A stretch of DNA of 64,000 bases, from positions 72,052 to 136,051 of the forward strand of contig JAEUQT010000002.1 in the NCBI GenBank assembly GCA_016789445.1, read 5' to 3'. Source of the DNA: a bacterium (GTDB taxonomy: Bacteria; Patescibacteriota; Minisyncoccia; Phycocordibacterales; UBA2100). The number at the start of each line of letters is the position of its first letter. Within the stretch, counting starts at the first letter, position 1. Of this stretch, positions 1 to 64,000 are shown piece by piece. A model generated the notes under the pieces. That model worked only from the letters and a program-made list of their open reading frames with translations, was not told the origin of the DNA and ran no database searches. A program made the position numbers and the translations under genes.

Positions 1-177
1 GCGGCGGTCGAGAATATCATGCGGAGCCCGGAAAAAGTCCGCGCAATCGTCGCAACCGCGCGCCAGATGGTTCATGAGCGGTTCGACTGGTCATTGGTCG
101 CAAAGGATATGCGCGAAAAGGTCTTCGCCGAAGCGCTTGAGATATCCCCGGTTGCGCATTCGGATGAGCGGGTATAG
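1..177 (+). CDS. 3' end of a CDS entering from upstream (partial); glycosyltransferase-like C-terminus
   Basis: Frame 1 is open from position 1 to TAG at 175-177. The tail ...RQMVHERFDWSLVAKDMREKVFAEAL resembles the C-terminal region of GT4-type (GT-B) glycosyltransferases. The ORF-track entry 74-331 is in a different frame and looks spurious. Confidence 0.35.
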   Translation, partial: AAVENIMRSPEKVRAIVATARQMVHERFDWSLVAKDMREKVFAEALEISPVAHSDERV

Positions 178-376
178 GGTAATGGCAGTCACTCGGCGGG
201 TAGCCGCTGGGTGCAACTTGAGAAGGGACTTCGAAATGCAGATGCAGACCATGATGCTTGGTGCCATCTCAACCTCGGAGGGTAAAGAACTTCTTGAATT
301 TCAATATCACTGCGCCCGGCCCAATCCATAATTGGTCCTGACGCAGGCGCTCACTGTGGTGAGCGTAGACATGTAG

Positions 377-1474
377 TTGAGGGCGCGCCTGGCGCGCCTT
401 CTTCTTTTTCTATACAGTTTGGCGATGCAATCCCCCAAGCGTGTGGCCGTGGTCGGCGGCGGTATTTTCGGTTCGACTGCGGCGATTCATGCAGCGCGCG
501 CTGGGCACGAGGTACATCTCTTCGAGGAGAAACCCGCACTTCTGCAAGCGGCCTCCGGCATCAATCAGTATCGTCTCCATCGTGGCTATCACTATCCACG
601 CAGCTCGGATACCGCGCGATCAGCGCGTGATTCCGAATCCTCATTCCGTAGTGAGTATGGGAAATCGGTGATCGGTGGAGGACGGAATATCTATGCCATC
701 GCTCGGGAAGACACGTTTGTTGATGCGCGGGCGTTCCTCGAATTCTGCCGCGCACATGATCTTGCGTATACCGAATTGCCGATCGATCAGTACTGCGATC
801 CGGAGAATATCGATCTCGTGATTGAGGTCGAGGAATCGTGGATGGATCCCCACACGCTTCGCGAAGATATTACAGAGAAGCTGCGAGAGGTTGGCGTGAG
901 TGTGCATCTCGGCTCCCGAGCAACACATGAAATGCTTGATTCATTCGAGACCATCATCATCGCGACGTACGCGCACCTCAATGAACTCATTCCTGGCGAG
1001 CACCATCGCGAGTATCAGTTCGAGGTGTGCGAGAAGCCGGTAGTACGCGTACCGGGATTCGCCGACTTGGGTATCGTCGTCATGGATGGTCCTTTCATGT
1101 GTGTCGATCCGTGGGGGAAGAGCGGTCTGCATGTGATGGGGAACGTCGTGCATGCGATCCATGCAACGAATACCGGGAAAACGCCGGTTATTCCCGAGGC
1201 GATCCTCCCGCTCCTCAACAACGGCCTGATCGAGAATCCGCCACTCTCCAATTTTGAAGCATTTATCGAGACGGGCAGGCGTTATATACCCGGACTCAGG
1301 CATGCGGAGCATGTCGGTTCGCTCTTTACGATACGTACCGTCCTTCCGCGGATGGATGCAACGGATGCGCGCCCGACGATCGTGTCCAAGCTTTCCGATC
1401 GTCACATCCGCATCTTCTCGGGGAAGATCGGGAATTGCGTCGAAGCGGCAAAAGAAGCGGTTAGGCTTATCTGA
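377..1474 (+). CDS. FAD/NAD(P)-binding oxidoreductase
   Basis: 365-aa ORF with an N-terminal dinucleotide-binding motif VAVVGGGIFGSTAAIHAARAGHEVHLFE. The true start is probably the internal Met near 425 (MQSPKRVAVVGGG). Confidence 0.55.
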   Translation: MRARLARLLLFLYSLAMQSPKRVAVVGGGIFGSTAAIHAARAGHEVHLFEEKPALLQAASGINQYRLHRGYHYPRSSDTARSARDSESSFRSEYGKSVIGGGRNIYAIAREDTFVDARAFLEFCRAHDLAYTELPIDQYCDPENIDLVIEVEESWMDPHTLREDITEKLREVGVSVHLGSRATHEMLDSFETIIIATYAHLNELIPGEHHREYQFEVCEKPVVRVPGFADLGIVVMDGPFMCVDPWGKSGLHVMGNVVHAIHATNTGKTPVIPEAILPLLNNGLIENPPLSNFEAFIETGRRYIPGLRHAEHVGSLFTIRTVLPRMDATDARPTIVSKLSDRHIRIFSGKIGNCVEAAKEAVRLI

Positions 1475-2319
1475 GAAGTTCGTGGATTTCGAGGATGCGT
1501 GCGCCGAAATCGCCGGCGGTAACAGGCGTGGGGCCGCCGTGTACGGCGTGTAAGAACGCACGGATTTCTCGCGTGAGCGGTTCTTCTTCTGAGTGAAAAA
1601 CAGGTTCATCGTTACGAGTAAGCTCAGCACCATTCCAAACGAGAGTATCACCATTCGCGAGCGATGCGGTGATGGTATGCGAGCGTTCCTCTGAAAGGCG
1701 GTCGATGCGCGAGACGAATTTGCAATCGGGATACGAAAGAGTTGCTTCAATGCGATCGCACGCGGTCTCGCCGGATTCGCGGTGCGTAATTACGCCGGAT
1801 TGCGGCATGCCGAAAAGGTCGTAGCCCAGTGCGAGGTGATGGGTGAGGAGATTGGATTCGATGGATTCGGTGAAGGTGCCGTGTTTTTTCCAGACACATT
1901 CGATGCGGAGTGGTTTCTCCTCTTTCAGGATTCGTTTCAATTCCTGATAGACCGGATGGTAGAGAAAGATATAACCCGTCATGAGTATAAGGTTTTTCTC
2001 CTTCGCGAGGTGGGCGAGTGCATATGCTTCTTCAGAACTCCCCGCGAGAGTCTTCTCACAAAATACGTGCTTGCCGGCCTCAAGAGCACGGCGGGTCATC
2101 TCACCATGCGTGGCGATGGGGGTGGTGATTGCGACGGCGCTGATGGAGGTGTCTGCAAGGATCTCCTCGACGGTCTGATGTTTCGCCTCGAAAAAGGTGG
2201 GGGAACTCTCTTTGGTTGCGAAGCTGACGAAGTCCGACTGTGTATGGAGTTCGCGGGCGACGTTTGTGCCCCAGCGGCCGGCCCCGATAAGTGCTGTCTT
2301 GATTGGGTGCGTCACCGGT
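1467..2319 (-). CDS. Gfo/Idh/MocA-family NAD(P)-dependent oxidoreductase
   Basis: Rossmann motif IKTALIGAGRWGTNVARE at the N-terminus and an EKTLA-containing core. The start is placed at the GTG preceding THPIKTALIG; the longer ATG-initiated ORF (to 2480) would overlap the neighbouring divergent gene. Confidence 0.5.
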
Positions 2320-2351
2320 ATACTATGCGTGACACCTCTATCGAAGGCAAT

Positions 2352-3470
2352 ATGAAAATCCTCCTCACGACTGGCATCTTTTTCCCGGACGTCGGCGGCC
2401 CGGCGACGCATGTCCAGAAGATCGCTGAACACTTCCATTCGCTCGGCTGGCAGGTGAGCGTCGTTGCGTTCGGCGATCATACAGGAGACGAGAAATATCG
2501 TGTATTGCGTGCGAGCAGGAAGTACGGGAAGCTCGTGTCATGGGCGCTCTATGCGCTCGCGATCGCGCGAGAATCCCTCCGACATGATGTGATCTACGCA
2601 TTCGATCTCACGACCGCAGGCGTACCGTCGGCGTTCTTTGCGCGTCTGTTGCGAAAGCGATTCTTGTTGCGCATCGGAGGTGATCCTATCTGGGAGCGAG
2701 TTGTCGAACATGGTGAGCGGTTTGTGCCGATGCGGGCGTACTACGAGCAGGGACTTTTTAAAGTAGATCGACCGCGCCTCTTTCGCACGATTCGACGTGT
2801 GGTGCAGTCTGCGGAGACTATCGTGACCTACAACGAATTTCTCAAAGAGATCTATGTGACGCACTACGGTGTTCCAGCGGATCGCGTGCGCATCATCAGA
2901 AATCCCTTCCCGACGCGTACAGTATTTTCGCGAGAATCAGGCACCTTCACCTTTCTCTTCGCCGGCCGTTTCGTCTCGTACAAGAATCTGCCTGTGGTGC
3001 TTCAGGCATTTACAAAAGTCAGCGGGAAACATCCCGAGGCTCGGTTGGTGCTCATCGGTGACGGACCGGATCGTGAACTCATTGCAAAGGAGGCGGCATC
3101 TCTCGGAGAGCGAATCGAGATCCTACCGAAGATGGATCAGCAATCGCTCTTTGCACGCATCGATGCATCATCCGTTGCGCTTGCTCCGGCGCTCTCCGAA
3201 TTCAATCCGAATTTCATCCTTGAGAGTCTGGCGCATGGAAAACCCGCCATCATCAGCCGCGACAACGGGCTTTCGGTACAGCTTCCGGGGTATCTTCAGT
3301 TCGATCCGCTTAATGCCGACTCCATGCAGGCGGTAATGGAGTCGCTCTTCGATACCGAAACCTATGAGAAGGCGTTGCGCGATGTGGCTGCGCTACCGAC
3401 TGACCAGACGTGGGAGAAAGTCGCCGAGGAGCATGCGCATATTGCGCAGGGTGGGGGAAACGTGGTGTGA
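2352..3470 (+). CDS. GT4-family (GT-B) glycosyltransferase
   Basis: Starts MKILLTTGIFFPDVGGPATHV, the typical GT4 N-terminus. The C-terminal half carries a GT4-like nucleotide-sugar binding region. The upstream part of the 1782-3470 ORF is an antisense overlap and is not used. Confidence 0.65.
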   Translation: MKILLTTGIFFPDVGGPATHVQKIAEHFHSLGWQVSVVAFGDHTGDEKYRVLRASRKYGKLVSWALYALAIARESLRHDVIYAFDLTTAGVPSAFFARLLRKRFLLRIGGDPIWERVVEHGERFVPMRAYYEQGLFKVDRPRLFRTIRRVVQSAETIVTYNEFLKEIYVTHYGVPADRVRIIRNPFPTRTVFSRESGTFTFLFAGRFVSYKNLPVVLQAFTKVSGKHPEARLVLIGDGPDRELIAKEAASLGERIEILPKMDQQSLFARIDASSVALAPALSEFNPNFILESLAHGKPAIISRDNGLSVQLPGYLQFDPLNADSMQAVMESLFDTETYEKALRDVAALPTDQTWEKVAEEHAHIAQGGGNVV

Positions 3471-3506
3471 TTTGATACCCTCGGCAAACCCCGCTAGAAT
3501 GCGCCA

Positions 3507-5438
3507 ATGCGGGTATTGGTACTCTCTACCGACCGGAATGCCTTTGAAGAATCAAGCGCCGTTACGCGGCGTTTGCGCATGCAGGCGCGCACCGTCGAGC
3601 GCATGGACGTGTTGGTCCCTCATGGGCCCCGTCAGGTCATCCAGATCGCCGGGAACGCCTCGGTTCGCGGCTTCGGTTTAGGTCGCGTTTTGGGGGCATT
3701 TCGGGCCATTGCCGCGGGCTCTCGGGTGCAGCGTCCGGATGTCGTCTCGGCGCAGGACCCCTTCTTCACGGGACTTATCGCTTGGGTCATCGCACGCCTG
3801 CGCGGGAGCCGGTTGCATGTCCAGATACATACCGATCTCTTTGATGCGCAGTTTGCCGGACATTCGTTTGGCAGCCGCCTGAAGGTTCTTCTGGCGCGAT
3901 TCGTCCTGGCTCGTGCGGACGCGGTGCGCGCGGTCTCGAACCGTATCGCCCAGTCACTCGTTGAGCGCGGTTTCAATGCGCCGTCGGTTCTCCCGGTTTT
4001 CATTGATCTCGAGGCACTGCATAAAGCGGAAGCGATCAATCGTCGCGAACGCTATCCTGATTTTACGAAAGTAGTTTTGGTGGTTTCGCGGCTTGAGTCA
4101 GAAAAGAATGTCGCCGGCGCAATCCGTGCATTCGCGGAAATCGCGAACGCGGATTCCGGTGCGGGCCTCGTCATTGTCGGCAGTGGCAGCGAGCGCGCCT
4201 CACTTGAACATCTTGTTAAAGAGCTTGGTATCGAGAAGAAGGTGGTATTCGAAGGTGCGCAAGATCCGTTTCCGTTCTACAAAGCGGCCGATCTCCTCAT
4301 GCTCACGTCGCACTATGAGGGATACGGACTCGTGGTGGTTGAAGCACTCGCGGCAGGATGTCCGGTCGTCTCGTACGATGTCGGATTCGCGAAAGAGGCG
4401 GGCGCCGTCATTGCGTCGCCGGAAGAGCTTCCGCGTGTCGCGATCGCGATGCTTTCGGAAGGGAAGCGGAGCAAACTGATGCTCGATCTTCCGAACGAAG
4501 CGGAGTATCGCGATATGTGGTATTCGGACATCTCATCGTCGGGGAAAGTAGAGCGACGTCAGGGTGGCCAGAAGCCGTCTTCGGAACTCGTCATCGGCTA
4601 CGTGGGGCAGGGATTCATTGGGAAGAATTACGCGGATGAATTCGAGAGTCGCGGATTTACCGTGGTGCGCTATGCGCTTGAAGAGCCGTATCGTGCGAAC
4701 AAAGAGAACATCAAGGAGTGCGACATCGTCTTCATTGCGGTGCCGACGCCGACGACACCTGAGGGCTTCAGCGATGCGATCGTCCGGGACGCTGTGTCGC
4801 TCGTCGGCGATGGGAAGATCGCGATCATCAAATCGACGATGCTGCCGGGAATGACCAATACGATCCAAGCAGCGTATCCCACCAAGATCGTGATGCATTC
4901 GCCGGAATTCCTGCGCGAGGCGACGGCTGCATATGATGCCGGACATCCGGATCGGAACATCATCGGTATCTGCGCCGATACGCCGGAGAATCGTGCGGCG
5001 GCTCAGAAGGTGCTCTCGGTACTTCCGCCTGCACCGTTCGAGCTCATCTGCTCCGCTGTTGAAGCTGAGATCATCAAATACGCCGGCAACAATTGGCTCT
5101 ATCTCAAGGTCGTCTACATGAACATGCTGTATGACCTCACGCAGAAGCTCGGCGGCAAGTACGACGCGGTGCGTGATGCCTTCGCCGCTGATCCACGCAT
5201 GGGACGTTCTCACTTGGATCCGGTACACCAGAGCGGACACGGCGGTCCTGCGGGGCGCGGTGCGGGTGGGCACTGCTTCATCAAGGACTATGCGGCGTTC
5301 CGACATTTGTATGAACAGATGTTCCCTGAGGATCGTGCAGGCATCGAAGCACTGAAGGGAATGGAAGAGAAGAACAAGAAGCTGCTTCGCGATTCCGGGA
5401 AAGACCTCGATCTCCTGGACGGAGTGTACGGGAAATAA
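3507..5438 (+). CDS. Fusion protein: N-terminal GT4 glycosyltransferase + C-terminal UDP-glucose/GDP-mannose dehydrogenase-family NAD-binding and central domains
   Basis: A single 643-aa ORF. The first ~350 aa look GT4-like (EGYGLVVVEALAAGCPVVS). The remainder contains the NAD-binding motif IGYVGQGFIGKNYA and the catalytic-Cys motif GGHCFIKD typical of UDP-glucose 6-dehydrogenase-family enzymes. The C-terminal UDP-binding domain appears absent. Confidence 0.55.
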   Translation: MRVLVLSTDRNAFEESSAVTRRLRMQARTVERMDVLVPHGPRQVIQIAGNASVRGFGLGRVLGAFRAIAAGSRVQRPDVVSAQDPFFTGLIAWVIARLRGSRLHVQIHTDLFDAQFAGHSFGSRLKVLLARFVLARADAVRAVSNRIAQSLVERGFNAPSVLPVFIDLEALHKAEAINRRERYPDFTKVVLVVSRLESEKNVAGAIRAFAEIANADSGAGLVIVGSGSERASLEHLVKELGIEKKVVFEGAQDPFPFYKAADLLMLTSHYEGYGLVVVEALAAGCPVVSYDVGFAKEAGAVIASPEELPRVAIAMLSEGKRSKLMLDLPNEAEYRDMWYSDISSSGKVERRQGGQKPSSELVIGYVGQGFIGKNYADEFESRGFTVVRYALEEPYRANKENIKECDIVFIAVPTPTTPEGFSDAIVRDAVSLVGDGKIAIIKSTMLPGMTNTIQAAYPTKIVMHSPEFLREATAAYDAGHPDRNIIGICADTPENRAAAQKVLSVLPPAPFELICSAVEAEIIKYAGNNWLYLKVVYMNMLYDLTQKLGGKYDAVRDAFAADPRMGRSHLDPVHQSGHGGPAGRGAGGHCFIKDYAAFRHLYEQMFPEDRAGIEALKGMEEKNKKLLRDSGKDLDLLDGVYGK

Positions 5439-5441
5439 GCT

Positions 5442-6473
5442 ATGCGACTTCTTGTCGTGACACAGGTGGTCGATCGGAACGATTCGTTCCTCGGTTTTTT
5501 CCATCGCTGGCTCGAGGAACTCGCGACTCACTACGAACACATTCATGTCATCTGCCTCAAAGAAGGCGAGCATGCGCTGCCTGAGAACGTTACAGTGCAC
5601 TCGTTAGGCAAAGAAGGCGGAGAGTCCCGATGGAAGTACCTCACCAATTTTTTCCGATATGTATGGCAGCTGAGTCATGAATACGATGCGGTCTTCGTGC
5701 ACATGAATCAGGAGTATGTGCTTCTTGCCGGCTGGCTCTGGAAGCTGATGGGGAAGTGCATCTATCTGTGGCGTAATCACTATGCAGGCGGATTCCTTAC
5801 GGATGTTGCAGCGATGTTCGCTACCAAAGTGTTCTGCACATCAGAACATTCATATACGAGGAAGTACCGTAAGACCGTGGTCATGCCGGTCGGCATCGAC
5901 ACGACGCACTTCACGCCGCACGGCGAGAGGGTGCCGCATTCGATCCTCTCGCTCGGACGCATCGCGCCATCAAAGAATATCGAGGTGATACTGCAGGCAC
6001 TGAGGACCCTAAAGGATCAGGGTGCAGAATTCACTGCGTCGATCTATGGGGATTCATTGCCGCAGGATCGTGCGTATCACGACAGCCTGCGTGCGTATGT
6101 CGCTGATCAGGGCCTCAAGAGTCGTGTGCGTTTTTGTCCGGGAGTTCCGAATACCGAAACGCCGAAAATATTTGCCGCATATCAAATTTTTGTAAATGCG
6201 AGTGCGAGCGGCATGTTCGATAAGACGATCTTCGAAGCGGGAGCGTGCGGCGCGCTCTCGCTTGCGTCTAGTAAGGACTACGCACAGGATGCAGATCCAC
6301 GACTCGTCTTTCGCGAGAAGGACGCGCAGGATCTTGCACAGAAGCTTGCTGTGATCCTCTCGCTCGATGCACCGACCCTGAGCTCTCTCCAGCGTGCATC
6401 GGAGAAGAACATTGCAGCGCATAGTCTTTCAGCTCTCGTCAATCGGGTGGTATCAGAAATCTGTGTATCATAA
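5442..6473 (+). CDS. GT4-family glycosyltransferase
   Basis: 343 aa with GT-B features (MRLLVVTQVVDRNDSFLGFF N-terminus; C-terminal region with FEAGACGA). It starts 4 bp after the previous stop. Confidence 0.6.
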   Translation: MRLLVVTQVVDRNDSFLGFFHRWLEELATHYEHIHVICLKEGEHALPENVTVHSLGKEGGESRWKYLTNFFRYVWQLSHEYDAVFVHMNQEYVLLAGWLWKLMGKCIYLWRNHYAGGFLTDVAAMFATKVFCTSEHSYTRKYRKTVVMPVGIDTTHFTPHGERVPHSILSLGRIAPSKNIEVILQALRTLKDQGAEFTASIYGDSLPQDRAYHDSLRAYVADQGLKSRVRFCPGVPNTETPKIFAAYQIFVNASASGMFDKTIFEAGACGALSLASSKDYAQDADPRLVFREKDAQDLAQKLAVILSLDAPTLSSLQRASEKNIAAHSLSALVNRVVSEICVS

Positions 6474-6479
6474 ATTCAC

Positions 6480-9179
6480 ATGCGCTTCCTGTATTTCGGT
6501 ATCTACGATCCTGACTTCTCGCGCAATCGGATCTACATGCGCGCACTCCGCGCTGCGGGTCACGAGATTGTGGAATGTCGCGATACTTCTCCGGGGCCGA
6601 TGAAATACGCGCGCCTCGCATGGCGGCTACTCTCTCTTCGTGGGACATATGACGCGCTCATCGTCGGGTATCCAGGGCATGTGACCGTGCCGATCGCGCG
6701 ATTATTTTCGCGTGCGCCGGTCATTGTCGATTTTCTTGGCTCGTTCTCTGATGCGCTTGCACATTCGCATGGTGCGTCGCGATTTAAAAAATGGATCTTT
6801 ACGATCGTGGACTGGCTCGCTATCTGGTGTGCGGACCGTGTTCTTGTCGAGAGTGAGGCGCAGAAGAACTACCTCATTAGTCGTTTCGGTCGTGCAAAGT
6901 CATATGCGGTGATCTATACGGGCGTCGACGAATCGGTCTTCTTCAAAGAAAAAGGAAAGGAGCAGAATCAGAAATTCGCGGTGCTTTTCCGTGGACGACT
7001 CACGCCCGAATCAGGGATTATGCATATCCTTGAGGCGGCGCACCTGCTGCAATCTCAGAGTGATATTGAATTCCGTATTGTCGGATATGGGCACTTACTC
7101 AAGCACGTAGAGCAGGTGATTCACGAGCAGAATCTGACGAATGTACAGCTCATCTCTACACATCTCTCCTTCGACGAGATGCGAGGGTATATTTCTGATG
7201 CAGACGTAAGTCTCGGTCAGTTCGAAAATAACCCGCGACTCGATCGTACTATCCCGCATAAGGCATTCGAATCGGCGGTCATGGGCATCCCGTACATAAC
7301 CGGGTATTCTGATGCGGTACGCGAGATTTTCAGTGGCGCAGCATTTTGTATGCTTGAGAAGGCGAATCCTCGTGCGATTGCCGACGCCATCATCGCGCTC
7401 AAAAATGATCCCGAAAAAAGGAGACAGCTGGCGGTGAATGCCCGCAGCGAGTACGAGAAACACGCCTCGCAATCAGCGATTATGCGAAAAATCATGACTA
7501 GTATTCCTTCTCTGCACCATCGTGCGATGTATCTCTTACCACTTCTCCTTGGCGTATTTGCGCTGATCCGTCTGCTGGGGCTTGATCTTCCGTACCATCA
7601 AGATGAATGGAAAAACGCGCAAATGGTGCGCGTAGGTATCGAGGGCGGGCTCTCAGCGCACCCACCGCTCATGGAATTGATCTACGTCTGGAGCGGGGCG
7701 ATTTTCGGAGCGGATAATCTGCGTCTCATGCCGTTGATATTCGGCGTGCTCTCGGCGTGGCTTCTCTATATCGTGATGCGACGCCGCGTAAGTGCTTCAG
7801 CAGCGGCGTGGGCAACCGGACTGTATGCGATATCCATGTATGGCGTCTTGGCGTCCCTCATGCTGGATATGGACGGTACGATACTGCCTGCCTTCTTTTT
7901 AGCGGCTGTGTATGCCTATGGCCGCTTTTTTGATGCCGAGACGACTCGCGGCAAACTAGGCTGGCTTGGCGCGCTCTTCGGCGCGGTGGCACTTGGCTTT
8001 ATGACGAAGCTTAGCTTTGTACTCGTGCCGGCCGCCATCCTTCTGGATTATCTCTGGCACATGCGGAATCGATTTACGGCGCGGTTCGTTGCGAGCGCGG
8101 CCGGACTTTTTGTTCTCGGGGCTGGTGTTTTGGCGGTGGCACTCATTCTTGCGGACAAGCTCATGCCGGCGTTCGATATCGGCCCGACTATCTCACATGC
8201 GACGTCCTACATCCGTTTTGAAGGAAGGGGATATATGCAGATCGTCATCCAGGCAGTGAAGGCACTGTTCTACCTCTCGCCGCTTCTCATTCTCCTTCCG
8301 TTTCTTGCGACGAAAGAGCAGCTGCAGAAAAACAGCATCTTCATTATCTATGGTCTTCTCGGATCCCTCTTCTATTTCATTCTGTTTGATTTCTCGCAGG
8401 GAGCTTTGGATAAATACCTCATGTACACGATCGTGCCGCTTGTTGCTCTTTCAGGAACGGTGCTTGCCGCGGTATTCACGAATCGTCCTGAAGCCAGCCG
8501 GCGAACCGGCTTCCTTGTGGGGGTGGGGCTCAGTATCGTACTTATTGCCCTCGCACTTCTGCCACACACGGTGATACCGCTCTATCCAAAGACGGCGTGG
8601 CCTTCAGCGGTTGTATCGGGGCACTGGAATATCCTCATGCCGTTTACTGGCGGCAACGGCCCCCTCGGCTTCTACATGTCATTTCTTTTCATGGCGGTAG
8701 CGTTTCTGGTATCAGCGCTTCTCGTGCTTATGGCGAGAATCTCGTCGCCATTCCGATCGAGTGCGGTCACGGCACTGGTCGTCATCGGTGTCTCGTATAA
8801 CCTTCTCTTCATCCAAGAATACTTTTGGGGCGGTATGTATGGCAGTTCCGCGGACGTTCTTGCTGAAAGCGTAGCATTCATCGCTCAGTCGGATGCGCCG
8901 AGCATTATTACGCATGCCGATGCTGGTGCCTATGAACTGAATACGATCGGGAAATATGCGGGCCGATTCTATGCGGTACCTTCATATGTGACAGAGCATC
9001 GTGAGCGATTCGCACAGCATGATGGATGGTACCTCGTCGTCGATGTGCCACTCTTGAACGAAGGCGGGTTCTATCGCTCTTTCTTCAACACCTGCACGCC
9101 GCTTTTCGAGACGCACTCTGGCGTCATCAAGGGGTACGTGTATGATTGTGCCGACAGCGATCCGTACGCGATACCGTAA
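6480..9179 (+). CDS. Fusion: N-terminal GT-B glycosyltransferase + C-terminal polytopic GT-C-like (ArnT/PMT-like) membrane domain
   Basis: 899 aa. Residues ~1-340 are a soluble GT-B-like domain (MRFLYFGIYDPDFSRNRIY...). From ~345 on there are more than 10 hydrophobic helices plus a C-terminal soluble region, resembling GT39/ArnT-type glycosyltransferases. Confidence 0.5.
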   Translation: MRFLYFGIYDPDFSRNRIYMRALRAAGHEIVECRDTSPGPMKYARLAWRLLSLRGTYDALIVGYPGHVTVPIARLFSRAPVIVDFLGSFSDALAHSHGASRFKKWIFTIVDWLAIWCADRVLVESEAQKNYLISRFGRAKSYAVIYTGVDESVFFKEKGKEQNQKFAVLFRGRLTPESGIMHILEAAHLLQSQSDIEFRIVGYGHLLKHVEQVIHEQNLTNVQLISTHLSFDEMRGYISDADVSLGQFENNPRLDRTIPHKAFESAVMGIPYITGYSDAVREIFSGAAFCMLEKANPRAIADAIIALKNDPEKRRQLAVNARSEYEKHASQSAIMRKIMTSIPSLHHRAMYLLPLLLGVFALIRLLGLDLPYHQDEWKNAQMVRVGIEGGLSAHPPLMELIYVWSGAIFGADNLRLMPLIFGVLSAWLLYIVMRRRVSASAAAWATGLYAISMYGVLASLMLDMDGTILPAFFLAAVYAYGRFFDAETTRGKLGWLGALFGAVALGFMTKLSFVLVPAAILLDYLWHMRNRFTARFVASAAGLFVLGAGVLAVALILADKLMPAFDIGPTISHATSYIRFEGRGYMQIVIQAVKALFYLSPLLILLPFLATKEQLQKNSIFIIYGLLGSLFYFILFDFSQGALDKYLMYTIVPLVALSGTVLAAVFTNRPEASRRTGFLVGVGLSIVLIALALLPHTVIPLYPKTAWPSAVVSGHWNILMPFTGGNGPLGFYMSFLFMAVAFLVSALLVLMARISSPFRSSAVTALVVIGVSYNLLFIQEYFWGGMYGSSADVLAESVAFIAQSDAPSIITHADAGAYELNTIGKYAGRFYAVPSYVTEHRERFAQHDGWYLVVDVPLLNEGGFYRSFFNTCTPLFETHSGVIKGYVYDCADSDPYAIP

Positions 9180-9182
9180 TCT

Positions 9183-10595
9183 ATGCATCTCCACCCGGCA
9201 GCACGCGAATATTTCAATCAGCATGCACATCAGCGCCTGAAGTGGCGCCGGAAGAACCGTTTCTATCACGAACATATCGAGTCGTTCATCGCGTTCCTCG
9301 TGCCGAAAGGGAGCTCGGTACTGCATGTCGGCGCCGACTCTCCATCCTTATTACAGCGCGTGCAGCCGTCGCGCGGGCTTGGTATCCATGTGAGCGAGGC
9401 GCTCATCGAGCATATCCGCACATATGATCAGGGAGAGCTCGCCTTCGAGACGAAGGAGCTTTCAGCAGTAGAGGGCGAATTCGACTACGTGGTCATTTCC
9501 GACCTCCTCGGGCATGTCGAAGATATCCAGATGCTTTTCCGTGAAGCGAATGAGCACATATCGTGGCACGGAAGGATTATCGTGACGCAGCATAGTGCGT
9601 TCTGGGGACCAATCCTTCGCCTCGCCTCGCTCCTCGGCTTGCGTATGCCGTCTCGACTCGAGAATTGGGTGTCGCGTGCGGACATCGAGAACTTCGCGCG
9701 CCTTGAAGGATTGGAGGCGGTGCGCAGTGGCAGCCGCATGCTGATTCCGAAATACATTCCACTCGTCAGCTGGTTTTTTAATACGTACGTTGCGAACATA
9801 TTTCCGTTCTCGCACCTCGGCCTCTATCACTACGTGGTTCTGCGCAAACAGGATTCCCGCACGCCGCTCACGAATCCATCGCTTTCTATCGTGGTCCCGG
9901 CGCGCAACGAAGCGGGGATGATCGAGCGTATCGCGACTGAATTGCCGCAGCTCGGTGCGTTTACGGAGATTATCTTCGTCGAGGGCAATTCGAAGGACAA
10001 CACGTGGGAAGAGATACAGCGCATCGCGGGGAAGTATGGGAATGAGAAGCGGATCGTCATCGCGCAGCAAGACGGGAAAGGGAAGGGGGATGCCGTACGC
10101 AAAGGATTCGATATGGCGACGGGGGATATCCTCACGATTTACGATGCAGACATGACAGTCCCGGCACCGGATGTCGAGAAGTTCTATCGCGCGCTCGTCG
10201 AAGGGCGTGGCGATTTCATCAATGGTTCGCGCTTAGTGTATCCGCTCGAGAAAGAGTCGATGCGCTTCCTGAATCTTCTGGGTAACAAATTCTTCAGTCT
10301 CGCGTTCAGCTGGCTGCTTAATTCACGGCTCAAGGACACGCTCTGCGGGACCAAGATGCTCTGGCGGGAGGACTATGAGCACATCAAGGCAGGAAGGGCG
10401 TTTTTCGGCGACTTCGACCCATTTGGCGATTTCGATCTCCTTTTCGGTGCGTCCAAACTTAATTGCAAAATCATCGATCTCCCGATCCGCTATAAGGAGC
10501 GAGTCTATGGCGAGACCAACATCCGTCGCTGGAGCCACGGCTGGCTGCTCCTCAAAATGACAGTCTTCGCGATGCGGAAGGTGAAATTTGTATAG
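9183..10595 (+). CDS. Fusion: class I SAM-dependent methyltransferase + GT2 glycosyltransferase
   Basis: 470 aa. The N-terminal ~220 aa show a methyltransferase fold pattern (VLHVGADSPS..., acidic DxxxxH region). The C-terminal half begins SIVVPARNEAG... and contains DAD, a classical GT2 (DPM1-like) core. Confidence 0.5.
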   Translation: MHLHPAAREYFNQHAHQRLKWRRKNRFYHEHIESFIAFLVPKGSSVLHVGADSPSLLQRVQPSRGLGIHVSEALIEHIRTYDQGELAFETKELSAVEGEFDYVVISDLLGHVEDIQMLFREANEHISWHGRIIVTQHSAFWGPILRLASLLGLRMPSRLENWVSRADIENFARLEGLEAVRSGSRMLIPKYIPLVSWFFNTYVANIFPFSHLGLYHYVVLRKQDSRTPLTNPSLSIVVPARNEAGMIERIATELPQLGAFTEIIFVEGNSKDNTWEEIQRIAGKYGNEKRIVIAQQDGKGKGDAVRKGFDMATGDILTIYDADMTVPAPDVEKFYRALVEGRGDFINGSRLVYPLEKESMRFLNLLGNKFFSLAFSWLLNSRLKDTLCGTKMLWREDYEHIKAGRAFFGDFDPFGDFDLLFGASKLNCKIIDLPIRYKERVYGETNIRRWSHGWLLLKMTVFAMRKVKFV

Positions 10596-10597
10596 AT

Positions 10598-11332
10598 ATG
10601 GCAACAGATCCTATCCTTTCGATTGTGCTTCCTACCTACCGGGAAAAAGAAAATCTTGCGATATTCGTTCCACAGATCGAGCGTGAGTTTCAGGATGTAC
10701 CTATTGAAGTCATTATCGTAGACGATAATTCAAAAGATGGCACGCGTGAGCTGGTTTCGCAATTAAACAATACATATGGGAATGTGGTACTCATCGAAAG
10801 ATCAGGCCTCTTGGGTATTGGTTCGGCGTTGCGAGACGGATATAACGCTGCACGGGGGGAATATATCCTATCCTCAGATGCTGATCTTTCATTCATTGCA
10901 TCTGACATGCGAACTCTTTTCAATAGGGCGAAAGGAGGGGTGGACATGGTTTTGGGTTACAAGATCCCGAGGACAATACCCGGAGGTGAGATTCGCAGAC
11001 GGATGATAACCCAGGAAATGATGCTGCCGATCGGCCGGGTCTGTAACTGGATCGTTCGCATCATAAGCCGCGTCGGCGGACATCGTGAATACAATACGAA
11101 TTTTCGTATCCTGCGCACTTCTACCTGGAAGAAACTCCATACGATCGAGGACAAGAATTTCTTCCTCTTCGAGACGATATTCCGGGCCACCAGAAGTGGC
11201 GCCCGGATTGTTGAAGTTCCCGTAACGTTCCATCCGCGCAAATACGGCGAATCGAAACTAAATTTCCTGCAACAGGCGCCGAAGTATTTCCTGAACCTGT
11301 TGCGCCTGGTGATTTTCAATAGAACTTCTTGA
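10598..11332 (+). CDS. GT2 glycosyltransferase, dolichyl/polyprenyl-phosphate sugar synthase-like
   Basis: 244 aa with LSIVLPTYREKENL, DDNSKDGT and SSDADLS motifs characteristic of DPM1/GtrB-like GT2 enzymes. Confidence 0.65.
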   Translation: MATDPILSIVLPTYREKENLAIFVPQIEREFQDVPIEVIIVDDNSKDGTRELVSQLNNTYGNVVLIERSGLLGIGSALRDGYNAARGEYILSSDADLSFIASDMRTLFNRAKGGVDMVLGYKIPRTIPGGEIRRRMITQEMMLPIGRVCNWIVRIISRVGGHREYNTNFRILRTSTWKKLHTIEDKNFFLFETIFRATRSGARIVEVPVTFHPRKYGESKLNFLQQAPKYFLNLLRLVIFNRTS

Positions 11333-11362
11333 CGCATCAGGTACCTCACGTACACTGACCGC

Positions 11363-11767
11363 ATGAAAATCGAGATCCTCAAGCCCTCCTGTAACCTTGA
11401 GACCGTGCGAGACGGGAGAGGCGGCATTTTTACGTGGCTTCCTGAAGACCCATTGGTGGAATTCAATATGCTCTATTTCCAACCAGGGAAGACGCGAGGG
11501 CATCATTTCCATCCGGAATTCAATGAGTATTTTCTGGTCGTGGAAGGGTCGGGAGTCATGGTCACGAAGGATTCGGAAGATGCACCAGAAGAGCAGATAC
11601 ATATGAGTCGTGGTTCGTGTGTCCGGACACCGAAGGGGGTCTCGCATGCGTTCTATGCGATTACTGCCGTGACGGCGATCGCTATGCTTTCTAAACGGTG
11701 GGATGATTGCGACCCCCCGATCATTCGTATCGATCACCTCAAAGGAGAAGGTGAGGCACGTGAATAG
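11363..11767 (+). CDS. WxcM/FdtA-like cupin (NDP-sugar 3,4-ketoisomerase/epimerase-like)
   Basis: 134-aa small cupin with the His-containing motif GHHFHPEFNEYFLVVEGSG. Its size and context in a deoxysugar cluster fit the FdtA/WxcM C-terminal-domain family. Confidence 0.45.
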   Translation: MKIEILKPSCNLETVRDGRGGIFTWLPEDPLVEFNMLYFQPGKTRGHHFHPEFNEYFLVVEGSGVMVTKDSEDAPEEQIHMSRGSCVRTPKGVSHAFYAITAVTAIAMLSKRWDDCDPPIIRIDHLKGEGEARE

Positions 11768-11769
11768 CC

Positions 11770-12465
11770 ATGGCGTCTATTGCAGTAGTCGGCGCGCAGG
11801 GCTATGTCGGCAGGGCCTTAGTCATGGCGCTCAAATCTTCTGCGTACGAGGTGACGCCGGTCACGCGGGATACGTATACGGATAGTATGCATGGATCGTA
11901 TGACGTTCTTATAAACGCTGCGATGCCCAGTGCTCGTTTCAAAGCAAAGGAAGATCCAGAGTGGGATTTCCGGGAGACTGTTGCAAAGACCGCGGATCTC
12001 CTCTATCGATGGAAGTTTGGTAAATTCGTCCAGATCAGCACCATCTCTGCCCGCTCCCAACTCGATACGATGTATGGACGCCACAAGGCGGCAGCGGAGT
12101 CATTGTGTAGCGCGAAAGACAACCTCATAGTACGTCTCGGGGCAATGTACAGCGAAGATTTGCAAAAAGGGGTTTTGGTCGACATGGTCTCCGGCAGACC
12201 TGTGTTCGTCGACGGGGAAAGTAGGTATTGTTTCGCGTCTCGTGACTTCGTTGCTTCATGGATTGTATCTAATCTTGATCGCACGGGAATTGTCGAGGTC
12301 GGCGGGAGGGAGGCGGTTGCTCTCAAGGATATCGCTGCACATCTCGGCACGAACATCTTGTTTCAAGGCGTTGTCGATCATCAGGAGATATCGGAACCCC
12401 ATGACGATTTCCCCTATGCTCGCGAGGTATTCACCTTTCTTGATAATTGGAAGCCGAAGCTCTAG
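11770..12465 (+). CDS. Short NAD(P)-binding SDR-like sugar reductase/epimerase
   Basis: 231 aa with the N-terminal Rossmann motif IAVVGAQGYVGRALV. It is packed (3-bp spacing) in a sugar-modification operon. Confidence 0.4.
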   Translation: MASIAVVGAQGYVGRALVMALKSSAYEVTPVTRDTYTDSMHGSYDVLINAAMPSARFKAKEDPEWDFRETVAKTADLLYRWKFGKFVQISTISARSQLDTMYGRHKAAAESLCSAKDNLIVRLGAMYSEDLQKGVLVDMVSGRPVFVDGESRYCFASRDFVASWIVSNLDRTGIVEVGGREAVALKDIAAHLGTNILFQGVVDHQEISEPHDDFPYAREVFTFLDNWKPKL

Positions 12466-12481
12466 AATCAGATTACGAAAC

Positions 12482-13750
12482 ATGACTTCATCTAACGCTC
12501 CTCGTATTGATCGGTGCCGTGTTTGCGGCAATACCGAGATTATTCCGTGCATCGACATCGGCGAGCAGTATCTTTCCTCTGTCTTTCCGGAGAACCTTGA
12601 ATATCGTCGCGATGCGGTGAAGTATCCACTGGATATGGTCATGTGTAAGAAGAAGGAAGATGGGAGCACGTGCGGACTGGTGCAGCTCGGTCATCGCCTC
12701 GATCTGACCGCGATGTATGACGCCTACCCCTATACCAGCAGTACCAATTCCTCTATGGCCCGCATTCTCGAAGACGTAGCGGCAAGTGCAAAAACTTTGA
12801 ACGCACTTAAGGAGGGTGATGTTGTACTCGATATTGGAGGGAACGATGGGACGCTGCTCTCGTTCTTCCGCGAAGATCCTGTGCGTCTCATTACGATTGA
12901 CCCCGCGAAGAACGTCACCCCAATGTTTTCGTCAGAGCGATACACAGTGGTACGTGATTTTTTCAACAAGGCAGCGTTTGACGCTGTCTCTGCGCAGAAG
13001 GCGAAACTGGTATTCAGCATCGCGATGTTCTATCACCTCGACGACCCGATCAGCCTCGCACGAGACGTCGCGGCATGTCTTGATGACGACGGAGTGTGGA
13101 TCATTCAAATGGCGTATCTTCCTGCGATGATCAGGACGAACATGTACGACAATATTGTCCATGAACATGCGGGATACTACGCGACAAATCATATGACCTG
13201 GCTGCTGGACCAGGTGGGTTTGGAAGTATTCGATGTCACCGAGAATGATGTGTATGGAGGAAGTTTCAGGGTCTTCGTCAAGAAGAAGGGTTGTGCCGCG
13301 TATCCTACGACCGAGCGTCTGAATGCTAATCTTCGTCAAGAGATCGCCGACGGCCTTTTCGAGGAGGAGACCTATCACGCGTTCATGCGCCGCATCGAGA
13401 AGACTCGGGATGATCTTCGACAGTTATGCAACCAGATAAAGGCAGAGGGAAAGAGTATCTGGGTATACGGCGCTTCGACGAAAGGAAATACCATCCTTCA
13501 ATACTGCGGCATAGGAGGCGAGACTATCACCGCAGCGGCGGATTCTAATCCCTTCAAGCATTGGAAGTACATCATTGGATCGGATATCCGCATTACTACT
13601 GAAGAAGAGATGCGCGAAGCGAAGCCAGACTACCTTATTGCACTTCCGTACAGTTTCGTTGATGGCTTTATGAAGCGTGAATCAGCACTGGTTTCGCAGG
13701 GGACGAAATTCATCGTCCCGCTTCCTGATGTAAAGGTCATCGGGAACTGA
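12482..13750 (+). CDS. C-methyltransferase-like SAM-dependent methyltransferase with N-terminal Zn-ribbon (paralog 1)
   Basis: 422 aa. CRVCGN...CKKKEDGSTCGLVQL is a CxxC...C...C zinc-binding N-domain, followed by the class I MTase motif VLDIGGNDGT. It is similar along its full length to the 28179-29447 protein. The start is taken as the internal ATG at 12482, because the longer ORF from 12242 overlaps the previous gene. Confidence 0.6.
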   Translation: MTSSNAPRIDRCRVCGNTEIIPCIDIGEQYLSSVFPENLEYRRDAVKYPLDMVMCKKKEDGSTCGLVQLGHRLDLTAMYDAYPYTSSTNSSMARILEDVAASAKTLNALKEGDVVLDIGGNDGTLLSFFREDPVRLITIDPAKNVTPMFSSERYTVVRDFFNKAAFDAVSAQKAKLVFSIAMFYHLDDPISLARDVAACLDDDGVWIIQMAYLPAMIRTNMYDNIVHEHAGYYATNHMTWLLDQVGLEVFDVTENDVYGGSFRVFVKKKGCAAYPTTERLNANLRQEIADGLFEEETYHAFMRRIEKTRDDLRQLCNQIKAEGKSIWVYGASTKGNTILQYCGIGGETITAAADSNPFKHWKYIIGSDIRITTEEEMREAKPDYLIALPYSFVDGFMKRESALVSQGTKFIVPLPDVKVIGN

Positions 13751-15713
13751 TATTCTCCGATTTCTTTTCGTAGAGAATGTACTTATCGAATCTGTCCACT
13801 TGGGTGTATAGACCGGTAAGGCGCTCAGTTTCTTCGAATTTCTGATCAACTAGTACGAAATCAGGAGTACCGGAGAATAGTAGTGCCAGGTTTTTCTCGC
13901 CGCGGATGACGTTGTCGCCGTATCTGAGATATTGGTAATACTCGGAGGATTCAAAGAAGATCACTGCTTCCGGAACATTATAGAAAAAAACACTTTTTCC
14001 CTCGGGAATATTCCGCAAATGTTCAGTAAGTTCCGCTGAGCGAGTACTATTGCGGTATTCAGAGATCCACGAGTTAAAGACGGTTTGATGCGCTTGGAAC
14101 AGTATCAGGGCAGCGATACATACTCCGCTTCCCACACGAGTGATGGTCCGACGTTGTGGCGGGGTTGAAATGGTTGCGAGTGCGAGAGGAAGGAATACGA
14201 GCGCGAGGACTTCTGCAGGAAAGAAGTAGCGATAGAATCCGCGACTCATGAGGTAGAGGCCTAGGTTTACCATAGCGAACGTCACGGCAAAAAACTCGAT
14301 TGACTCGACTCTAATTCCGCGCTTCCAGCGAGCCATGAGTGAGAGTATCCATATGCCGAGCAGACCGAGGAAATACATCGGCTGCAATTCTGTGAAGAAT
14401 TGCACGAAGATCAGGGGAAGTCGTTGAAACGGGGTGGAGCCATCGGCGTTGGCGGCGAATAAAATCTCCCTGAGAGCATGGACGTCACCGCCGAGATGAA
14501 TCACAAACCAGGCGCATACGACCGCGAGAGCGCCGAGTGCGTAGGCGCACGCCGCATTGAAGGATAGGGATTTGCGTCGAATGAGAAAAATAAGAAACGC
14601 TGACGGAGCAATAATGAGGAGGTAGATTGGTTTTGTGGCCATTGAGAGTCCGGCAAGGATGCCGGCGCCAACCCAGACAGGTACGCGCCCTGATCGTTCG
14701 GCGCGTATAAATGCAAGCAGTGATGCTGCGAAAAACATGAGTCCCGGCACTTCGCCGAGTACGTTTTTCCCGTGACCGTAGAGAGGCGCGAATGTAACAA
14801 GAAGTAGCAGGGAGAGAATGGGTGTCGTATACCCGCGCTCGGGAGCAATGCTTCGAACCAATGCAAATATGCACCATCCGAGGAGAATAATGAACGCAAC
14901 CATAACGCATCGTGCGATCAAAAGATCTGTGCCGAAGAGCGCGAACGACAGCGCGATCGGATAGATGACCGGAATACTGGTGGTCAAGAAGTCGGTCGAT
15001 ATGAATTCCCCCGGGGCAATCTGTATTCCGTACACGTCGTGGTCTATGAGATTCTGTGACACTTGTACGATCGATCCCTCGTCCAACCATGTTGGTGGAT
15101 TCTCCTGTAATCGATAGAAGGAAAGTAGTAACAGTGCCACAACCGCTCCCGCTATCATAAGTAGGTGGATTAGTTTGAGCGGTTCAACATCAGACTTTGC
15201 TGTTCGAGACTTGAAAACGAGGTGCTTGTAGCTGAAGAAATTAATGATCGCTATGCAGATTCCGCTGACGAGCTGCCCGATCAGGTAGTGGATATTCGCA
15301 TGTTCGACAAGGGTGTAGATAATTGTCGTGTTCAATATAAGCGTCAGGATCATCACCAAGAGATACAGCGTTGCTTGTATGTGTAGATGAGTGCGCGAGT
15401 TCTCAGCAAACGTCCAGAATTTTTGAAGAGAGAAGCTGACGAAGAACGAGACCGCGAACGCCGCAATAGAGGAATAGAGGTACCAGATATCAAAGAAATG
15501 TGTGAGAACAAACAGCGTTCCGAGATTAACAGCGGTCGCAAGACCTCCTGACAGGATAAATCTTACCAACCGCACAGTGGCGGGATGCGAAGTATCCAGC
15601 TCTCGATAGAGGGTTACGGCAGAGAGTAGTATTTCTCGAGCTGACATATGATTCACGGCGGAAAGTTTTTGGCGCAGTGTAGCATGAAAGCTCTTGCTGG
15701 ACGGGTTAGGCAA
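13737..15713 (-). CDS. Fusion: GtrA-like domain + large GT-C-like polytopic membrane glycosyltransferase
   Basis: 658 aa. The N-terminus has a GtrA-family signature (RFILSGGLATAVNLGTLFVLT...FSLQKFWTF). It is followed by more than 10 TM helices and a C-terminal soluble domain. Confidence 0.5.
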   Translation of the reverse strand: MPNPSSKSFHATLRQKLSAVNHMSAREILLSAVTLYRELDTSHPATVRLVRFILSGGLATAVNLGTLFVLTHFFDIWYLYSSIAAFAVSFFVSFSLQKFWTFAENSRTHLHIQATLYLLVMILTLILNTTIIYTLVEHANIHYLIGQLVSGICIAIINFFSYKHLVFKSRTAKSDVEPLKLIHLLMIAGAVVALLLLSFYRLQENPPTWLDEGSIVQVSQNLIDHDVYGIQIAPGEFISTDFLTTSIPVIYPIALSFALFGTDLLIARCVMVAFIILLGWCIFALVRSIAPERGYTTPILSLLLLVTFAPLYGHGKNVLGEVPGLMFFAASLLAFIRAERSGRVPVWVGAGILAGLSMATKPIYLLIIAPSAFLIFLIRRKSLSFNAACAYALGALAVVCAWFVIHLGGDVHALREILFAANADGSTPFQRLPLIFVQFFTELQPMYFLGLLGIWILSLMARWKRGIRVESIEFFAVTFAMVNLGLYLMSRGFYRYFFPAEVLALVFLPLALATISTPPQRRTITRVGSGVCIAALILFQAHQTVFNSWISEYRNSTRSAELTEHLRNIPEGKSVFFYNVPEAVIFFESSEYYQYLRYGDNVIRGEKNLALLFSGTPDFVLVDQKFEETERLTGLYTQVDRFDKYILYEKKSENISSR

Positions 15714-15773
15714 GTAGTGCTCTAATGGCGAATTATGGTGCTTGTCATCCGGCCGCGAAGGAAATTTTCATGG

Positions 15774-16550
15774 ATGGATCTGAGAGAGCTCTGGCAGGGA
15801 AGGGAATTGCTGCTTTTTTTTACGTGGCGCGACCTCAAGATCCGGTACAAACAGACTTTCATCGGCGTCGGATGGGCCATATTCCAGCCGCTCTCGACGA
15901 TGTTGATTTTCACGGTCTTGTTCGGCAAGTTTGCCAAGATCCCTTCCGACAATATCCCATATCCCGTATTCGTCTTCACGGGCCTACTGTTCTGGCAGCT
16001 CTTTTCTGCTTCGCTTCTGCAGGCAAGCAATAGCCTGGTCGCGAATCAGAACCTTCTTACGAAGGTATATTTTCCCCGCATCCTTCTGCCGATTTCGTCG
16101 GTATTCTCAAATCTGATCGATTTCCTTATCGCGTCAGTAATCCTCGCGGGTCTTATGGTGTGGTACGGATTCGTTCCTGAGCTGCGGGGACTTTTTATAC
16201 TGCCGCTCCTTCTTCTTATTACCTGTGTTTTTGCGGTCGGGCTTGGGCTTCTGCTCTCGGCAGTGAACGTTAAATACCGCGACGTTAAGTATGTTCTTCC
16301 GTTCTTCGTTCAGTTACTCATGTTTGTAACCCCGGTCATTTATTCACCATCCATACTGGGAAAATATTCCTGGGTACTCGCACTGAATCCGATGACCGGC
16401 GTGATTAAGGCGGCACGAGCAGCGCTTTTCGGTCTGCAGCCGATCAATTGGACTTTGCTCGGTCTTGCTGCACTCGCTGCGCTTATTGTCCTGGTAATTG
16501 GACTTGTCTACTTTAAGCAGACCGAACGATTCTTTGCAGATCTCATATGA
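15774..16550 (+). CDS. wzm: ABC-2 type polysaccharide export permease (Wzm/TagG-like)
   Basis: MDLRELWQGRELLLFFTWRDLKIRYKQTFIGVGWAIFQPL is the canonical ABC-2 permease N-terminus. It has 6 predicted TM helices and overlaps the downstream ATPase by 4 bp. Confidence 0.7.
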   Translation: MDLRELWQGRELLLFFTWRDLKIRYKQTFIGVGWAIFQPLSTMLIFTVLFGKFAKIPSDNIPYPVFVFTGLLFWQLFSASLLQASNSLVANQNLLTKVYFPRILLPISSVFSNLIDFLIASVILAGLMVWYGFVPELRGLFILPLLLLITCVFAVGLGLLLSAVNVKYRDVKYVLPFFVQLLMFVTPVIYSPSILGKYSWVLALNPMTGVIKAARAALFGLQPINWTLLGLAALAALIVLVIGLVYFKQTERFFADLI

Positions 16551-17797
16551 AGCCCATTATTGAAGTTAAATCTATCTCCAAGTCATATGTCTTGTCGGGC
16601 AAGAGCGATTACTATTTTGCCTTGCGTGACTCGCTCGCGGCTCTGATACAGAGACCCGGATCTTTTCTTGCTCGGAAAACAAAGCAAATAAGCGAATCGA
16701 TGGTTTTCTGGGCGTTAAAGGACGTAACGTTCTCAGTGGAGCCCGGCGAGATTGTCGGCGTCATTGGAAGGAATGGGGCAGGGAAATCAACTCTATTGAA
16801 GATACTCAATCGCATAACCGAGCCGACAGATGGAGAGGTAGTGATACGTGGCCGCATCTCGTCGCTCCTTGAAGTCGGTACGGGTTTCCATCCCGAACTT
16901 ACCGGGCGTGAGAACATCTATTTCAGCGGCGCAATCCTCGGTATGAAGCGAAGCGAGATCGCGCGTAAGTTCGACGAGATTGTCGCGTTTGCTGAAGTCG
17001 ATAAATTCCTAGATACACCCGTAAAACGATATTCCTCTGGAATGCAGGTGCGTCTGGCTTTTTCAGTTGCAGTGCATATGGAGCCCGACATTTTGCTGAT
17101 TGATGAAGTATTGGCTGTTGGAGACGCTGAATTTCAAAGAAAGTGTCTTGCAAAAATACATGAATCTGCTCGAAAATACGGACGTACCATCCTTTTCGTC
17201 AGCCATAATCTGGATGTCGTTCAAAGTCTATGCGATAGGAGTGTATTGCTCGAAGAAGGTCAAGTAAGAATGGTGGGCCCGACATCAGAAGTAGTCTCTA
17301 CCTATTTAGAGAGAATGGAAGCTAACTCAGGGGTTGCGCGCATTGAATTTCCTGAAGATTCTTCAAAAGGATTTGAACTAAAATCTGTTACCGTGCGTGG
17401 TGGCGACGGGCAACCGGCAACTACTTTCGAGCCCGATGTTCCTTTTAGGGTAGATGTGGAATATGAGGTTCGTGATAAAAAATCAAAATTCTGGATTACG
17501 GCTTCATGCACTAATGAGCATGGTGCTCTTGTATTCTATTCACGAGACACGGATAAGAATCCTAATTTGCTTGCTCGTAGAAAGGAGGGTATTCACAGGT
17601 CTGTATTCACGTTTCCAAGCAATAGTCATATTGCGATGAATGTTGGAAATTACAGTCTGACTGTTCGGATTGAACAAGATCCTTCTCGAGAAGCTATAAT
17701 ACCGCTGCAGATTACAAACGTAACCAATCGATTCTCGCATCATCATCATGGTGTAATGCTGGTCGAGAGTCCATGGGATAACACGGAATCATCATGA
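16547..17797 (+). CDS. wzt: ABC transporter ATP-binding protein (Wzt/TagH-like) with C-terminal extra domain
   Basis: Walker A GRNGAGKSTLLKIL, signature YSSGMQVRLAFSVAV and Walker B ILLIDEV are present. An additional ~170-aa C-terminal domain, as in O-antigen Wzt proteins, may bind a glycan terminus. Confidence 0.8.
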   Translation: MKPIIEVKSISKSYVLSGKSDYYFALRDSLAALIQRPGSFLARKTKQISESMVFWALKDVTFSVEPGEIVGVIGRNGAGKSTLLKILNRITEPTDGEVVIRGRISSLLEVGTGFHPELTGRENIYFSGAILGMKRSEIARKFDEIVAFAEVDKFLDTPVKRYSSGMQVRLAFSVAVHMEPDILLIDEVLAVGDAEFQRKCLAKIHESARKYGRTILFVSHNLDVVQSLCDRSVLLEEGQVRMVGPTSEVVSTYLERMEANSGVARIEFPEDSSKGFELKSVTVRGGDGQPATTFEPDVPFRVDVEYEVRDKKSKFWITASCTNEHGALVFYSRDTDKNPNLLARRKEGIHRSVFTFPSNSHIAMNVGNYSLTVRIEQDPSREAIIPLQITNVTNRFSHHHHGVMLVESPWDNTESS

Positions 17798-18519
17798 AAT
17801 ATTCGCCGAAATGGATTGGAAAAAAAATATTTGCACGCTTCCTTCAAACTCGGGAAAAAATCGGATTTCTACCTCTGGAAGGGATTTATGCGATTATTGC
17901 CAGCTATGGCTATAAGAATCTTGATTTCCCTGAAGCACTAAAAGTGATAGAAAAAATCCGAGAAGATAAATGGGTTCTCCAAAGCAATCTCGAGATGTAT
18001 CAATTATTCTCTTTGGCAAAAAAAACCAGCAAATTGGACGGCGAAGTTGCAGAGGTTGGGGTATATCGAGGAGGCTCTGCAAGAATCATACGCGAAGCGA
18101 CCTCAAAACCGCTGCATCTTTTCGATACTTTTTCTGGAGTTCCTAAGCCTTCTGAAAAAGATGAGCCTGATCAGGCAGAAGAGGGAGAATTAGCTTTTCC
18201 GCTCGAAGGCGTGCAAGAATATCTTAAGAATTATCAAAACATTTTCTATTACAAGGGTTTTTTTCCAGACTCCGCAACCGAAGAAATTAAGGCAAAGAAA
18301 TTCTCATTTGTCCACCTCGATGTTGATTTGTATCAGTCAACATTGGATGGACTGAAATTCTTCTATCCAAGGATGACGAAAGGAGGGGTAATCATATGTC
18401 ACGATTACGGGAAAATTGATGGCGCCCGAAGAGCGTTTGATGAATTCTTTGCTGACAAGAATGAAATAATAATAAAACCAGTTGAGACAATTCAATGCTT
18501 CATTATTAAAACTGCATAA
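17794..18519 (+). CDS. TylF/macrocin-O-methyltransferase-family SAM-dependent methyltransferase
   Basis: 241 aa. It has the MTase motif EVGVYRGGSA and an acidic region VHLDVDLY typical of TylF-like O-methyltransferases. It overlaps wzt by 4 bp and the region is AT-rich. Confidence 0.5.
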   Translation: MKYSPKWIGKKIFARFLQTREKIGFLPLEGIYAIIASYGYKNLDFPEALKVIEKIREDKWVLQSNLEMYQLFSLAKKTSKLDGEVAEVGVYRGGSARIIREATSKPLHLFDTFSGVPKPSEKDEPDQAEEGELAFPLEGVQEYLKNYQNIFYYKGFFPDSATEEIKAKKFSFVHLDVDLYQSTLDGLKFFYPRMTKGGVIICHDYGKIDGARRAFDEFFADKNEIIIKPVETIQCFIIKTA

Positions 18520-18540
18520 GATCTAGCGCTCATTTGTTAC

Positions 18541-19284
18541 TCATCGACGTATCTTACGTACGATTCTTTGAAATAGATTCATCTTACTCGAACCCAAAAT
18601 TTTCCACTTCTTTCTTAAAGTGGGCAAATGCCATTCAGAATTTGGGCGCGCATATCTATGTACAAAAAGCGTTTGTCCGGATGTCTGATATGGCATGCAA
18701 TCGATGAGAAACATGAAGGAAGAATCAATGACATGAACTTCCGACGCGGATTCGATAATTTTCCCGTAATCGAAAATGTTATCCGTAAATCCAGTATTAG
18801 GAGCGATATGTGGCAATGTGGTCGAAATTCGCCGTCGCTTAATTGTGAAATTTCGTTCCTGGTCCTCGTGGAGGAATATATACGGTTTTGGGGGCGCTAT
18901 ACGATTATATAAATTTTGCTCGCGTATCAGGTCTCTTTGGACTTGAAAGCTAGTCCATTTTTTCTCAAAAACCACATTGGCAAGTGCATAAAACTGTCTT
19001 TCAACCGATACGCCTGAGGTGCGGTTCAGAAGTTCAAAACCGATTTTTTGAATGGAATCGAATTTATCTTTATGCCGTGCAAGAAAATGTGGTGCCTCGA
19101 TATGAGAGCATGGGATAATTTCAAGATTTTTGATATCACGATACATAAATGAGACGGAGGCAAGAGTCTGAGGTGCGGCAAGGATTGTTACGTGTGTGAA
19201 GCGAGTACAGTAGTCACGAACGATGCCGTGACAGATAATTTGATCCCCCAATCCGAGGTGAGAATAAAGAAGTACGGACGTCAT
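18541..19284 (-). CDS. Hypothetical protein (possible small GT-B-like/heptosyltransferase-like enzyme)
   Basis: ORF on the minus strand with the start placed at MTSVLLYSHLGLGDQIICHG (ATG at 19284). The longer ORF to 19506 would overlap the divergent ADH gene. Low GC. No confident family assignment. Confidence 0.3.
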   Translation of the reverse strand: MTSVLLYSHLGLGDQIICHGIVRDYCTRFTHVTILAAPQTLASVSFMYRDIKNLEIIPCSHIEAPHFLARHKDKFDSIQKIGFELLNRTSGVSVERQFYALANVVFEKKWTSFQVQRDLIREQNLYNRIAPPKPYIFLHEDQERNFTIKRRRISTTLPHIAPNTGFTDNIFDYGKIIESASEVHVIDSSFMFLIDCMPYQTSGQTLFVHRYARPNSEWHLPTLRKKWKILGSSKMNLFQRIVRKIRR

Positions 19285-19329
19285 AAAACGGAGTGTACCA
19301 TTCACGTCGCTGCGTGCTAGAATGTCGCG

Positions 19330-20376
19330 GTGAAAATGAAAGCGGCCATCCTTGAGACGATAGATGCCCCCCTTACTATCGGGGAGGTTACCGTGGGGCA
19401 GCCTGCTTTCGGACAAGTATTGGTGAAGGTTCTCGTGAGCGGGATCTGCGGCGCCCAACTTCAGGAAATCGCCGGAAACAAAGGGAATGCAAAGTTCGTG
19501 CCACATCTTCTAGGCCATGAAGGATGCGGCATCGTCGAGGCTGTCGGAGAAGGTGTCACGCGCGTCAAAAAAGGAGATAAAGTCGTGATGCATTGGCGTA
19601 AAGGCGAGGGGATAGAATCCGATTTCCCGACATACGAATATGCGGGTAAGAACATGCCGAGCGGAAAAGTCACTACGTTCAGTGAGTATTCGTTGGTCTC
19701 TGAAAATCGGCTGACCGCGGTTCCGCACGACACTCCTGATGAGCTGTGCGCACTTCTCGGCTGTGGACTCTCGACCGCGTTAAGTGTGATAAATGATGAG
19801 GCGCGCGTACTGTTCGGCGAGAGCGTTCTTGTCATCGGCGCAGGCGGCTTGGGACTAAATATCCTTCAAGCGGCGAACATAGCACGTGCATATCCCATCG
19901 TGACTATCGATATCCATCCTGGAAAGAAGGAATTGGCCGAAAAGTGTGGAGCGCATCTATTCGTTGATTCGACACAAAGTGATATACGAGAGGTAGTTCA
20001 GAAGACGTTCGGTATTTCGGATTTTGATGTAATCATCGACACCTCAGGAAATAAGAAGGCCATCGAGACAACCCTCCCGCTTTTGCGAGGAGGAGGGCGG
20101 TACATCATGGTCGGACAACCGAAGCCAGGAGAAGTGATCGAGATTTCGAATGCACATCACCTGTTCGGCGGAGAAGGTAAGTCTATTCGTGCAACACAGG
20201 GTGGCGGTTTCTTGCCGACGACCGATATTCCGCGGTATATCAATCTGTATAAGACCGGAGCGCTCCATATCGACGACGTCATCACGCATCGGATCAAGCT
20301 AGATCAGGTGAACGACGCGATCGATGCGATCCGGAGCGGCACGGCGGGCCGTATCATGATCGAAATGCACGTATGA
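19330..20376 (+). CDS. Zn-dependent alcohol dehydrogenase (MDR family)
   Basis: HLLGHEGCGIVEAVGEGV is the zinc-ADH signature, and GAGGLGL is the NAD(P)-binding motif. Confidence 0.7.
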   Translation: MKMKAAILETIDAPLTIGEVTVGQPAFGQVLVKVLVSGICGAQLQEIAGNKGNAKFVPHLLGHEGCGIVEAVGEGVTRVKKGDKVVMHWRKGEGIESDFPTYEYAGKNMPSGKVTTFSEYSLVSENRLTAVPHDTPDELCALLGCGLSTALSVINDEARVLFGESVLVIGAGGLGLNILQAANIARAYPIVTIDIHPGKKELAEKCGAHLFVDSTQSDIREVVQKTFGISDFDVIIDTSGNKKAIETTLPLLRGGGRYIMVGQPKPGEVIEISNAHHLFGGEGKSIRATQGGGFLPTTDIPRYINLYKTGALHIDDVITHRIKLDQVNDAIDAIRSGTAGRIMIEMHV

Positions 20377-21332
20377 AGAAGCAATTGATCAATGCGTATA
20401 CGAAGATGCTCAGCATTCGAGCTGCTGAAGAGCAGATAGCCAAGCACTATCTCGATAATAAGATAATGAGCTTCGTGCACTTTTATGTGGGCCAGGAAGC
20501 AGTGGCTGTTGGGGTGAGTGATGCCCTGCGAGCGGAAGACCGAGCGATGGGGAATCATCGATCGCATGGACATTACCTTGCGAAAGGAGGGGATATGAAG
20601 CGGATGATGTGTGAGCTTCTCGGTAAAGCTGGGGGTTGTGCGCATGGTAAAGGGGGATCGATGCATATGATTGATACGTCGGTCAATTTCATCGGATCGA
20701 CGCCGATTCTCGGAAGTATTGTGCCTTTGGCCAACGGAAGCGCTTTCGAACAGAAATACTCGAAGAAAAAAGGCGTGACAGTGGCTTTTTTCGGGGATGG
20801 CGCTTTCGAAGAAGGTGTTGTCTACGAAACCCTCAATTTGGCAGCGCTCTTCAAACTACCGCTGCTTCTCGTGGTGGAAAACAACCTGTACTCCGTCAAT
20901 TCCAAGTTGCATGAGCGTCGCTCCGCCGGGCATGATTCTGAAAAGATTGTCACTGGTTTCGGTGCTGCGTATATCCGAGCTGACGGTAACGACTATGAGG
21001 ATGTGTATCGCAAGGCCGCAAAAGCAGTGACTGCGATGAGAAAGGGAGGAGGGCCTGTCGTCCTCGAATGCATGACCTATCGGCATATGGCGCACAGCGC
21101 TCCTATCTTCGATGATGCGCAGGGATATCGCGAAGAGGACGTGTTTGAGGTGCGCATCAAGAAAGATTCGGTACAGCGACTGCGCAAAAAACTCTTGCGA
21201 TTGGGGGTCTTAGAGAAACGGCTGGGCGCGATCGAGTCCGATGTGCAACAGGAAGCCGCGCGAAATCTCGCATATGCTATCGCTGCCGAGTACCCTGAGA
21301 AATCTGAGCTTTATACCGACGTCTATGCCTGA
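20373..21332 (+). CDS. TPP-dependent 2-oxoacid dehydrogenase E1 component, alpha subunit
   Basis: 319 aa with the TPP-binding region GDGAFEEGVVYETLNLAALFKLPLLLVVENNLY, an E1-alpha hallmark. It overlaps the previous gene by 4 bp. Confidence 0.7.
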   Translation: MKKQLINAYTKMLSIRAAEEQIAKHYLDNKIMSFVHFYVGQEAVAVGVSDALRAEDRAMGNHRSHGHYLAKGGDMKRMMCELLGKAGGCAHGKGGSMHMIDTSVNFIGSTPILGSIVPLANGSAFEQKYSKKKGVTVAFFGDGAFEEGVVYETLNLAALFKLPLLLVVENNLYSVNSKLHERRSAGHDSEKIVTGFGAAYIRADGNDYEDVYRKAAKAVTAMRKGGGPVVLECMTYRHMAHSAPIFDDAQGYREEDVFEVRIKKDSVQRLRKKLLRLGVLEKRLGAIESDVQQEAARNLAYAIAAEYPEKSELYTDVYA

Positions 21333-22365
21333 GCGAATCATAAAATACACGGAAGCGCTGAAAGAAGCGGCTGATCAGATGATGGAAATCGATCCGAAGG
21401 TGTTTATCATCGGTCTCGGCGTCTCGTATAAGAACGGTGCCGACGGTACCACTGCCGGACTCAAGGCGAAGTATCCGACCCGCGTGCTCGATGTCCCGGT
21501 CTCCGAAGCGGGAGTTACCGGCATGGCGGTCGGGGCAGCTATAACCGGTCTTCATCCGATCGTGCATCATGGCCGCGTCGAATTCAGCCTCCTTGCCTCA
21601 GATTCCATCTTCACCCAGGCGGCAAAATGGAATTATATGTTCGGCGGCGGTAATCCCGTGCCTATCGTCATCCGGATCAATGTCGGAAGACAATGGGGAA
21701 ACGGGCCGCAGCATACCCAAGCGTTATATTCGCTCTTCGGCAATGTACCCGGACTCAAGGTCGTGATACCCGCGACACCCTACATGGCGAAAGGTCTGCT
21801 CGTCTCTGCTCTTAAAGACAAAAATCCGGTCGTGATACTCGAACCGCGCTGGCTCTTCGGAATCAAGCAGCATGTACCGGTTGAACTGTATGCAGAACCG
21901 CTGGACAGGGCCCGTGTCGTGAAAAAAGGCAGGGACATCACCATCGTCGCGTATGGCGACGGTTTGATCGCGGCGCAGGAGGCGCTCGAGCTTATGAATG
22001 ACGATATCGACGCAGAGCTTATTGATCTCGTGAGTATCAATCCCATAGACATCGATACGGTCATCTCCTCGGTCAAGAAGACCGGCAGGCTTCTCTCTAT
22101 AGATACCACGAATGAAGCGTTCAATGTGGGATCAGAAATCACCGCGAAAGTAGTACAGAACGCATCCGTGACGCTCAAAGAGCGACCGCACGCGCTCAGT
22201 ACGCCGAATGTACCGTGTCCGACCTCGACAAACCTGACCGAATCGTATTATCCGACCAAGGTCAGCATCGCGAATGCCGTGAACACCATTTTCAAAAAGC
22301 CCGCGATCGATCACAAGCTCGGATTCGAAGAATTGCATCTCGCGCCGGGCATAACCATCAAATGA
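21325..22365 (+). CDS. TPP-dependent 2-oxoacid dehydrogenase E1 component, beta subunit
   Basis: Begins MPERIIKYTEALKEAADQMMEIDPKVFIIGLGV. It has transketolase-like pyrimidine-binding and C-terminal domains and overlaps the alpha subunit by 8 bp. Confidence 0.7.
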   Translation: MPERIIKYTEALKEAADQMMEIDPKVFIIGLGVSYKNGADGTTAGLKAKYPTRVLDVPVSEAGVTGMAVGAAITGLHPIVHHGRVEFSLLASDSIFTQAAKWNYMFGGGNPVPIVIRINVGRQWGNGPQHTQALYSLFGNVPGLKVVIPATPYMAKGLLVSALKDKNPVVILEPRWLFGIKQHVPVELYAEPLDRARVVKKGRDITIVAYGDGLIAAQEALELMNDDIDAELIDLVSINPIDIDTVISSVKKTGRLLSIDTTNEAFNVGSEITAKVVQNASVTLKERPHALSTPNVPCPTSTNLTESYYPTKVSIANAVNTIFKKPAIDHKLGFEELHLAPGITIK

Positions 22366-22367
22366 AA

Positions 22368-23102
22368 AAGATCCTTGTCATCGGCGAGAGTGCACGGGAT
22401 GTCTTCGTCTACTGTCATGCAGAACGTCTTGCTCCTGATCTCCCGATCCCTGTTTTGAACGTCATCGAGCAGAAAGAAAATCCCGGGATGGCGATGAATG
22501 TCGAGCGTAACATCAAAAGCATACTCTCGAGCTGCGATATTGTGACGAACCCGAATTGGAAGAACGTGACCAAGACGCGGTATATGCACCATGCAAGCAA
22601 TCATGCGTTCCTCAGGGTCGACACGAACCCGCGCATGCCGCGAGCCCAGGTGCGGAAGATTCCTTTGTCACGATATTCAGTCATCGCGATCTCGGACTAT
22701 AACAAGGGTTTCCTATCGGAAGCGGATATTCAGTATATCTGCGAGAATCACAACTGTGTGTTCCTCGACACCAAGAAGATCCTCGGCAATTTCGCTGCAA
22801 AAGCAGCTTTCATAAAGATAAACAACTTCGAGTACGAACGATCGAAAGCAAGCATCACCCCCGAAGTGATGCAGAAGACTATCGTGACACAAGGAGGAGG
22901 GGGTGCTTTATTTAAAAACAAGATATATCCGGTTCGACGATTTGAGGTGAAGGATACGTCGGGTGCCGGCGACAGCTTTTTCGCGGCATTAGTGGTCAAA
23001 TATGCAGAGACGAAGGATGTAATCAAATCGATTAAATTCGCCAATCTCTGTGCTTCAAACACCGTTCAGCACCGAGGAGTCTCCGTCATCAAGCGTCCGT
23101 AG
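22368..23102 (+). CDS. PfkB-family carbohydrate kinase (HldE kinase-domain-like; possible heptose-7-phosphate kinase)
   Basis: MKKILVIGESARDVFVY N-terminus and the C-terminal PfkB signature DTSGAGDSFFAALV. It is short (244 aa). Confidence 0.5.
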   Translation, partial: KILVIGESARDVFVYCHAERLAPDLPIPVLNVIEQKENPGMAMNVERNIKSILSSCDIVTNPNWKNVTKTRYMHHASNHAFLRVDTNPRMPRAQVRKIPLSRYSVIAISDYNKGFLSEADIQYICENHNCVFLDTKKILGNFAAKAAFIKINNFEYERSKASITPEVMQKTIVTQGGGGALFKNKIYPVRRFEVKDTSGAGDSFFAALVVKYAETKDVIKSIKFANLCASNTVQHRGVSVIKRP

Positions 23103-23105
23103 AGG

Positions 23106-23831
23106 TCATCGGATCAGGTCTGCGAATGCGCTGTCTATAAACACGGTATTCACGTTCGTATCGGCATAGACCATGTATCCTACTGATGCGAGGTACTCAA
23201 GTATTTCCTTCTGTTTTTCAACCGTACCTTGATCGCTATATCGTAACGTTTCGGCGCAAATAAGCTTCGGGCGGTATTTCGTTACATTGATCGATTTGAG
23301 GATCTCGAAATCCAATCCTTCTGCGTCGACGGAAATAATATCGACAGACCCGGAGAGATATTTTTCGACGATTGAATCAACAGTGTAGAGAGGGAGCTTT
23401 AGTACCTTCTGTATCGATTGATCGCCGTAGTTCTTAGTCGAGGCGTTCTTCTCGGCTTCTTTCTGAGAGAATGTGCCAAGGGGTTTCGAGCTCATGGCGT
23501 AGAAATCTGCGCCCTCGCTTTCCTCAGGACCGACGCCTGCCTGAAGACATACATCTCGTGTTCGCGTCCGTTTGATCACGCGAAAGAGTTCAGGATCAGG
23601 TTCGACGCACACGCCTCGAGATCCTGTCGAATAAAAGAGATACGTATTGTTGTTGAGGATCGGATGGTTGGTGCCGATGTCGATATAGGTCGGGTGCTCG
23701 ATACCTATCAGGTTCAGGGCGCACCGCATGAGAAGATCCTCGCCGCATTGCGAATAACTCTTCTTGTATTTTGTACTCAAGTGGTATTGCGCAAAAAGCA
23801 CATACTTTCTCCAATCAAGATATTTATTCAT
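23106..23831 (-). CDS. FkbM-family methyltransferase
   Basis: SQCGEDLLM...YIDIGTNHP matches the FkbM (Methyltransf_21) N-terminal signature. 241 aa. Confidence 0.55.
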   Translation of the reverse strand: MNKYLDWRKYVLFAQYHLSTKYKKSYSQCGEDLLMRCALNLIGIEHPTYIDIGTNHPILNNNTYLFYSTGSRGVCVEPDPELFRVIKRTRTRDVCLQAGVGPEESEGADFYAMSSKPLGTFSQKEAEKNASTKNYGDQSIQKVLKLPLYTVDSIVEKYLSGSVDIISVDAEGLDFEILKSINVTKYRPKLICAETLRYSDQGTVEKQKEILEYLASVGYMVYADTNVNTVFIDSAFADLIR

Positions 23832-24273
23832 GCTTGGGAGGGGATATCTTGTCCTGTATAAACTGCGTATAGTTTTCCCACAGATTTTTATCTGCCGAAT
23901 CTATCTTCTGACTGTCTCCTTTTCCGATCCGATACGAGTCCTTTTCATCGTGAGGGGTCGAGACTTCGAGCACGATTGCATCCGTTAGTGCAGTCAACTG
24001 ATGGGGGGCACCAATGGGAACATGCACAACATCGCCCTCTTTTAGGACATCTATAATACGTTCCGCATTCGTTAAATCATAATGACGCAGTTCAATACTT
24101 CCTTGAAGGATGTACCATGTCTCGTCTTTCTTGAGATGAAAATGGTCACTAAATGATGCGCCCGCAGTGAAATGCAATAATTTACCGCAGTATTTATCAT
24201 TATTTATGATCCAGATTTCCTTGCCCCAGCCTTTGGGGTGGATTTCGGGCTTAAGAATACGGATTTTACTCAT
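23824..24273 (-). CDS. Cupin-domain protein
   Basis: 149 aa with the GWGKEIWI...FHLKKDETWYILQGS conserved cupin barrel motifs. Confidence 0.45.
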   Translation of the reverse strand: MSKIRILKPEIHPKGWGKEIWIINNDKYCGKLLHFTAGASFSDHFHLKKDETWYILQGSIELRHYDLTNAERIIDVLKEGDVVHVPIGAPHQLTALTDAIVLEVSTPHDEKDSYRIGKGDSQKIDSADKNLWENYTQFIQDKISPPKHE

Positions 24274-24284
24274 GAAAGGTGGAG

Positions 24285-24983
24285 CTACGTGCCGGTAGAG
24301 TCATTATGCTGCGCTGGATGAAAAAGTCGAGGTACCGCTTCCCAATCCTCAAACAAGGCTACAGGTCCCGCTTCTTGAAGCAGGGATATTCGATCTTCAT
24401 CAAGAGCGAAGGGGGCGGGGATGGCAATGACCGAGGATCCAGCCTGGTGTGCTGCTTGTATGCCGACGACTGAATCCTCAAAGACTAGCTGGTCATTTCC
24501 AACTACATGTAATATATGTGCGGTGCGTGCGAAGACCTCTCCCGCGGGCTTTATCTCGCTGACGTCTTCTCGGAATACACATACAGCAGGTGGGAAAAAA
24601 CGATCCAAGCCAGTTTTTATCAGGATATCTGTTCCGAAATCTCGGCTCGTTGTAGAGCCGATGGCTATAGTGCAACCATGTGATAATTGCGACTCGATAA
24701 ACTCTATTAAGCCAGGTCGAGGAGCGAGGGTGGTTGCATTAAACAGTTCGACAAAATGAATTCGCTTGCGCTCTCGAGCAATTTCGAGTTGAAAATCAGG
24801 AAATTTCGACAACATGGCCTGAAAAATAAAACGCGCTCCGCCACCCATTGCGTTTGGCAGCCTGGCAATTTCAAGAGGAGACATGATGATGCCTTGTTCG
24901 GCGAAGGCTTGGGAATATGCTGTGAAATGAATTTCTTCCAAGTCGACACATGTGCCTTCCAGGTCGAATGCGACACCTTTCAT
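24285..24983 (-). CDS. HAD-superfamily hydrolase (subfamily IA-like phosphatase)
   Basis: Start at MKGVAFDLEGTCVDLEE (DxD motif I), with later SVVGIQAAHQAGSSVIAI-type motifs. The longer ORF to 25190 overlaps the divergent gene, so the internal start was chosen. Confidence 0.5.
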   Translation of the reverse strand: MKGVAFDLEGTCVDLEEIHFTAYSQAFAEQGIIMSPLEIARLPNAMGGGARFIFQAMLSKFPDFQLEIARERKRIHFVELFNATTLAPRPGLIEFIESQLSHGCTIAIGSTTSRDFGTDILIKTGLDRFFPPAVCVFREDVSEIKPAGEVFARTAHILHVVGNDQLVFEDSVVGIQAAHQAGSSVIAIPAPFALDEDRISLLQEAGPVALFEDWEAVPRLFHPAQHNDSTGT

Positions 24984-25059
24984 AGCGGAAGAGTGCAATG
25001 CATCACGAAAGAATGCAAGGTGAAATGGACGACGAGGGCGAGCTCTGTATACTGGCACG

Positions 25060-25962
25060 ATGCGAACCTTAGTGACTGGCGGAACCGGTTTTGTTGGATC
25101 GAATCTCGCGTTTGAACTGGAAAAGCAAGGACATGATGTCGTGGTCATCGGCAGCCGAGCCGAGCCTGCGTTGGCCGGGTTTAGCGGCACGGTCCTGTAT
25201 CGAGAAAACGGCAGGTTGCCGCTCGAATCGATCGGACATATCGACGTCCTCTTTCATCAAGGCGCGAATGCGGATACTTCGATTCTCGATCGTGAGCAGA
25301 TGTTCCGCGATAATGTCGAAGATTCGAGAGCTGTGTTCGAGTACGCACTCAAAAATGGCGCACATCACATTACCTACGCATCATCGACCGCTGTATACGG
25401 TAATCTACCTACTCCGTATAAGGAAGATGGCCCTGTTGCGCCTTTAAATCCGTACGGTGAATCGAAAGCTGCGCTCGATACATACGCAATGGATTTTGCT
25501 CGAAACAATCCTGCGGTACGAGTGATCGGCCTGAGATACTGCAATGTCTACGGCCCGCGAGAAGCACATAAGGGAAAGATGGCCAGCATGATCTATCAGC
25601 TCGCGACGCAGATGCACCAAGGAAATCCGCGCATATTCAAATGGGGTGAGCAGAAGCGCGAGTATATCTATGTAAAGGATGTGGTCGAGGCGAATATCAG
25701 CTCGCTTACGGCGAACGAAAGTACTGTCGTGAACTGCTCGAGCGGCGTACCGGTCAGTTTCAATGAACTGGTGCGTATACTCAACAAGGTCTTAGGGCTG
25801 GATCGCGTGCCGGAATATATCGATAATCCGTATGAGGGTCTCTATCAGAATCACATCGAGTGCGATATCTCTCGCATGGCAGACGTTCTAGGGTTCCGAC
25901 CCGCGTACACCGTCGAGACAGGGATCAGGGATTACTTCGATTCCGGTTTCTTGTCTCGATAA
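25060..25962 (+). CDS. NAD-dependent epimerase/dehydratase, ADP-L-glycero-D-manno-heptose 6-epimerase (HldD)-like
   Basis: MRTLVTGGTGFVGSNL Rossmann start and the YGESKAALD catalytic motif. The 300-aa size and the neighbourhood (kinase, nucleotidyltransferase, phosphatase) fit HldD-like enzymes. Confidence 0.55.
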   Translation: MRTLVTGGTGFVGSNLAFELEKQGHDVVVIGSRAEPALAGFSGTVLYRENGRLPLESIGHIDVLFHQGANADTSILDREQMFRDNVEDSRAVFEYALKNGAHHITYASSTAVYGNLPTPYKEDGPVAPLNPYGESKAALDTYAMDFARNNPAVRVIGLRYCNVYGPREAHKGKMASMIYQLATQMHQGNPRIFKWGEQKREYIYVKDVVEANISSLTANESTVVNCSSGVPVSFNELVRILNKVLGLDRVPEYIDNPYEGLYQNHIECDISRMADVLGFRPAYTVETGIRDYFDSGFLSR

Positions 25963-26486
25963 GCGGAAACAATCCTCTCAATCTGCCGTGTCGTCGAATG
26001 GCGACCGGTATGGCGGATCAGCTTCACTTTCCCGCCGTAGGAGGCGACGATTGCGCCTTCGGTAATCTCAGCAAGAGAGCGATCGGATCCTTTCACGTGG
26101 ATATCGGGCCTCACCTTCTTGATCCACGGATCAGGCGTGTCCGATGAGAATATGAATACATAATCGACGCACTCCAGGGCGGACACCATGAATGCCCGTT
26201 CCTTTGCGGGAACGATCGGGCGGAGCTTGCCTTTATAGCGTCGTACTGATGCATCCGAATTAACGCCCACAATAAGCACATCACCGTGCTTCTTTGCTTC
26301 AATTAAGCTGTGTACATGTCCGGGATGCAGGAGATCAAATGTGCCGTTGGTGGTGACTATCAGCATGCCGTTGCTGCGGAGATTCTGTACTTTGCGCGCT
26401 ACTGCAGCAATGCTCAGTATCTTAGGGGAGGTGAGGCTCGGAGCCATATAGATCCGCATCATAGGTGCGTCCCAGGCTTTATTCAA
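25932..26486 (-). CDS. Cytidylyltransferase-like nucleotidyltransferase (RfaE domain II-like heptose-1-P adenylyltransferase)
   Basis: NGTFDLLHPGHVHSL is the (H/T)xGH motif of the cytidylyltransferase superfamily, preceded by an IAAVARKVQNLRSNG region as in HldE domain II. The true start may be an internal Met. Confidence 0.55.
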   Translation of the reverse strand: MNKAWDAPMMRIYMAPSLTSPKILSIAAVARKVQNLRSNGMLIVTTNGTFDLLHPGHVHSLIEAKKHGDVLIVGVNSDASVRRYKGKLRPIVPAKERAFMVSALECVDYVFIFSSDTPDPWIKKVRPDIHVKGSDRSLAEITEGAIVASYGGKVKLIRHTGRHSTTRQIERIVSAYRDKKPESK

Positions 26487-26545
26487 GCGTTGGTCGGGTG
26501 GTACGCCTGATGCTATAGTGAGGCACTTACGTTTGACTGAAATAC

Positions 26546-27517
26546 ATGGCTGATTTTTACTCCGGCAAGAAGGTGTTGGTAACGGGAGGTGCTGGATTTA
26601 TCGGCAGCCACACAGTTGAGATGCTGGTTGAACGTGGTGCCGATGTTACGGTGCCGGTACGCTCGACGACAAGCCAAGATTTCCTTAAAGACGTCAAGGG
26701 TCAAATTTCGATCATTGAATCTGATCTCCGAGATCGAAAAAAGATTGAAGAACTGATGCAAGGGAAAGACATTGTCGTCAATCTTGCTGCAGCCAAAGGA
26801 GGTGGCATCGCGCACAGTATGCGACACCATGGCAGCTTGTTTCGAGACAACATGGAGCCGTTCCTTACGGTACTCGATGCGGCGCGGGTCGCGGGAGTCG
26901 AGCGCTTCCTCGTCGTTAGTTCTGCATGTGTGTATTCTCGAGAAGCAAGTGATCATGCTGTTGAGTCGGACGGATTTGTGGGTGTTCCAGAAGCCGCGAA
27001 CGCGGGATATGGATGGGCGAAGCGTATGGAGGAATATCTGGGACAGGCATACGCTGAGGAATTCGGCATGAAAATTGCAATTGCGCGTGCCTACAACGCC
27101 TACGGTCCTCGTGACGCATATTTCGCCGAGTACAGCCATGTGATCCCAAGTCTCATTCAGCGTATTTTCCGTGGAGACAATCCGCTGACTATCTGGGGAA
27201 CCGGTACACAGACTCGTTCGTTTGTATATTCGACCGATTTCGCTCGAGGCATTCTTGATGTGTGTGAAAAATATCCCGTCGCTGACCCCTTGAATATCGG
27301 CAGTGACGAGGAGATATCGATAGCTGATCTCGCCCGGCTCCTGATTGAGATTTCAGGAAAAAAGATAGATATCGAATTCGATACGTCGAAGCCTGATGGT
27401 CCGATGCGTCGGAGTGCTGATATGTCGAAAGCGTTCGAGAAGATAGCATTCAAGGCTCACATGCCGTTGCGTGAGGGTCTTCAGAAGTGTGTAGATTGGT
27501 ACAGAGCCCACATATGA
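26546..27517 (+). CDS. NAD-dependent sugar epimerase/dehydratase (extended SDR)
   Basis: VLVTGGAGFIGSHTVEML Rossmann motif and the YGWAK catalytic motif. 323 aa. Confidence 0.65.
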   Translation: MADFYSGKKVLVTGGAGFIGSHTVEMLVERGADVTVPVRSTTSQDFLKDVKGQISIIESDLRDRKKIEELMQGKDIVVNLAAAKGGGIAHSMRHHGSLFRDNMEPFLTVLDAARVAGVERFLVVSSACVYSREASDHAVESDGFVGVPEAANAGYGWAKRMEEYLGQAYAEEFGMKIAIARAYNAYGPRDAYFAEYSHVIPSLIQRIFRGDNPLTIWGTGTQTRSFVYSTDFARGILDVCEKYPVADPLNIGSDEEISIADLARLLIEISGKKIDIEFDTSKPDGPMRRSADMSKAFEKIAFKAHMPLREGLQKCVDWYRAHI

Positions 27518-28179
27518 GTGTCACCTTGATCGCGGCAACATTGAATGAGCTTGAGGCCGCTAAGGTTGTTTTGCCGCGTATTGATCGATCGGTCGTTGAT
27601 GAGATTATTGTCGTCGACGGCGGATCAACAGACGGCACAGTTGAATTCTGTGAATCGCAAGGGTACACGGTGTATCGTCAGAAACAGCGCGGATATGGAT
27701 CTGCAATGCGGGAAGCCTCTGCTCTCGCAAAGGGCGATCTTATTATCGAATTTCCGCCGGATGGGAATTCGCTTCCCGAGAAGGTTCCTGATGTAGTGAA
27801 AAAACTTGAAGAAGGGTACGATCTCGTCATTGCATCACGGTACGCGCCGGGTGCACGGAGTGATGATGATGATTTCCTCACCGGCATCGGGAATTGGGGA
27901 TTCACGTTTGTCACTAATCTGTTGTTCTGGAGCTCGTATACCGACGTCTTGGTGGGTTTTCGTGGATACAGGAAGTCGGCGCTTGAGAAGGTGCGTATGG
28001 ACGCACCTGGCCTTGAATGGTCCATCCAGATGCCCATTCAATTCCGCAAGCATCGTCTCCGCACTGCTGATATTCCGGCTATTGAACCAGCGCGCATCGG
28101 TGGCGTGCGTAAGATGCGTCCGTTCAGGACGGGGTGGCGAATACTGAAGCTTCTCATTCGTGAGCGGTTTGCCCTATAA
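27514..28179 (+). CDS. GT2 glycosyltransferase (polyprenyl-phosphate sugar synthase-like)
   Basis: Start at the ATG in an ATGA overlap with the previous stop. It carries IIVVDGGSTDGT and DLVIASR motifs. 221 aa. Confidence 0.6.
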   Translation: MSVTLIAATLNELEAAKVVLPRIDRSVVDEIIVVDGGSTDGTVEFCESQGYTVYRQKQRGYGSAMREASALAKGDLIIEFPPDGNSLPEKVPDVVKKLEEGYDLVIASRYAPGARSDDDDFLTGIGNWGFTFVTNLLFWSSYTDVLVGFRGYRKSALEKVRMDAPGLEWSIQMPIQFRKHRLRTADIPAIEPARIGGVRKMRPFRTGWRILKLLIRERFAL

Positions 28180-29447
28180 TGCCTGCCATGTATACGAATA
28201 TCTCCCGTTGCCGGATCTGCGGATCGGATACCCTGGTCGACGTCTTGGATTTAGGCGAACAATTCCTGTCGTCGTCGTTCGTCAAGAATAATCTCGAAGA
28301 GCCGCTCGCAAAAGCTCGAGTCCCACTTACGGTCCTTTTGTGTTCAACGTGTGGCCTGGTACAGCTCCGACAGACCGTCGATCGTGATCTCATGTATCGC
28401 AGTTACTTCTATCGTTCGGGCGTGAATCCTATGATGCGGGATGCTCTTGCGGATGTGACGCGAGATATAAAGGCGCATGCGGGCTTGCAGGAGGGAGATT
28501 CCGTGCTCGATATTGGCTGCAACGATGGGACTATGCTGACGTACTACCCGATCACGATGCGACGTATCGGCATGGATCCGGCCCAGAATATAAACCGCGA
28601 TTCGCTCGATCCTTCGATCACCGTCATTCAGGATTATTTCTCAGCAGAGAAGGCGCGCACTGCGAACGAGGGTGCACTCTTCAAGGCAGTGTCGTCTATC
28701 GCAATGTTCTACGATTTAGATGATCCAAACGCCTTCGTCTCGGAGGTGAAATCGGTCCTTGCGCCTCGTGGTACCTGGTGCGTGCAGCTCAGTTATCTTG
28801 CTACCACGGTCGAGACGATGAATTTTTACGACATTTGTCACGAACATCTTCTGTACTACTCCTTGCGCACGCTTAAATTCCTCATGGAAAAGCACGGACT
28901 CAAGATCATCGACGCATCGCTCAATGACGTCAACGGAGGAAGTCTACGGTTCTTTGCGGTACATGCTGACGATCCGCGTGAGCCATCCGATGCACTCCGT
29001 GCGATTGAGGCAACCGAAGAAGTACTTGCGCTCGAAGAGAAGGCGACCTACGACCGGTTCGCGGCGTCCATCCAAAAGCTCAAGGACATTACGGTGGACT
29101 TCATTGAGAAAGAGCGCGCTTCAGGCGGTACCGTAATCGGCCTCGGCGCGTCGACCAAGGGCAATGTTCTTTTACAGTATTTCGGTATTACCAAGGAGAT
29201 GCTCCCGGCCATCAGTGATCGTTACGCCGAGAAAGTAGGTCTGCGTACGCTCGGGACGGATATTCGTGTCGTCTCCGAAGAAGAGGCTCGTGACATGAAG
29301 CCGTCCGCCATGCTCGTTCTCATTTGGTTTTTCAAAGAGGAACTCTTGAAGCGTGAGCGGCAGTATCTTGAAGGGGGTGGGAAGCTCTATTTCCCGATGC
29401 CGTATCCACATGTCGTCACCAAGGACGGTGAGGTGAGGCTTGATTAG
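28179..29447 (+). CDS. C-methyltransferase-like SAM-dependent methyltransferase with N-terminal Zn-ribbon (paralog 2)
   Basis: 422 aa. CRICGS...CSTCGLVQL zinc-binding domain followed by VLDIGCNDGT. It is collinear with the 12482-13750 protein (same length, same motif order). Confidence 0.6.
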   Translation: MPAMYTNISRCRICGSDTLVDVLDLGEQFLSSSFVKNNLEEPLAKARVPLTVLLCSTCGLVQLRQTVDRDLMYRSYFYRSGVNPMMRDALADVTRDIKAHAGLQEGDSVLDIGCNDGTMLTYYPITMRRIGMDPAQNINRDSLDPSITVIQDYFSAEKARTANEGALFKAVSSIAMFYDLDDPNAFVSEVKSVLAPRGTWCVQLSYLATTVETMNFYDICHEHLLYYSLRTLKFLMEKHGLKIIDASLNDVNGGSLRFFAVHADDPREPSDALRAIEATEEVLALEEKATYDRFAASIQKLKDITVDFIEKERASGGTVIGLGASTKGNVLLQYFGITKEMLPAISDRYAEKVGLRTLGTDIRVVSEEEARDMKPSAMLVLIWFFKEELLKRERQYLEGGGKLYFPMPYPHVVTKDGEVRLD

Positions 29448-29448
29448 C

Positions 29449-30225
29449 CTATTCCGCTTTCTGTAGCGCCCACCATTGTTTCAGGGAAAGCGATTCATCC
29501 TTCGCATATCGCGAATCCTTGAGAAATAGTTCTTCTGCGATCATGCGAATGTGCGGCACCGATTGTTGGTGTTCTGTATATTCGCTGAAATTGTATATCT
29601 TGCGATAGAAGTGCCACTGACTGAGGCTGCGTTTCAGATTTGCTTTAAGGAATGAGAGCGTCCATTGCATGTCGTCGAGAAGAAGGTAGCCACCTGGCTT
29701 GAGAAGCCTATCTGCAAGGAGTATTGCTGGCAGATCGATATAGAACGTATGGTGACCATCGATATAGATCACTTCGTATTGTTCTCCGGATTTCAGCATC
29801 TCAAACAGAGTCCATGCATAGGTTCCAGTAGAGTTTGGTGCAAAACGGATCCGTGTCTGATCTATCTCTTTTAACGCGAGCTCCACTTCGTGACTTTTAC
29901 ACACGCTCTCGAAATCGCAGCCAACATACGAGATGTCCATATCGCGCATGAGCGCGAAGCGTTCAGCGCGAGGGAATTCACCGATACCGACCTCGAGGAA
30001 TTTCCCTCCAGGAATGCGAGCAAGAATTTCACAGATGCGGTCTTCTTTACGCCCGCGAGGGTCATCAGCGAGCGTGTCAATTGCGGGAGAAGCGGTGTGT
30101 CGTACCTTGAATGCAAGCCATAGTGGCAGGTGTGCAAGATGGGCGATTTTCTTCCCTATACGTGTCCGGAGCCAGATAAGGGCACGTTTCGGGCCCAGGG
30201 AGATAACTCGTTGGATGGATTTCAT
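29449..30225 (-). CDS. Class I SAM-dependent methyltransferase
   Basis: 258 aa with FLEVGIGEF (motif I) and an acidic motif II downstream. Confidence 0.5.
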   Translation of the reverse strand: MKSIQRVISLGPKRALIWLRTRIGKKIAHLAHLPLWLAFKVRHTASPAIDTLADDPRGRKEDRICEILARIPGGKFLEVGIGEFPRAERFALMRDMDISYVGCDFESVCKSHEVELALKEIDQTRIRFAPNSTGTYAWTLFEMLKSGEQYEVIYIDGHHTFYIDLPAILLADRLLKPGGYLLLDDMQWTLSFLKANLKRSLSQWHFYRKIYNFSEYTEHQQSVPHIRMIAEELFLKDSRYAKDESLSLKQWWALQKAE

Positions 30226-30298
30226 GCCGGTGGCTCCGGTATTCTCTCATGCCCCGAATTTCGCGCCACCCCGACACTGAGTGCTATAATCCTGTCCT

Positions 30299-31444
30299 GT
30301 GGAACCTGACGAGTCACATGCGATGAGTGCCGTGCCGGCGAGCGAGAAAAAATGGTTTTTCATCGCGTACCTCTTCTGCATATGTGCGATAGGAATCGGG
30401 GCAGCTTTGATACTGCCGCGCGTTATGGACGGTGATGCGGTTGGGTATGCACATGCCATACAGGTGTACCAGGGAACCATACAGCTCCATATCCCGCCGG
30501 GTCTCACCGAGAATACTCTTGATGTTGTTGCTGCACACCGCATCCTCACGACGTTTCTCGGTATAGAGGCTGTTCGTATCTTCTCGGAAATCTTCGGCTC
30601 CTTGATCGGAGGGTGGATGATATGGAATACCCTCCTCTTTTTCGGTGTATCGATAGTGTTTTATCGTCTCTTAGAACGTTTTTTCCAAAGCGCTAAAGTC
30701 GCATTCGTGGGCGGTCTTTTCTTGGCGGGGAACTATTCGGTGGTGGCTCAAGGCCTCGCGCTCTTTATGGATATGGGCGGCTGGTTCTTCTATCTGCTCT
30801 CGATCTACTGGCTCTACCGATATATCGAATCAGAGCGGTATCGTGACGTGTTTTTCGCCGCATTGGCGATAGCGATAGGCGGTTTCTTTAAAGAGAATTC
30901 GTTCGTCGCGTTCATTCCGATTGGGCTCGTGCTTCTCTATGAGAACTATCGAACTCCTTTTCGCTATTTGAAACGAGTTGTTCCACTCGGCCTGTTGGTG
31001 GTGGTTCCCATGGCGATTCTCCACATCGGCGTCTATCTCAAATACGGATACGTCTACACGTACTGGATCCGCCTGGCGGGCACTTTCGTCTACCCGTCTA
31101 TCATCGTCGAGTACATTAAAAGTTTCGGATCGCTCTTGAATTTCCTGGTCCCGGTTGCATTGGCGGGGGCGATAATTTTCCTTCGCGGCGGATATCCTAT
31201 TGATGCGAAACGCAAGATATTCCTCGGCGGAGTCGTGCTTTCAACGATTCCTGCGGTGATGTGGCCGGCTATAACCCAGCGCGTTCTTTTCTTGGTTGTG
31301 CCATGGGTGATCATTCTTGCTGGATTCTGCATCAAACGATACGAACGCTACTGGTATGCATTTCTGCCGATTCTTGCCGTATATATTCTTGCGGCGTTCA
31401 CCATGGACTCGTTTATTCTCGATTTCGTGAATCTGCCGATCTGA
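30299..31444 (+). CDS. Polytopic integral membrane protein (possible GT-C-like glycosyltransferase or polymerase)
   Basis: 381 aa with about 10 hydrophobic segments and no recognisable soluble domain. Located in the glycan operon. Confidence 0.4.
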   Translation: MEPDESHAMSAVPASEKKWFFIAYLFCICAIGIGAALILPRVMDGDAVGYAHAIQVYQGTIQLHIPPGLTENTLDVVAAHRILTTFLGIEAVRIFSEIFGSLIGGWMIWNTLLFFGVSIVFYRLLERFFQSAKVAFVGGLFLAGNYSVVAQGLALFMDMGGWFFYLLSIYWLYRYIESERYRDVFFAALAIAIGGFFKENSFVAFIPIGLVLLYENYRTPFRYLKRVVPLGLLVVVPMAILHIGVYLKYGYVYTYWIRLAGTFVYPSIIVEYIKSFGSLLNFLVPVALAGAIIFLRGGYPIDAKRKIFLGGVVLSTIPAVMWPAITQRVLFLVVPWVIILAGFCIKRYERYWYAFLPILAVYILAAFTMDSFILDFVNLPI

Positions 31445-31446
31445 AC

Positions 31447-32541
31447 ATGAAGCCTACTGTGCATCTCGCGTATACGGCTCCTTTTGGACCCACACTGGTA
31501 CGGCGGGGGATCGATAAGGCATTGCGTCTTGCGCATCTTCCGCCGCTCTATCGAAGTGGTCAGGATTTCTTAATACCGTGGCAGCATCCGATTCGTGCGC
31601 CGCACAGCATCACGTACCAACTCTTGCACGCGATCCGGGATCGAGGATACCCTGTGCGACTCTATAGTCTGTATGAGCACGGAGTGGCACCAATGAAAAA
31701 AGGGGATATATTCATCGGCCAGCCGCTGCCTAGTAAGGGAATGGGGCAGAGGCGATCGCTTGACGACGATCCGCTTTCAGTTACTTCGCGAACGTTGCGC
31801 GAATTTCCCAGTCCAAGAAATTTTATACTGATGCCATACGCTCACGATACTGAATATTCCACGTTCGCGAAAAAGCTTATCGCTGAAAATAATGCTACTG
31901 GAGGAGGTGCGATATTCATCGGCGGCGATATCTGGCAGCGGGACTGGGAAACGAAATCGCCGTATGCGGATCTCGGTCACTTGCGAAAAACACATATAAC
32001 TGCAATGGGTATCGATCCGGCCGAATATCCTCTTGTAAAAAAAAGCTTCAATCAGAAAGGAAAGCGACGATATCTATATATAGGGCATACAGCCTGGTAT
32101 AAGAACACCGCTGAATTAGAGAGAATTGCAGAACGAATGCCTCAGTTTGAATTTGGACATATCGGAGGAGGGTCGGTACGAGGGTGGAAAAAGATAGCGG
32201 ATTTCGCGACTCTGACACCTGCATACATGGCTCGTCTTGCTAAGGAATATGACATATTTGTTACTGTGAGTACCGCTGATCCTCAAGCTACTACTATCGT
32301 TGAACAGATGTGTTTCGGATTGGCGGTTGCGTGCACCTCTGAGACCGGGTATGAGTATGACACAGTCACGCGATTGTTTACCGCTGATACGGATGCGAAC
32401 GTGCGAATACTCACTGCTCTCCAAGACTTGGAAGAAGACGAGCTCATTTCATTAGCTCGGCAGAACCGCGAAATTGTTGAAAAAAAACATAGCTGGCAAC
32501 AGTTCGTGAGCTGCGTTCTCGATTTTGCTGGAGTGGCTTAG
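31447..32541 (+). CDS. Hypothetical protein, possible glycosyltransferase
   Basis: 364 aa starting at MKPTVHLAYT, 3 bp after the previous stop. The C-terminal half loosely resembles a GT-B C-domain (YLYIGHTAWYKNTAEL). Confidence 0.35.
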   Translation: MKPTVHLAYTAPFGPTLVRRGIDKALRLAHLPPLYRSGQDFLIPWQHPIRAPHSITYQLLHAIRDRGYPVRLYSLYEHGVAPMKKGDIFIGQPLPSKGMGQRRSLDDDPLSVTSRTLREFPSPRNFILMPYAHDTEYSTFAKKLIAENNATGGGAIFIGGDIWQRDWETKSPYADLGHLRKTHITAMGIDPAEYPLVKKSFNQKGKRRYLYIGHTAWYKNTAELERIAERMPQFEFGHIGGGSVRGWKKIADFATLTPAYMARLAKEYDIFVTVSTADPQATTIVEQMCFGLAVACTSETGYEYDTVTRLFTADTDANVRILTALQDLEEDELISLARQNREIVEKKHSWQQFVSCVLDFAGVA

Positions 32542-32583
32542 TATTGACAGTGCCTCTAGACCCGTCGATGATTCACATACCAT

Positions 32584-33186
32584 ATGACTGCCGACAGGAA
32601 TACAGCTTTCATCAATTCCGCAATGAAGAGCGTAGGCAAGAGGAAAGGTGTGGTTCTGGATGTTGGAGGAGGGGAGCGGTTCGGGAAATGGCTCTCACGA
32701 TACAAGAGTGAATTTGAGGGTTGCGATTACAAGACGTTCGATTACGATGCATCGACGGGGGCTGACATCGTCGGGGACATCCACAAGATGCCGATCGCTG
32801 ATGGGTTCTGTGATGCGATCATTTGTTCCTCTGTTCTTGAGCATGTGCGAGATCCTCTGACTGCAATGTCGGAGCTTCGACGCATCCTTAAAGACGGCGG
32901 GAAGATATTCCTGTATGTCCCTTCGATATACCCCTATCACGCACGCAAAGGGCACTATCCTGATTACTGGCGGTTCTTTGATGACACACTGTTGGAGCTC
33001 TTCAAGGGATTTTCTGATGTGCGAATCGAGAAGCGAGGAGGATATTTCTTCGCGCTCTCGTTCTTTGTCCCGATGCAGCACAAGATGCGATGGTTCTTGA
33101 ACCCTGTCGCTGACCTTCTCGATCGGCTATTTCAGACTGAAAAGCGCACAACCACCTCCGGATATTACGTATTGGCTACGAAGTAG
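32584..33186 (+). CDS. Class I SAM-dependent methyltransferase (Methyltransf_11-like)
   Basis: [11 protein letters not shown] motif [10 protein letters not shown] and [10 protein letters not shown] downstream motifs. 200 aa. Confidence 0.55.
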
Positions 33187-34108
33187 CGGTTTCAGCGAAC
33201 CATCGATAGGTATCGACGAGGCCTTGAGGAAGCGCAATGGCGTGGCGCCAGCCGAGGGAGTGTATTTTGCTAACATCGAGGCGTTTGCGAGGGGTGCCGT
33301 CGGGTTTTGAGGTGTCCCAGACGATATCGCCATTGTAGCCAATCGTGGTCTTGATGAGTTCGGCCAATTCCTTGATGGTCACGTCTTCGCCGGTGCCGAC
33401 ATTGATGATCGAAGGATCGTTGTAGGTCTCCATAAGAAAGACGCAGGCACTGCCCATATCGTCGACATGGAGGAATTCGCGCATGGGGGCGCCGCTGCCC
33501 CAGACAGTGACTGAGGGCGCATTCGACACTTTTGCTTCATGGAAGCGGCGCAAAAGGGCGGGGAGGACGTGGGCGCGTTCGAGGTCGAAGTTGTCGTTCG
33601 GGCCGTACAGGTTGGTCGGCATGACGGAGATGAAATTCGAACCGTACTGGCGACGGTAGGCATTACACATCTCAATGCCGGCGATCTTGGCGATCGCGTA
33701 GGCGCTATTGGTATCCTCGAGTGGGCCGGTCATGAGGTATTCCTCCTTGATCGGCTGGGGGGCCATCTTCGGATAGATACAGGAGCTGCCGAGGAAAAGG
33801 AGTTTTTTCACGTCGCTTGCATGGGATTGATGGATGACGTTGGTCTGCACGACGAGGTTCTCGCGGATGAAATCAGCGGGGTAGGTATTGTTGGCCATGA
33901 TGCCGCCCACGCGTGCCGCCGCCAGAAAGACATACTCAGGCTTTTCTTTCTCGAAGAAGTCGCGTACTGCCTCGGCGTCCATGAGTTCAAGCTCCGCATG
34001 GGTTCGAGTAATGATATTGGTATATCCCTTGCGCGTCAGTTCACGCACGATGGCGGAGCCCACAAGGCCGCGATGACCGGCCACGAAAATCTTTGAATTC
34101 TTTTCCAT
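33176..34108 (-). CDS. fcl: GDP-L-fucose synthase (GDP-4-keto-6-deoxy-D-mannose 3,5-epimerase/4-reductase)
   Basis: [34 protein letters not shown] and LYGPNDNFD are highly characteristic of Fcl/WcaG. The start is taken as [11 protein letters not shown]. Confidence 0.85.
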
Positions 34109-34109
34109 G

Positions 34110-34582
34110 CTATTTGAGGGCACGCAGGGCACCTTCGATGCGTGCTTTCACGTTCGGATGCAGGGAAGGGTCGTCGATCGAAAACCACTGCATCTCGCTG
34201 TGTTGGCTATCCGCATCCGCTTTCTCATCGGCGAGCGTACAGGCGAAGTATACATCCACGGTATGGTAATTCACGCCGTCGAATATCGATGCAGGATTGA
34301 TCTCGTTGATAATGCCGCTGAAGACGAGGTCAGAAGCAGTGCGATCAAGACCGAGTTCTTCTTTGGCGATGCGGCAAGCTGCTTGGACGAGGTCTTCGTT
34401 CTTGTAGAGGCGACCACCGAAGCTGTAGAACTTGCCGGCGTAGGGTTCGTTGGTGCGCTTGCCGAGGAGGATCTTGGTCCTGTCGGGATTAAAAAAGAGA
34501 ACATCCACCGTCACGACGGGGAAGTTCTCCATAAGGCGTCGGTATTCTTCAAGAGGGACGCGGCCGACGATCGGGAATTCGC

Positions 34583-34586
<4 letters not shown>
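34110..34586 (-). CDS. gmm: NUDIX hydrolase, GDP-mannose mannosyl hydrolase-like (Gmm/WcaH)
   Basis: 158 aa with a Nudix box ([23 protein letters not shown]). Its position between gmd and fcl is as in colanic-acid-type operons. Confidence 0.7.
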
Positions 34587-35620
<1,034 letters not shown>

Positions 35621-35711
35621 GGTGGTAGCCAGTGCATGGTAGCTGTGGCGCCCGCATTCCGCAAGGAAAACCTCTTGCATCTCAAGTGGGTGAGGGGCAT
35701 ACTTCCGTATC

Positions 35712-36503
35712 ATGAAGAAAACGAAGACCGTCTCTGAGAAGTGGGTTGCTGTCTCGGGAGGGTTCGATCCTATTCATATCGGGCATGTGCGCATGATGCA
35801 GGCGGCCCGCAAGCTGGGGGATAGGCTCCTCGTCATCCTCAATAACGACCACTGGCTGCGCGACAAGAAGGGTTTTGCCTTTATGCCGCAGAAGGAGAAG
35901 GTGGAGCTCCTCAAATCATTCCCGTTCGTCGACAAGGTGGTGCTCACCGATCACAAGCCAGGCGACCAAGATCGCAGTGTCTCGCGCACACTCCGCAAGG
36001 TGAAGCCGCACATCTTCGCGAACGGCGGCGATCGCGGCAAGGGCAATACGCCGGAGATGGATGTCTGCAAGGATCTCGGTATCACGATGCGTTTCAATGT
36101 CGGGAAGGGCGGTAAAGTGCAGTCTTCCTCGTGGATGATCAATGCCTCAAGTCGTGAGGTGCGCCGGAGCGTGCGCCCCTGGGGCGAGTTCTACGGATGG
36201 GACAGCGGTCAGGGCTGGTATCTGAAGACGCTCTACGTGAATCCGAATAGCCGCCTCTCGCTCCAGTATCACCATCACCGCTCCGAGCGTTGGGTCTTGG
36301 TGCAGGGCGATGCGACCGCGGTCACGATCGAAAAGGGAAAGGAGAAGAAGACCAAACTCAAGGTGGGTGAGACCTTCATCGTGCCGAAAAGAATGCCGCA
36401 CCGCCTCACTTCCAAGAATGGCGGTACGCTCGTGGAGGTCGCGGTCGGCAATTTTGATGAAAACGACATCGTACGCCTCCAGGACGACCACGGTCGCGTG
36501 TAG
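35712..36503 (+). CDS. Fusion: cytidylyltransferase-like nucleotidyltransferase + C-terminal cupin (mannose-6-P isomerase type II C-domain-like)
   Basis: The N-terminus has [12 protein letters not shown], the HxGH nucleotidyltransferase motif. The C-terminus has [20 protein letters not shown] cupin motifs. It is divergent from gmd. Confidence 0.5.
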
Positions 36504-36515
36504 TACAATCTTCCT

Positions 36516-38699
36516 ATGGCGCTGGAGAAATTCCTTCGCGGCGTAGCTCTGACGGGAGTATTCGCGCTCCCGTTCGTCGTGTTGTACGTCGCGAATTCCA
36601 TGTTCTTCCCGTTCATTACGGGGAAGAACTTCGCATTCCGCATCATTACCGAGATCGTCTTCGGCGCGTGGCTTGCGCTCGCCTTCATCCGATCCGAATA
36701 CCGACCGCGTAATTCGTGGCTCCTCTGGGCATTCGCGGCATTCGTCGCAGTAATTGGTATCGCTGATATCTTCGGCGTCTACCCAATGAAGAGTATCTGG
36801 AGCAACTACGAGCGCATGGATGGCTGGGTGACCCTGGTGCACCTCTTTGCCTACTTCGTCGCAGCAACCTCGATCCTCAATACGGAGAAACTCTGGCGGG
36901 CATGGTGGCACACCTCGCTCGCAGTATCCGTCGTCGTGGCGTTCATCGGTATCTTCCAATTCATGGGTTTTGTCGGCATCAATCAGGGCTCGACCCGTTT
37001 GGATGCTCGCCTCGGCAACGCAACCTACGCGGCCGTCTACATGCTCTTCCATGTCTTTATCGCGGCGCTCTTTATGGCGCGGCTGTGGGCAGAGAAGGCG
37101 AAGGATAAGGGCTTCTACACCTGGCTCTACGCTTCGATAATTGCCGTCGATTCGTTCGTGCTCTTCTTCTCGGGTACACGCGGTGCCATCCTCGGCATCT
37201 TGGGCGGTGCAATGCTTTCCGCACTCATCCTTATCGTACTTGCGCCGCGTTCGCGTGTCGCATGGCGTGCGGGAACGGCGATCGGCATCTTCCTCGTCGT
37301 CGCGGGCGGTTTCTGGCTCGTGAAGGACCAGGCGTGGGTCCAGAAGATCGAGCCCTTGCACCGTATCGCCACCTTGAATAACGACGGCATCACCATCGCG
37401 CGCGTCCTTAACGCGCAGATGGCGTGGGAAGGCTTCAAGGAGCGCCCGATCCTGGGGTGGGGCCAAGAGAACTACGCGGTTGTCTTCGATAAGAATTATC
37501 TTCCAGCAATGTATGCGCAGGAGCAGTGGTTTGATCGTACGCACAACATCGTGATGGACTGGCTCATCGCCGGCGGCATCTTGGGTCTCTTGGGCTATCT
37601 CTCGCTCTATCTTTTCTCGCTTCTCATGGTCTGGCGATCAGGTGCGTTTGCGCCGTATGAAAAGGCGCTCCTCACCGGTTTCTTTGCGGCGTATTTCTTC
37701 TATCTCGTATTCACGTTCGATAATCTCCTCAGCTATCTTCTCTTCGCATCGATGCTTGCGTATATCACCGTGCGAGCGCAATCGGTGCAGCCACGAGAAC
37801 GCATCGCGGGGCCAGTTGATCCGAAGTATCTTCCGATCGTGGCGGTTGTCGTGCTTATCGGTACGTGGGGCATCGGCTGGTATGCAAATGCAAGCATGAT
37901 CAGTGCGAATAGAACGCTCATCCAGGCGATGATGCCACAGCCGCAAGGCGCTGAACGCAACCTGCAGCTCTTCCAGGAGGCGCTCGCGAAGCCGCGCGCC
38001 GGGCATCAGGAGATTCGTGAACAGCTCGCCCAAGCGGCAATGAGTGCGGTCGGTACCGAAGGTATCAGCAACGACGTGAAGCAGCGTTTCCTTCAGCTGG
38101 CGGTCAGCGAACTCGAAAAGCAGATGCAAGAGGCTCCGCTTGCGGCGCGACCGCCGTTCTTCCTCGGCGTCCTTCTTAATCGCGTTGGTGCATATCCGGA
38201 GGCAAAGATCGCGCTCGAGAAAGCACAGGCGCTCTCGCCGCAGAAGCAGGGAATCATGTTCGAGCTTGGATTGAATGCGGAGGCGCGGGGCGCAAAGGAC
38301 GAGGCGCTCGCGATCTTCAAGAAAGCATACGATCTCGCACCTGCGTCGCATGAGGCAAGCATCAATTACGCAACGGCGCTTCTTCGTGCCGGAAAGGATG
38401 CCGAAGCTGATGAGGTATTGAAGCCCATTATCGAGAAGGGGGAGACGAACGATCAGCGCATCGCGGCGGCGTATGCAGGGCGAAATCGTTTCGATACGAT
38501 CGTCGAGATCTGGACTCGATATGTAGAAGTGAATCCCACGGTTCCTGATGCGCGATTCGTACTTGCCGGCGCATACTACTCTGCGGGCAATAAAGAGAAA
38601 GCGATCGAAGTTTTGGAGGAAACGAAGCGCGCCATTCCGTCTGCTGCAGCGCAGGCCGATGGTCTCATTCAGCAGATTCGCACGGGGAATACTCAGTAG
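36516..38699 (+). CDS. O-antigen ligase/Wzy_C-domain polytopic membrane protein with C-terminal TPR repeats
   Basis: 727 aa with about 12 TM helices. It carries the Wzy_C-like motif GTRGAILGILGGAM and a large external loop. The C-terminal ~250 aa are TPR-like helical repeats (EAKIALEKAQALSP..., KDEALAIFKKAYDLAP...). Confidence 0.55.
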   Translation: MALEKFLRGVALTGVFALPFVVLYVANSMFFPFITGKNFAFRIITEIVFGAWLALAFIRSEYRPRNSWLLWAFAAFVAVIGIADIFGVYPMKSIWSNYERMDGWVTLVHLFAYFVAATSILNTEKLWRAWWHTSLAVSVVVAFIGIFQFMGFVGINQGSTRLDARLGNATYAAVYMLFHVFIAALFMARLWAEKAKDKGFYTWLYASIIAVDSFVLFFSGTRGAILGILGGAMLSALILIVLAPRSRVAWRAGTAIGIFLVVAGGFWLVKDQAWVQKIEPLHRIATLNNDGITIARVLNAQMAWEGFKERPILGWGQENYAVVFDKNYLPAMYAQEQWFDRTHNIVMDWLIAGGILGLLGYLSLYLFSLLMVWRSGAFAPYEKALLTGFFAAYFFYLVFTFDNLLSYLLFASMLAYITVRAQSVQPRERIAGPVDPKYLPIVAVVVLIGTWGIGWYANASMISANRTLIQAMMPQPQGAERNLQLFQEALAKPRAGHQEIREQLAQAAMSAVGTEGISNDVKQRFLQLAVSELEKQMQEAPLAARPPFFLGVLLNRVGAYPEAKIALEKAQALSPQKQGIMFELGLNAEARGAKDEALAIFKKAYDLAPASHEASINYATALLRAGKDAEADEVLKPIIEKGETNDQRIAAAYAGRNRFDTIVEIWTRYVEVNPTVPDARFVLAGAYYSAGNKEKAIEVLEETKRAIPSAAAQADGLIQQIRTGNTQ

Positions 38700-38783
38700 C
38701 GCTTGCGTGAATGTGCCTCAGGATTACAATAGTGGAGTGAGTGTCACAAAGTGTGATGCCTTCAAGATCGAAAGTCCGCAGAT

Positions 38784-38806
38784 CCCGCCTTCGGCGGGGT
38801 TTTGCG
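38784..38806 (+). terminator. Candidate intrinsic terminator (CCCGCC-UUCG-GCGGG + U-rich)
   Basis: GC stem with a UUCG tetraloop followed by GTTTTGCG, about 85 nt after the ligase stop. Confidence 0.35.
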
Positions 38807-39019
38807 TTCCTGTACCGCACCCGAGCATTGCTCGGGTTCATTCGTACAGGAACGGAAAACCGGTCGGAGCGGGGTACCCGCATCTGGCGGGTCGCGAGAC
38901 GGGCCCGCGAGCGCTTAGTATTTTGGAGCATGGCGAACAAAATACTTAGCGACACGTGGGTTTTGCGTTATAGGGGATTGCGTTCAATGCGAATAGTTCT
39001 ACACTTGGGAGAGATAAAG

Positions 39020-39338
39020 GACCCACAACGCAGGGCGGCGGCACTCACATTTGACTTTCACTTTTGGAGCTCGCACCCGTCCTGCGCTGTGGGTCTTTTT
39101 TGTTTGGGTGCTCTGTTTGTTGCGTAGAGGTGAATGCGAGCTCCAAAAGCGAAGGGGGTCGGGGAAACTGTAGTTTCCCCGTGGAGGAGATATTTAAGAA
39201 CCGCAGGTTCTTAACGCGTAGCGTTTTGCGTGCTCGCACCCGTCCTGCGCTGTGGGTCTTTTCTCTTTTGAGAAAAGACATGCTGGACGGGTGCGAGCTT
39301 TGCTGCGCTGTCTGCGCTGTGGGTCTTTTTTGTTGAAA
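39020..39338 (+). repeat. Cluster of nested inverted repeats and three copies of CTGCGCTGTGGGTCTTTT(TT)
   Basis: Motif copies at 39081-39101, 39246-39262 (diverged tail) and 39312-39333. The 15-bp stem 39020-34/39081-95 is followed by T6. Perfect 14-bp inverted repeats lie at 39061-74/39136-49 and 39232-45/39285-98. Smaller hairpins sit at 39161-80 and 39194-39214. Confidence 0.55.
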
Positions 39339-39441
39339 GAAAAAACTTCTTCGAAAAAACTTTCAGCCCATTCTTTTTATCGTTACAAAAATATTTTTAT
39401 ACAAACTTTTTTAATCTTTTATTACTTATAAAAAATAAAAG

Positions 39442-39450
39442 TTATCCACA
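39442..39450 (+). promoter_or_regulatory. Perfect DnaA-box-like nonamer TTATCCACA in AT-rich tract
   Basis: Exact match to the E. coli consensus, within a ~200-bp AT-rich region. A single box only. Confidence 0.15.
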
Positions 39451-39583
39451 GAAAAAAATAAAAATGCATGCAATAAAAATAGCGAGTGCAATAATTCAGA
39501 AAACGCATCTGCGATTTTCAATAAGAGCTGATGCGGGTCGAAAGAAAATATTTTACTCCCTAGGGAAAAAGTAAAAAATACTA

Positions 39584-39634
39584 TGGCAAAGAAAAAGAAG
39601 GCAAAGAAGGCAAAGAAGGCAAAGCGCCAGTAGT
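39584..39634 (+). other. Tiny Lys-rich ORF MAKKKKAKKAKKAKRQ built on a 3x tandem 9-bp repeat (AAGAAGGCA)
   Basis: ATG preceded by GGGAAAAAG. It is followed ~50 nt downstream by a strong hairpin terminator. Coding status unknown. Confidence 0.15.
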
Positions 39635-39684
39635 CATTCGCGGCTACGCCGCGACGACCTGGTCTGAGCAATCTTGCTTGAGCC

Positions 39685-39720
39685 GACAATCCCTCCCTCC
39701 GGAGGGATTGTCTTTGTATA
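39685..39720 (+). terminator. Intrinsic terminator-like hairpin (12-bp perfect stem GACAATCCCTCC/GGAGGGATTGTC, 4-nt loop, TTTGTAT tail)
   Basis: Read directly from the sequence. It lies 40 nt upstream of the secA start. Confidence 0.5.
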
Positions 39721-39760
39721 AGCCTGCATATGGGTGCATCGAGGGGTATTTTGAGTTACT

Positions 39761-42313
39761 ATGTCGCGACGTATGTCATTCCTCAATCGATGGTTCGGGG
39801 ACGGCTCAGGATCGGCTTTGCGCAAAGCGGAGCCTATCGTGGCTAAGGTAAATGCCCTCGAGGAAAGCTTTATGGCGCTCAATGACGACGCCCTGAAGGC
39901 TAAAACGGCGGAATTCAAGGCTCGTATCGCCTCAGGGGAAAGCTTGGACGACCTTATGCCGGAAGCTTTCGCGGCCGTACGTGAGGCATCCCGCCGCACG
40001 CTCGGCCAGCGTCATTTCGATGTGCAGCTCATCGGCGGCGCAGTCCTCCATCAGGGCGGTATTTCCGAGATGCGCACCGGTGAAGGTAAGACCCTTGTGG
40101 CGACGCTGCCGGCATACCTCAATGCACTCATGGGCAAAGGCGTGCACGTGGTCACCGTCAACGACTACCTCTCGCGCCGCGACGCGGTCTGGATGGGGCA
40201 GGTGTACTGGGCGCTCGGCATGACGACCGGCATCATCAATCACGAGGCGTCCTATCTTTACGACCCGACGATCGTGCCGGAGGAAGAGAAGAAAGAAGAT
40301 GAGAAAGTGCAGGACGAACAGGGAAGTTTCAAGGTCGTGCACGAATTCATGCGCAAAGTATCGCGCGAAGAGGCGTATGCGGCGGATATCACCTACGGCA
40401 CCAACAATGAGTACGGATTCGATTACCTGCGCGACAACCTTGAGTACGACCCTGCAAAGATCCGTCAGAAGAACCACTACTTTGCGATTGTGGACGAGAT
40501 CGACTCGATTCTTATCGATGAGGCGCGCACGCCACTCATAATCTCTGCGCCGACCGCCGATGCGGAGGGTCTCTACACGAAGTTCGCCAAGATCGCGGAA
40601 ATGATGATCGAGGACGAGGATTACACTATCGAGCACAAGCATCGCGCGATCGTCATGACTGACGCCGGTATCGAGAAGGCGGAGAAGATGCTCGAGATCG
40701 GCTCTATCTATACCGACGCGGGTATCAAATACGTGCACCATCTGGAAACGGCGGTGCGTGCAAAGGCGCTGTATCATCGTGATAAGGAATACGTCGTGCG
40801 TGGCGGCGAAGTCGTCATCGTCGATGAATTCACCGGCCGTATGCAGCCGGGCCGTCGCTGGAGCGAGGGTTTGCATCAGGCGATCGAAGCGAAGGAAGGC
40901 GTGGCTATCCAGAAGGAATCGCGCACATTCGCATCCATCACGTTCCAGAATTACTTCCGTCTCTACGAGAAGCTCGGCGGCATGACCGGTACGGCGGCAA
41001 CCTCTTCAGAGGAGTTCTTCAAAGTGTACGGCCTCACGTCGGTCGCTATCCCGACGAACAATCCGCCACAGCGTATCGACCACGAGGATTTCATGCTCCA
41101 GACGGAGAACGGCAAATTCCGCGCTATCGCAAAGAAGGTGAAGGAGTTGCATGAGAAGGGGCAGCCGGTACTTGTGGGCACTGTCTCTGTCGAGAAGAAC
41201 GAGTTGCTTAGTACCTATTTCAAACAGGAAGGTATTCCGCACGAGGTCCTCAATGCGAAGAACCACGAACGCGAAGGCGAGATCGTAGCGCAGGCAGGCA
41301 AGAAGGGTGCGGTCGTTATCGCCACCAACATGGCGGGTCGCGGCGTCGACATCAAGCTCGGCGGAAATCCGGCAACGCAGGAAGAATACGATGCGGTGAA
41401 GAACGCGGGAGGTCTTTTTGTCATCGGTACCGAGCGCCACGAAGCACGCCGCATCGACAACCAGTTGCGCGGCCGTGCAGGCCGTCAGGGCGATCCGGGT
41501 GAGACGCAGTTCTATGTTTCCCTCGAAGATTCGCTGATGAAGATCTTCGCCTCTGATGTCATCAAGCGCGTCATGGGAACCTTCAAGATTCCGGAAGACG
41601 AGCCGATCTTCAATAGCATGATCACGCGCTCACTCGAGAAGGCGCAGACGCGCATCGAGGAAATGAACTTCGATTCACGTAAGCACGTTCTTGCCTACGA
41701 CGATGTCTTGAATATCCAGCGTAAGAGTATCTACGGTCGCCGCCGTGCGGTACTCACGGGAGGGAATGAGGCAGTGGACAAGGAATTGGAAGATGTGACT
41801 GGCATGCTTCTTGAGGAAAGTGAGCGCGATGCGTGGACCAAGGCAGTGGAGAGCCTTAAGGCGAAGCATGGCGAAGCGTTCTATCCAGCAGTCCGACGCC
41901 TCCTCCTCCAGACCGTCGATCTTCTCTGGGTCGAGCACCTTGAAGCGATGGAATACCTCCGCTCTTCGGTGAATTTGCGTGCGTATGGCCAGCGCGACCC
42001 TCTCGTCGAGTACAAGAAGGAGGGCCTACGCCTCTTCCAAGGCCTTGAAGCCTCTTTTGCATCGCATGTCGCCTCGAATCTGCCGAATCTCTTCGATCAG
42101 CGCCCGGCACAGGTCGCGCCGATGCGTCAGCAGGAAAGTGCCGCAGTCGCACGCGCCGCACAGGCCCTTACGGCCTCAAATGGTGCCTCAGGAGCTAAGA
42201 AATACGGCCGCAACGATAAGGTAACCATTACCGACGGCACAACCACTGAGGAAATGAAATACAAGAAGGCCGAACCGCTCCTCATGAGCGGGAAGTGGAG
42301 GATCGTGAAGTAG
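39761..42313 (+). CDS. secA: Preprotein translocase ATPase SecA
   Basis: 850 aa. The N-terminus LNRWFG..., the DEAD-like motor motifs GEGKTLVATLPAYLNAL, TVNDYLSRRD and IVDEIDSILIDEARTPLIIS, and the C-terminal region are all canonical SecA. Confidence 0.95.
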   Translation: MSRRMSFLNRWFGDGSGSALRKAEPIVAKVNALEESFMALNDDALKAKTAEFKARIASGESLDDLMPEAFAAVREASRRTLGQRHFDVQLIGGAVLHQGGISEMRTGEGKTLVATLPAYLNALMGKGVHVVTVNDYLSRRDAVWMGQVYWALGMTTGIINHEASYLYDPTIVPEEEKKEDEKVQDEQGSFKVVHEFMRKVSREEAYAADITYGTNNEYGFDYLRDNLEYDPAKIRQKNHYFAIVDEIDSILIDEARTPLIISAPTADAEGLYTKFAKIAEMMIEDEDYTIEHKHRAIVMTDAGIEKAEKMLEIGSIYTDAGIKYVHHLETAVRAKALYHRDKEYVVRGGEVVIVDEFTGRMQPGRRWSEGLHQAIEAKEGVAIQKESRTFASITFQNYFRLYEKLGGMTGTAATSSEEFFKVYGLTSVAIPTNNPPQRIDHEDFMLQTENGKFRAIAKKVKELHEKGQPVLVGTVSVEKNELLSTYFKQEGIPHEVLNAKNHEREGEIVAQAGKKGAVVIATNMAGRGVDIKLGGNPATQEEYDAVKNAGGLFVIGTERHEARRIDNQLRGRAGRQGDPGETQFYVSLEDSLMKIFASDVIKRVMGTFKIPEDEPIFNSMITRSLEKAQTRIEEMNFDSRKHVLAYDDVLNIQRKSIYGRRRAVLTGGNEAVDKELEDVTGMLLEESERDAWTKAVESLKAKHGEAFYPAVRRLLLQTVDLLWVEHLEAMEYLRSSVNLRAYGQRDPLVEYKKEGLRLFQGLEASFASHVASNLPNLFDQRPAQVAPMRQQESAAVARAAQALTASNGASGAKKYGRNDKVTITDGTTTEEMKYKKAEPLLMSGKWRIVK

Positions 42314-43813
42314 CTATTTCTCCTGGAAGGTCGGCAGGATGCGCACGGTCACTTGTCTCGAGTGCGTATCGCCGCGTGCGTCGCGGCAGGAAAGCGTGTA
42401 CTTCGTCTCGCCGGTGATCGGGCGTGATGTCTCGCCGCCGACAGGGGAGGTCAATCCGTTCCAGCTATCGCTGTTGGTTCCGGTGACGGTGCAGGAGACG
42501 ACGCCGGTCGCGCTCCAGTTTACTTTCGTGGAGTTGTTCTGGCGTACGAGTGATGGGATCGCGCGCAGAGTCAGGTCAATGGGTGCAGGGCCGACCGCTC
42601 CGCCATTGCCGCCGCCCGGGACACCATCATCGTCTTCGTTGAGACCGACGGTCTCTGTTCCTCCGGAGCAGGTGAAATTCACGCTCGCCCAGGTAGATGT
42701 GAGGCCGCTTTCGTCCTGTGTGAGGACTTTCACGGTCTTTGCGCCTGCAGTACCGAATGAGCGCGATGCGGTGACGGCCGTACCTGAATTGACGAAGCCT
42801 GAAGCAGGGACGTATTCATCTATCGTGCCGTTGTTGTTCCAGTCGATCGCGTAGCGGATCTTGTCGCCATCAGGATCGGTGGCGTTCATGGAGATGGTGT
42901 ACGGCGTACCGGCCACACATGCGCCGCCGCTGGCGGTGACATTAGGTGCAGCTGGCGGGTTGCCGACCGCATCCACGACCGTGATCGGGCATGAGATCGT
43001 CCGCACCGGAACGGGAAGCGTGTAGACGTTCGCCGTCGGCTTCGCGAACTGGCAGGATTTGAATTGTCTCTGCGAAGATATGTCGTCTCGGCAATCGTTG
43101 CCGGAAACTGTGTAGGTACGCATCGGGGAATTGCTGCCGAGGCAGTCATCCGTACTTCCGGCGACTTCGTTGTTCGTAACGACGGTTCGTCCATAGAATT
43201 GACCGCTCGTGGCGCCGAAATTAAAGACCACGGTGTTGCTGCCGATTTCCGTTGGGGTGCACTTCATGACGCCATCGCTGAGCGAGCTGCATCCAAGGTT
43301 ACTCTGGCCGGTGATCGATTTGCTTGGCGGTGCGACCGAAAGCGGGACATACATCTTTCCGTTTACCTGGTCTTTCGCGAGGCATTGATGCGGCGAGCCG
43401 GCAGGTGGGCCTGCGTTTGCGATCCAATCGCCATACGGTGTGTCGTTGGAATATCCGACGCCGTTCCACGAGATGTCCGTATAGTGATGAGGGACGAATT
43501 CGAAGGAAAGCCTGTCTCCCTTAGTGACGGTGCTACCGCATGCTATCTGGGTCCCCTTGGTCTCATTCACTACGCGGACGTTGTATTCGATAGATACGTT
43601 CCTGCTCATGAGACGTGTGGCCGTACACGGGCCGCCGTATTTATTGACATACGTCTTACTCTTTTCTGATCCACCCGGACCCCAGCTAGGCATACAGATC
43701 TTTGTTGTAGATGTATTTGTCCAGATAGCACTCTCCGCATGCACAGTAGTAATGGTGAAGAACGAAAGCAAAACAATCGCACAGGCCCCAATAATGCGAC
43801 GTGAGATGGTCAT
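42314..43813 (-). CDS. Secreted Cys-rich protein with PKD/Ig-like domain
   Basis: Signal peptide MTISRRIIGACAIVLLSFFTITTVHAES. It has about 20 Cys residues, a NATDPDGDKIRYAIDWNNNGTIDE (PKD-like) segment and a Gly-rich linker. Its stop codon abuts the secA stop. Confidence 0.5.
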   Translation of the reverse strand: MTISRRIIGACAIVLLSFFTITTVHAESAIWTNTSTTKICMPSWGPGGSEKSKTYVNKYGGPCTATRLMSRNVSIEYNVRVVNETKGTQIACGSTVTKGDRLSFEFVPHHYTDISWNGVGYSNDTPYGDWIANAGPPAGSPHQCLAKDQVNGKMYVPLSVAPPSKSITGQSNLGCSSLSDGVMKCTPTEIGSNTVVFNFGATSGQFYGRTVVTNNEVAGSTDDCLGSNSPMRTYTVSGNDCRDDISSQRQFKSCQFAKPTANVYTLPVPVRTISCPITVVDAVGNPPAAPNVTASGGACVAGTPYTISMNATDPDGDKIRYAIDWNNNGTIDEYVPASGFVNSGTAVTASRSFGTAGAKTVKVLTQDESGLTSTWASVNFTCSGGTETVGLNEDDDGVPGGGNGGAVGPAPIDLTLRAIPSLVRQNNSTKVNWSATGVVSCTVTGTNSDSWNGLTSPVGGETSRPITGETKYTLSCRDARGDTHSRQVTVRILPTFQEK

Positions 43814-44165
43814 ATGTAGTTAAGTATCGTCGAAAAAGTGCTGAAAACCGAGGGGGCACTGTGAATAGCAAAGCGTAAATAAGTGAACACAAAACCGGTA
43901 CCAGCAATAAGAAGGATGGCAGCGCATGATTCCGCGCTGGTCATGCGTCTCAGAGAGGCGTCACGAGCACGTCGAGCCGAACTATGGGTATGCAGGGCAT
44001 GAGGGGTCACTCGAGAGCGGGAGGGGCAATAAAGCCATCGGTCCCACGACGCTCTGTTTGGAGCCATTCAGCCAGTTTCCGATAGAATCATGCATCTTTT
44101 ATGCGTCGGTGTAGTTACAAACGCCTGCGGGGAGCTCATATCCACATGCCAGCCATAGAATCTTC

Positions 44166-44369
44166 TCACGCCTTGTAATAAAACTCTTCTCTGAAGAGCC
44201 GAGTGATGTAGTTAGGAGAAAGTCCAACTTGAATTGCCGCTCCCTTAGTCGAGTGGCACTCTGTCTCCTTGGAAGTAATCATAAAAAACGCAAGAGAATC
44301 CAGAAAATGCCAACGTTCCTCGTTAATACTCACTATTGTATATATCGACCTCCTAGTTTGGTATTCCAA
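44166..44369 (-). pseudogene. Possible remnant of an AraC/XylS-family HTH regulator
   Basis: The 67-aa ORF ends ...AIQVGLSPNYITRLFREEF, matching a single AraC-type HTH helix signature. It is too short to be functional and lies next to a mobile element. Confidence 0.2.
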
Positions 44370-44387
44370 TAACCTTAATGGCTTTCA

Positions 44388-44460
44388 AATTCGAGATATC
44401 GGCACCGAGATACGAAACATATTGATATCTCGTTCAATATCGGATTAATCTCGGATTGAT
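44388..44460. repeat. ATCTCGGAT-family motif cluster (locus A)
   Basis: TCGAGATATCGGCACCGAGATACG ... GATATCTCG ... AATATCGGATTAATCTCGGATTG. Shares a core with the arrays at 55971-56108 and 60545-60620. Confidence 0.35.
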
Positions 44461-44635
44461 CTAAAGCCGCAATTAATGCCGCTATGGAAAACGAGTGAGT
44501 AAGCGGCATCGCGACTATCAAAGACGAGTTTCTATGCATTCTATTGAGTGAGTGCGACGTTCATTTCATAATTTGACGTCAACTATAAAACGTTGTGCAT
44601 GTAGATACTGGACGTATCCGGCTTACTGAGAGGGG

Positions 44636-45425
44636 ATATGGACGTCTGACGTCCATATTTCTTGTTATCATGTATCGCATGGAATTCTTTCACGTGGTGA
44701 ATCGCGGAATCGATAATCGGATGATCGTTCTTGATGATAAGGATCGCATGCGATTCGTGCATTCGCTTTTCGAATTGAATGATCAGATGCTTGCTGATCC
44801 GAATCATCGTCTGCGCGATTTTGATCCGATGCGTAAGCGGGAAACATTGGTCGCGATCCATGCATGGTGCCTCATGCCGAATCATTATCATCTTCTTCTT
44901 ACTGAATCCATTGAAGGTGGGATCTCGCTTTTCTTGAAGAAGCTCAACATGGGCTATGCAAAATATTTCAATCAGAAGTATGAGCGCAGCGGGGCTCTGT
45001 GGCAGGGGAAGGCAAAAAAGTTGCGTATCAAGAAGGATGAGAACTTCCACCTCATGCCGAAGTACATCCATCTGAACCCGTTGGACCTCTCGTTTCCGAA
45101 TTGGCGCAAGGGTAATCTGAAAGACCCCGATCATGCGCTTGACAGGCTTCGCACGTATCGGTGGAGCAGTCACCTCGACTACGTGGGGGAGAGTAATTTT
45201 CCCTCCCTTATCCGCATGGGAATCGTCAGGGATTCGGTAGGGGATCGCTACGCTTACGAGAAAGGATTGAAGGAAATCACGGAAGATGCTGAATTGGCGC
45301 AACATAGTGCCATTTTGGAGTAATTTCGGTTCATTTTTTGAGTAGGTTTTATAGGTGTTATTTCAATTTTGACGAAAAAAGCTATGGACATCGACAGTCC
45401 ATATATGGACATCCGATATCCATAC
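44636..45425 (+). mobile_element. IS200/IS605-family (RAYT-like) single-ORF insertion element, approximate bounds
   Basis: The HUH/Y1 transposase ORF is flanked by subterminal palindromes: ATATGGACGTCTGACGTCCATAT (44636-44658) upstream, and ATGGACATCGACAGTCCATATATGGACATCC (about 45383-45425) downstream. Confidence 0.45.
44679..45323 (+). CDS. IS200/IS605-family Y1 (HUH) transposase TnpA / REP-associated tyrosine transposase-like
   Basis: FHVVNRGIDNRMIVLDDKDRMRFVHSL (the typical TnpA/RAYT N-terminus), the HUH motif HAWCLMPNHYHLLL, and SGALWQGK. The start is placed at MEFFHVV; the ORF-track start at 44595 adds an unlikely 28-aa leader. Confidence 0.65.
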   Translation: MEFFHVVNRGIDNRMIVLDDKDRMRFVHSLFELNDQMLADPNHRLRDFDPMRKRETLVAIHAWCLMPNHYHLLLTESIEGGISLFLKKLNMGYAKYFNQKYERSGALWQGKAKKLRIKKDENFHLMPKYIHLNPLDLSFPNWRKGNLKDPDHALDRLRTYRWSSHLDYVGESNFPSLIRMGIVRDSVGDRYAYEKGLKEITEDAELAQHSAILE

Positions 45426-45776
45426 CGGCGTCATTATTTGATCAAATGGACACTCCTCAATGCGTCTGCGTGCATAGCTTCAAAAATTAGACATTCCGCT
45501 TTGAAAATTGCGAAATCAGGTTTGTATCTGAATATTTTAGGGAAAAAATCGAGCAAAACAGGCCTTTAACGATGATACGCCTGCTGTTTTGTGCATGATA
45601 GTGCGCCATGCAACGAAGAAGGTGGGGCTGAGATTTCGTCGGTGATCAGAGGCAGCTGTTTCCCTCACAAAAGCCGTGCCGGCATGCATTTAGGGTAGTC
45701 GTACCAGACCACATTTTGATCTCGATTCGCGCGGCCAATGACTCGCAGCAGGTGAGGAATTGGGCCTCTTTTGGCG

Positions 45777-46346
45777 TTAGTGAGCCAGGGTATAACGCGT
45801 CGATCGGCCCTTACCGGTGCGGAAGAGTTTGCCGCGAGAGATGAGTATCCTTGCATACCGTGATGCGGTGGAATCGGAGACTGCTAGGAGTTTCTGAATG
45901 CCGTCGTTCGTGATGTGCGTATGCGAAGCAAGATGACTCAGAATCTTCTCCAGATCATTCTCGCGCTTACGGGTACGATGTTCCAGAGATTTAAGTCGAC
46001 CCGCACTTCCTTGAAATCTTTTCTCAACAACTGCGTGAGATTGATCGGCGGGTGTATCACTTCCAGAATTATGCGCGGTAGTAGTTCCGGAATCTGAGGA
46101 AGTCTTCGTGCTATTTGATTCAACTGCAGACACGTGGGTGGTATCAGCGCTGGTTTCCGTTTTCCTAGCTGCATCAGCAGGCACTTCATCGCTATTGGTT
46201 GGAGAAGTATTTGATACGGATATTGGAGTCTCAATATCGACCGGCAGGGCGCTCGTTGGTACGGGAGTAGTCACGTGGTCTTGAACGCGCTGTTCGGAGG
46301 CTACTTGAAGTTCAGTAGGTTCAGGAGTTGGGGTTGGGTCTGTCAT
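45777..46346 (-). CDS. Small protein with Thr/Pro/Ser-rich N-terminus and C-terminal winged-helix HTH
   Basis: 189 aa. The C-terminal ITNDGIQKLLAVSDSTASRYARILISRGKLFRTGKGRSTRY resembles a wHTH DNA-binding domain. It lies 136 bp downstream of the giant protein gene on the same strand. Confidence 0.4.
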   Translation of the reverse strand: MTDPTPTPEPTELQVASEQRVQDHVTTPVPTSALPVDIETPISVSNTSPTNSDEVPADAARKTETSADTTHVSAVESNSTKTSSDSGTTTAHNSGSDTPADQSHAVVEKRFQGSAGRLKSLEHRTRKRENDLEKILSHLASHTHITNDGIQKLLAVSDSTASRYARILISRGKLFRTGKGRSTRYTLAH

Positions 46347-46482
46347 ACCGTAATCGGGTCAGTCTAAAAGCGTAATCGGGTCATTTGTATACAAATGACC
46401 CGATTAGCTACGCCGAGATTTAGTCCCGAGACACGCATTTTCAATGCTTTCTCGGTTATATCGCGGCGTGAGAGGGCAGCGT

Positions 46483-49400
46483 TCATACTTCTTCTGGTGA
46501 TGGTTCCGGAGTGGATTCTGGCTCAGGATTTTCATCATTCGGCGGTGTTTCAGACTCTTCGGGAGCATCTTCTGGTGCCTCGGTCTCAGGTGAATCCTCT
46601 GGTTCCGGAGCGGGTTCCTCACTTCCAGTCTCTTCAGGTGGTGTCTCTGATTGGGGTTCATCAGGTGGCTCTTCCGGTGTTGATGCCGGGGTCGCACCGC
46701 TTTGGTTCAGCAGCTGCTGAAGCTCTGCCTTCGTCACGCAAAGATCTTCAAGGCAGAGTTTGTTTGCGTTCACGGTATCCGCATACACGTTCTCCGCACG
46801 CAATGTCTTCGTGAATATCTCCGTGATGCCGTTCTGTGCATCCGCGAGCCAATTGGTCATGCGCGCGAAGATGTTTGCAAAGACAGGTGTAGAAGTTGCG
46901 GTGCTTGTTGCATTCAGAAGATCTCGCAGTGCATTCTTCTCTTCGATCACGAGTGTGTATTCGTTTTCGACGAAGACTTCAATCTCACCAGAGACTGAGG
47001 TTGCCTCAAGTGCGCGTGCAACGGTATACGAAGATGTCGTCGCCTTGGTACCGATACCCGGCACGGATGAGATCGTGAGACGATCGCCGACTGCGATCGG
47101 ACCGCCTTCCATGTTCACTTTAAGTGGTACGCGTCCCTTAAGAGCGACGGCACGACCGTCCTTGATCTCCTGGCCGAGCAAGAGGCCTGGCTTGGTAGAT
47201 AGGACTCCCAATCCTTCTTCGCCGTGCTTCGCGCGGCGGATCGTGGAGGTGGAGTTCTCAAGGAGGGAGACGATCTCTCCTGTGAGGAGAGTTGAATCGA
47301 TGGCGCGGTAGTTTTCGGCAAGGTCGATGTCGCTGATGGTCGCGGTGGTTGCGTAGATGGTGCCGGCGGTGGTGCCACAAGAGCCGGTGCTGCGCACACA
47401 GAGAGAACCTTGGACGGAGAGAGTGGAGACTGGGGTGGTGGTGCCGACTCCCACATTGCCACTCTGGGTAAGGCTCATGATCTCGTTTGCAGTATCACTG
47501 AAGAATCTCAAACGATCATCAGATACCAGGTTATCAATGATCCACTTCCTAGCACCGCTCTCGTAGATCTCCATTCCACTGTTAGCAGAACCGTCGAGGC
47601 GAACGTATGCGTTCGTGCCGCTTACATGCAACTGGCGAAGCGGTGTAGTGGTTCCTATACCGACGTTGCCAGAGGAGTCGATAAAGAGTCGGGTGCTCGT
47701 CGCGCCAGCGGTGTCTGAAGTGAAGAGGCTGAGGCTGCCACCGAAGTTGTTGGAATGGCGTCCTGCATCGATACCGGCAATCTCTTTCTGTGTCGATGGA
47801 TTGCCATCGGTGTTGAAGAAGGAGAGGCCTGCAGCTGTGCCGTTGGTGGTGTTCTGGCGTCCCCATACCGCGATGCGGTTTTTTGCATTGGTGCCGTTAC
47901 CAGAGACGGAGAGCATATACGTTGGCGTCGTGGTGCCGATGCCGAGTCGTTGGTTTGTGGTATCCCAGAACAGCGAAGAAGAAGTGCCGATTGAGCCTGT
48001 GTCGTTTCCGAAAAGGATGGAACCAGAGCTGATCGAGGTAAGGCCGGTTCCGCCATTCGCAACGCCGAGAGCGGATGTCAGGCTGAGTGATTGTGCGGAC
48101 AGTGAGCCCGTAACGGATAGTGCACCTGCATTCTGAGCAGAGACCTCTCCCCATTGCAGGGAGACACCGCGCAACATGATGCCTGCGGGCGAGCTCGGGC
48201 TCATCAGAATGCGGTATTTCATTGAGGTGCCTGATGGTTGTCCCGAAAGATCCACTGCCGTGTCGCCATACAATGTCGAGCCATCCTCAAGTGTAGAAAG
48301 GGCTTGTAGGGTGGTGGTCGACCAGGTGGTGCCTCCATCGCGAGACACGGCTGCGGCGATGTGGGTGTTGAGCGTAAATGCAGCCGTCGAAGTGCCGGCA
48401 AAGAAGAATTTTGCTGTGCTCGGTGATGACGATGCGGTAAAGGTGTTTGAGATAAGGCGAGACGCTCCTGTTCCAGAGACGGTAGTGTAGCGGACGATCA
48501 CAATGCCGTCCGCGCCGGTACCGCCGGTGACTACTGTTGATGCGCCACCGCCCGCGCCTCGTCCGCCGCTTCCCGGCGTTGCTCCGTTGGTTCCGTTGTT
48601 ATTGCCGCTGCGCGTACCACCGGCACCACCACTGGAATACGTGACCGATGTTCCGGAGATGGTGTTTGCAATACCGGTACCACCAGCACCGCCTGCTTCG
48701 ACGCCGTTACCCCCGCCAGAACCGCCTGCACCCGCAGCGCCTCCTCCACCTGCGCCTCCACCGCCGCTTCCTCCGGAGCCTGCATTTCCACCGCTGGATC
48801 CGACGCCAGGAGAAACTGCCGTCGAAGCTCCTCCTGTTGTAGCTGAGGAGTCATCTCCCGCACCGCCACCACTACCGCCGGGTCTACCGTTGTTGAATGG
48901 TTCGGCACCTGCGCCACCGCCACGAGCAGTGAGGCCGAATGCGGTCGTCGTTGCGCCATCGGTATTCGAACCACCGCCGGTGCCGACAGTTATTGCGTAG
49001 GATGTCGCAGGCGTGACGTTGAAGGAACTAATAGCAACATATTCGCCGGCTCCACCACCTCCCGAGCCACGCACGCTTGCGGTGGCATTACCACCGCCAC
49101 CGCCACCGCCGCCAACAACGAGGACTTGTACCGTGCCGACGGCACCGGAATAGAAGGTTCCGTTCGACGTGAATGTGCGGATGCTGTCGCCGCCGGAAGA
49201 GGATGAACTGCCGCCGCTCGGAGCGGCGTCGGGTACCAATGCGATCATGCCTGCGCTTGTCGCGATGCCGCTTGAATTTACGAGATCGATTCCTGAATCA
49301 TCAGCAATCGATGCAGAGCCAAAAGAATCAGCCACGCCGTTGCTAAGGCTGACCCATTTCGCGCTGCTCGATGCGATCTGAAGTGCATTTACGGAAGTAT

Positions 49401-52400
49401 TGATCGCTGTAGTGAGATCACCGGCAACCAGTCCTGATGTGTTTGCCGAAAGAACGCAGGTATTGAGGATCGAGAAGCAACCTCCCGCGAGGTCGATTCC
49501 GTTTGAGAAGGTGCTTGTTCCGGAGCCGTTGAGGTATATGGAGTTCGTGCCAACCTTCAATTGACCTTGCACATTGAGGTTCTGATACAGGGTCGAAGTC
49601 CCGGCTTGGAAGTTCGCAATACTGCCGATTGAAAATACTGAGCCTGGTGAAGTGGTTCCGATGCCCACGTTGCCGCCGAAATACGCATTTCCTGTGGTCG
49701 TTGCGCCACCATTGATGGTGAGTCCTGTCGCCTGGCCGCCTGCACCGATCGTCGACGAAGCATATGCGGTGAGGCCGCCATTGAACTGCGTGAGTGTCGA
49801 AGTCGCATTGCCATTAAGAAGGAACGGATACGCGAACGATGAGCCGCTGCTGAGGCATACGCCACCGACCGCATAACAGCCCGAAGTGATGTTCATGCCT
49901 ACGTTGCTTGTCGAGGTCGCTGAGCCGGAGATGTTGAGGCCGGAGAGGGTGGTAGTGCCGAATCCAGTAGCGGATACAGAGAGGAACTTGGTCGCGGTCG
50001 AGCTCGAAGCAATCTCAAACACCGGATTCGTCTGCCCAGCATCACCCTGCAGTGCGAGCTTTGCCCACGGCGTGGTCGTACCGATACCAACCTTATCGGC
50101 GTTATCCAACAAGAACGACTGCGTGCCATCATTCGCCCAACCGGCCGCGTTGTTGCCGTTGACGGGTGCGATCATGGCACCGGTGAAGTAGGTGATAGCC
50201 GTGTTCCCGCCGTCGACGATTTGGTTTGAGGCGGTCTGTGTGTCGCCGTATACCTCGAAGTAGTCGGTCGTACCGTTTGCTTCGACGATGGTAGTTATCA
50301 CCACATTCACGGTGCTTGCTTCCGCGGTCTCGCTCGGCAATATTGCGTTCGCAGCTGCAACTCCGTTCTTATAGATCATCGCGAATCCATGATCGTCAGC
50401 GCTGAGGGCACCATATTGAAGATTAGCTGTAAGGATGTATTTGCCCGGCACGGTCGGCATGAAGCGGTTGCCGCTAAAGTTGTTATTTGTATCGAAGCTC
50501 TCAACGTCCCAGGTGATAAGCGTAGGGCTCGCGCCGACGTTCGTCTGATCAGCGGTTTTGCTCACATGAAATGACGGCCCCGTCGTCGCGGTCGTCACCC
50601 CCTGCCACGTCCCGCCGGCGTTCTTGAATTCGATGACACCGCCGTTGTCACGGAAGCCATAGCCGTCCGTACCGGTCGTGGTGCCGAAGTTCGTGTAGCG
50701 ATCCGTGCCGTTGAAAAGGGTATCGCCGAAGACGGTGAGTTTTGCATTCGGTGTTGAGGTGCCGAGTCCCATATCGCCATTGGAATTGACGAGCAGACGA
50801 GTGCTTTTCGCGCGATTATCCGAAAGAGTAAATGATCCATTATTGGCAAATGCGAGCCAATCTCCTGCAGTGCCAGTAGTGTCATTGAGTCTCAAAGACG
50901 CATTGTCTCCTTCGATAGCGAGACTTCGCGCGGAACATCCGGTACATGCAACAGGCGTGGTTGTTCCGATGCCGATGTTTCCGTTTGTTGCGATAAACAA
51001 GCTCGACGTACCAATCGCCGTATTCGTGCCGCTGAAGTAGGCGACTTGGCCGGTGGTGCCAGTGAGCGAGGCGCTTCCACCACCGACGCACGTGCCGTTT
51101 ACTGCATAGCAGCCGCTCGTGATGTTCATGCCTACGTTCGAGGTAGAAGTCGCAGAACCGGAAATATTCAAACCAGAAAGAGTGGTGGTGCCGAAACCGG
51201 TACCAGATACCGAGAGGAACTTGGTCGCGGTCGAGCTCGAAGCAATCTCAAACACCGGATTCGTCTGCCCAGCATCACCCTGCAGTGCGAGCTTCGCCCA
51301 CGGCGTGGTCGTGCCGATGCCAACCTTATCCGCATTGTCCAAAAGGAACGACTGCGTACCATCATTTGCCCAGCCTGCGGCGTTGTTGCCGTTCACGGGC
51401 GCGATCATGGCGCCTGAGAAGTTGGTGAGAATCGCTGTGCCGTCGACAACCTCCGATCCTGCGGTGGCGTGGCTGACGTAGATTTCAACGTAGTCGGTCG
51501 AACCGTTCATGTCGATTATCTCGCTTATGGAGCTAGTGAGGCGTTGTGCGGCAGCGACATCGGGATAGTTATAGACCTGTGCGACTACTGCGCCGTTCTT
51601 ATAGATCATGATCGATGCGTTCCCCCCGGCATCGATGGTATTCGCCCACCATGCCTGCGCGCGGATGAGGTATTTGCCTGGCACTGTTGGCGTGAATCGA
51701 TTCGACGCGAAATTGTTGTTAGTGTCGAACGTTTCGGTACTCCAAGTGAGAAGTGTGGCTCCGCCGGCGGCAATCGTCTGATCCGAACCGTTCTTATGCA
51801 CACTGAACGACGGCCCCGTCGTCGCGGTCGTCACCCCCTGCCACGTCCCGCCGGCGTTCTTGAATTCGATGACACCGCCGTTGTCACGGAAGCCGTAACC
51901 GCTTGATCCAGTAGTGGTGCCGAAGTTCGCGTAGCGATCCGTGCCGTTGAAGAGGGTATCGCCGAAGACGGTGAGCGCAGCTATTGGGGTTGTGGTACCG
52001 ATACCGACGAACCCGTTGGTGCCCGGAGAAAGAATCACATCACCGGTGCCGAAGGTGGTGCCAATAGCGACATTGCCGTTGGTGCCATCGTAGAGCGTGA
52101 GGAAGCCGTTCGCGTTTCGAGAGCTATTGTATGCGCGGAGATTTGTGGTGCCACCTGCGCCGATCTCCATGTCGCCCCAAACGTTGAATTTTGCTACGGG
52201 AGTTGTTGTGCCCACACCGACGCGGCCGTTCGTGTCTATGAACAAACTCGACGTACCAATCGCCGTATTCGTGCCGCTGAAGTAGGCGAGCTGACCTTGA
52301 GTACCTGAGAGCGATGCAGAACCACCGCCGATGCAGGTGCCGTTTATGGCGTAGCAGCCACCGGAAAGATTGATACCGCCCGTCGATGAGAAGGTCGAAG

Positions 52401-55400
52401 TGGCAGTCGAGAAGTTGATGCCGTTCGTGTTGCCGATAGAGAAAAGTGAGCCCGGTGTCGAGGTGCTAATACCGACATTTCCGTTACCGCGAACGACGAA
52501 TGTGTTATCGGTCGAGGCGGTGCGGAGGCCGAGGAAGTCATTGCTGGTGCTGCTGTCGAGATCCGTCTCGAACGTGTAGCGATTTGAGCCATCCGATGCG
52601 CCGAAGATAAGACGAGCCTCGTCTGCTCCTTCGGTGCCGCCGATCTCGAGCTTGCCGCTCGGAGATGCGACTCCGATACCGACGTTGCTCGCGACATAGA
52701 GTGAGCCGGTTGTTGTTGCACCGCCGGAGATGGTGAGGCCACCGGTCTGCGTACCGTCACCAATGGTCGACGATGCATACGCCGTGAGTCCGCCGTTGAA
52801 GCCGAGCAGGGTTGAAGTCGCATTCGATGGGAACGGATACGCAAAGTTCTGGTAGTCGGTGCCAGGTGTCGCAACGGAGACGACGCCGTTTGCTGCTTTC
52901 AAAACTCCGCTCAAATTGCCTGAGAGAGTGGTCTGGCCGGATACCACCAGCGCACTTGTCGATGCAACACCGTTAGCTTGTGTGAATGCAGTCGAGCCCA
53001 AAGCAGCAGTCGGCGCACTCACCGATTCCGTGAACGAGCTGAACGTGAAGGTAGAAGCGGCTCCAAGCTGCTCGATATTGATAGTCGCAGTTCCTACGGT
53101 CGAACCTAATGTTCGACGAATGCGGAAGTCAGCCACTTGATTTGTAATACGCACATCAAGAGCAAAATCGTTTCCGACATAGGAACCAGTATCTGAAATC
53201 GGGAGCGCCAATTGCCACGCGCCACTTGTCTGTGCATATTTGAGCGGCAACGCATATTGTTTTGAGACCGAGAAGCTCGATGCAGGCACCGTAATGCTTA
53301 TGTAGAGATTGTGGGCACCATTGGTGATCGTGGTGCTTGCGATACTAATTGTGTCATTGATCGTTGTGGGCACTGCGCGCGTGACGCTGAAGCGCTTCTG
53401 AGCAGATGCCGACGTTTCTGAGAAAAGATAGTCTCTTGCAGTCACATTGCCACTTACGGTTGTTGAACCGAAAAAGGCATTTGTCGAAGATGCATAACTT
53501 GAGGAGAAGAGCGTCGAGGACGCGTTCGCGAAGGTCTGGAGTGCGGTGAAGGTGTTTGCGCTGTACGTCTTCGGGATTGTCGTCGAGGAGTGGGCTAAGT
53601 AGATGGCAGACGTCGTCGAGAAGAAATCACGAGTGGTCTGCCAGTAGTTGGCTGATGTCGTGGAGAATCCGAGACCGAGCGACGACCAGTAATTCGCGCT
53701 GGTCGTCGAGAAGCTGTTCGCGAGATAGTAGCTACCTTCAAGGCCATCAAACGTGCCGGTCCAATCACCGGCAGTGGTTGCGATGTAGTCGGTGCCAGGA
53801 ACCGCCGTCAAAACCGCGCCCGTGCCATTGCCCTTGAGGAGTCCGGTGAGCGTCGTCGAGCCGGTGCCGCCGTTGGGTACGCTGAGCGCCGCACCGAGAT
53901 TCAGTGAGCCGAAGTATCCGACGGTCGAGGATGCATAGGTGCTCGAGAAGAGCGTGGTCGATGCGTTCGAGAATGTTTGTAAGCCGGTATACGTATTGGC
54001 GGTATAGGTCTTCGGGATTGTCGTCGATGAGTGGACGAAGTACGTCGCAGATGTCGTTGAGAAGAAGTTATTGACTGACTTCCAGTAGTCGTTCGAGGTG
54101 GTAGAGAAGGCGAGGCCGATCGAGGAGAAGTACGAGGCTGAGGTAGTCGAGAAGAAGTTGCGCTGGTCCTTCCAGGCGTCGGCGCTGGTCGTTGAGAACG
54201 CATTGCCTTGATTCTGCGCGAGGAAATACGAGGCAGACGTGGTGGAGAAGAAATCACGCTGCGTCTTCCAATAATCAGCACTCGTCGTCGAGAACGAGGT
54301 GTCGGTGAACGTCGGCCATGCCTGACGACAATCTCCTGAGATGCAGAGGGAATTCGTGCTGAGTGCCGTCGTGGATGCGTACGGGAATACGGATGCCGCG
54401 GACGAGGTGGCGGTGAAGCGCGGCGCAGTCACGTTGCCATAGCTCGTCATAGCGCCGCGGAAGAGGGAGTTTCCGGCGATTTCGAGGATAGTTCCTACGG
54501 TAGTCGTCGCACTGCTACCGATGATGACGACATCCGTCGGGTCCGCAGGGTAGATGGCCAAGTCATCCGTCGTAGAAGCAAAGAAGCTCGCACCACCGCC
54601 TCCACCACCGGTGAGGTCGGTGCTCCATGTAAGATTGCCGCTGACCATCTTCAGTACTTGGCCGTTCGAGCCATTGGTAAGCGTCGAGGCGATACCATCG
54701 CTTGTCTGCAGAAGGCCGGTGCCAGTACCGAAGCCGAAGGAGCCGCTCACATACATATTAGTAGAGGTGGCATTGGTGCTGGTTGCGTCAGTCACCTCAA
54801 GTCCGTCGAAGGCCTGTGTGCCTGAGAAGGTGATCCCCGAGAGCGTGGAGCCGGATATGGAGGCACCGGAGATGGAGCCGCCCGTGAACGTCGAATCAGT
54901 GATATCGATATCGTCGAATCCGGCGCCTCCGATGCCGTCGGGGAAGCTGTCGACGATGCTCTCCGCCTGGCGATCGCCCCGGTACTCAGCAAGCTCGATG
55001 CGCCCGGTGAGGTAGTTCTCCATCGCATTGAGACGGCTATCCAACAGCTGCTCGGAAAGGCCCGAAGCAAGCACTCCGCCGGAGCCGACCGTCGGTTGGA
55101 TGTAGTTGGTGATGTTGTTCGTGATCTGGGTTGGGGCAGGTGCCTGAGCAACCGGCTGCGAACCACCGCGAACGTACACAACTGGCATCGGCTGCACGTC
55201 GTCACACCAGCCGGTGATGCTGCAGGCGATTGAAGTAATGCTGGTGTAGCTCGCGCGCGCGATCGATTCGATCGGCGAGAAGAAAGATGCAGCAGCAACC
55301 TGCTCGGCCGCAGAACCACGAAGCATGTTGGCGATCGGAGTGGAAAGCGCCGTAGTGTTTGCGATGAAAAGGAGAAGTACTGCACAGATGGAAGATATCG

Positions 55401-55833
55401 TGATGCGCGTGATCAGCATCGTCTGTGCCTTCTCGCGTGCCGCGTGAGCTTTTTCGGATGCACGCAAGATATGCAGCTGACGAGGTGCTACGTGTACAGG
55501 GGAGAGCGGCTGGAAGTTCTCATCGCGCACGACGACCGGCTCCGCAACACTCTTAAGCTCGCGTGAGAGGTTTTGGTGCCATGCCTCTTTCTTCGCCTCA
55601 TGCGCCTTGATAAAGGGGACCAAGGAATCAGCTTCAACGATCCACGTCTTACCCGAGCGTCGTCCACGAAGTTTTCCTTCGCGACAAAGGCGCGATACAT
55701 AATCCGGCGCGTACCCCAAAACATCTCCGGCTTCGCGTGCCGTCAGGTAGTGAACGCCGTCAATGTACAAGTTATTTTTCACACCGCGAAAGTGACGAAA
55801 TATGTTGCAACTATAACTTTTTTCGTCAGTCAC
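46483..55833 (-). CDS. Giant (3116 aa) membrane-anchored surface repeat protein with N-terminal excisionase-like HTH domain
   Basis: The N-terminus YLTAREAGDVLGYAPDYVSRLCREGKLRGRRSGKTWIVEADSL looks HTH_17/MerR-excisionase-like. It has a single TM helix (LITRITISSICAVLLLFIANTTAL). The huge extracytoplasmic part carries more than 25 FSTTSA-(D/N/S)Y(W/F) repeats, Gly-rich low-complexity tracts and a large internal duplication. The C-terminal tail is acidic and Pro/Glu-rich. Confidence 0.7.
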   Translation of the reverse strand: MTDEKSYSCNIFRHFRGVKNNLYIDGVHYLTAREAGDVLGYAPDYVSRLCREGKLRGRRSGKTWIVEADSLVPFIKAHEAKKEAWHQNLSRELKSVAEPVVVRDENFQPLSPVHVAPRQLHILRASEKAHAAREKAQTMLITRITISSICAVLLLFIANTTALSTPIANMLRGSAAEQVAAASFFSPIESIARASYTSITSIACSITGWCDDVQPMPVVYVRGGSQPVAQAPAPTQITNNITNYIQPTVGSGGVLASGLSEQLLDSRLNAMENYLTGRIELAEYRGDRQAESIVDSFPDGIGGAGFDDIDITDSTFTGGSISGASISGSTLSGITFSGTQAFDGLEVTDATSTNATSTNMYVSGSFGFGTGTGLLQTSDGIASTLTNGSNGQVLKMVSGNLTWSTDLTGGGGGGASFFASTTDDLAIYPADPTDVVIIGSSATTTVGTILEIAGNSLFRGAMTSYGNVTAPRFTATSSAASVFPYASTTALSTNSLCISGDCRQAWPTFTDTSFSTTSADYWKTQRDFFSTTSASYFLAQNQGNAFSTTSADAWKDQRNFFSTTSASYFSSIGLAFSTTSNDYWKSVNNFFSTTSATYFVHSSTTIPKTYTANTYTGLQTFSNASTTLFSSTYASSTVGYFGSLNLGAALSVPNGGTGSTTLTGLLKGNGTGAVLTAVPGTDYIATTAGDWTGTFDGLEGSYYLANSFSTTSANYWSSLGLGFSTTSANYWQTTRDFFSTTSAIYLAHSSTTIPKTYSANTFTALQTFANASSTLFSSSYASSTNAFFGSTTVSGNVTARDYLFSETSASAQKRFSVTRAVPTTINDTISIASTTITNGAHNLYISITVPASSFSVSKQYALPLKYAQTSGAWQLALPISDTGSYVGNDFALDVRITNQVADFRIRRTLGSTVGTATINIEQLGAASTFTFSSFTESVSAPTAALGSTAFTQANGVASTSALVVSGQTTLSGNLSGVLKAANGVVSVATPGTDYQNFAYPFPSNATSTLLGFNGGLTAYASSTIGDGTQTGGLTISGGATTTGSLYVASNVGIGVASPSGKLEIGGTEGADEARLIFGASDGSNRYTFETDLDSSTSNDFLGLRTASTDNTFVVRGNGNVGISTSTPGSLFSIGNTNGINFSTATSTFSSTGGINLSGGCYAINGTCIGGGSASLSGTQGQLAYFSGTNTAIGTSSLFIDTNGRVGVGTTTPVAKFNVWGDMEIGAGGTTNLRAYNSSRNANGFLTLYDGTNGNVAIGTTFGTGDVILSPGTNGFVGIGTTTPIAALTVFGDTLFNGTDRYANFGTTTGSSGYGFRDNGGVIEFKNAGGTWQGVTTATTGPSFSVHKNGSDQTIAAGGATLLTWSTETFDTNNNFASNRFTPTVPGKYLIRAQAWWANTIDAGGNASIMIYKNGAVVAQVYNYPDVAAAQRLTSSISEIIDMNGSTDYVEIYVSHATAGSEVVDGTAILTNFSGAMIAPVNGNNAAGWANDGTQSFLLDNADKVGIGTTTPWAKLALQGDAGQTNPVFEIASSSTATKFLSVSGTGFGTTTLSGLNISGSATSTSNVGMNITSGCYAVNGTCVGGGSASLTGTTGQVAYFSGTNTAIGTSSLFIATNGNIGIGTTTPVACTGCSARSLAIEGDNASLRLNDTTGTAGDWLAFANNGSFTLSDNRAKSTRLLVNSNGDMGLGTSTPNAKLTVFGDTLFNGTDRYTNFGTTTGTDGYGFRDNGGVIEFKNAGGTWQGVTTATTGPSFHVSKTADQTNVGASPTLITWDVESFDTNNNFSGNRFMPTVPGKYILTANLQYGALSADDHGFAMIYKNGVAAANAILPSETAEASTVNVVITTIVEANGTTDYFEVYGDTQTASNQIVDGGNTAITYFTGAMIAPVNGNNAAGWANDGTQSFLLDNADKVGIGTTTPWAKLALQGDAGQTNPVFEIASSSTATKFLSVSATGFGTTTLSGLNISGSATSTSNVGMNITSGCYAVGGVCLSSGSSFAYPFLLNGNATSTLTQFNGGLTAYASSTIGAGGQATGLTINGGATTTGNAYFGGNVGIGTTSPGSVFSIGSIANFQAGTSTLYQNLNVQGQLKVGTNSIYLNGSGTSTFSNGIDLAGGCFSILNTCVLSANTSGLVAGDLTTAINTSVNALQIASSSAKWVSLSNGVADSFGSASIADDSGIDLVNSSGIATSAGMIALVPDAAPSGGSSSSSGGDSIRTFTSNGTFYSGAVGTVQVLVVGGGGGGGGNATASVRGSGGGGAGEYVAISSFNVTPATSYAITVGTGGGSNTDGATTTAFGLTARGGGAGAEPFNNGRPGGSGGGAGDDSSATTGGASTAVSPGVGSSGGNAGSGGSGGGGAGGGGAAGAGGSGGGNGVEAGGAGGTGIANTISGTSVTYSSGGAGGTRSGNNNGTNGATPGSGGRGAGGGASTVVTGGTGADGIVIVRYTTVSGTGASRLISNTFTASSSPSTAKFFFAGTSTAAFTLNTHIAAAVSRDGGTTWSTTTLQALSTLEDGSTLYGDTAVDLSGQPSGTSMKYRILMSPSSPAGIMLRGVSLQWGEVSAQNAGALSVTGSLSAQSLSLTSALGVANGGTGLTSISSGSILFGNDTGSIGTSSSLFWDTTNQRLGIGTTTPTYMLSVSGNGTNAKNRIAVWGRQNTTNGTAAGLSFFNTDGNPSTQKEIAGIDAGRHSNNFGGSLSLFTSDTAGATSTRLFIDSSGNVGIGTTTPLRQLHVSGTNAYVRLDGSANSGMEIYESGARKWIIDNLVSDDRLRFFSDTANEIMSLTQSGNVGVGTTTPVSTLSVQGSLCVRSTGSCGTTAGTIYATTATISDIDLAENYRAIDSTLLTGEIVSLLENSTSTIRRAKHGEEGLGVLSTKPGLLLGQEIKDGRAVALKGRVPLKVNMEGGPIAVGDRLTISSVPGIGTKATTSSYTVARALEATSVSGEIEVFVENEYTLVIEEKNALRDLLNATSTATSTPVFANIFARMTNWLADAQNGITEIFTKTLRAENVYADTVNANKLCLEDLCVTKAELQQLLNQSGATPASTPEEPPDEPQSETPPEETGSEEPAPEPEDSPETEAPEDAPEESETPPNDENPEPESTPEPSPEEV
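49886..52351. repeat. Intragenic tandem duplication, two copies of about 1233 bp inside the giant gene
   Basis: The DNA at 49975-50200 matches 51208-51433 almost exactly, as does 50581-50760 vs 51811-51990, giving a period of 1233 bp. The protein segment ...NGNNAAGWANDGTQSFLLDNADKVGIGTTTPWAKLALQGDAGQTNPVFEIASSSTATKFLSVS... occurs twice. Confidence 0.6.
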
Positions 55834-55970
55834 GCTTACGCGAAAGGGTGTGGATTCTGTGAATAACTGTGCAAAGTATTTTCTGGATCATGTATTCGTG
55901 CAGTCGTGTATAAAATCTTTGCATGCACGTGCTGTAGAGCGGAATCCGGAGCTTAGGAAGCAATCTTTGT

Positions 55971-56108
55971 GAGATCTCGGTAGCGTCTCGGATATTACGT
56001 AGTAGCGTCTAACATATACATCTCGATTTAACGAGCTAAATAAATTAACGGTATCTCGTTTAATCTCGGAATATCTCGGATCCAAATCTCGGATGCATCT
56101 CGGATTGG
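55971..56108. repeat. Array of ATCTCGGAT-family motifs (locus B), including 4-5 head-to-tail copies at 56051-56108
   Basis: GAGATCTCGGTAGCGTCTCGGATATT ... CATCTCGATT ... GGTATCTCGTTTAATCTCGGAATATCTCGGATCCAAATCTCGGATGCATCTCGGATTGG. It sits in the divergent promoter region between the giant gene and gatB. Confidence 0.5.
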
Positions 56109-56344
56109 CGCTTTCGTCGGTTGTTCTTCAGGCATTTTCATTTGTTGGTGTGGTTTCTCGGACTTTAGGTGTGATCCTTGCGGCCCTTTTTCGTTGAGTC
56201 TGTTCTTTTCGGGTGGGACTTGCCATCGATTCGTTCTCGTGGCGTATCATAAACGGCACTGAAATGAACTCAAGAATTCGGTAAAGTCATCCGTACTAGG
56301 GAAGGTTCCTGCAAAGGCGGCGATTCCTTATATACTTAAGAACT

Positions 56345-57781
56345 ATGGCCTACACACCGACGATCGGAATGGAAGTACACGCAGAGCTGAAAACCGCGAC
56401 AAAGATGTTCTGCAATTCGAAGAACGATGCGCATGAGATGCGTCCGAATGTAAACATCTGTCCGGTGTGTCTCGCGCATCCGGGAACGCTTCCCGTCATC
56501 AATAAGGAAGCGGTGAAGCATGTGCTTCGTGTGGGCATCGCACTTGGCAGCGAGCTCGCTGATTACACCGAATTCGATCGCAAGAATTATTTCTATCCTG
56601 ATCTTCCGAAGGGATACCAGATAAGCCAATATGAATTTCCATTGGTTAGCGGCGGTACGCTCGCAGGCGTACAGATTACACGCATACACCTTGAAGAAGA
56701 CACGGCAAGCTCGGTGCACGACAGCCAAACGGGCGCTACACTCATAGACTTTAACCGCTCCAGCATGCCGCTCATGGAGTTGGTCACCGAGCCGGTTATC
56801 CATAGCGCGGAGGAAGCAGGGAAGTTCGGTCGTGAGCTGCAGCTCTTGCTGCGCTATCTCGGTGCATCTGATGCGGATATGGAGCAAGGACAGATGCGTC
56901 TCGAAGCGAACATTTCTCTTTCTGATACCGACAAGCTCGGTACGAAAGTGGAAGTAAAAAACATCAATTCATTCCGCGCGATGGAACGCGCAGTTGCATA
57001 CGAGATCAAGCGCCAGACCGAGCTTCTATCCAAAGGAGAGAAGGTGATACAAGAGACGCGTGGTTGGGATGATGTAAAACAGCAGACGTTCTCGCAGCGC
57101 GTAAAAGAAGTCGCCGCTGATTACCGCTACTTCCCGGATCCTGATCTCCCATCACTCAAGCTTTCAGAGATACCGGAATTCTCACGAGAGAATCTCGCAC
57201 AGACATTGCCTGAATTGCCCGACGCACGCCGAGCACGCTACGCGTCGTGGGGTATTAAGCCTGCAGATGCGGAGCAGTTCGTACAGTATCCGCGCATCGG
57301 ATCCTTCTTTGATGCGGTGGCAGCCACCAAAACAGGGGATGCAGCTTTCGCACAGCGTGCCGCCAACTATATTGCCAACGACTTAGTGAAGATAATCCGA
57401 GATACTGATTCGCGAGATTCAGAATTAAGCGCCGAGATACCGGTTTCTGTAGAGAATTTTGCCAAAATAATCGATCTCATCGGTGCAGGTAAGATATCTT
57501 CCCGTGTCGCCAAGGACCTCCTGCTTATGGTTATCGCTGAAAGGCGCGATCCTGAGTCCCTTGCCACAGAGAAGGGGCTCTTCCAGACCAGTTCTGCTGC
57601 TGATCTCGGGCCTACGATTGATGCAATTCTCACCGAGCATACATCCGTGGTTGCAGATTACAAGGGAGGAAAGGAAGCGGCACTGCAATTCCTCTTCGGA
57701 CAGGCAATGAAGGTTCTGAAGGGTGCTGCTGAGCCAGCTACGTTGCGTCAGGCGCTTATTGACGCCATCGCTAAGAAATAA
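56345..57781 (+). CDS. gatB: Asp-tRNA(Asn)/Glu-tRNA(Gln) amidotransferase subunit B
   Basis: 478 aa. The N-terminus YTPTIGMEVHAELKTATKMFC, the C4 Zn motif NVNICPVCLAHPGTLP, the GatB core and the C-terminal YqeY-like domain are all present. Confidence 0.9.
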   Translation: MAYTPTIGMEVHAELKTATKMFCNSKNDAHEMRPNVNICPVCLAHPGTLPVINKEAVKHVLRVGIALGSELADYTEFDRKNYFYPDLPKGYQISQYEFPLVSGGTLAGVQITRIHLEEDTASSVHDSQTGATLIDFNRSSMPLMELVTEPVIHSAEEAGKFGRELQLLLRYLGASDADMEQGQMRLEANISLSDTDKLGTKVEVKNINSFRAMERAVAYEIKRQTELLSKGEKVIQETRGWDDVKQQTFSQRVKEVAADYRYFPDPDLPSLKLSEIPEFSRENLAQTLPELPDARRARYASWGIKPADAEQFVQYPRIGSFFDAVAATKTGDAAFAQRAANYIANDLVKIIRDTDSRDSELSAEIPVSVENFAKIIDLIGAGKISSRVAKDLLLMVIAERRDPESLATEKGLFQTSSAADLGPTIDAILTEHTSVVADYKGGKEAALQFLFGQAMKVLKGAAEPATLRQALIDAIAKK

Positions 57782-57801
57782 CTCGGGTACCCGAGCCTCC
57801 G

Positions 57802-58962
57802 TTGAAACACAAGGGGTTTTCCCCGATGTCTACTCTTGCAAACAGGCGAGAGGAGTATAATAGCTGCATGGCACAGGAGATTAATCTCGGAGGAACGATA
57901 TACATCTCGTCTAAGCATGCAGCCGAGAAGACCGGCTATACGCAGGACTACATCGGCCAGCTTGCCCGCGGCGGCTCCATCGAGGCGAAGCGTGTATCAG
58001 GTATGTGGTACATCCTTGAGGAATCCCTTCGGGCGTATAAGGAGAAAGCAGACCAGTTCGTCCCCACGCCTCCTGAGGGATTCACGAAGTCACCCGAAGC
58101 GGAAGTGGCAGTATCATTCGATGGTAAAGACTACATCTCGGCAAACCGAGCAGCGAAGATTACAGGATATAACCAGGACTATATCGGTCAGCTTGCCCGC
58201 AGTAATCAGATCCTCTCGCGGCAGGTCGGTAAGCGCTGGTATGTCGATCGAGAATCGCTCCTGAAGCATAAAGAGGAGAAGGACGCGCTTCTTGCTGCGG
58301 TACAGGTCGAATCTGTCGGTCTTGCGAAGCCAGAAGACCTCCCGCCGATCCAGGAGCCGGAACCTGCTCCCGTAGAGGAGGTGGTCGTCGAACAGGAGGT
58401 AACCCATTTCAGCTACGTTAAGGAAGAGGAAGCGCCTCTTATCCCGGAGTTTGAGACCGAGGAGCCAGAACCCATGCCGGAATTCCCGCGACGCAAAGTA
58501 GCTGAACCGGTCTTTCAGGAATATCGTGCCCCCGAGCCCGAACTGGCTAGATTTGAAGCCGTAGAATCGATAGAGGAAGCTCCGGTAGTCGGTGAGGAAA
58601 TCGCCCCGCAGACGCCACAAGAGCCCGTCATGGAGGAGGTCGTCATCCCGATCCGAGTCACGGACGAAGAGGCGATAGAGGAGGCGTATATCGAGGAGGA
58701 TGCGCCGGTACGTAAGGCGCGAAAGCCGGTAGGCGCCTTTAATTTCATCGCAATCTCGTCTCTCACGGTAGTTGCTGCTCTCGGGACGCTCGCCTACATC
58801 GGAAGCTCGCTTGGATTCCTCGATTTCGGTAGCGTCATGCCGCAGGGAGATGGCTCTCAGAATGCTTCTGCGGCCAATACTGTTGTAGAGAGCAATGCTG
58901 ACAAGGCAGGAGAGACGATCCGTGGATTCTTCTCGAAAGAGATAACGTATAAGCGTCAGTAA
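57802..58962 (+). CDS. Membrane protein with two tandem N-terminal excisionase-like HTH modules, acidic Pro/Glu linker and C-terminal TM helix
   Basis: The two modules are YISSKHAAEKTGYTQDYIGQLARGGSIEAKRVSGMWYILEESL and YISANRAAKITGYNQDYIGQLARSNQILSRQVGKRWYVDRESL. The TM helix is FNFIAISSLTVVAALGTLAYIGSSLGF. The start could also be the internal Met at MSTLANR. Confidence 0.5.
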   Translation: MKHKGFSPMSTLANRREEYNSCMAQEINLGGTIYISSKHAAEKTGYTQDYIGQLARGGSIEAKRVSGMWYILEESLRAYKEKADQFVPTPPEGFTKSPEAEVAVSFDGKDYISANRAAKITGYNQDYIGQLARSNQILSRQVGKRWYVDRESLLKHKEEKDALLAAVQVESVGLAKPEDLPPIQEPEPAPVEEVVVEQEVTHFSYVKEEEAPLIPEFETEEPEPMPEFPRRKVAEPVFQEYRAPEPELARFEAVESIEEAPVVGEEIAPQTPQEPVMEEVVIPIRVTDEEAIEEAYIEEDAPVRKARKPVGAFNFIAISSLTVVAALGTLAYIGSSLGFLDFGSVMPQGDGSQNASAANTVVESNADKAGETIRGFFSKEITYKRQ

Positions 58963-58977
58963 TCGTTTTGCGATCAG

Positions 58978-59004
58978 AGCCGCACCGAGAGGTGCGGCTT
59001 TTCT
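58978..59004 (+). terminator. Rho-independent terminator (AGCCGCACC-GAGA-GGTGCGGCT + TTTCT)
   Basis: Perfect 9-bp GC-rich stem, 4-nt loop and U-tract, 16 nt after the stop of the preceding gene. Confidence 0.7.
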
Positions 59005-59069
59005 ATCCCCACATTTCCGAAGAAAAAAGGAGAAGCCCCGGAAAAGCTAGTAGTATATAGCTAAATCGC

Positions 59070-59780
59070 TTGCGAGCCTGCATGAAAAACGCAACCGACA
59101 TAGGTTCGTACATTCCGGCACGTGATGCCGCTCTTCGTGCGCGCCTGCATCCGGATTACATCGCACGCCTCGCGCGTCAGTCGAAGATCAAGGCAAAACG
59201 TGTCGGTCGCAAGTGGTATGTCGACGAATCCGCCCTCGAGAAATTCCTGAAAAGCCACTCGGAAGGGAAAGAAGAACGTCGCGAGAAATTGCGCGAGAAG
59301 CACAAGAAAGAATATCTTGAGCACGCACAGCCGCTTGCGCGCGTAGACGATACGATCGCGGATAACGTATCTCCACGCACACAGCATGCAGTCGTGACCA
59401 CGGTGAAGCACGCAAACCTCTGGGCGACTCCGGGCCTCAATGCACATGCGGTGACGTATGCGATGCACCCCGGAATCGACCTCTTCCATCGAGTCGTCGC
59501 TCTCGTTACGGCATTCGTTCTCGTCTTCGGCGCTTACGGACTCTTCGATAGGGAATTCGGCGCTGCAGCTGTTGACGCTCTTGCGTATTCTGCAAGCGGT
59601 ATCGTCGCATTTGCGGCTGTAACTATCGGTTTTTCGCCTGATTGTGCATCGGGAACCCAACGCATGGCGGCCGCAGCGCATCTCGCATTCCAGAATGCGC
59701 TCACCTCGATCGATAACGCGATGCCATCGGGACTTCCCGATACGTCACTCACCCCGCTCAGCGCAGCGTGCGCACACTGA
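59070..59780 (+). CDS. Membrane protein with N-terminal excisionase-like HTH module and two TM helices
   Basis: The HTH module is YIPARDAALRARLHPDYIARLARQSKIKAKRVGRKWYVDESALEKFL. The TM helices are VVALVTAFVLVFGAYGLF and GIVAFAAVTIGF. 236 aa. Confidence 0.45.
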   Translation: MRACMKNATDIGSYIPARDAALRARLHPDYIARLARQSKIKAKRVGRKWYVDESALEKFLKSHSEGKEERREKLREKHKKEYLEHAQPLARVDDTIADNVSPRTQHAVVTTVKHANLWATPGLNAHAVTYAMHPGIDLFHRVVALVTAFVLVFGAYGLFDREFGAAAVDALAYSASGIVAFAAVTIGFSPDCASGTQRMAAAAHLAFQNALTSIDNAMPSGLPDTSLTPLSAACAH

Positions 59781-59781
59781 T

Positions 59782-60546
59782 ATGACCTTCAAATTTCGCG
59801 CAAAAATGACTTCAGAGATACGTAACGCATCACACACGTCACTTATCGCATTTGTTATATCTCTCATTTCTTTTGTGGCATTTTGCTCGTTTCCATACGT
59901 ATCTCATGCGCAACAAGCGAAAATTCCTGCAGCATCAATCACTTCGATAGTGCGTTCGGTCGATACTCCTGGTGCGATCGATGTGAAAGGAAAGGCGCAG
60001 CCACGTACGACCATCAATGTCGAGATCATTTCCGATGATGTGGGTCCACTCTTGCGGCAGCAAACGGTCTCGAATGAGGCAGGAGACTGGTATCTCACTA
60101 TAGGAGATAGCTCATTCAAAGACGGTGCGTATACGTTACGTGCGATCGTGCAGGATCAAGGTGGTCTACTCGGTCCCGTAACCGAAGTACGCGGATATAA
60201 GATACAGCCGAAGCCTCTCTTAGATGTAAACGGCTACCAGTTCGGATGGCTCGATGCCTTCATAGGAGCCCTCTTCATACTTTTCCTCGTTGCCGCAGTC
60301 GGCAGTTGGTACTACGAGCACCGTCGTCGTATCCATGAAGAGCAGCTTCTTATGGCAGAGCGCGACATCCATAGCATGTCGCATAACCTCATGGAAGAAG
60401 TCGAGCGTCTCGACCACCTTATTCGAGACTCGAAGGGTATGGATCCGCATGTTGCAGCCGAAGCAGAGTATTTGCTGAAGAGTCAGCAGAATAAGCTCGA
60501 GAAGATGAAGGGGATGCTCGCCATCGAGCCCTCAAAGGCTATATAG
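59782..60546 (+). CDS. Bitopic membrane/secreted hypothetical protein
   Basis: Start MTFKFRAKMTSEI, 1 bp after the previous stop. It has an N-terminal signal/TM segment (SLIAFVISLISFVAFCSFPYVSHAQQ), a beta-rich middle, a second TM segment (FIGALFILFLVAAVGSWYY) and a C-terminal coiled-coil-like tail. Confidence 0.45.
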   Translation: MTFKFRAKMTSEIRNASHTSLIAFVISLISFVAFCSFPYVSHAQQAKIPAASITSIVRSVDTPGAIDVKGKAQPRTTINVEIISDDVGPLLRQQTVSNEAGDWYLTIGDSSFKDGAYTLRAIVQDQGGLLGPVTEVRGYKIQPKPLLDVNGYQFGWLDAFIGALFILFLVAAVGSWYYEHRRRIHEEQLLMAERDIHSMSHNLMEEVERLDHLIRDSKGMDPHVAAEAEYLLKSQQNKLEKMKGMLAIEPSKAI

Positions 60547-60620
60547 CCGAGATGTATCTCAATATCCGAGATAGAGCTTAAATAAAGGATGGAATAATAA
60601 CTCGGTTTGCCGAGAATACG
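60545..60620. repeat. ATCTCGGAT-family motif cluster (locus C)
   Basis: AGCCGAGATGTATCTCAATATCCGAGATAGAG ... CTCGGTTTGCCGAGAATACG (mostly in reverse-complement orientation, CCGAGAT). It is upstream of the second giant paralog. Confidence 0.35.
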
Positions 60621-60886
60621 TAGGATTTACCGCCAAGAAGTCCTTATACAGCAATCTCCATATGGATGAATGTCTGCAACCGCCTGCGATGGGCAGTTTT
60701 TATCTTCTCGGAATACTGAGAGCGGCAAACCGATGTCGCAGGGCCGATATCGAACATCCTATAACGAGTTTGTATCGTGTTCACGAGGTATTCATCTTTG
60801 TCCACAGTCTCAATACTTTTGAACCCGATATCGTCGGAAAAGCAAGTAAAATACTACTTAAATCGCATTGACGATATGGGACGTCT

Positions 60887-63800
60887 ATGACAGAAATCAT
60901 TCACCATGGCATGCGGCTTGTTCCGTCGCGCGAATCCGCGCGACGCTTCAATATCACGAACGATTACATCGGTCGTTTGTGCAAACAGGGCAAAGTCTCG
61001 GGATCCCTCATCTCGGGTTCGTGGTACGTAAATGAAGAGTCGCTCCGAGATTTCTTGCTCAAAACAAATCGAGAGAAATATGAGCGCCGTGAAGCGTTGC
61101 GCGAGCAGCGTGCACATGCATACCGCGAAGCACAGGCGCGCCTGCTCGGAGATGCGATACCGGCCAAGCGTGCTGTGATTGCCGAGAAAAAAGTTGCGCC
61201 GCTTCCTCCGCGACCGCTCCGCATTCATCCGGCACCACGACGTGTACCGAAGACATTCACGATCTTCGCGCAGCGTGGTCTCGCGGTCATGTTTGCGGTC
61301 ATTGTTGTTGTAGGCGGTTTGCGATTCAGCGATGCGAGTGTATTCCAGGTTGCGCGTGAAGTACTTCCGGCTGCTGCGGCGATCAGTGGTCGCAATGATG
61401 TTTTTGCAAACGCGTCGCAAAGCGCAATCGCGAAATTCTTGGGCGCGAATCGTGATAACGAGTCGTACTGGATCTGGTATGAGACCAGTGGTGCGACATA
61501 CGATCAGCCGGAGATCTCTTCCGGTCTCGCAGGAAACGATTCGGTCATCGGCCGCGTGATCGATGCGATCACTCCGGGTAGTATTTCGGAAGCGATTCTT
61601 AATGCGCGTCTCGCCGCACTCGAATCACGATTGATGGCGCTCATCTCGATCGTTCCGCCGACAAACAGTGTGGCGCCGGTGTATCACTATTATGTAGACA
61701 ATAGTAGCGGCATCGGTGGCAGCGGATTTGATGACATCGACATCACGAATTCGACGTACACCGGCGGTACGATCACCGGTGCAACGATCACGGGTGGCAG
61801 TGTTACCGCAACAGAGTTTGATGGAGTACTTCCGGTTGCAAATGGTGGTACCGGAACTTCGACGTACGCAGTCGGAGACATTTTGTATGCAGATTCGCCA
61901 TCGACGCTTGGTCGACTCGCGCAAGGAACGAACGGACAAGTTCTTAAAGTTGTCGGAGGAAATCTCGTGTGGTCGCAAGATATCGCCGGTGGCGGAGGTT
62001 CTGGTGCATTCGCAACCACCTCTGATGATCTTGCGATCTACGTCGCTGATCCAAGTGATGTTGTGATCATCGGATCGAATGCGACATCAACCACCGGAAA
62101 TATTCTTGAAATCGCCGGAAATACTCTGATGCGCGGTGCGCTCACCGCATACAACACGATTACCGGGCCGATCTTTACCGCAACATCAACGACGGCAACT
62201 TCGACGATGCCGCGCCTCAATATCACCGGCTCCCTCGGTATCGGCAGCGACTATATAACTGATATCTCAGGGGATGGCCTCTCGGTCCAATCCGGGGCTC
62301 TAGCATTGGATAGAACAGGGGATTGGACGGGTACGTTTGATGGCTTGGAAGGCAGCTACTATCTCGCGAATTCCTTCTCAACGACCTCTGCGTCATATTT
62401 CATCTCGCAGCAGAATCTGAGCGGCTTTTCGACCACATCAGCGGATTACTGGAAGACGCAGCGTGATTTCTTCGCCACGACCTCCGTCGAATACTGGAAG
62501 TCCGTCAGTAACTTCTTCTCAACGACCTCCGCAGCGTATTTCCTTTCTGAAAATCAGGAAGAAGCGTTCTCGACGACGTCTGCGGCATACTTCTTGTCGC
62601 AGCAGAACGTAAGCGGCTTCTCAACGACGTCAGCGGATTTCTGGCAGACGCAGCGTAACTTCTTCTCCACTACTTCCACTGATTATTGGAAGAGTGTAAA
62701 TAATTTCTTCTCGACTACGTCGGCTGATTTCTGGAAGACCGCAAACAACTTCTTCTCGACATCTTCGGCGCAGTACTTCGTCAATTCCTCGACGACGATA
62801 CCGAAGACCTACACCGCGAATACCTTCACGGCACTGCAGACTTTCGGTAACGCATCATCATCGATCCTCTCCGCTGATACGTTCTGTCTCTCAAACGATT
62901 GCCGCACCTCATGGCCGAGTGCAGGCTCGTCGTTCGCATATCCATTCCCGAACGATGCGACCTCAACCACCATTACCTTCAATAACGGTATCGTGAGCGT
63001 AGGTTCTACTACTATCAATGGGAACGCGACGACGACCGGTATGCAGAGCGTCGGCAGCCTGTACATTAATGGAGAGCGCTTCACCGATCTCACCGGCTCT
63101 GGTCTCCTCAATACGGCAGGCGTCCTCTCGCTCGACACCTCCGGCAACTGGACCGGTACCTTCGACGGCCAAGAGGGAAGCTACTATCTTGCGAACTCGT
63201 TCTCGACGACCTCCGCCTCATACTTCTCCTCCATCGGCCTCGCGTGGTCCACGACCTCAGCGAACTACTATCTTTCGCAGAACGGCGCGCTCGGCTTCTC
63301 AACGACCTCGAATGACTACTGGATGTCGCAGCGTAACTTCTTCTCGACGACGTCTGCAAACTACTGGCAGACGACGAGGGACTTCTTCTCCACGACAAGT
63401 GCGGCGTACTTCCTCGGTCAGAACCAGGGCGCAGCCTTCTCCACCACTTCCGCCAACTACTGGGAATCCCAGCAGACCGCCCGCACTGCCGATGACCTTT
63501 CTAATAATAGTATCGAAGATCTCTCGGACGTCGCGGCGATGACCGAGAACTACGGCGATCTCCTCTATTGGAACGGCAGCAGCTGGGCAGACATCGCCAC
63601 CAGCTCGCTCGGCCTGGTGACCTCGAGCGAGCTTGGTGCCTACCTTTCGCTTGCTTCGTGGTACGCAACTACGACGGACGGTCTTGATGAAGGCTCTGCG
63701 AATCTCTATTTCACTAATGCGCGCGTCCAGAGCTACCTCGATACGGTCGGTAAGGGATACTTCTTCTCAACGACCAGTGCGGATGCCTGGAAGGATCAAC

Positions 63801-64000
63801 GTAACTTCTTCTCGACAACTTCGGCAGCGTACTTCTCGTCCGTCGGCCTCGCGTTCTCGACCACGTCAAACGATTACTGGGCATCGGTACGTAATTTCTT
63901 CTCGACGACCTCAGCGTCGTACTTCCTCTCACAGAACCAGGGTGCCGCGTTCTCATCGACCTCGGCAAACTACTTCATCCATTCGTCGACGACCGTGCCG
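60887..64000 (+). CDS. Second giant surface repeat protein (paralog of 46483-55833), 5' part only; continues beyond window
   Basis: ATG at 60887; I translated the frame through to 64000 by hand and found no stop (1038 codons). N-terminal HTH-like module (LVPSRESARRFNITNDYIGRLCKQGKVSGSLISGSWYVNEESLRDFL). TM helix (GLAVMFAVIVVVGGL). Then GFDDIDITNSTYTGGTITG..., TGTFDGLEGSYYLANSFSTTSASYF and many FSTTSA-Y(W/F) repeats, as in the minus-strand giant protein. It is not in the ORF track because it has no stop in the window. Confidence 0.6.
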   Translation, partial: MTEIIHHGMRLVPSRESARRFNITNDYIGRLCKQGKVSGSLISGSWYVNEESLRDFLLKTNREKYERREALREQRAHAYREAQARLLGDAIPAKRAVIAEKKVAPLPPRPLRIHPAPRRVPKTFTIFAQRGLAVMFAVIVVVGGLRFSDASVFQVAREVLPAAAAISGRNDVFANASQSAIAKFLGANRDNESYWIWYETSGATYDQPEISSGLAGNDSVIGRVIDAITPGSISEAILNARLAALESRLMALISIVPPTNSVAPVYHYYVDNSSGIGGSGFDDIDITNSTYTGGTITGATITGGSVTATEFDGVLPVANGGTGTSTYAVGDILYADSPSTLGRLAQGTNGQVLKVVGGNLVWSQDIAGGGGSGAFATTSDDLAIYVADPSDVVIIGSNATSTTGNILEIAGNTLMRGALTAYNTITGPIFTATSTTATSTMPRLNITGSLGIGSDYITDISGDGLSVQSGALALDRTGDWTGTFDGLEGSYYLANSFSTTSASYFISQQNLSGFSTTSADYWKTQRDFFATTSVEYWKSVSNFFSTTSAAYFLSENQEEAFSTTSAAYFLSQQNVSGFSTTSADFWQTQRNFFSTTSTDYWKSVNNFFSTTSADFWKTANNFFSTSSAQYFVNSSTTIPKTYTANTFTALQTFGNASSSILSADTFCLSNDCRTSWPSAGSSFAYPFPNDATSTTITFNNGIVSVGSTTINGNATTTGMQSVGSLYINGERFTDLTGSGLLNTAGVLSLDTSGNWTGTFDGQEGSYYLANSFSTTSASYFSSIGLAWSTTSANYYLSQNGALGFSTTSNDYWMSQRNFFSTTSANYWQTTRDFFSTTSAAYFLGQNQGAAFSTTSANYWESQQTARTADDLSNNSIEDLSDVAAMTENYGDLLYWNGSSWADIATSSLGLVTSSELGAYLSLASWYATTTDGLDEGSANLYFTNARVQSYLDTVGKGYFFSTTSADAWKDQRNFFSTTSAAYFSSVGLAFSTTSNDYWASVRNFFSTTSASYFLSQNQGAAFSSTSANYFIHSSTTVP

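Follow-up and report, generated by a model that had tools for sequence, protein, structure and literature searches.

We found no characterised surface-glycan locus in Patescibacteria, the ultra-small bacteria of the candidate phyla radiation (CPR). To our knowledge, the NDP-sugar 3-C-methyltransferases of solved structure use dTDP-sugars. For the addition of a two-carbon branch to deoxysugars by E1 alpha/beta proteins there is precedent in the literature (PMC4802897). Within the window studied here (the whole 64-kb stretch of DNA analysed), positions 1-38699 hold about 38 back-to-back genes at a coding density near 100%. This is a real gene-dense cluster, predicted to build, export and decorate a heavily methylated, branched-sugar cell-surface glycan. 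The host is a Kaiserbacteria-like Patescibacterium, presumed to have a single membrane, and our best explanation, which as a whole we favour by a small measure, makes the cluster its main cell-surface glycan locus. SecA is 83% identical to that of a Patescibacteria MAG and 61-70% to those of Kaiserbacteria/Paceibacterota MAGs, and the named homologues of three further proteins (GT4-UGDH, nucleotidyltransferase-cupin and E1 alpha) are from CPR. The features are:

1-177 (+): 3' end of an upstream GT4
377-1474 (+): DAO-family FAD oxidoreductase (PF01266, 54.6 bits)
1467-2315 (-): Gfo/Idh/MocA NAD(P) oxidoreductase (PF01408, 64 bits)
2325-3470 (+): core GT4 (PF00534, PF13439)
3507-5438 (+): GT4 (BshA/MshA-like) plus UDP-sugar 6-dehydrogenase NAD-binding/central domains (GT4-UGDH; Pfam)
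5442-6473 (+): core GT4 (Pfam)
6480-9179 (+): cytoplasmic GT4 plus GT-C (PMT_2) membrane domain (Pfam; ~10 TM segments)
9183-10595 (+): SAM methyltransferase (Methyltransf_23) plus GT2 resembling polyprenyl-phosphate hexose synthases (Pfam)
10598-11332 (+): soluble GT2 (closest solved relative dolichol-phosphate mannose synthase 5mlz, 4.5e-18; then ArnC, GtrB)
11363-11767 (+): cupin, candidate NDP-ketosugar epimerase/isomerase (PF07883, PF14667; 77% identity in L036, same module)
11770-12465 (+): short SDR, candidate 4-ketoreductase (PF01370, 32 bits; 69% identity in L036)
12482-13750 (+): NDP-sugar 3-C-methyltransferase 1 (PF08421, PF13489, PF08484: Zn ribbon, methyltransferase, C-terminal domain)
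13737-15647 (-): GtrA flippase-like domain plus GT-C (PMT_2) (Pfam; same ORF in L037)
15735-16550 (+): Wzm ABC-2 permease (PF01061, 71 bits)
16547-17797 (+): Wzt ATPase, C-terminal carbohydrate-binding-type domain (PF00005; PF14524, 27.2 bits vs cutoff 30.4)
17794-18519 (+): TylF-like O-methyltransferase (PF05711, 86 bits)
18541-19305 (-): conserved protein, divergent partner of the ADH-E1 trio (no Pfam or PDB match)
19336-20376 (+): Zn-dependent alcohol dehydrogenase, ADH (PF08240, PF00107)
20373-21332 (+): ThDP-dependent E1 alpha (PF00676, 222 bits; TIGR03182, 307 bits vs cutoff 394)
21325-22365 (+): E1 beta (PF02779, PF02780; called as 346 aa in L037)
22362-23102 (+): short PfkB kinase, best match HldA, heptose-7-P kinase (TIGR02198, 104.7 bits vs cutoff 345)
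23106-23831 (-): FkbM-family methyltransferase (PF05050, 60.8 bits; TIGR01444 above its cutoff)
23824-24273 (-): cupin, weakly mannose-6-P isomerase-like, candidate sugar isomerase/epimerase (domain scans)
24285-24998 (-): HAD-IA (beta-phosphoglucomutase-family) phosphatase/mutase (PF13419; TIGR02009, 78.9 bits, below cutoff)
25060-25962 (+): SDR, best match HldD, ADP-glyceromanno-heptose 6-epimerase (TIGR02197, 233 bits vs cutoff 274.6)
25932-26462 (-): cytidylyltransferase-fold nucleotidyltransferase, best match HldC, heptose-1-P adenylyltransferase (TIGR02199, 168.7 vs 181.5 bits)
26546-27517 (+): Fcl-like SDR, epimerase/reductase (Pfam/NCBIfam)
27514-28179 (+): soluble GT2 resembling dolichyl/polyprenyl-phosphate hexose synthases (5mlz, 1e-12)
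28179-29447 (+): NDP-sugar 3-C-methyltransferase 2 (Pfam; full-length match to 4rv9 and TcaB9)
29449-30225 (-): probable class I methyltransferase, marginal (PF13578, Methyltransf_24, 24.9 bits vs cutoff 26.3)
30323-31444 (+): GT-C (PMT_2) membrane glycosyltransferase (PF13231, 40 bits; 6 TM segments)
31447-32541 (+): weak GT-B-like protein (PF13524, PF13692, both below cutoff)
32584-33186 (+): Methyltransf_11 class I methyltransferase (51.5 bits)
33176-34132 (-): GDP-L-fucose synthase, Fcl (NF047922, 506.5 bits vs cutoff 500)
34110-34586 (-): Nudix hydrolase, GDP-mannose mannosyl hydrolase-like (PF00293, 54 bits; NF011963, 57 bits vs cutoff 146)
34583-35620 (-): Gmd (TIGR01472, 564.6 bits, above cutoff 415)
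35712-36503 (+): cytidylyltransferase-fold nucleotidyltransferase plus type-II mannose-6-P isomerase cupin (PF01467, PF01050)
36516-38699 (+): Wzy_C (O-antigen-ligase-type) membrane domain (PF04932, 66 bits) plus C-terminal TPR repeats; ~11 TM segments

Pfam and NCBIfam scans bear out almost all assignments of the preliminary description, those of methyltransferases and glycosyltransferases included, and confirm its four GT4 (2325-3470, 3507-5438, 5442-6473 and the N-terminal half of 6480-9179), three GT2 (the C-terminal half of 9183-10595, 10598-11332 and 27514-28179), three GT-C (the C-terminal half of 6480-9179, 13737-15647 and 30323-31444), Wzm/Wzt and gmd-fcl. The at least seven methyltransferases counted there resolve into six firm ones and a seventh, Methyltransf_24 at 29449-30225, that is marginal. 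An ORF previously drawn at 1782-3470 overlaps the minus-strand Gfo/Idh/MocA gene (called in L031 and L032, at 282 aa); by analogy with the L031 gene calls, this GT4 probably starts at 2325, and its orthologues have 381 aa in L031 and 379 aa in L033. Another ORF, 34107-34727 (+), is a spurious call; what is encoded there is the Nudix hydrolase, whose gene sits between gmd and fcl.

The assembly is sound. The locus L037, which was sequenced in a separate run, matches the window collinearly at 96.4% identity over 21 kb (window 10383-31333), and L034 is collinear with 35036-39319. The five unusual fusions, which might have been assembly artefacts, are all real, each being found again in independent assemblies: L037 has the same 470-aa methyltransferase-GT2 and 636-aa GtrA-GT-C ORFs, and L031 and L032 have the 643-aa GT4-UGDH, the 893-aa GT4-GT-C and a 469-aa methyltransferase-GT2. 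GtrA-GT-C also has an identical 636-aa counterpart, P0361, and P0363, P0366 and P0368 are fused in this way too. Two of the five are lineage-wide proteins. Among the 120 protein clusters (at 90% identity) listed for GT4-UGDH, more than 100 have its architecture, at 46-99% identity; for the nucleotidyltransferase-cupin it is essentially all of the 120 clusters listed for that protein, out of 7093 matches. GT4-UGDH lacks the UDP-binding C-terminal domain of the dehydrogenase, and carries GxGxxG, K/N and GGHCFIKD motifs. Of the residues in these motifs, the catalytic ones (Cys, Lys, Asn, Asp) and two glycines out of the three in GxGxxG are invariant in 48 homologues. Its AF2 model (pLDDT 86) has two domains, which Foldseek matches to BshA/MshA and UGDH.

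The locus is a mosaic, with a GT4 core on the left, a variable middle and a conserved Wzy_C-TPR/SecA anchor on the right. The core (1-10595) is common to the window and its close relative L031; two of the core GT4s and GT4-UGDH, three genes in all, occur as well in L033, a distant Parcubacteria locus. For instance, the GT4 at 5442-6473 is 76% identical in L031, 46% in L033 and 49% in L040. The DAO oxidoreductase, 75% identical in L031 and absent from L033, is tied to glycans only by its position. Between 10595 and 26546 (some 16 kb) the window and L031 differ, and from 26546 to 28179 they agree again. At the right, Wzy_C-TPR adjoins SecA in five relatives (L001-L005), itself being 39-61% identical. 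The term "island" fits in part: the left third is conserved as a core and the right end as an anchor. Positions 1-177 translate in frame 1 to a GT4-like C-terminus, collinear with a 418-aa GT4 of L031; position 377 is therefore not the left boundary, and the locus, truncated at the left end of the window, spans 38.7 kb or more.

The gene content suggests, at slightly better than even odds, an ABC-transporter-dependent backbone together with three polyprenyl-phosphate (GT2 to GT-C) routes that would deliver C-methyl deoxyhexoses. The nucleotidyltransferase-cupin, a candidate ManC analogue carrying HxGH and RPWG motifs and a further one of 12 residues, would supply GDP-mannose, which Gmd would convert to GDP-4-keto-6-deoxymannose. 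Domain scans found no NTP_transferase or RmlB-type 4,6-dehydratase in the locus, and this Gmd product would be its sole encoded 4-keto-6-deoxy supply, from which Fcl would divert a part to GDP-L-fucose. Two modules, one pairing a C-methyltransferase with a cupin and short SDR and the other with the Fcl-like SDR, would yield 3-C-methyl-6-deoxyhexoses. The 64-kb window has no phosphomannomutase, which counts against the model. A heptose-type sugar may be activated by the HldA/HldC/HldD-like set; such genes are indeed present, as had been proposed, but the likeness is at family level only, with all three below equivalog cutoffs. Neither GmhA nor a GmhB-type phosphatase was found, the phosphatase present being of the wrong HAD subfamily; these points, too, count against the model.

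The Zn-ADH/E1 alpha/E1 beta trio (19336-22365), absent from the preliminary description, recurs in Patescibacteria glycan loci, five independent ones having it without E2 or E3; neither partner was found in the window. The protein at 18541-19305 lies beside the trio in L035, L036 and L040 at 44-50% identity. In the least secure step of the model, which we put forward tentatively, the trio would attach a two-carbon branch derived from pyruvate to an NDP-ketosugar and then carry out a reduction, as modelled on AviB1/B2 and Plm8/9 for the addition and YerF for the reduction. Action on a sugar phosphate rather than an NDP-sugar fits as well: E1 beta is directly followed by the PfkB kinase both here and in L040 (the HldA-like orthologue there is 60% identical); in L035 and L036 the gene that comes next is of the EEP family (PF03372).

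The four cytoplasmic GT4 enzymes would build the backbone on a polyprenyl carrier, GT4-UGDH possibly adding a uronic acid, and O-methyltransferases would modify or cap the chain. Export would be by Wzm/Wzt with its carbohydrate-binding-type tail; Wzt residues 54-377 align with a 404-aa full-length ABC-transporter chain (7k2t/8dku), that is, past the ATPase domain. No initiating polyprenyl-phosphate sugar-1-P transferase (PF00953, PF02397) was found in the 64-kb window, which counts against the model. The three soluble DPM1/ArnC/GtrB-type GT2s would load rare sugars on polyprenyl phosphate, GtrA would flip them, the GT-Cs would attach them outside the membrane, and Wzy_C-TPR would ligate the product to its final acceptor. 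The coupling of GT2 to GT-C is supported by their equal numbers, by the similarities of the GT2s and by contiguous modules in relatives. In L036, GT-C, GT2, cupin, short SDR and C-methyltransferase are contiguous (the GT-C at 30323-31444 is 47% and the GT-B-like protein 45% identical there), as are GtrA, Fcl-like SDR (76% identical) and the same GT2 in L031.

Compared with known systems, both stand-alone GT2s match dolichol-phosphate mannose synthase best and then ArnC, with GtrB following for one of the two. The best NCBIfam match of all three GT2 domains is ArnC, AglJ or DPhHxTase, always below cutoff (AglJ at 99.8 bits for 9183-10595; AglJ at 99.7 and DPhHxTase at 81.9 bits for 27514-28179). 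Unlike GtrB and ArnC, the three lack TM helices; this and the scores below cutoff count against the decoration model. The two 422-aa Zn-ribbon proteins, earlier described as C-methyltransferase-like paralogs, are 37% identical to each other and are old family members in separate modules rather than a recent duplication. The first matches 4rv9, 5t64 and 3ndi over its full length, and both align end to end with the solved NDP-sugar 3-C-methyltransferases MtfC (4rv9, E ~1e-58), TcaB9 and KijD1; as far as gene content goes, the predicted methylated, C-branched deoxy sugar is well founded.

We listed the ORFs of the region and scanned each plausible gene against Pfam and NCBIfam. The scan bears out the glycosyltransferase and export inventory of the preliminary description, with four GT4 domains, three GT2 domains, three GT-C (PMT_2) domains and a Wzm/Wzt pair. 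Where that description counted at least seven methyltransferases, seven domains are indeed found, six of them firm and one marginal, and the two 422-residue proteins that it called C-methyltransferase-like both have a Zn-ribbon, SAM-methyltransferase and C-terminal domain architecture, and align end-to-end with solved 3-C-methyltransferases. The genes tile the region almost without gaps, and window positions 1-177 encode the C-terminus of another GT4, so that the locus continues past the left edge of the window. Neither a tRNA nor an Rfam family was found anywhere in the window. The genes and proteins considered most often are the following.

1467-2315, minus strand: Gfo/Idh/MocA oxidoreductase (Pfam; called as a 282-residue gene in relatives)
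3507-5438: GT4 fused to UDP-sugar dehydrogenase domains (GT4-UGDH)
6480-9179: GT4 fused to GT-C
9183-10595: methyltransferase fused to GT2
12482-13750: predicted C-methyltransferase, copy 1
13737-15647, minus strand: GtrA fused to GT-C
18541-19305, minus strand: protein of about 250 residues
19336-22365: Zn-ADH, E1alpha and E1beta
28179-29447: predicted C-methyltransferase, copy 2
35712-36503: nucleotidyltransferase fused to cupin
46483-55833, minus strand: 3116-residue ORF
57802-58962, plus strand: HTH_17 and single-TM protein

The scan also changed the gene list. Reading the first GT4 as a 562-residue ORF (1782-3470) was rejected, as the minus-strand Gfo/Idh/MocA gene overlaps it and relatives call separate genes of 282 and 381 residues. 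An ORF at 34107-34727 on the plus strand is spurious: it matches no family, and the opposite strand carries a Nudix gene whose product is similar to GDP-mannose mannosyl hydrolase. The Nudix gene lies between gmd and fcl, which gives the classical gmd-nudix-fcl arrangement. Additionally, the preliminary description lacked the Zn-ADH and the E1alpha and E1beta subunits, of the thiamine-dependent 2-oxoacid dehydrogenase type, at 19336-22365.

For SecA, encoded immediately beyond the right end of the locus, an exact-sequence search gave no match, whereas a genome scan gave matches in a Patescibacteria MAG (83% identity) and in Kaiserbacteria and Paceibacterota MAGs (61-70%), the next-best matches being about 45-53% identical and coming from Bacteroidota and Firmicutes. 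The named homologues of three locus proteins belong to Kaiserbacteria, Parcubacteria, Paceibacterota or Minisyncoccota, and together with SecA they place the window in a CPR bacterium.

We judged the reality of the five unfamiliar fusions that had been described by their recurrence in independent assemblies and protein clusters, and none of the five is a frameshift or an assembly artefact. A near-identical contig from a separate sequencing run (L037) is 96.4% identical to the window and collinear with it over 10383-31333, with gene order kept and with matching ORFs for the 470-residue methyltransferase-GT2 protein, the 636-residue GtrA-GT-C protein and the two 422-residue C-methyltransferases; a second contig (L034) agrees likewise over 35036-39319. 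Two further metagenomes (L031 and L032) encode GT4-UGDH (643 residues), GT4-GT-C (893 residues) and methyltransferase-GT2 (469 residues). The GT4-UGDH architecture occurs in more than 100 of the 120 90%-identity clusters listed, at 46-99% identity and near-constant length, and that of a cytidylyltransferase fold joined to a phosphomannose isomerase (PMI) cupin in essentially all of the 120 clusters listed, among 7093 matches. The GtrA-GT-C fusion is rarer, with at least three other 50%-identity clusters (608-625 residues), and most relatives of this protein are stand-alone GT-C proteins of about 480 residues.

Two of these fusions are conserved across the lineage and have no characterised counterpart. 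The dehydrogenase half of GT4-UGDH matches PF03721 (in part) and PF00984 and retains the Rossmann GxGxxG, the helix with the catalytic Lys/Asn and the cysteine motif GGHCFIKD. Its catalytic Cys, Lys, Asn and Asp do not vary among 48 homologues, nor do two of the three GxGxxG glycines; the GT4 half retains its E-x7-E motif. The C-terminal UDP-binding domain (PF03720) was found neither in this protein nor in any of the 120 homologues listed, and the chain stops about 50 residues past the catalytic Cys. An AlphaFold (AF2) model built on the homologue alignment (pLDDT 86, pTM 0.55) has two confident domains and a disordered linker, and with this pTM and linker it is silent on whether the GT4 half replaces the UDP-binding domain. 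Foldseek pairs the N-terminal half with retaining GT4 enzymes of the BshA/MshA type and the C-terminal half with domains one and two of UDP-glucose dehydrogenases (3gg2 and 2q3e, over 310-323 columns). The dehydrogenase half is apparently catalytically intact, although it is without the nucleotide-sugar-binding domain. The second fusion is the nucleotidyltransferase-cupin protein, whose gene lies head to head with gmd. It joins the PMI cupin PF01050 to a PF01467 cytidylyltransferase-fold domain where canonical ManC has PF00483 NTP_transferase. The HxGH of cytidylyltransferase folds is retained, and so are RPWG and [12 protein letters not shown], which we take to be motifs of type-II phosphomannose isomerases. 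No phosphomannomutase (ManB) was found within the 64-kb window. We infer that this protein is the lineage's replacement for ManC.

Comparison with related loci divides the region into parts of different conservation. The left part, consisting of DAO, Gfo, GT4, GT4-UGDH, GT4, GT4-GT-C and methyltransferase-GT2 genes, is matched in L031 at 50-87% protein identity, and two of its GT4s and GT4-UGDH are found also in a distant Parcubacteria genome (L033). At the right end the gene for a Wzy_C-TPR protein adjoins secA, an arrangement that is syntenic in five relatives. Between the methyltransferase-GT2 gene and an Fcl-like SDR (26546) the window has about 16 kb, compared to about 3.5 kb of different genes in L031. 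Sub-modules recur as well; for instance, another related locus (L036) contains contiguous GT-C, GT2, cupin, short SDR and C-methyltransferase genes that are 43-77% identical to those of the window, and further has Wzm, Wzt, an FkbM-like gene, GT-C, a GT-B-like gene and Gmd. The shared left part, the variable middle, the recurrent sub-modules and the syntenic right end together indicate a conserved backbone block, a swappable decoration and export block and a conserved ligase anchor. The GC content is 45-46% at 16000-20000 and 55-58% at both ends of the locus, which fits a different history of the variable middle.

The flanks of the locus have features of their own. Upstream of the GT4 core, L031 (1-4573) and L033 (415-6222) have in common a block of TP_methylase, DUF4015, a TrwB/VirD4-like coupling-protein homologue and a lamin-tail-domain protein, so synteny across the class extends to the left flank as well. 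The roughly 1 kb between the Wzy_C-TPR gene and secA (38700-39760) has no credible ORF and no Rfam match; it does contain three copies of a 44-nt direct repeat (39062, 39225 and 39292) and several inverted-repeat arms of 17-19 nt.

A division of this kind could also mean that the locus makes two or more products, the GT4 core a lineage-wide and possibly essential wall polymer, and the variable middle with Wzm/Wzt a strain-specific polysaccharide. We consider this possible but doubtful. Conservation is much higher in the core than in the middle (GT4-UGDH keeps 57-76% identity across genomes labelled Kaiserbacteria, Parcubacteria and Paceibacterota), L031 has the core with other genes at the position of Wzm/Wzt, and the drop in GC to 45% at 16-20 kb, from 55-58% at the ends, points the same way. 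However, the genes form one contiguous series in which stops and starts overlap and no housekeeping gene intervenes, and there is just one exporter and one ligase-type gene. Moreover, loci with a conserved backbone and variable decoration, such as enterococcal epa, yield one polymer.

The gene content suggests how a conserved backbone with swappable decoration might be assembled. The four cytoplasmic GT4s would build the backbone and Wzm/Wzt, encoded by overlapping genes (PF01061, 71 bits; PF00005, 83 bits), would export it. The best solved relatives of Wzt are 8dku/7k2t, followed by TarH/TagH and RfbE. Its C-terminal extension scores 27.2 bits against PF14524, where the cutoff is 30.4, and the alignment to the 404-residue chain 7k2t, which we take to be the Aquifex WzmWzt structure with its carbohydrate-binding domain, reaches residue 377. 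No ORF in the 64-kb window matches an initiating polyprenyl-phosphate sugar-1-phosphate transferase (PF00953, PF02397), and one of the WecA/WbaP type may lie elsewhere in the genome. Both stand-alone GT2s have dolichol-phosphate mannose synthase (5mlz) as best solved relative, followed by ArnC and, in one case, GtrB. For each of the three GT2 domains the best NCBIfam match is ArnC, AglJ or DPhHxTase, always below cutoff, and none has TM helices. GtrA, fused to a GT-C, covers the full PF04138 profile (79 bits), and the three GT-C proteins score 40-43 bits against PF13231 (cutoff 26), each with multiple TM segments. In the window and in L036 the neighbours of the GT2s are the C-methyltransferase modules; in L031 their neighbour is GtrA. 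The GT2 relatives and their placement, with three GT-C and one GtrA, suggest three Gtr-type routes, by which rare sugars would cross the membrane on polyprenyl phosphate. Decoration or capping of the chain may fall to the O-methyltransferases, and the Wzy_C-TPR protein (PF04932, 66.3 bits against a cutoff of 31.7, about 11 TM segments) would ligate the product to an acceptor.

What that acceptor might be leads to another reading, namely that the locus is a protein O-glycosylation system in which Wzy_C-TPR acts as an O-oligosaccharyltransferase like WsaB, PglL and TfpO, transferring the exported lipid-linked glycan en bloc to an S-layer protein, a pilin or a giant surface protein and not to the cell wall or a lipid. 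The Wzy_C-TPR protein is the sole ligase-type gene product, no LCP-family gene was found in the window, and a Thr/Gly/Ser-rich single-TM protein of 3116 residues is encoded 8 kb downstream. In Geobacillus S-layer glycan clusters, too, Wzm/Wzt occurs together with a Wzy_C-type transferase and a fusion of methyltransferase and GT, which counts in favor of this reading. However, a Wzy_C sequence does not by itself separate ligases, polymerases and O-oligosaccharyltransferases, the window yielded no gene for an S-layer protein or a pilin, and an LCP gene may be present elsewhere in the genome, so that on balance we hold O-glycosylation to be unlikely, while giving it real weight.

Thr, Gly, Ser and Ala abound in the 3116-residue ORF (46483-55833, minus strand), which has a single TM segment (137-168) and, apart from a weak HTH_17 match at its N-terminus, no Pfam domain; partial relatives occur in two of the related loci (L001 and L002). 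It resembles a giant surface protein, and it could be a target of glycosylation. A second protein with the HTH_17 and single-TM layout is encoded at 57802-58962 on the plus strand, beside gatB; its first 150-190 residues are 57-61% conserved in relatives.

The supply of sugars appears to center on GDP-mannose. Gmd and Fcl both pass NCBI equivalog cutoffs (TIGR01472, 564.6 against 415; NF047922, 506.5 against 500). Apart from Gmd the locus encodes no 4,6-dehydratase, and it has no NTP_transferase or RmlB-type enzyme; GDP-4-keto-6-deoxymannose is thus the likely hub. Fcl would convert it to GDP-fucose, and each predicted C-methyltransferase, with a neighbouring cupin and/or SDR, would convert it to a 3-C-methyl-6-deoxyhexose. 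Both C-methyltransferases match PF08421, PF13489 and PF08484, their Cys pairs are visible in pairwise alignment, and both match MtfC (4rv9; E-values of 1e-58 and 6e-59 over about 410 residues), as well as TcaB9 and KijD1. The two copies are 37% identical to each other, and the counterpart in L036 is 66% identical to copy 1 and only 38% to copy 2; both are thus old members of the family, each in a module of its own, and did not arise by recent duplication. The heptose activation genes of the preliminary description hold up in part: HldA, HldC and HldD are the best NCBIfam matches of three genes, but all fall below cutoff (104.7 against 345, 168.7 against 181.5, and 233.3 against 274.6). The window contains neither a SIS domain (GmhA isomerase) nor a GmhB-type phosphatase, its HAD protein belonging to the beta-phosphoglucomutase subfamily.

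The Zn-ADH, E1alpha and E1beta genes keep their order in five independent loci (the window with L037, and L035, L036, L039 and L040), and E1alpha homologues, 63-79% identical, are common in Patescibacteria. No E2 or E3 lies near the trio in the window or in L035, L036, L037, L039 or L040, the neighbours being Wzm/Wzt, methyltransferase, GT2, GT4, GT9 or GT-C genes. In L035, L036, L039 and L040 the two subunits are annotated as pyruvate or acetoin dehydrogenase, yet lie inside glycan loci. By analogy with the E1alpha/beta pairs of antibiotic pathways, which add a pyruvate-derived two-carbon branch to NDP-4-ketosugars (PMC4802897), our preferred reading is that the trio would place a two-carbon branch on an NDP-ketosugar, the acetyl branch being reduced by the ADH.

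Alternatively, the trio might act on sugar phosphates. A DXS- or transketolase-like reaction would lengthen an aldose phosphate by a two-carbon unit taken from a 2-oxo acid, and the product, a higher-carbon or 1-deoxy ketose phosphate, would be activated by the adjacent PfkB, HAD phosphatase and HldC-like transferase. A short HldA-like PfkB kinase lies directly 3′ of E1beta in the window, in L037 and, at 60% identity, in L040, and the L039 trio lies among a SIS (GmhA-type) isomerase, HldC-like, PfkB, two GT9 and five FkbM methyltransferase genes; sugar-phosphate chain extension is therefore still a serious rival, to which we give a low but appreciable probability. Additionally, E1alpha and E1beta have weak similarity to DXS and transketolase, and an EEP-family (PF03372) gene takes the position of PfkB in L035 and L036. 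Against this, it is for NDP-ketosugar branching that E1alpha/beta pairs are documented, and we know of no precedent for a pyruvate dehydrogenase-type E1alpha/beta in sugar-phosphate extension; the trio has no activation genes within 10 kb in L035 and L036, and Gmd is nearby in the window and L036.

A protein of about 250 residues is encoded divergently upstream of the trio in four loci (window 18541-19305, minus strand; L035 8019-8837; L036 7870-8766; L040 7267-7980) and not in L039. The family has the invariant motifs HLGLGD..CHGIVR, HED..R and HVIDSSFMF.IDC; the window protein has no Pfam match at E<=5, and a profile of three sequences matched nothing in the PDB. Its single-sequence AlphaFold model (pLDDT 36) is unusable. 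The HLGLGD and DSSF motifs made a GT9-like heptosyltransferase a candidate, which hhalign against two GT9 proteins did not support (probability 0.7%).

That the locus is instead the deoxysugar cassette of a glycosylated secondary metabolite, as in macrolide and orthosomycin antibiotics, is very improbable and was rejected. Antibiotic pathways are indeed the best-known setting of sugar 3-C-methyltransferases, of methyltransferases of the TylF and FkbM types and of E1alpha/beta branch enzymes, but the 64 kb have no PKS, NRPS, terpene or other aglycone genes, Wzm/Wzt, three GT-C, GtrA and a Wzy_C ligase-type protein are present, and like gene sets recur in many Patescibacteria loci.

To our knowledge no surface-glycan structure is known for any CPR/Patescibacteria bacterium, and a search of the literature on glycan loci and E1 genes of CPR bacteria or Kaiserbacteria returned nothing specific and no characterised or comparable locus. 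Genomes of this group are roughly 1 Mb, so that the locus, at 38.7 kb or more, would take up several percent of the genome. Many surface-modification genes are already known in Patescibacteria, whose phages carry nucleotide-sugar genes such as gmd, and Patescibacteria episymbionts are thought to depend on host surface contact and to be shaped by phage pressure (PMC12911398). Every domain of the locus comes from a known family; what is new is the host lineage, the particular sugar chemistry and the two lineage-wide fusion enzymes. The analysis distinguishes lineage-wide from strain-variable parts of the locus, and it makes testable predictions of sugars, namely fucose, 3-C-methyl-6-deoxyhexoses, O-methyl sugars and a heptose-type sugar. 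It also cautions that E1alpha/beta in CPR metabolic reconstructions should not be assumed to be pyruvate dehydrogenase, as they may be misread. A more speculative joint reading, improbable as a whole, is that Patescibacteria have a glycan chemistry specific to their lineage and load C-branched rare sugars (3-C-methyl and two-carbon-branched) on polyprenyl phosphate for attachment by GT-C outside the cell, and not by nucleotide-sugar transfer in the cytoplasm; that the class-wide GT4-UGDH, without a UDP-binding domain, oxidises C6 after the sugar is transferred to an acceptor, uronic acids thus arising at the lipid or polymer level and not from UDP-glucose; and that the widespread CPR "pyruvate dehydrogenase E1" genes serve glycan tailoring and not central metabolism.

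Several known systems resemble parts of the locus. For instance, the E1 pair is like AviB1/B2 and Plm8/9, with YerE/YerF as functional analogue (PMC4802897), in having E1alpha and E1beta without E2/E3 among sugar genes and next to a reductase, but it lies in Patescibacteria surface-glycan loci and is linked to a PfkB kinase and the protein of about 250 residues. The C-methyltransferases share with TcaB9, MtfC and KijD1 three domains with an N-terminal Zn ribbon, full-length similarity, and cupin and SDR ketoreductase partners. They differ in belonging to a surface-glycan locus with Gmd as its sole 4,6-dehydratase, and in being present as two copies in two modules, each adjoining a polyprenyl-phosphate-type GT2 and a GT-C; the virenose route of Coxiella LPS, which is GDP-based, is also among their closest systems. 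The ADP-heptose pathway (GmhA, HldA/HldE, GmhB, HldC, HldD) is matched only as far as HldA, HldC and HldD are the best matches of three genes, the locus differing in scores below equivalog cutoffs, no SIS isomerase, a beta-phosphoglucomutase-type HAD-IA phosphatase in place of GmhB, and a short kinase of 246 residues.

Among whole loci, those for mycobacterial MMP and MGLP, a comparison proposed in the preliminary description, likewise place glycosyltransferases with sugar O-methyltransferases. However, MMP and MGLP are cytoplasmic and need no exporter, whereas Wzm/Wzt, GtrA, three GT-C and a ligase-type protein imply an extracytoplasmic product, and we rejected the comparison. ABC-transporter-dependent O-polysaccharide loci, in which chain ends are capped and Wzt has a carbohydrate-binding domain (E. 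coli O8/O9a; Aquifex WzmWzt), share Wzm/Wzt, the C-terminal extension of Wzt, cytoplasmic GT4s, a WaaL-type (Wzy_C) gene and methyltransferases that potentially cap the chain. The locus differs in its host, presumed to have one membrane and no lipid A-core, in the absence of a WecA/WbaP-type initiator from the window, in the TPR repeats of its ligase and in its extensive GT-C decoration. Gram-positive loci for rhamnose-rich wall polysaccharides (streptococcal GAC/RGP, enterococcal epa) share a conserved backbone block with a variable decoration block, an ABC exporter, and extracellular side chains added through a GT2 (polyprenyl-phosphate-sugar synthase), a GtrA-type flippase and a GT-C. In contrast to them, the locus is without rml genes and would draw its sugars from GDP-mannose, with predicted C-methyl and possibly two-carbon-branched sugars, shows no LCP ligase in the window, and has the GT4-GT-C, GtrA-GT-C and methyltransferase-GT2 fusions. 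Its overall logic is that of an ABC-transporter-dependent polysaccharide with Gtr-type decoration, and the Gram-positive wall-polysaccharide loci with their conserved backbone and variable side chains are its closest analogues.

Follow-up and report, generated by a model that had tools for sequence, protein, structure and literature searches.

AviB1/AviB2 of avilamycin as well as Pau11/Pau12 and Plm8/Plm9 of paulomycin biosynthesis are E1-like pairs for which the attachment of a C2 branch from pyruvate at C-4 of NDP-4-keto-deoxyhexoses has been proposed or is supported by genetic evidence (PMC4753412, PMC4802897). The same proposed chemistry, i.e. the transfer of a pyruvate C2 unit to a keto-sugar nucleotide followed by reduction of the acetyl branch, is attributed to YerE/YerF, a TPP-dependent flavoenzyme and a reductase involved in the formation of yersiniose A (cited in PMC4802897). 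A partner oxidoreductase is also expected in AviB-type systems; that of paulomycin is the AKR Pau7, by which the acetyl branch is converted to hydroxyethyl. YerE is, unlike an E1 alpha/beta pair, a TPP enzyme of the acetolactate synthase type. To our knowledge, E1-like TPP pairs which form C-C bonds on sugars are limited to a few actinomycete antibiotic pathways and have barely been characterised biochemically.

Here we describe an E1 alpha/beta pair from a 64-kb stretch of bacterial DNA, called the window throughout. The first-pass annotation had likened it to AviB1/AviB2, a precedent which the literature bears out (PMC4753412, PMC4802897), and had suggested a branched-chain sugar as its product. 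What the locus has in common with the AviB1/AviB2-type systems, compared by their description and not by sequence, is an E1 alpha/beta pair without E2 and E3 inside a sugar cluster, with the TPP chemistry intact. Yet it belongs to Patescibacterial cell-surface glycan clusters instead of actinomycete antibiotic clusters, and its conserved partners comprise Zn-ADH, HldA-like kinase and GT9-like protein, whereas AviB-type pairs are accompanied by 4,6-dehydratase, 2,3-dehydratase and deoxyhexose genes. Unlike the AviB-type systems, it likely acts on a heptose-type substrate and has relatives in mini-E1 and split-E1 form. New here are the membership of the E1 pair in a recurrent gene module and the inclusion therein of a previously unannotated protein of 247 aa.

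Gene organisation of the window

The E1 pair is embedded in a Wzm/Wzt glycan cluster, of which the following features are relevant:

12242-13750 and 28179-29447: two C-methyltransferase-like genes (Methyltransf_13/14)
15735-16550, plus strand: Wzm permease
16547-17797, plus strand: Wzt ATPase with Wzt_C domain
17794-18519, plus strand: TylF-type methyltransferase
18541-19284, minus strand: GT9-like protein, 247 aa (MBL8158374), previously "hypothetical", no Pfam match
19336-20376, plus strand: Zn-dependent MDR alcohol dehydrogenase (ADH; MBL8158375; PF08240 and PF00107)
20373-21332, plus strand: TPP-binding E1 alpha, 319 aa (MBL8158376; PF00676, 222 bits)
21325-22365, plus strand: E1 beta, 346 aa (MBL8158377; PF02779 and PF02780)
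22362-23102, plus strand: short HldA-like PfkB kinase, 246 aa (MBL8158378, "hypothetical"; PF00294)
23106-23831, minus strand: FkbM-family methyltransferase (PF05050 and TIGR01444)
23824-24273, minus strand: small cupin (Cupin_2; weak matches to the PMI domain of TIGR01479 and to WbuC cupins)
24285-25001, minus strand: HAD hydrolase of the beta-phosphoglucomutase family (HAD_2 and TIGR02009)
25060-25962, plus strand: HldD-like SDR resembling ADP-glyceromanno-heptose 6-epimerase (TIGR02197)
25932-26486, minus strand: HldC-like nucleotidyltransferase resembling heptose-1-phosphate adenylyltransferase (TIGR02199, rfaE_dom_II)
26546-27517 and 34583-35713: dehydratase-type SDRs, the latter a GMD

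Both E1 genes, their overlap and the preceding Zn-ADH gene, as recorded in the first-pass annotation, were confirmed with respect to ORFs and domains. The ADH ORF extends from 19330/19336 to 20376, with ATG 19336 as the likely start, giving 346 aa, which is the length of NCBI entry MBL8158375. Direct reading of the sequence reveals overlaps of 4 bp (ATGA) between ADH and E1 alpha, of 8 bp between E1 alpha and E1 beta and, again, of 4 bp (ATGA) between E1 beta and the kinase, through which these four genes are translationally coupled. The sugar kinase and the FkbM methyltransferase which the first-pass annotation had placed downstream of the pair are both present, but the FkbM gene is oriented convergently on the minus strand and is therefore not co-transcribed with the kinase. 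Promoter and terminator scans from 15.5 to 27.6 kb yielded sites no more numerous than in shuffled sequence. On the upstream side, a gap of 51 bp separates ADH from the divergently oriented GT9-like gene, which had been overlooked in the earlier annotation.

Properties of the E1 pair

E1 alpha consists of an E1_dh domain with the TPP motif and E1 beta of Transket_pyr and Transketolase_C with the catalytic Glu and His, as in heterotetrameric E1 enzymes. The alpha subunit keeps the GDG...NN TPP motif and a YRHMAHS motif whose His and Ser are the equivalents of human H263 and S264, while the beta subunit keeps the equivalents of Glu59 and His128. With the TPP motif as well as alpha-His, beta-Glu and beta-His preserved, the pair should be competent in TPP chemistry. 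All four elements are shared with PDH E1 (human PDHA1/PDHB, PDB 6cer and 1ni4; alphaproteobacterial PdhA/PdhB), to which the pair shows the same fold and domain set at about 40% identity and whose subunits are its best HMM and PDB matches. In contrast to PDH E1, however, the pair scores below the cut-offs of the respective models: E1 alpha reaches 307 bits on the NCBIfam equivalog TIGR03182 (cut-off 393.85) and E1 beta 262.7 bits on PRK09212 (cut-off 321), and the equivalog model PRK11892 is not reached (252.7 versus 454). The pair differs further in that E1 beta is extended by about 20 aa at its C-terminus (46 versus 26 residues past position 300) and that a 394-aa fusion protein described below can take its place.

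In a neighbour-joining tree of 113 E1-alpha sequences, constructed without support values and without AviB1/B2-type sequences, E1 alpha of the window falls into a Patescibacterial clade of its own, separate from the E2-linked PDHs. The yield of a contig scan with an E1 alpha alignment and generic TPP-region peptides, mostly canonical alphaproteobacterial PDHs and one close relative, served as outgroup. Using PdhC, Lpd and LipA of Rhizobium as tblastn probes, no E2, E3 or LipA was found in the window or in L001-L020, nor was E2 or E3 present in any of about 40 related module loci; the same probes do detect their targets in canonical PDH loci. The first-pass annotation had noted the absence of E2 and E3 genes in the immediate vicinity, an absence which thus extends to the entire window and to the related loci. 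Tree position and sub-cut-off scores, too, set the pair apart from the PDHs. Judged from its sequence, it is not a canonical PDH.

A recurrent Patescibacterial module

The orphan E1 pair belongs to a recurrent Patescibacterial module which further comprises the GT9-like protein, the Zn-ADH and the HldA-like kinase. We counted module genes over 62 related loci centred on the GT9-like protein, the most constant partner. A TPP enzyme is found beside the GT9-like gene in 51 of these loci, the Zn-ADH in 45 (48-71% identity) and the HldA-like kinase, located after the TPP enzyme, in 31. FkbM homologues are present in 13 loci and cupin homologues in seven (65-68% identity); the HAD hydrolase is not conserved with the module. 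The adjacency of the module genes is kept in divergent as well as in co-directional arrangements, and Wzm/Wzt are near the module also in L003, L005, L097 and L101. The dehydratase-type SDRs of the window do not accompany the module across loci. The two C-methyltransferase-like genes, which the first-pass annotation had associated with the branched sugar, do exist but are likewise unlinked to the module and probably serve a different sugar.

The GT9-like protein gives no Pfam match even at E<=1. Its AlphaFold2 model (pLDDT 92), compared to the PDB by means of Foldseek, retrieves WaaF (1psw, E 1.4e-5), TibC and WaaC as top matches with probability 1.0 and TMq values of 0.46-0.57. An N-terminal "LGLGD" motif, in which the Asp of "GLGD" is Asp14, is nearly invariant. 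Compared to GT9 enzymes the protein is about 80-100 aa shorter, and all homologues found are Patescibacterial. In the ADH, the Cys/His/Cys ligands of the catalytic zinc align with class III ADH 4l0q, the same alignment suggesting the deletion of the structural-zinc lobe, and a "TIDI" sequence aligns with the NAD-specifying Asp.

Three architectures of the E1-type family occur: besides the full alpha/beta pair there are mini-E1 forms, either fused or split, the latter with a radical-SAM gene interleaved. In 19 loci the mini-E1, a PP+PYR domain fusion of 394 aa without Transketolase_C and without the C-terminal half of E1 alpha, takes the place of the pair between the same ADH and kinase, which means that the TPP core alone is needed. 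The mini-E1 loci contain a HAD::NTP_transferase fusion, and the compact operon of L139 shows the order ADH, TPP enzyme, kinase, HAD::NTase. Elsewhere, both ADH and kinase give way to a radical-SAM/SPASM enzyme, with which the split TPP subunits are interleaved. Some members of the radical-SAM/SPASM class are alcohol-oxidising dehydrogenases (BtrN, anSME), and this replacement would fit a carbonyl-generating role of the ADH. About one third of the E1 alpha/beta loci have no kinase and harbour an EEP-family gene in its position. Orphan E1 alpha/beta pairs of another, distantly related group are present in Polaromonas, other Proteobacteria and Elusimicrobia, amid GmhA, CTase-PfkB fusion and SDR genes.

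Enzymes resembling those of the ADP-heptose pathway

The best matches of the kinase, the nucleotidyltransferase, the epimerase and the transferase of the window are enzymes of the ADP-heptose pathway and GT9 heptosyltransferases, although all scores stay below the family cut-offs. The kinase, about 60 aa shorter than its ADP-heptose counterpart, obtains 104.7 bits on rfaE_dom_I (TIGR02198, cut-off 345), and its sole PDB sequence match is HldA (4e84). Its AlphaFold2 model (pLDDT 91) retrieves B. cenocepacia HldA in all of the top seven Foldseek matches (E 3e-17 to 5e-16), with ribokinase at about 1e-13. The nucleotidyltransferase (168.7 bits, cut-off 181.5; TagD 34 bits) and the HldD-like SDR (233.3 bits on TIGR02197, termed heptose_epim, cut-off 274.6) fall just below the respective thresholds. 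Homologues of the SDR (42-58% identity) occur in L008, L105 and L117, and those of the nucleotidyltransferase (48-52%) in the same three loci as well as in L120 and L147. By sequence or by fold, ADP-heptose chemistry is indicated by four proteins independently of each other.

The HldC-like, HldD-like, HAD and cupin genes downstream of the module constitute a putative ADP-heptose-like activation set. With an approximate E. coli GmhA sequence as probe, GmhA was absent from the window and missing from most module loci, but in L008 and L105 it was found within the module. The cupin may be a sugar-phosphate isomerase or epimerase and might substitute for GmhA; the HAD protein, which is of the beta-PGM family and not of the GmhB type, could be a sugar phosphatase or mutase. 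Unlike the known ADP-heptose pathway, the genes considered here are found in Patescibacteria, hosts without LPS, and are joined by genes for a TPP enzyme and an ADH. A literature search returned no description of such a combination and nothing relevant on heptose in Patescibacteria, on ADP-heptose in connection with radical SAM and thiamine or on higher-carbon sugars made by TPP enzymes.

Discussion

Most likely, the module does not burn pyruvate but serves to make an unusual surface sugar of the heptose type, either carbon-extended or branched. For the E1 pair itself we tentatively favour an E2-independent transfer of the C2 unit of pyruvate onto a carbonyl in such a heptose-type sugar, the ADH serving as redox partner. 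The branched sugar of the first-pass annotation is supported in part, inasmuch as an orphan, non-PDH pair resides in a Wzm/Wzt glycan cluster. As to its precursor, the conserved partners GT9-like protein, Zn-ADH and HldA-like kinase, in the window joined by HldC-like and HldD-like enzymes, make a heptose-type substrate likely, rather than a classical NDP-4-keto-6-deoxyhexose supplied by a 4,6-dehydratase. The HldA-like kinase, the HAD phosphatase or mutase, the HldC-like nucleotidyltransferase and the HldD-like SDR would activate the heptose-type sugar; the isomerase would be GmhA in a number of loci and, in the window, perhaps the cupin. The NAD-type Zn-ADH would then create a carbonyl on this sugar or, alternatively, reduce the added acetyl group at a later stage. 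E1 alpha/beta would decarboxylate pyruvate to hydroxyethylidene-TPP, whose C2 unit would join the carbonyl to give a C-acetyl-branched, 1-hydroxyethyl-branched or chain-extended sugar. Finally, the GT9-like transferase would attach this sugar to the glycan, which would be exported by Wzm/Wzt, with O-methylation by the FkbM and TylF enzymes. Pyruvate as donor, a heptose-type sugar as acceptor, the position attacked, the direction of the ADH reaction and the order of steps are all inferred from sequence, and the C2 unit may end up as a branch, extend the chain or enter a backbone made de novo. Against the favoured transfer onto a heptose-type sugar count the sub-cut-off scores of kinase, nucleotidyltransferase and epimerase on NCBIfam equivalogs, the missing Pfam GT9 match and moderate TM-scores of the transferase, the lack of GmhA and of a GmhB-type HAD in the window, and the presence of nucleotidyltransferase genes in only 13 of the 62 loci. 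The EEP-family gene in place of the kinase is not explained by it either.

The order ADH-E1-kinase fits just as well a route in which the C-C bond of a de novo backbone is formed prior to phosphorylation. Following the logic of DXS in the MEP pathway or of the lincosamide octose, E1 would join the pyruvate C2 unit to an aldose, free or phosphorylated, at its C1 aldehyde to give a 1-deoxy-ketose, which the ADH would reduce or adjust in another way; kinase, HAD and nucleotidyltransferase would activate the product, and a GT-B transferase would attach the sugar or polyol phosphate. This agrees with the compact operon of L139, the tight coupling of the kinase to E1 beta, the lack of GmhA in most module loci and the kinship of E1, DXS and transketolase among TPP enzymes, as well as with weak DXP_synthase_N matches. 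We nonetheless regard it as unlikely, since a 1-deoxy-2-ketose reduced by the ADH offers no anomeric centre for HldA/HldC-type activation and the nucleotidyltransferase is far nearer to HldC than to TagD. Moreover, GmhA, the producer of ordinary heptose-7-P, lies within the module in L008 and L105, so that at least there the TPP/ADH pair does not replace the backbone supply. A TPP/ADH pair substituting for GmhA in making heptose-7-P was rejected as a general account due to the co-occurrence of GmhA with the full module in these two loci. A TagD/TagF-like polyol-phosphate system is disfavoured by the low TagD score and by GT9 structures being the best folds for the transferase.

A classical pairing of TPP decarboxylase and Zn-ADH would be given if E1 were a non-oxidative 2-keto-acid decarboxylase, e.g. 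of a 3-deoxy-2-ulosonic acid or hydroxypyruvate, the ADH reduced the aldehyde, and kinase and nucleotidyltransferase, next in the operon, activated the alcohol or 2-deoxy sugar for the glycan. The sufficiency of the TPP core in mini-E1 is in line with such an Ehrlich-type sequence; it appears improbable, though, as the nearest relatives are pyruvate-type E1s (TIGR03182, human PDH E1), no ulosonic-acid gene of the KdsA or NeuB type is seen in the window or the annotated loci, and the heptose-like enzymes are left unexplained. Very improbable, in our view, is ordinary catabolism or fermentation, i.e. a PDH or acetoin dehydrogenase E1 with remote E2/E3, or a PDC-like E1 which together with the ADH yields ethanol, the location within the glycan cluster being accidental. 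PDH E1 subunits as best matches, the conserved catalytic residues including the alpha-His loop, the source annotation of some relatives as acetoin oxidoreductase and the coverage of the E2/E3 search, 64 kb of a 326-kb contig, speak in its favour. It is opposed not only by the sub-cut-off scores, the clade apart from all E2-linked PDHs and the extension of E1 beta but also by the linkage to the GT9-like protein and the HldA-like kinase in dozens of loci and several gene orders, as well as by the replacement of the pair by a mini-E1 without Transketolase_C and of the ADH by a radical-SAM enzyme.

A more specific form of the favoured C2 transfer, which we hold to be rather unlikely, would have the Zn-ADH (or the radical-SAM enzyme) oxidise the terminal CH2OH of the activated heptose to the aldehyde. 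An acyloin condensation with pyruvate, catalysed by the E1-type enzyme, would then lengthen the chain to a nine-carbon omega-deoxy-keto or omega-deoxy-hydroxy sugar, and the compact GT9-like enzyme would add it to Patescibacterial surface glycans as a lineage-specific residue, possibly a chain terminator recognised by Wzt. If true, this would represent a TPP-dependent route to higher-carbon sugars which has not been described before and, for the candidate phyla radiation, the first surface-sugar pathway to be defined.

Uncultivated Patescibacteria possess a large, well-conserved E1-like family whose module core is tied to kinase and transferase genes of the heptose type; in a number of loci, the window among them, HldC-like and HldD-like genes are linked to it as well. 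From the transfer of a pyruvate C2 unit onto a heptose-type sugar would follow a new annotation for PDH-like genes in genomes without TCA cycle, testable roles for two "hypothetical" proteins and a testable set of four to eight genes encoding the enzymes of a new sugar modification, in organisms whose cell surfaces probably mediate their episymbiotic lifestyle.

The gene unit and its glycan cluster

The genes considered here are arranged as follows.

18541-19284, minus strand: GT9-like gene, 247 aa, 51 bp from the ADH start
19330/19336-20376, plus strand: Zn-type medium-chain alcohol dehydrogenase (ADH), likely start ATG 19336, giving 346 aa
20373-21332, plus strand: E1 alpha (PF00676, 222 bits)
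21325-22365, plus strand: E1 beta (PF02779 and PF02780)
22362-23102, plus strand: PfkB kinase
23106-23831, strand opposite to the ADH, E1 and kinase genes: FkbM methyltransferase

Domains and coordinates agree with the first-pass annotation, which had described a Zn-ADH, E1 alpha and E1 beta within 19330-22365 and an overlap of 8 bp between the two E1 genes. On reading the sequence, one ATGA is found to be common to the ADH stop and the E1 alpha start and another to the E1 beta stop and the kinase start. Because of these three overlaps, ADH, E1 alpha, E1 beta and kinase look like a single translationally coupled unit. The NCBI gene calls MBL8158374-378 agree in protein length with the five genes from the GT9-like gene to the kinase, the first and the last of them being annotated as "hypothetical".

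A glycan cluster spanning some 37 kb houses the unit; on its upstream side the cluster comprises glycosyltransferases, two Methyltransf_13/14 C-methyltransferases, Wzm/Wzt (the Wzt carrying a Wzt_C domain) and a TylF-type methyltransferase. The downstream side contains a cupin, a HAD hydrolase, two SDRs, a cytidylyltransferase-like gene, a GT2, a GDP-mannose dehydratase and a Wzy_C/TPR protein; further downstream lie SecA and GatB. Three apparent multidomain ORFs were seen in the window, combining GT4 with partial UDP-glucose/GDP-mannose dehydrogenase domains (3507-5438, +), GT4 with PMT_2 (6480-9179, +) and GtrA with PMT_2 (13737-15713, -); the first may be either a genuine fusion or a pair of adjacent genes. 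Moreover, a single ORF of 3116 aa (46483-55833, -) has no Pfam match at E<=1e-4; Patescibacteria commonly encode giant surface proteins.

One of the C-methyltransferases forms a trio with a cupin and a short SDR (11363-13750, +), which recurs at 66-77% identity in the related locus L003 (18752-20960). Since this trio is otherwise not associated with the E1 module, it probably represents a separate C-methyl sugar pathway. The second C-methyltransferase is located at 28179-29447. A further observation concerns an unusual fusion of 263 aa (35712-36503, +), in which a CTP_transf_like nucleotidyltransferase domain is joined to a mannose-6-phosphate-isomerase C-terminal cupin. It adjoins a GDP-mannose 4,6-dehydratase (34583-35713, -) and an SDR (33176-34132, -) and may constitute a second sugar-activation route.

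Comparison with the E1 of dehydrogenase complexes

The TPP motif GDG...NN is intact in E1 alpha, whose YRHMAHS loop is the counterpart of human YRYHGHS (His263/Ser264), and beta-Glu59 and beta-His128 are kept in E1 beta. Both subunits score below the NCBIfam cut-offs for pyruvate dehydrogenase (PDH), E1 alpha reaching 307 (cut-off 393.85) and E1 beta 262.7 (cut-off 321). As had been noted initially for the immediate neighbourhood, E2 and E3 are absent: tblastn with Rhizobium probes, which detected nearly all of the canonical PDH outgroup loci, found no E2, E3 or LipA in the window or in the related loci L001-L020, L022, L026, L047 and L067. When 113 E1 alpha sequences were placed in a neighbour-joining tree, calculated without support values, they fell into three groups, namely E2-linked PDHs, a tight clade in which the window sequence stands with its relatives, and a looser assemblage of further orphan pairs; the E1 alpha under study thus falls in a clade of its own and does not cluster with PDH. 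The E1 beta proteins of the window clade carry about 20 additional C-terminal residues. The sub-threshold scores, the absence of E2, E3 and LipA nearby, the separate clade and the C-terminal extension argue against the pair being a member of a dehydrogenase complex.

Relatives of the module and the GT9-like protein

E1 alpha homologues of 63-98% identity originate almost exclusively from Patescibacteria MAGs, with Paceibacterota, Kaiserbacteria, Wolfebacteria, Yonathbacteria and Minisyncoccota among the carriers. In every close relative with sufficient flank, the ADH lies 5' of the E1 pair and has a conserved, unannotated gene as its neighbour. The product of this gene, the GT9-like protein, has no Pfam match. 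Its AlphaFold model (pLDDT 92) finds its best Foldseek matches in the heptosyltransferases WaaF, TibC and WaaC and in a Veillonella GT9 structure (probability 1.0, E down to 1.4e-5, TMq 0.46-0.57), and an N-terminal LGLGD motif is nearly invariant among the homologues; as judged from the model, the protein probably has a GT9 fold. Many homologues are longer, at 404-435 aa (P0126, P0167 and about 30 others; L168 3665-4879; L169 3378-4685), and bear some 150-170 additional C-terminal residues without Pfam match.

Using an alignment of the GT9-like protein, 79 metagenome loci were fetched and probed with the proteins of the window. Counts refer to the 62 loci, earlier-fetched ones included, whose flank measures 4.5 kb or more on one side.

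Table. Genes found together with the GT9-like gene (loci out of 62)
Any E1-type TPP enzyme: 51/62
Full E1 alpha/beta: 32/62
Mini-form TPP enzyme: 19/62
Zn-ADH: 45/62
PfkB kinase: 31/62
FkbM methyltransferase: 13/62
EEP-family gene: 12/62
HldC-like nucleotidyltransferase: 7/62
Cupin: 7/62
HAD::NTP_transferase fusion: 6/62

The GT9-like gene and the ADH are divergent in some loci and co-directional, sometimes overlapping, in others. Such a pattern would be expected of a functional link, not of inherited synteny.

Replacements within the module

In 19 loci, among them L135 (11688-12872), L139 (13007-14191) and L169 (5875-7077), one polypeptide of about 394-400 aa, termed "mini-E1", takes the place of E1 alpha/beta, flanked by the ADH (48-62% identity) and kinase (53-67%) of the usual module. 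In it, a Transket_pyr (PYR) domain is joined to the N-terminal (PP) half of E1_dh, while both Transketolase_C and the remaining, C-terminal half of E1 alpha are missing. The next genes in L139 are the kinase and a HAD::NTP_transferase fusion. A comparably minimal E1-type TPP enzyme is not known to have been described. In classical E1, the parts lost in mini-E1 are those which deal with E2 and the lipoyl domains. Going by these architectures, the TPP core alone is indispensable, and the portions handling E2 and lipoyl groups can be lost.

In a further variant, a radical-SAM/SPASM gene is present and the TPP enzyme is either split around it or fused behind it (L155 10648-12866; L132 10645-12833; L123 10692-12928; L153 13209-14896; L136 10679-12976). 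Where split, the radical-SAM/SPASM gene lies between a PYR (~177 aa) and a PP (~212 aa) subunit, directly after the GT9-like gene; L136 and L153 depart from the gene order of the others. Neither ADH nor kinase was found in these five loci; the redox partner of the TPP enzyme is exchangeable. Finally, about one third of the E1 alpha/beta loci harbour a gene of the EEP (Exo_endo_phos) family at the usual kinase position. Following E1 beta in loci devoid of the HldA-like kinase (L003 12666-13487; L005 12243-13028; also L092, L101, L106, L107 and L122), it looks like a kinase/phosphoesterase alternation. Nucleotidyltransferase genes adjoin the module in a minority of loci only.

Probable connection to heptose metabolism

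The sole PDB sequence match of the kinase is Burkholderia HldA, and the seven best fold matches of its AlphaFold model (pLDDT 91) are all HldA, with E values of 3e-17 to 5e-16 versus about 1e-13 for ribokinases. A copy of 60% identity stands among housekeeping genes (SecDF, amino-acid kinase) of a Minisyncoccia genome (L167 8001-8774) in the absence of any nearby E1, ADH or GT9-like gene; hence the kinase family (2259 matches) is broader than the module. The cytidylyltransferase-like gene (25932-26486) reaches 168.7 bits on rfaE_dom_II, below the cut-off of 181.5, versus 34 on TagD, and the SDR at 25060-25962 reaches 233 bits on the ADP-heptose 6-epimerase model, below the cut-off of 274.6. 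Besides these, the fold of the transferase resembles GT9. No GmhA homologue was detected in the window with E. coli GmhA as probe; in L008 and L105 the module includes such a homologue. The cupin at 23824-24273, weakly similar to the PMI domain, might act as isomerase in the place of GmhA.

Orphan E1 alpha/beta pairs that are less closely related (40-45% identity) occur in a Polaromonas MAG, in other Proteobacteria and in an Elusimicrobia MAG, where they neighbour GmhA, a CTase-PfkB fusion (reversed HldE-like), an SDR and two radical-SAM/SPASM genes. This conserved cluster lies at about 5-13 kb in each of L009, L015, L017 and L022, the MAGs being labelled Polaromonas, Proteobacteria, Gammaproteobacteria and Elusimicrobia; L022 additionally contains a B12-radical-SAM gene and a GMD-like dehydratase. 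Orphan E1 pairs thus appear to be associated with genes of heptose activation in two or more unrelated types of cluster.

Proposed function and alternatives

Precedent chemistry is provided by the actinomycete pairs AviB1/B2 and Plm8/9 = Pau11/12, and an acetyl branch is reduced by Pau7 (PMC4753412, PMC4802897). We tentatively favour, at somewhat less than an even chance, an E2-independent C2 transfer from pyruvate to the carbonyl of a heptose-type sugar. The E1 pair would decarboxylate pyruvate to a C2 carbanion, which would add to that carbonyl without involvement of E2. The ADH would either generate the carbonyl from a hydroxyl or reduce the added acetyl group; an Asp at the position specifying NAD in class III ADH weakly suggests the oxidative direction. 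The GT9-like enzyme would then place the product on the glycan exported via Wzm/Wzt. Donor, acceptor, position attacked, ADH direction and order of steps are given here as we infer them.

Among other explanations, a DXS/MEP-like route forming the backbone de novo seems unlikely to us. We consider it decidedly improbable that an Ehrlich-type decarboxylase and reductase feed a kinase and a nucleotidyltransferase. An ordinary catabolic or fermentative E1 is the least probable of all.

The initial idea of a pair yielding a branched sugar is partly supported: the pair is orphan and probably builds a sugar, but its context points neither to the C-methyltransferases nor to the classical branch on a 4-keto-deoxyhexose. 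In contrast to AviB1/B2-type systems, the context points to heptose chemistry together with a dedicated ADH/GT9-like module. We class the system with the E1-like sugar C-C ligases, as a putative member. A full-text literature search returned no account of TPP/E1 enzymes occurring alongside heptose-pathway genes, nor of the module in Patescibacteria.

Follow-up and report, generated by a model that had tools for sequence, protein, structure and literature searches.

A conserved Wzy_C-TPR membrane protein bordering a variable glycan island in Patescibacteria is a candidate en-bloc ligase for surface protein O-glycosylation

Introduction

The closest described systems are found in two Gram-positive S-layer glycosylation (slg) clusters. 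WsfB of Paenibacillus alvei is a predicted O-oligosaccharyl:protein transferase that combines a Wzy_C domain with a C-terminal TPR, while WsaB of Geobacillus stearothermophilus, with the same predicted activity, is accompanied by a separate TPR protein, WsaA; both sit in clusters with Wzm/Wzt, nucleotide-sugar genes and methyl-capped glycans (PMC2943079). In Proteobacteria, the PglL, PglS, TfpO (PilO) and TfpM enzymes transfer glycans en bloc from undecaprenyl-PP with relaxed glycan specificity (PMC3643930; PMC9829042). Residues essential for activity, and their roles, have been described for E. coli WaaL (EcWaaL; R215, R288 and H338) and for NmPglL (R224, R298 and H349), and it has been reported that PglL and WaaL are inseparable by simple sequence comparison (PMC3643930). 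In S. pneumoniae, the lipoteichoic acid ligase TacL, also a Wzy_C enzyme, joins Und-PP-linked teichoic acid chains to a glycolipid on the outer side of the membrane (PMC5727136). TfpW of P. aeruginosa is a GT-C pilin glycosyltransferase (arabinosylation) with a periplasmic TPR. The eukaryotic TMTC1-4 proteins also join a protein-directed GT-C core to TPRs on the non-cytoplasmic side.

Here we describe a Wzy_C-TPR membrane protein encoded in patescibacterial DNA of 64 kb, the whole of which is referred to as the window. Compared by described architecture, the protein resembles WsfB and WsaB in pairing Wzy_C with TPR in a single-membrane host (here deduced from taxonomy and literature), and the window contains Wzm/Wzt, GT2/GT4, GDP-sugar and methyltransferase genes, as do the slg clusters. 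However, unlike wsfB and wsaB, the patescibacterial gene is a fixed clade-wide boundary beside SecA, serving islands of changing content, and, again in contrast to these systems, no recognisable S-layer gene is present within the window. With PglL, PglS, TfpO (PilO) and TfpM the protein shares the Wzy_C domain and a conserved His/Arg set, but it differs from PglL-type enzymes in having an extra transmembrane helix and a long TPR array, and its host is thought to be without an outer membrane. It is like WaaL (7TPG) in fold, in R/R/H spacing and in its apparent place as the final step of ABC- and Wzx-dependent pathways, whereas WaaL has 12 transmembrane helices, approximately 400-420 aa and no TPR, as against 727 aa with a 13th helix and TPR, and is usually encoded in the core-OS (waa) locus and not, as here, between a glycan island and SecA. 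TacL shows that this ligase type occurs in a monoderm; it is, however, a 397-aa protein without TPR that uses a fixed teichoic acid donor, whereas the 727-aa TPR protein described here adjoins a hypervariable island. The cores of TfpW and TMTC are ArnT/PMT-like and use polyprenyl-phosphate monosaccharides as donors, in contrast to the Wzy_C core of the patescibacterial protein, although for the TPR of TfpW, as for the patescibacterial one, the best model template is the TPR of OGT. Wzy polymerases have a related polytopic fold, some of them with Wzy_C, but differ in conservation pattern and in ABC co-occurrence.

In Patescibacteria, an outer membrane has been proposed to be absent (PMC12102498), and a lipid A-core acceptor is not expected; Pfam scans of the 64-kb window detected no lpx or waa genes. 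No paper in the literature searched treats the CPR Wzy_C-TPR family or reports CPR protein O-oligosaccharyl transfer.

Results

Domain architecture and predicted topology

The start codon (ATG) of the gene lies 13 nt past the stop codon of the upstream gene. The features of the encoded protein are as follows.

36516..38699, + strand: Wzy_C-TPR membrane protein, 727 aa (ORF, Pfam, AlphaFold2; over 3900 homologues share this architecture, far more than chance would give)
36516..37781, + strand: 12-helix membrane core, aa 1-422, WaaL / GT-C fold (AlphaFold2 model of aa 1-475, Foldseek)
37149..37601, + strand: Wzy_C domain, aa 212-362, including a large outward loop, aa 271-344, ahead of TM10 (Pfam, AlphaFold2)
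37179..37181, + strand: codon of R222 (SGTRG motif), paired with EcWaaL R215 in the hhalign register; NmPglL R224 is the counterpart
37401..37403, + strand: codon of R296, paired with EcWaaL R288 in the hhalign register; NmPglL R298 is the counterpart
37542..37544, + strand: codon of H343 (E-x-W-F-D-R-x-H-N), putative counterpart, by spacing only, of EcWaaL H338 and NmPglL H349
37821..37931, + strand: 13th transmembrane helix, aa 436-472 (AlphaFold2, hydropathy, positive-inside loops; predicted topology)
37950..38684, + strand: all-helical TPR array, aa 479-723, about five canonical TPRs and flanking helices (Pfam TPR_19, TPR_14, TPR_2 and others)

The Pfam Wzy_C match (PF04932) scores 66.3 bits (E 3.5e-18; cutoff 31.7 bits) and encloses, at aa 220-229, the sequence GTRGAILGIL, which an earlier note made from the sequence had correctly read as a Wzy_C-type motif. 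The long C-terminal TPR array proposed in the same note is borne out by several Pfam TPR families matching aa ~540-720 and by an AlphaFold2 model of the whole protein (pLDDT 88, pTM 0.85, all helical), in which the TPR-like array begins already at aa 479. The estimate of about 12 transmembrane segments was right in describing a polytopic membrane protein, but not in the count, since the model and the hydropathy profile indicate 13 membrane helices, namely the 12 of the WaaL fold and the extra helix at aa 436-472. Because the 13 helices have positive-inside loops, the TPR array, approximately 250 aa in length, should sit outside the cell, carried across the membrane by the 13th helix. Its sequence and fold matches in the PDB are consensus TPR proteins and the TPR domains of OGT and SPY. 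Mean column identity within the family is highest in the outward loop (0.77), reaches 0.61 in the TPR array and is lowest in the 13th transmembrane helix (0.49).

Fold and invariant residues

In a Foldseek search of the PDB with the model of the membrane domain, the sole significant match was WaaL (7tpg_B; E 4.8e-7, TM 0.56/0.65), followed by RodA (6pl5) with an E-value of 0.018. This likeness is one of structure: in profile searches the solved WaaL gave no sequence-level match (identity 16%), and the hhalign comparison with E. coli WaaL is not significant taken alone, though both arginines pair in it. R222, R296 and H343 are invariant among 55 aligned family sequences. The distance between the two arginines is 74 residues, compared with 73 in WaaL and 74 in PglL, and H343 follows R296 by 47 residues, compared with 50 and 51 in EcWaaL and NmPglL; since the hhalign alignment stops short of H343, we infer the equivalence of this histidine from spacing. 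By analogy with the characterized enzymes, the predicted role of R222 is to bind the lipid-linked donor at its pyrophosphate, and H343 is the predicted catalytic histidine.

Wzy_C was the only match found in all family members scanned (17/17). Neither the target nor any of these 17 proteins matched the PglL_A (PF15864) or Wzy_C_2 (PF11846) models at E <= 1, and no pilin or other obvious acceptor gene directly adjoins the ligase gene; a prepilin motif near the gene was found in one of 85 sources and in none of the sequence of the window. Genes for PglL, TfpO, PglS and TfpM often, but not always, lie beside that of their pilin or target protein. The comparison with the PglL/PilO class drawn in the earlier note is not supported by these results, and simple sequence comparison does not in any case tell PglL from WaaL (PMC3643930). 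Likewise, the O-ag_pol_Wzy, WzyE and EpsG models did not match the target or the family members scanned.

Family range and a fixed position beside SecA

Relatives were found in at least 586 species genomes; those with a name all belong to the Paceibacteria-type Patescibacteria, in keeping with the CPR-like organism suggested earlier. In all 60 loci examined (60/60), the ligase gene lies between a variable sugar island and SecA. In the window, sugar genes fill approximately 1.8-36.5 kb and the SecA gene starts at 39761, downstream of the ligase gene, which is thus the last gene of the glycan island, as had been proposed, with the same boundary in relatives. The related loci examined contain no paralogue near the ligase gene. 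As a separate observation, a conserved hairpin RNA of approximately 85 nt, for which no Rfam family is known, is located at 39016-39100.

The protein retains 50-95% identity between relatives while island content changes, and it is found with either type of export system: Wzx-like genes accompany it in 20 loci and Wzt-like genes in 16, with no locus containing both. Conservation of the ligase gene is thus independent of the export route. These data bear on the idea that the protein is a Wzy-type polymerase, which would perform no ligation but build chains from lipid-linked repeat units on the outer side of the membrane. Wzy_C does occur in some O-antigen polymerases, and the 20 related loci with a Wzx-like flippase upstream have no other recognisable polymerase. 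However, the protein is equally conserved beside Wzm/Wzt islands (16 loci and the window), which require no polymerase, and 50-95% identity in the face of varying glycan genes is the opposite of the behaviour of Wzy proteins, which are confined to Wzx/Wzy-dependent clusters, poorly conserved and variable in step with the repeat unit. Furthermore, no Wzz/PCP gene was found, none of the polymerase models matched, hhalign comparisons with E. coli WzyE and WbbH covered no more than 13-16 columns, and the WaaL fold and the R/R/H triad are those of a ligase. We consider a polymerase function extremely improbable. Because the gene occurs with Wzx or Wzm/Wzt export, stays at least 50% identical and keeps a fixed boundary, the pattern fits a donor-promiscuous en-bloc ligase and not a Wzy polymerase, which agrees with the ligase assignment of the earlier note.

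The variable glycan island

The island upstream of the ligase gene contains the following features.

1782..36503, strand not assigned: glycan island (Pfam scans; contents vary between relatives)
6480-9179: PMT_2 fused to GT4, with a PF02366 PMT match too (Pfam)
13737-15713: PMT_2 fused to GtrA (Pfam)
15735..17797, + strand: Wzm (ABC-2 permease; PF01061, 71 bits) and Wzt (ATPase; PF00005, 83 bits)
30299-31444: PMT_2 (Pfam)
33176..36503, strand not assigned: GDP-sugar block directly upstream of the ligase gene (Pfam scans)
33176-34132, - strand: GDP-fucose-synthase-like epimerase/reductase
34110-34586, - strand: Nudix
34583-35713, - strand: GDP-mannose 4,6-dehydratase
35712-36503, + strand: cytidylyltransferase-like protein with a mannose-6-P-isomerase C-terminal cupin

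Besides GT4 and GT2 glycosyltransferases, genes for a GDP-mannose-derived 6-deoxyhexose and the three PMT_2 GT-C enzymes, the island holds seven methyltransferase-domain genes, two of them for C-methyltransferases. A cytidylyltransferase-like/cupin gene directly precedes the ligase gene in 16 related loci. The Wzm/Wzt pair suggests ABC-transporter-dependent export of a completed polymer; the carbohydrate-binding Wzt_C domain of Wzt is weak (27.2 bits, under the cutoff of 30.4; E 4e-6). An initiating phosphoglycosyltransferase was not found within the window. The island presumably supplies the lipid-linked donor of the ligase.

Ser/Thr-rich giant proteins downstream

Two genes for giant surface proteins are located beyond SecA.

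46483..55833, - strand: giant surface protein 1, 3116 aa (8 STTSA / 9 FSTTS)
60887..64000, + strand: giant surface protein 2, at least 1038 aa, running off the window (14 STTSA, 16 FSTTSA-type units)

Giant protein 1 has an HTH-like N-terminus, one transmembrane segment and an exterior that is 49% T/G/S/A, with nine FSTTS[AN]-x-[YA][WF] units and a weak C-terminal Peptidase_G2/IMC-like match. Giant protein 2 is built in the same way, and relatives have giant genes in syntenic position; a homologue lies approximately 7-8 kb downstream of the ligase gene in about 17-20 related loci. The earlier note had described neighbouring giant proteins packed with STTSA repeats. The giants and their repeats are indeed present; they are, however, 8 and 22 kb downstream of the ligase gene, with SecA, GatB and other genes between. 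That the ligase acts on these STTSA proteins, as was also proposed, draws support from the conserved synteny, but, as far as the available flanks reach, the exact FSTTSA-type motif was seen in just four of 84 related loci, in contrast to the conserved TPR. Because SecA and GatB intervene, the linkage may be mere ancestral synteny, and the giants are candidate acceptors only, tied to the ligase by synteny.

The giants could instead be glycosylated stepwise by the PMT_2 enzymes of the island, using polyprenyl-phosphate sugars made with GtrA/GT2, in which case the ligase would serve another acceptor. PMT-family enzymes O-mannosylate Ser/Thr-rich proteins in Actinobacteria and eukaryotes, small GT2 genes accompany the three PMT_2 genes in the island, and PMT_2/GtrA/GT2 sets recur upstream of the ligase gene in relatives. 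PMT_2 is nevertheless a broad family whose members decorate lipids and glycans too (ArnT, Gtr-type O-antigen modification), and the presence of PMT_2 varies between relatives, whereas the giants and the ligase are conserved. We therefore regard stepwise modification by these enzymes as improbable.

Discussion

In this study, we analysed a Wzy_C-TPR protein that borders a variable glycan island in Patescibacteria. Our preferred interpretation, to which we assign a probability of about 0.5, is that the protein is an extracytoplasmic en-bloc ligase of the WaaL/Wzy_C fold and likely an O-oligosaccharyltransferase for surface proteins. The function as a protein O-oligosaccharyltransferase put forward in the earlier note is upheld as regards the type of ligase, by fold and triad, and finds a precedent in WsfB, with protein as the putative acceptor. 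The note had also reasoned that a bacterium without lipid A-core must use a protein acceptor. This is incomplete, because TacL, a Wzy_C enzyme in a Gram-positive bacterium, ligates teichoic acid onto a glycolipid (PMC5727136), and neither the sequence nor the fold of Wzy_C reveals whether the acceptor is a protein, a lipid or a glycan (PMC3643930).

According to a TacL-like model, the protein would transfer the glycan to a membrane glycolipid, giving an LTA-like polymer or functional LPS substitute, and the TPR would have the polymer or partner proteins as its ligands and no protein substrate. In addition to the precedent of TacL, it is consistent with this model that the nearest solved structure, WaaL, is a lipid-acceptor ligase, that, as a conserved lipid acceptor would predict, the gene is strongly conserved and occurs throughout the clade, and that TPRs are able to mediate protein-sugar interactions. 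However, TacL and WaaL have no extra extracytoplasmic domain, a transmembrane helix followed by a 250-aa TPR has so far been seen in the protein-directed enzymes WsfB and TfpW (and TMTC), and no glycolipid-synthase gene was identified beside the ligase gene. A lipoglycan ligase seems to us unlikely, though more probable than the other alternatives.

The presence of SecA next to the ligase gene in every locus examined might be taken to indicate that the protein is a non-catalytic scaffold, with its TPR docking envelope or secretion machinery, or that it ligates the glycan to peptidoglycan or another wall glycan. TPR proteins do scaffold polysaccharide export elsewhere, and polymers are attached to peptidoglycan in monoderms. 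On the other hand, the catalytic triad is invariant, which points to an active enzyme, and attachment to peptidoglycan is normally carried out by LCP enzymes and not by Wzy_C proteins. We judge a wall or scaffold function very unlikely. The adjacency to SecA may be purely historical.

Returning to the en-bloc ligase, for which transfer to protein is plausible by the precedent of WsfB and TfpW, we infer a topology, donor, chemistry and acceptor along the following lines. The product of the island would be a methylated glycan with 6-deoxyhexose, assembled on a polyprenyl-pyrophosphate carrier and exported by Wzm/Wzt in this genome and by Wzx in relatives. At the outer face of the membrane, R222 and R296 would hold the pyrophosphate of the donor, H343 in the conserved outer loop would activate or position the acceptor hydroxyl, and the outward TPR domain would present the acceptor, onto which the whole glycan would then be transferred. 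The likeliest class of acceptors would be Ser/Thr (or Tyr) residues of exported surface proteins, as with WsfB/WsaB, and the downstream Ser/Thr-rich giants would be candidate substrates. More tentatively, and as a possibility we find doubtful, a clade-wide ligase in Paceibacteria-type CPR, with its TPR as an acceptor arm, might load the strain-specific and often methylated island glycan onto HTH-anchored giants just after their export, in a general O-glycosylation system; the constant presence of SecA beside the gene could then even mean that glycosylation is coupled to Sec-dependent export.

The CPR/Patescibacteria form a large, mostly uncultured share of bacterial diversity and live attached to other microbes. 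The class of enzyme and its architecture are already known elsewhere, and the present work names a concrete candidate enzyme for the study of CPR surface glycans. Across the species genomes with relatives, the border of a hypervariable glycan locus is marked by one conserved ligase gene, which makes the diversity of CPR surface glycans easy to follow in genomes, much as O-antigen loci do in enterobacteria. If the protein is a true O-oligosaccharyltransferase and its donor specificity is relaxed, no earlier one would be known from the CPR radiation; it could explain the decoration of giant adhesin-like proteins and, since it would accept both ABC-exported polymers and Wzx-flipped units, would have potential use in glycoengineering. 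If it builds a lipoglycan instead, CPR cells would bear an LPS-like molecule despite having only one membrane. Should clade-wide O-glycosylation prove true, these episymbionts would possess an exchangeable glycan coat that serves in recognising hosts or evading phages.

Results

The gene at 36516..38699 (+), whose ATG lies 13 nt past the upstream gene's stop, encodes a 727 aa protein that is a member of the Wzy_C/WaaL-fold superfamily by domain, fold and catalytic residues. Pfam Wzy_C matches residues 212-362 (66.3 bits, cutoff 31.7), with the GTRGAILGIL motif noted earlier at residues 220-229, and TPR families of Pfam cover aa ~540-720. In NCBIfam only the TPR part is matched, the membrane part having no subfamily model; a PDB sequence search likewise matched the TPR part only, and a family profile of the membrane domain found no solved relative in the PDB. 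A confident AlphaFold2 model built from 55 homologues (pLDDT 88, pTM 0.85) is all-helical, with 12 membrane helices up to residue 422, then one more long helix (436-472) and, at 479-723, a TPR-like array. The earlier count of about 12 TM helices is therefore corrected to 13, which matters for the topology. The membrane-domain model has one significant fold match, the WaaL O-antigen ligase as solved by cryo-EM (7tpg_B; E 4.8e-7, TM 0.56/0.65); RodA, the second best, is not significant (E 0.018).

Residues R215, R288 and H338 of Escherichia coli WaaL and R224, R298 and H349 of Neisseria meningitidis PglL are essential (PMC3643930). Their counterparts here, R222, R296 and H343, are invariant across 55 sequences and are spaced 74/47, compared with 73/50 in WaaL and 74/51 in PglL; an hhalign alignment with E. 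coli WaaL, non-significant alone, places R222 on R215 and R296 on R288. The outward loop bearing R296 and H343 is the best-conserved segment of the protein, with a mean column identity of 0.77; that of the TPR array is 0.61. The pattern H-N-x9-G-x2-G around H343 presumably agrees as well with the motif reported for WaaL of Vibrio cholerae. If the protein is assumed to be arranged like WaaL (N-terminus inside, large loop ahead of TM10 facing outward), the basic loops 59-69, 191-199, 243-251, 373-383 and 420-435 all lie inside, and the thirteenth helix would carry the TPR array to the outside, beside the active site. The array is similar, in a generic way, to the TPRs with which OGT and SPY bind their substrates.

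A search of 5.8 billion proteins returned more than 3900 homologues. Almost all of the best 120 are full-length proteins (~700-780 aa) that share this architecture, at 48-95% identity; those that a source names are labelled 'O-antigen ligase family protein', their hosts being Minisyncoccia, Paceibacterota, Kaiserbacteria or Parcubacteria. With the membrane domain alone, 1976 clusters at the 50% identity level were matched at E <= 1e-30. Scanning one genome per species placed relatives in at least 586 genomes, and among the matches listed every named record belongs to the Patescibacteria (Kaiser-, Campbell-, Yonath-, Taylor-, Nomura- and Lloydbacteria, with some records labelled Saccharibacteria). 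The source of the window is therefore a CPR bacterium of Paceibacteria type, in line with the CPR-like host that the earlier note considered as one possibility.

Upstream, the window is one glycan-biosynthesis island from ~1.8 to 36.5 kb. Its glycosyltransferases are four of GT4 type and three of GT2 type, several being fusions with other domains. Seven genes have methyltransferase domains, among them two for sugar C-methyltransferases and one for a TylF-type O-methyltransferase. The GDP-sugar proteins are GDP-mannose 4,6-dehydratase, a GDP-fucose-synthase-like reductase and a Nudix hydrolase, and the exporter encoded is of the Wzm/Wzt ABC type, with a weak Wzt_C carbohydrate-binding domain in its ATPase. 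A cytidylyltransferase/cupin gene adjoins the ligase gene on its upstream side. Genes for a Wzx flippase, a Wzz co-polymerase or an initiating phosphoglycosyltransferase were not found within the 64-kb window.

Fusion, PMT_2 and C-methyltransferase genes of the island
3507-5438, GT4+UDP-glucose/GDP-mannose dehydrogenase fusion
6480-9179 (+), PMT_2 (GT-C) protein 1, an unusual GT4+PMT_2 fusion, 899 aa
9183-10595, methyltransferase+GT2 fusion
12242-13750, sugar C-methyltransferase
13737-15713 (-), PMT_2 (GT-C) protein 2, an unusual GtrA+PMT_2 fusion, 658 aa
28179-29447, sugar C-methyltransferase
30299-31444 (+), PMT_2 (GT-C) protein 3

Taken together, the PMT_2 proteins and the fusions represent a second route of extracytoplasmic glycosylation in the island, one that depends on polyprenyl-phosphate sugars. 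A block at 19330-26486 encodes a Zn-alcohol dehydrogenase, TPP-dependent E1 alpha and beta, a PfkB kinase, an FkbM methyltransferase, a HAD phosphatase and a cytidylyltransferase. This block and the two sugar C-methyltransferases suggest that an unusual sugar or polyol, branched or CDP-activated, is synthesised.

The four loci with called genes share one order, namely a variable sugar island, the Wzy_C-TPR gene, SecA, GatB, an HTH-anchored protein and a giant protein, and their islands differ in content (NeuB/sialic-type genes, GtrA/GT2/PMT_2 sets, GDP-mannose genes, Wzx or Wzm/Wzt). Across 84 related loci the genes upstream of the ligase are variable, and SecA follows on the same strand in all 60 that reach far enough downstream; GatB comes after SecA in 33, the HTH-anchored protein in 30 and a giant-protein homologue in ~17-20. 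In the 58 loci that extend 8 kb or more upstream, a Wzx-like flippase is found in 20, a Wzt-like ABC ATPase in 16, both in none, and a second Wzy_C gene in none. In L003, the locus of an 86%-identical relative with an island otherwise collinear with the window, a Wzx-type flippase (Polysacc_synt) at 1766-3031 (-) takes the slot that in the window holds a small methyltransferase-like gene at 29449-30225 (-). The mutual exclusion of the two exporters and this exchange suggest that the export module is swapped inside the island.

A Wzy polymerase was weighed against a ligase. ABC-type islands need no polymerase, and the gene is equally present and conserved beside ABC-type and Wzx-type islands, its product staying 50-95% identical while the sugar genes turn over. 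It therefore behaves as a donor-promiscuous ligase, a kind that includes WaaL and PglL, and this constancy rules against a polymerase. Polymerase-specific Pfam models matched neither the protein nor the 17 relatives tested, and hhalign with E. coli WzyE and WbbH aligned 13-16 columns only. We conclude, with a probability of about 0.8, that the protein is an en-bloc ligase of WaaL fold serving the adjacent island.

The 1-kb gap between ligase and SecA (39761-42313) holds a further element. At 39016-39100 (+), nucleotide identity with the equivalent site in dozens of genomes is 85-94%, compared with only 40-55% for the proteins of those genomes. Its 36 distinct copies align as a ~85-nt hairpin with an almost invariant core (GGCGGCGGCACUCACA...UUUGGAGCUCGCACCCG) and an outer stem whose pairing is kept through compensatory double substitutions in 18 of 30 pairs. 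A covariance model found exactly one strong match (50-102 bits) per source in 54 of 85 sources, always between ligase and SecA and on either strand relative to these genes; the opposite strand of the hairpin scored only 25-33 bits, a strand-specific signal. A tRNA or tmRNA was ruled out and no matching family was found in Rfam 15, and the hairpin looks like a candidate new small structured RNA family of Paceibacteria. Two partial copies of its 3' half (CCTGCGCTGTGGGTCTTTT) lie at 39232-39262 and 39302-39335 (+), the former within a hairpin at 39232-39299 that is an almost perfect palindrome and has an outer stem of 14 bp (GCTCGCACCCGTCC...GGACGGGTGCGAGC). About 80 nt past the ligase stop (~38781-38803), a further GC hairpin, followed by a T-run, looks like the ligase terminator.

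After SecA come an insertion-like stretch, GatB, small HTH-anchored membrane proteins and giant 2, which is open at the window end. The stretch, with an IS200-like transposase fragment and giant 1, is an insert of ~14 kb (42314-55833) relative to two related loci, L001 and L002, in which GatB directly follows SecA.

Genes of the insert, and giant 2
42314-43813 (-), secreted Cys/Ser/Thr-rich protein, 499 aa
44595-45323 (+), IS200-like Y1 transposase fragment
45777-46346 (-), Ser/Thr/Pro-rich protein with C-terminal wHTH
46483-55833 (-), giant 1, 3116 aa
60887-64000 (+), giant 2, at least 1038 aa, running off the window, same build as giant 1

Giant 2 sits where relatives also carry a giant gene. 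Each giant combines an HTH-like N-terminus in the cytoplasm with a single TM helix and an exterior in which Thr, Ser, Gly and Ala abound, and the earlier description of the giants as STTSA-repeat proteins is correct. Units of the type FSTTSA-x-[YA][WF] occur in 9 copies in giant 1 (aa ~500-760) and 16 in giant 2 (aa ~500-1040), and owing to their regular period of ~15-17 residues and conserved aromatic positions the array has the look of a structured repeat, such as a fibre or solenoid, rather than of a disordered linker of low complexity, which bears on the units as possible PglL-style acceptor sites. An N-terminal HTH_17-like segment of ~50 aa (e.g. ...YISAxxAAxxxGYxxDYIxxLxRxGKIxxxxxGxxWYV...), followed by a linker, one TM helix and the protein bulk outside, is common to four proteins (46483-55833 (-), 57802-58962 (+), 59070-59780 (+) and 60887-> (+)); found also in relatives, it looks like a clade-specific cytoplasmic anchor module.

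Discussion

It has been proposed that Patescibacteria have no outer membrane (PMC12102498), and it is well supported that such a ligase is present in a CPR bacterium presumed to have none. The earlier note went further and proposed a protein O-oligosaccharyltransferase (O-OTase) acting on the Ser/Thr-rich giants; the ligase in a CPR host stands, a protein acceptor is plausible, and the giants as substrates are speculative. We give the enzyme an even chance of being a protein O-OTase. The Wzy_C proteins WsaB and WsfB are predicted O-oligosaccharyl:protein transferases of Gram-positive S-layer glycosylation clusters; WsfB has a C-terminal TPR and WsaB an adjoining TPR protein, WsaA, and the clusters hold wzm/wzt, with O-methylation capping the glycan and thought to be recognised by Wzt (PMC2943079). 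The window shares these ingredients (Wzy_C, TPR, wzm/wzt, methyltransferases), and such clusters, as the closest described systems, would favour a protein acceptor. TfpW and, in addition, TMTC1-4 are GT-C enzymes with extracytoplasmic TPRs that act on proteins, a precedent pointing the same way. So do the four described O-OTase families, which all carry Wzy_C and a required His (PMC9829042), and the membrane-anchored Ser/Thr-rich surface proteins downstream in the window and in relatives.

Against a protein acceptor it counts that protein and non-protein acceptors are inseparable by Wzy_C sequence (PMC3643930), that the PglL-specific model PF15864 and Wzy_C_2 match neither the protein nor any of 17 relatives, and that pilin genes were not found near the ligase. 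The argument that no LPS implies a protein acceptor fails by itself, because TacL, a Wzy_C enzyme of a monoderm, ligates its polymer to a glycolipid (PMC5727136). It also counts against a protein acceptor that the FSTTSA-type motif, with 26 copies in the window, is present in only 4 of 84 related loci within readable flanks while the TPR array is conserved (0.61), that the linkage of ligase and giants may be inherited synteny since housekeeping genes lie between them, and that the three PMT_2 enzymes of the island offer another route to Ser/Thr glycosylation. That the giants are substrates seems rather unlikely to us.

Among named systems, WaaL proper was set aside on the architecture and context of the protein, which do not fit, and on its acceptor, which is probably absent from the host; the PglL family was set aside by the published HMM criterion, PF15864 and Wzy_C_2. 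TacL is built differently, and a Wzy polymerase would not stay constant beside changing islands. Compared by description, the protein is most like the WsfB/WsaB-type O-OTases, in architecture as well as context.

The Wzy_C plus TPR architecture and the O-OTase idea were already known, and the protein is a CPR-wide addition to a known enzyme class; no paper dealing with a CPR Wzy_C-TPR ligase family was found in the literature searched. What is new here is that the gene constantly marks the boundary of a hypervariable glycan locus in hundreds of Paceibacteria genomes, independent of the export route. Although the enzyme class is expected and the architecture known, the ligase provides a useful, testable handle on CPR surface glycobiology.
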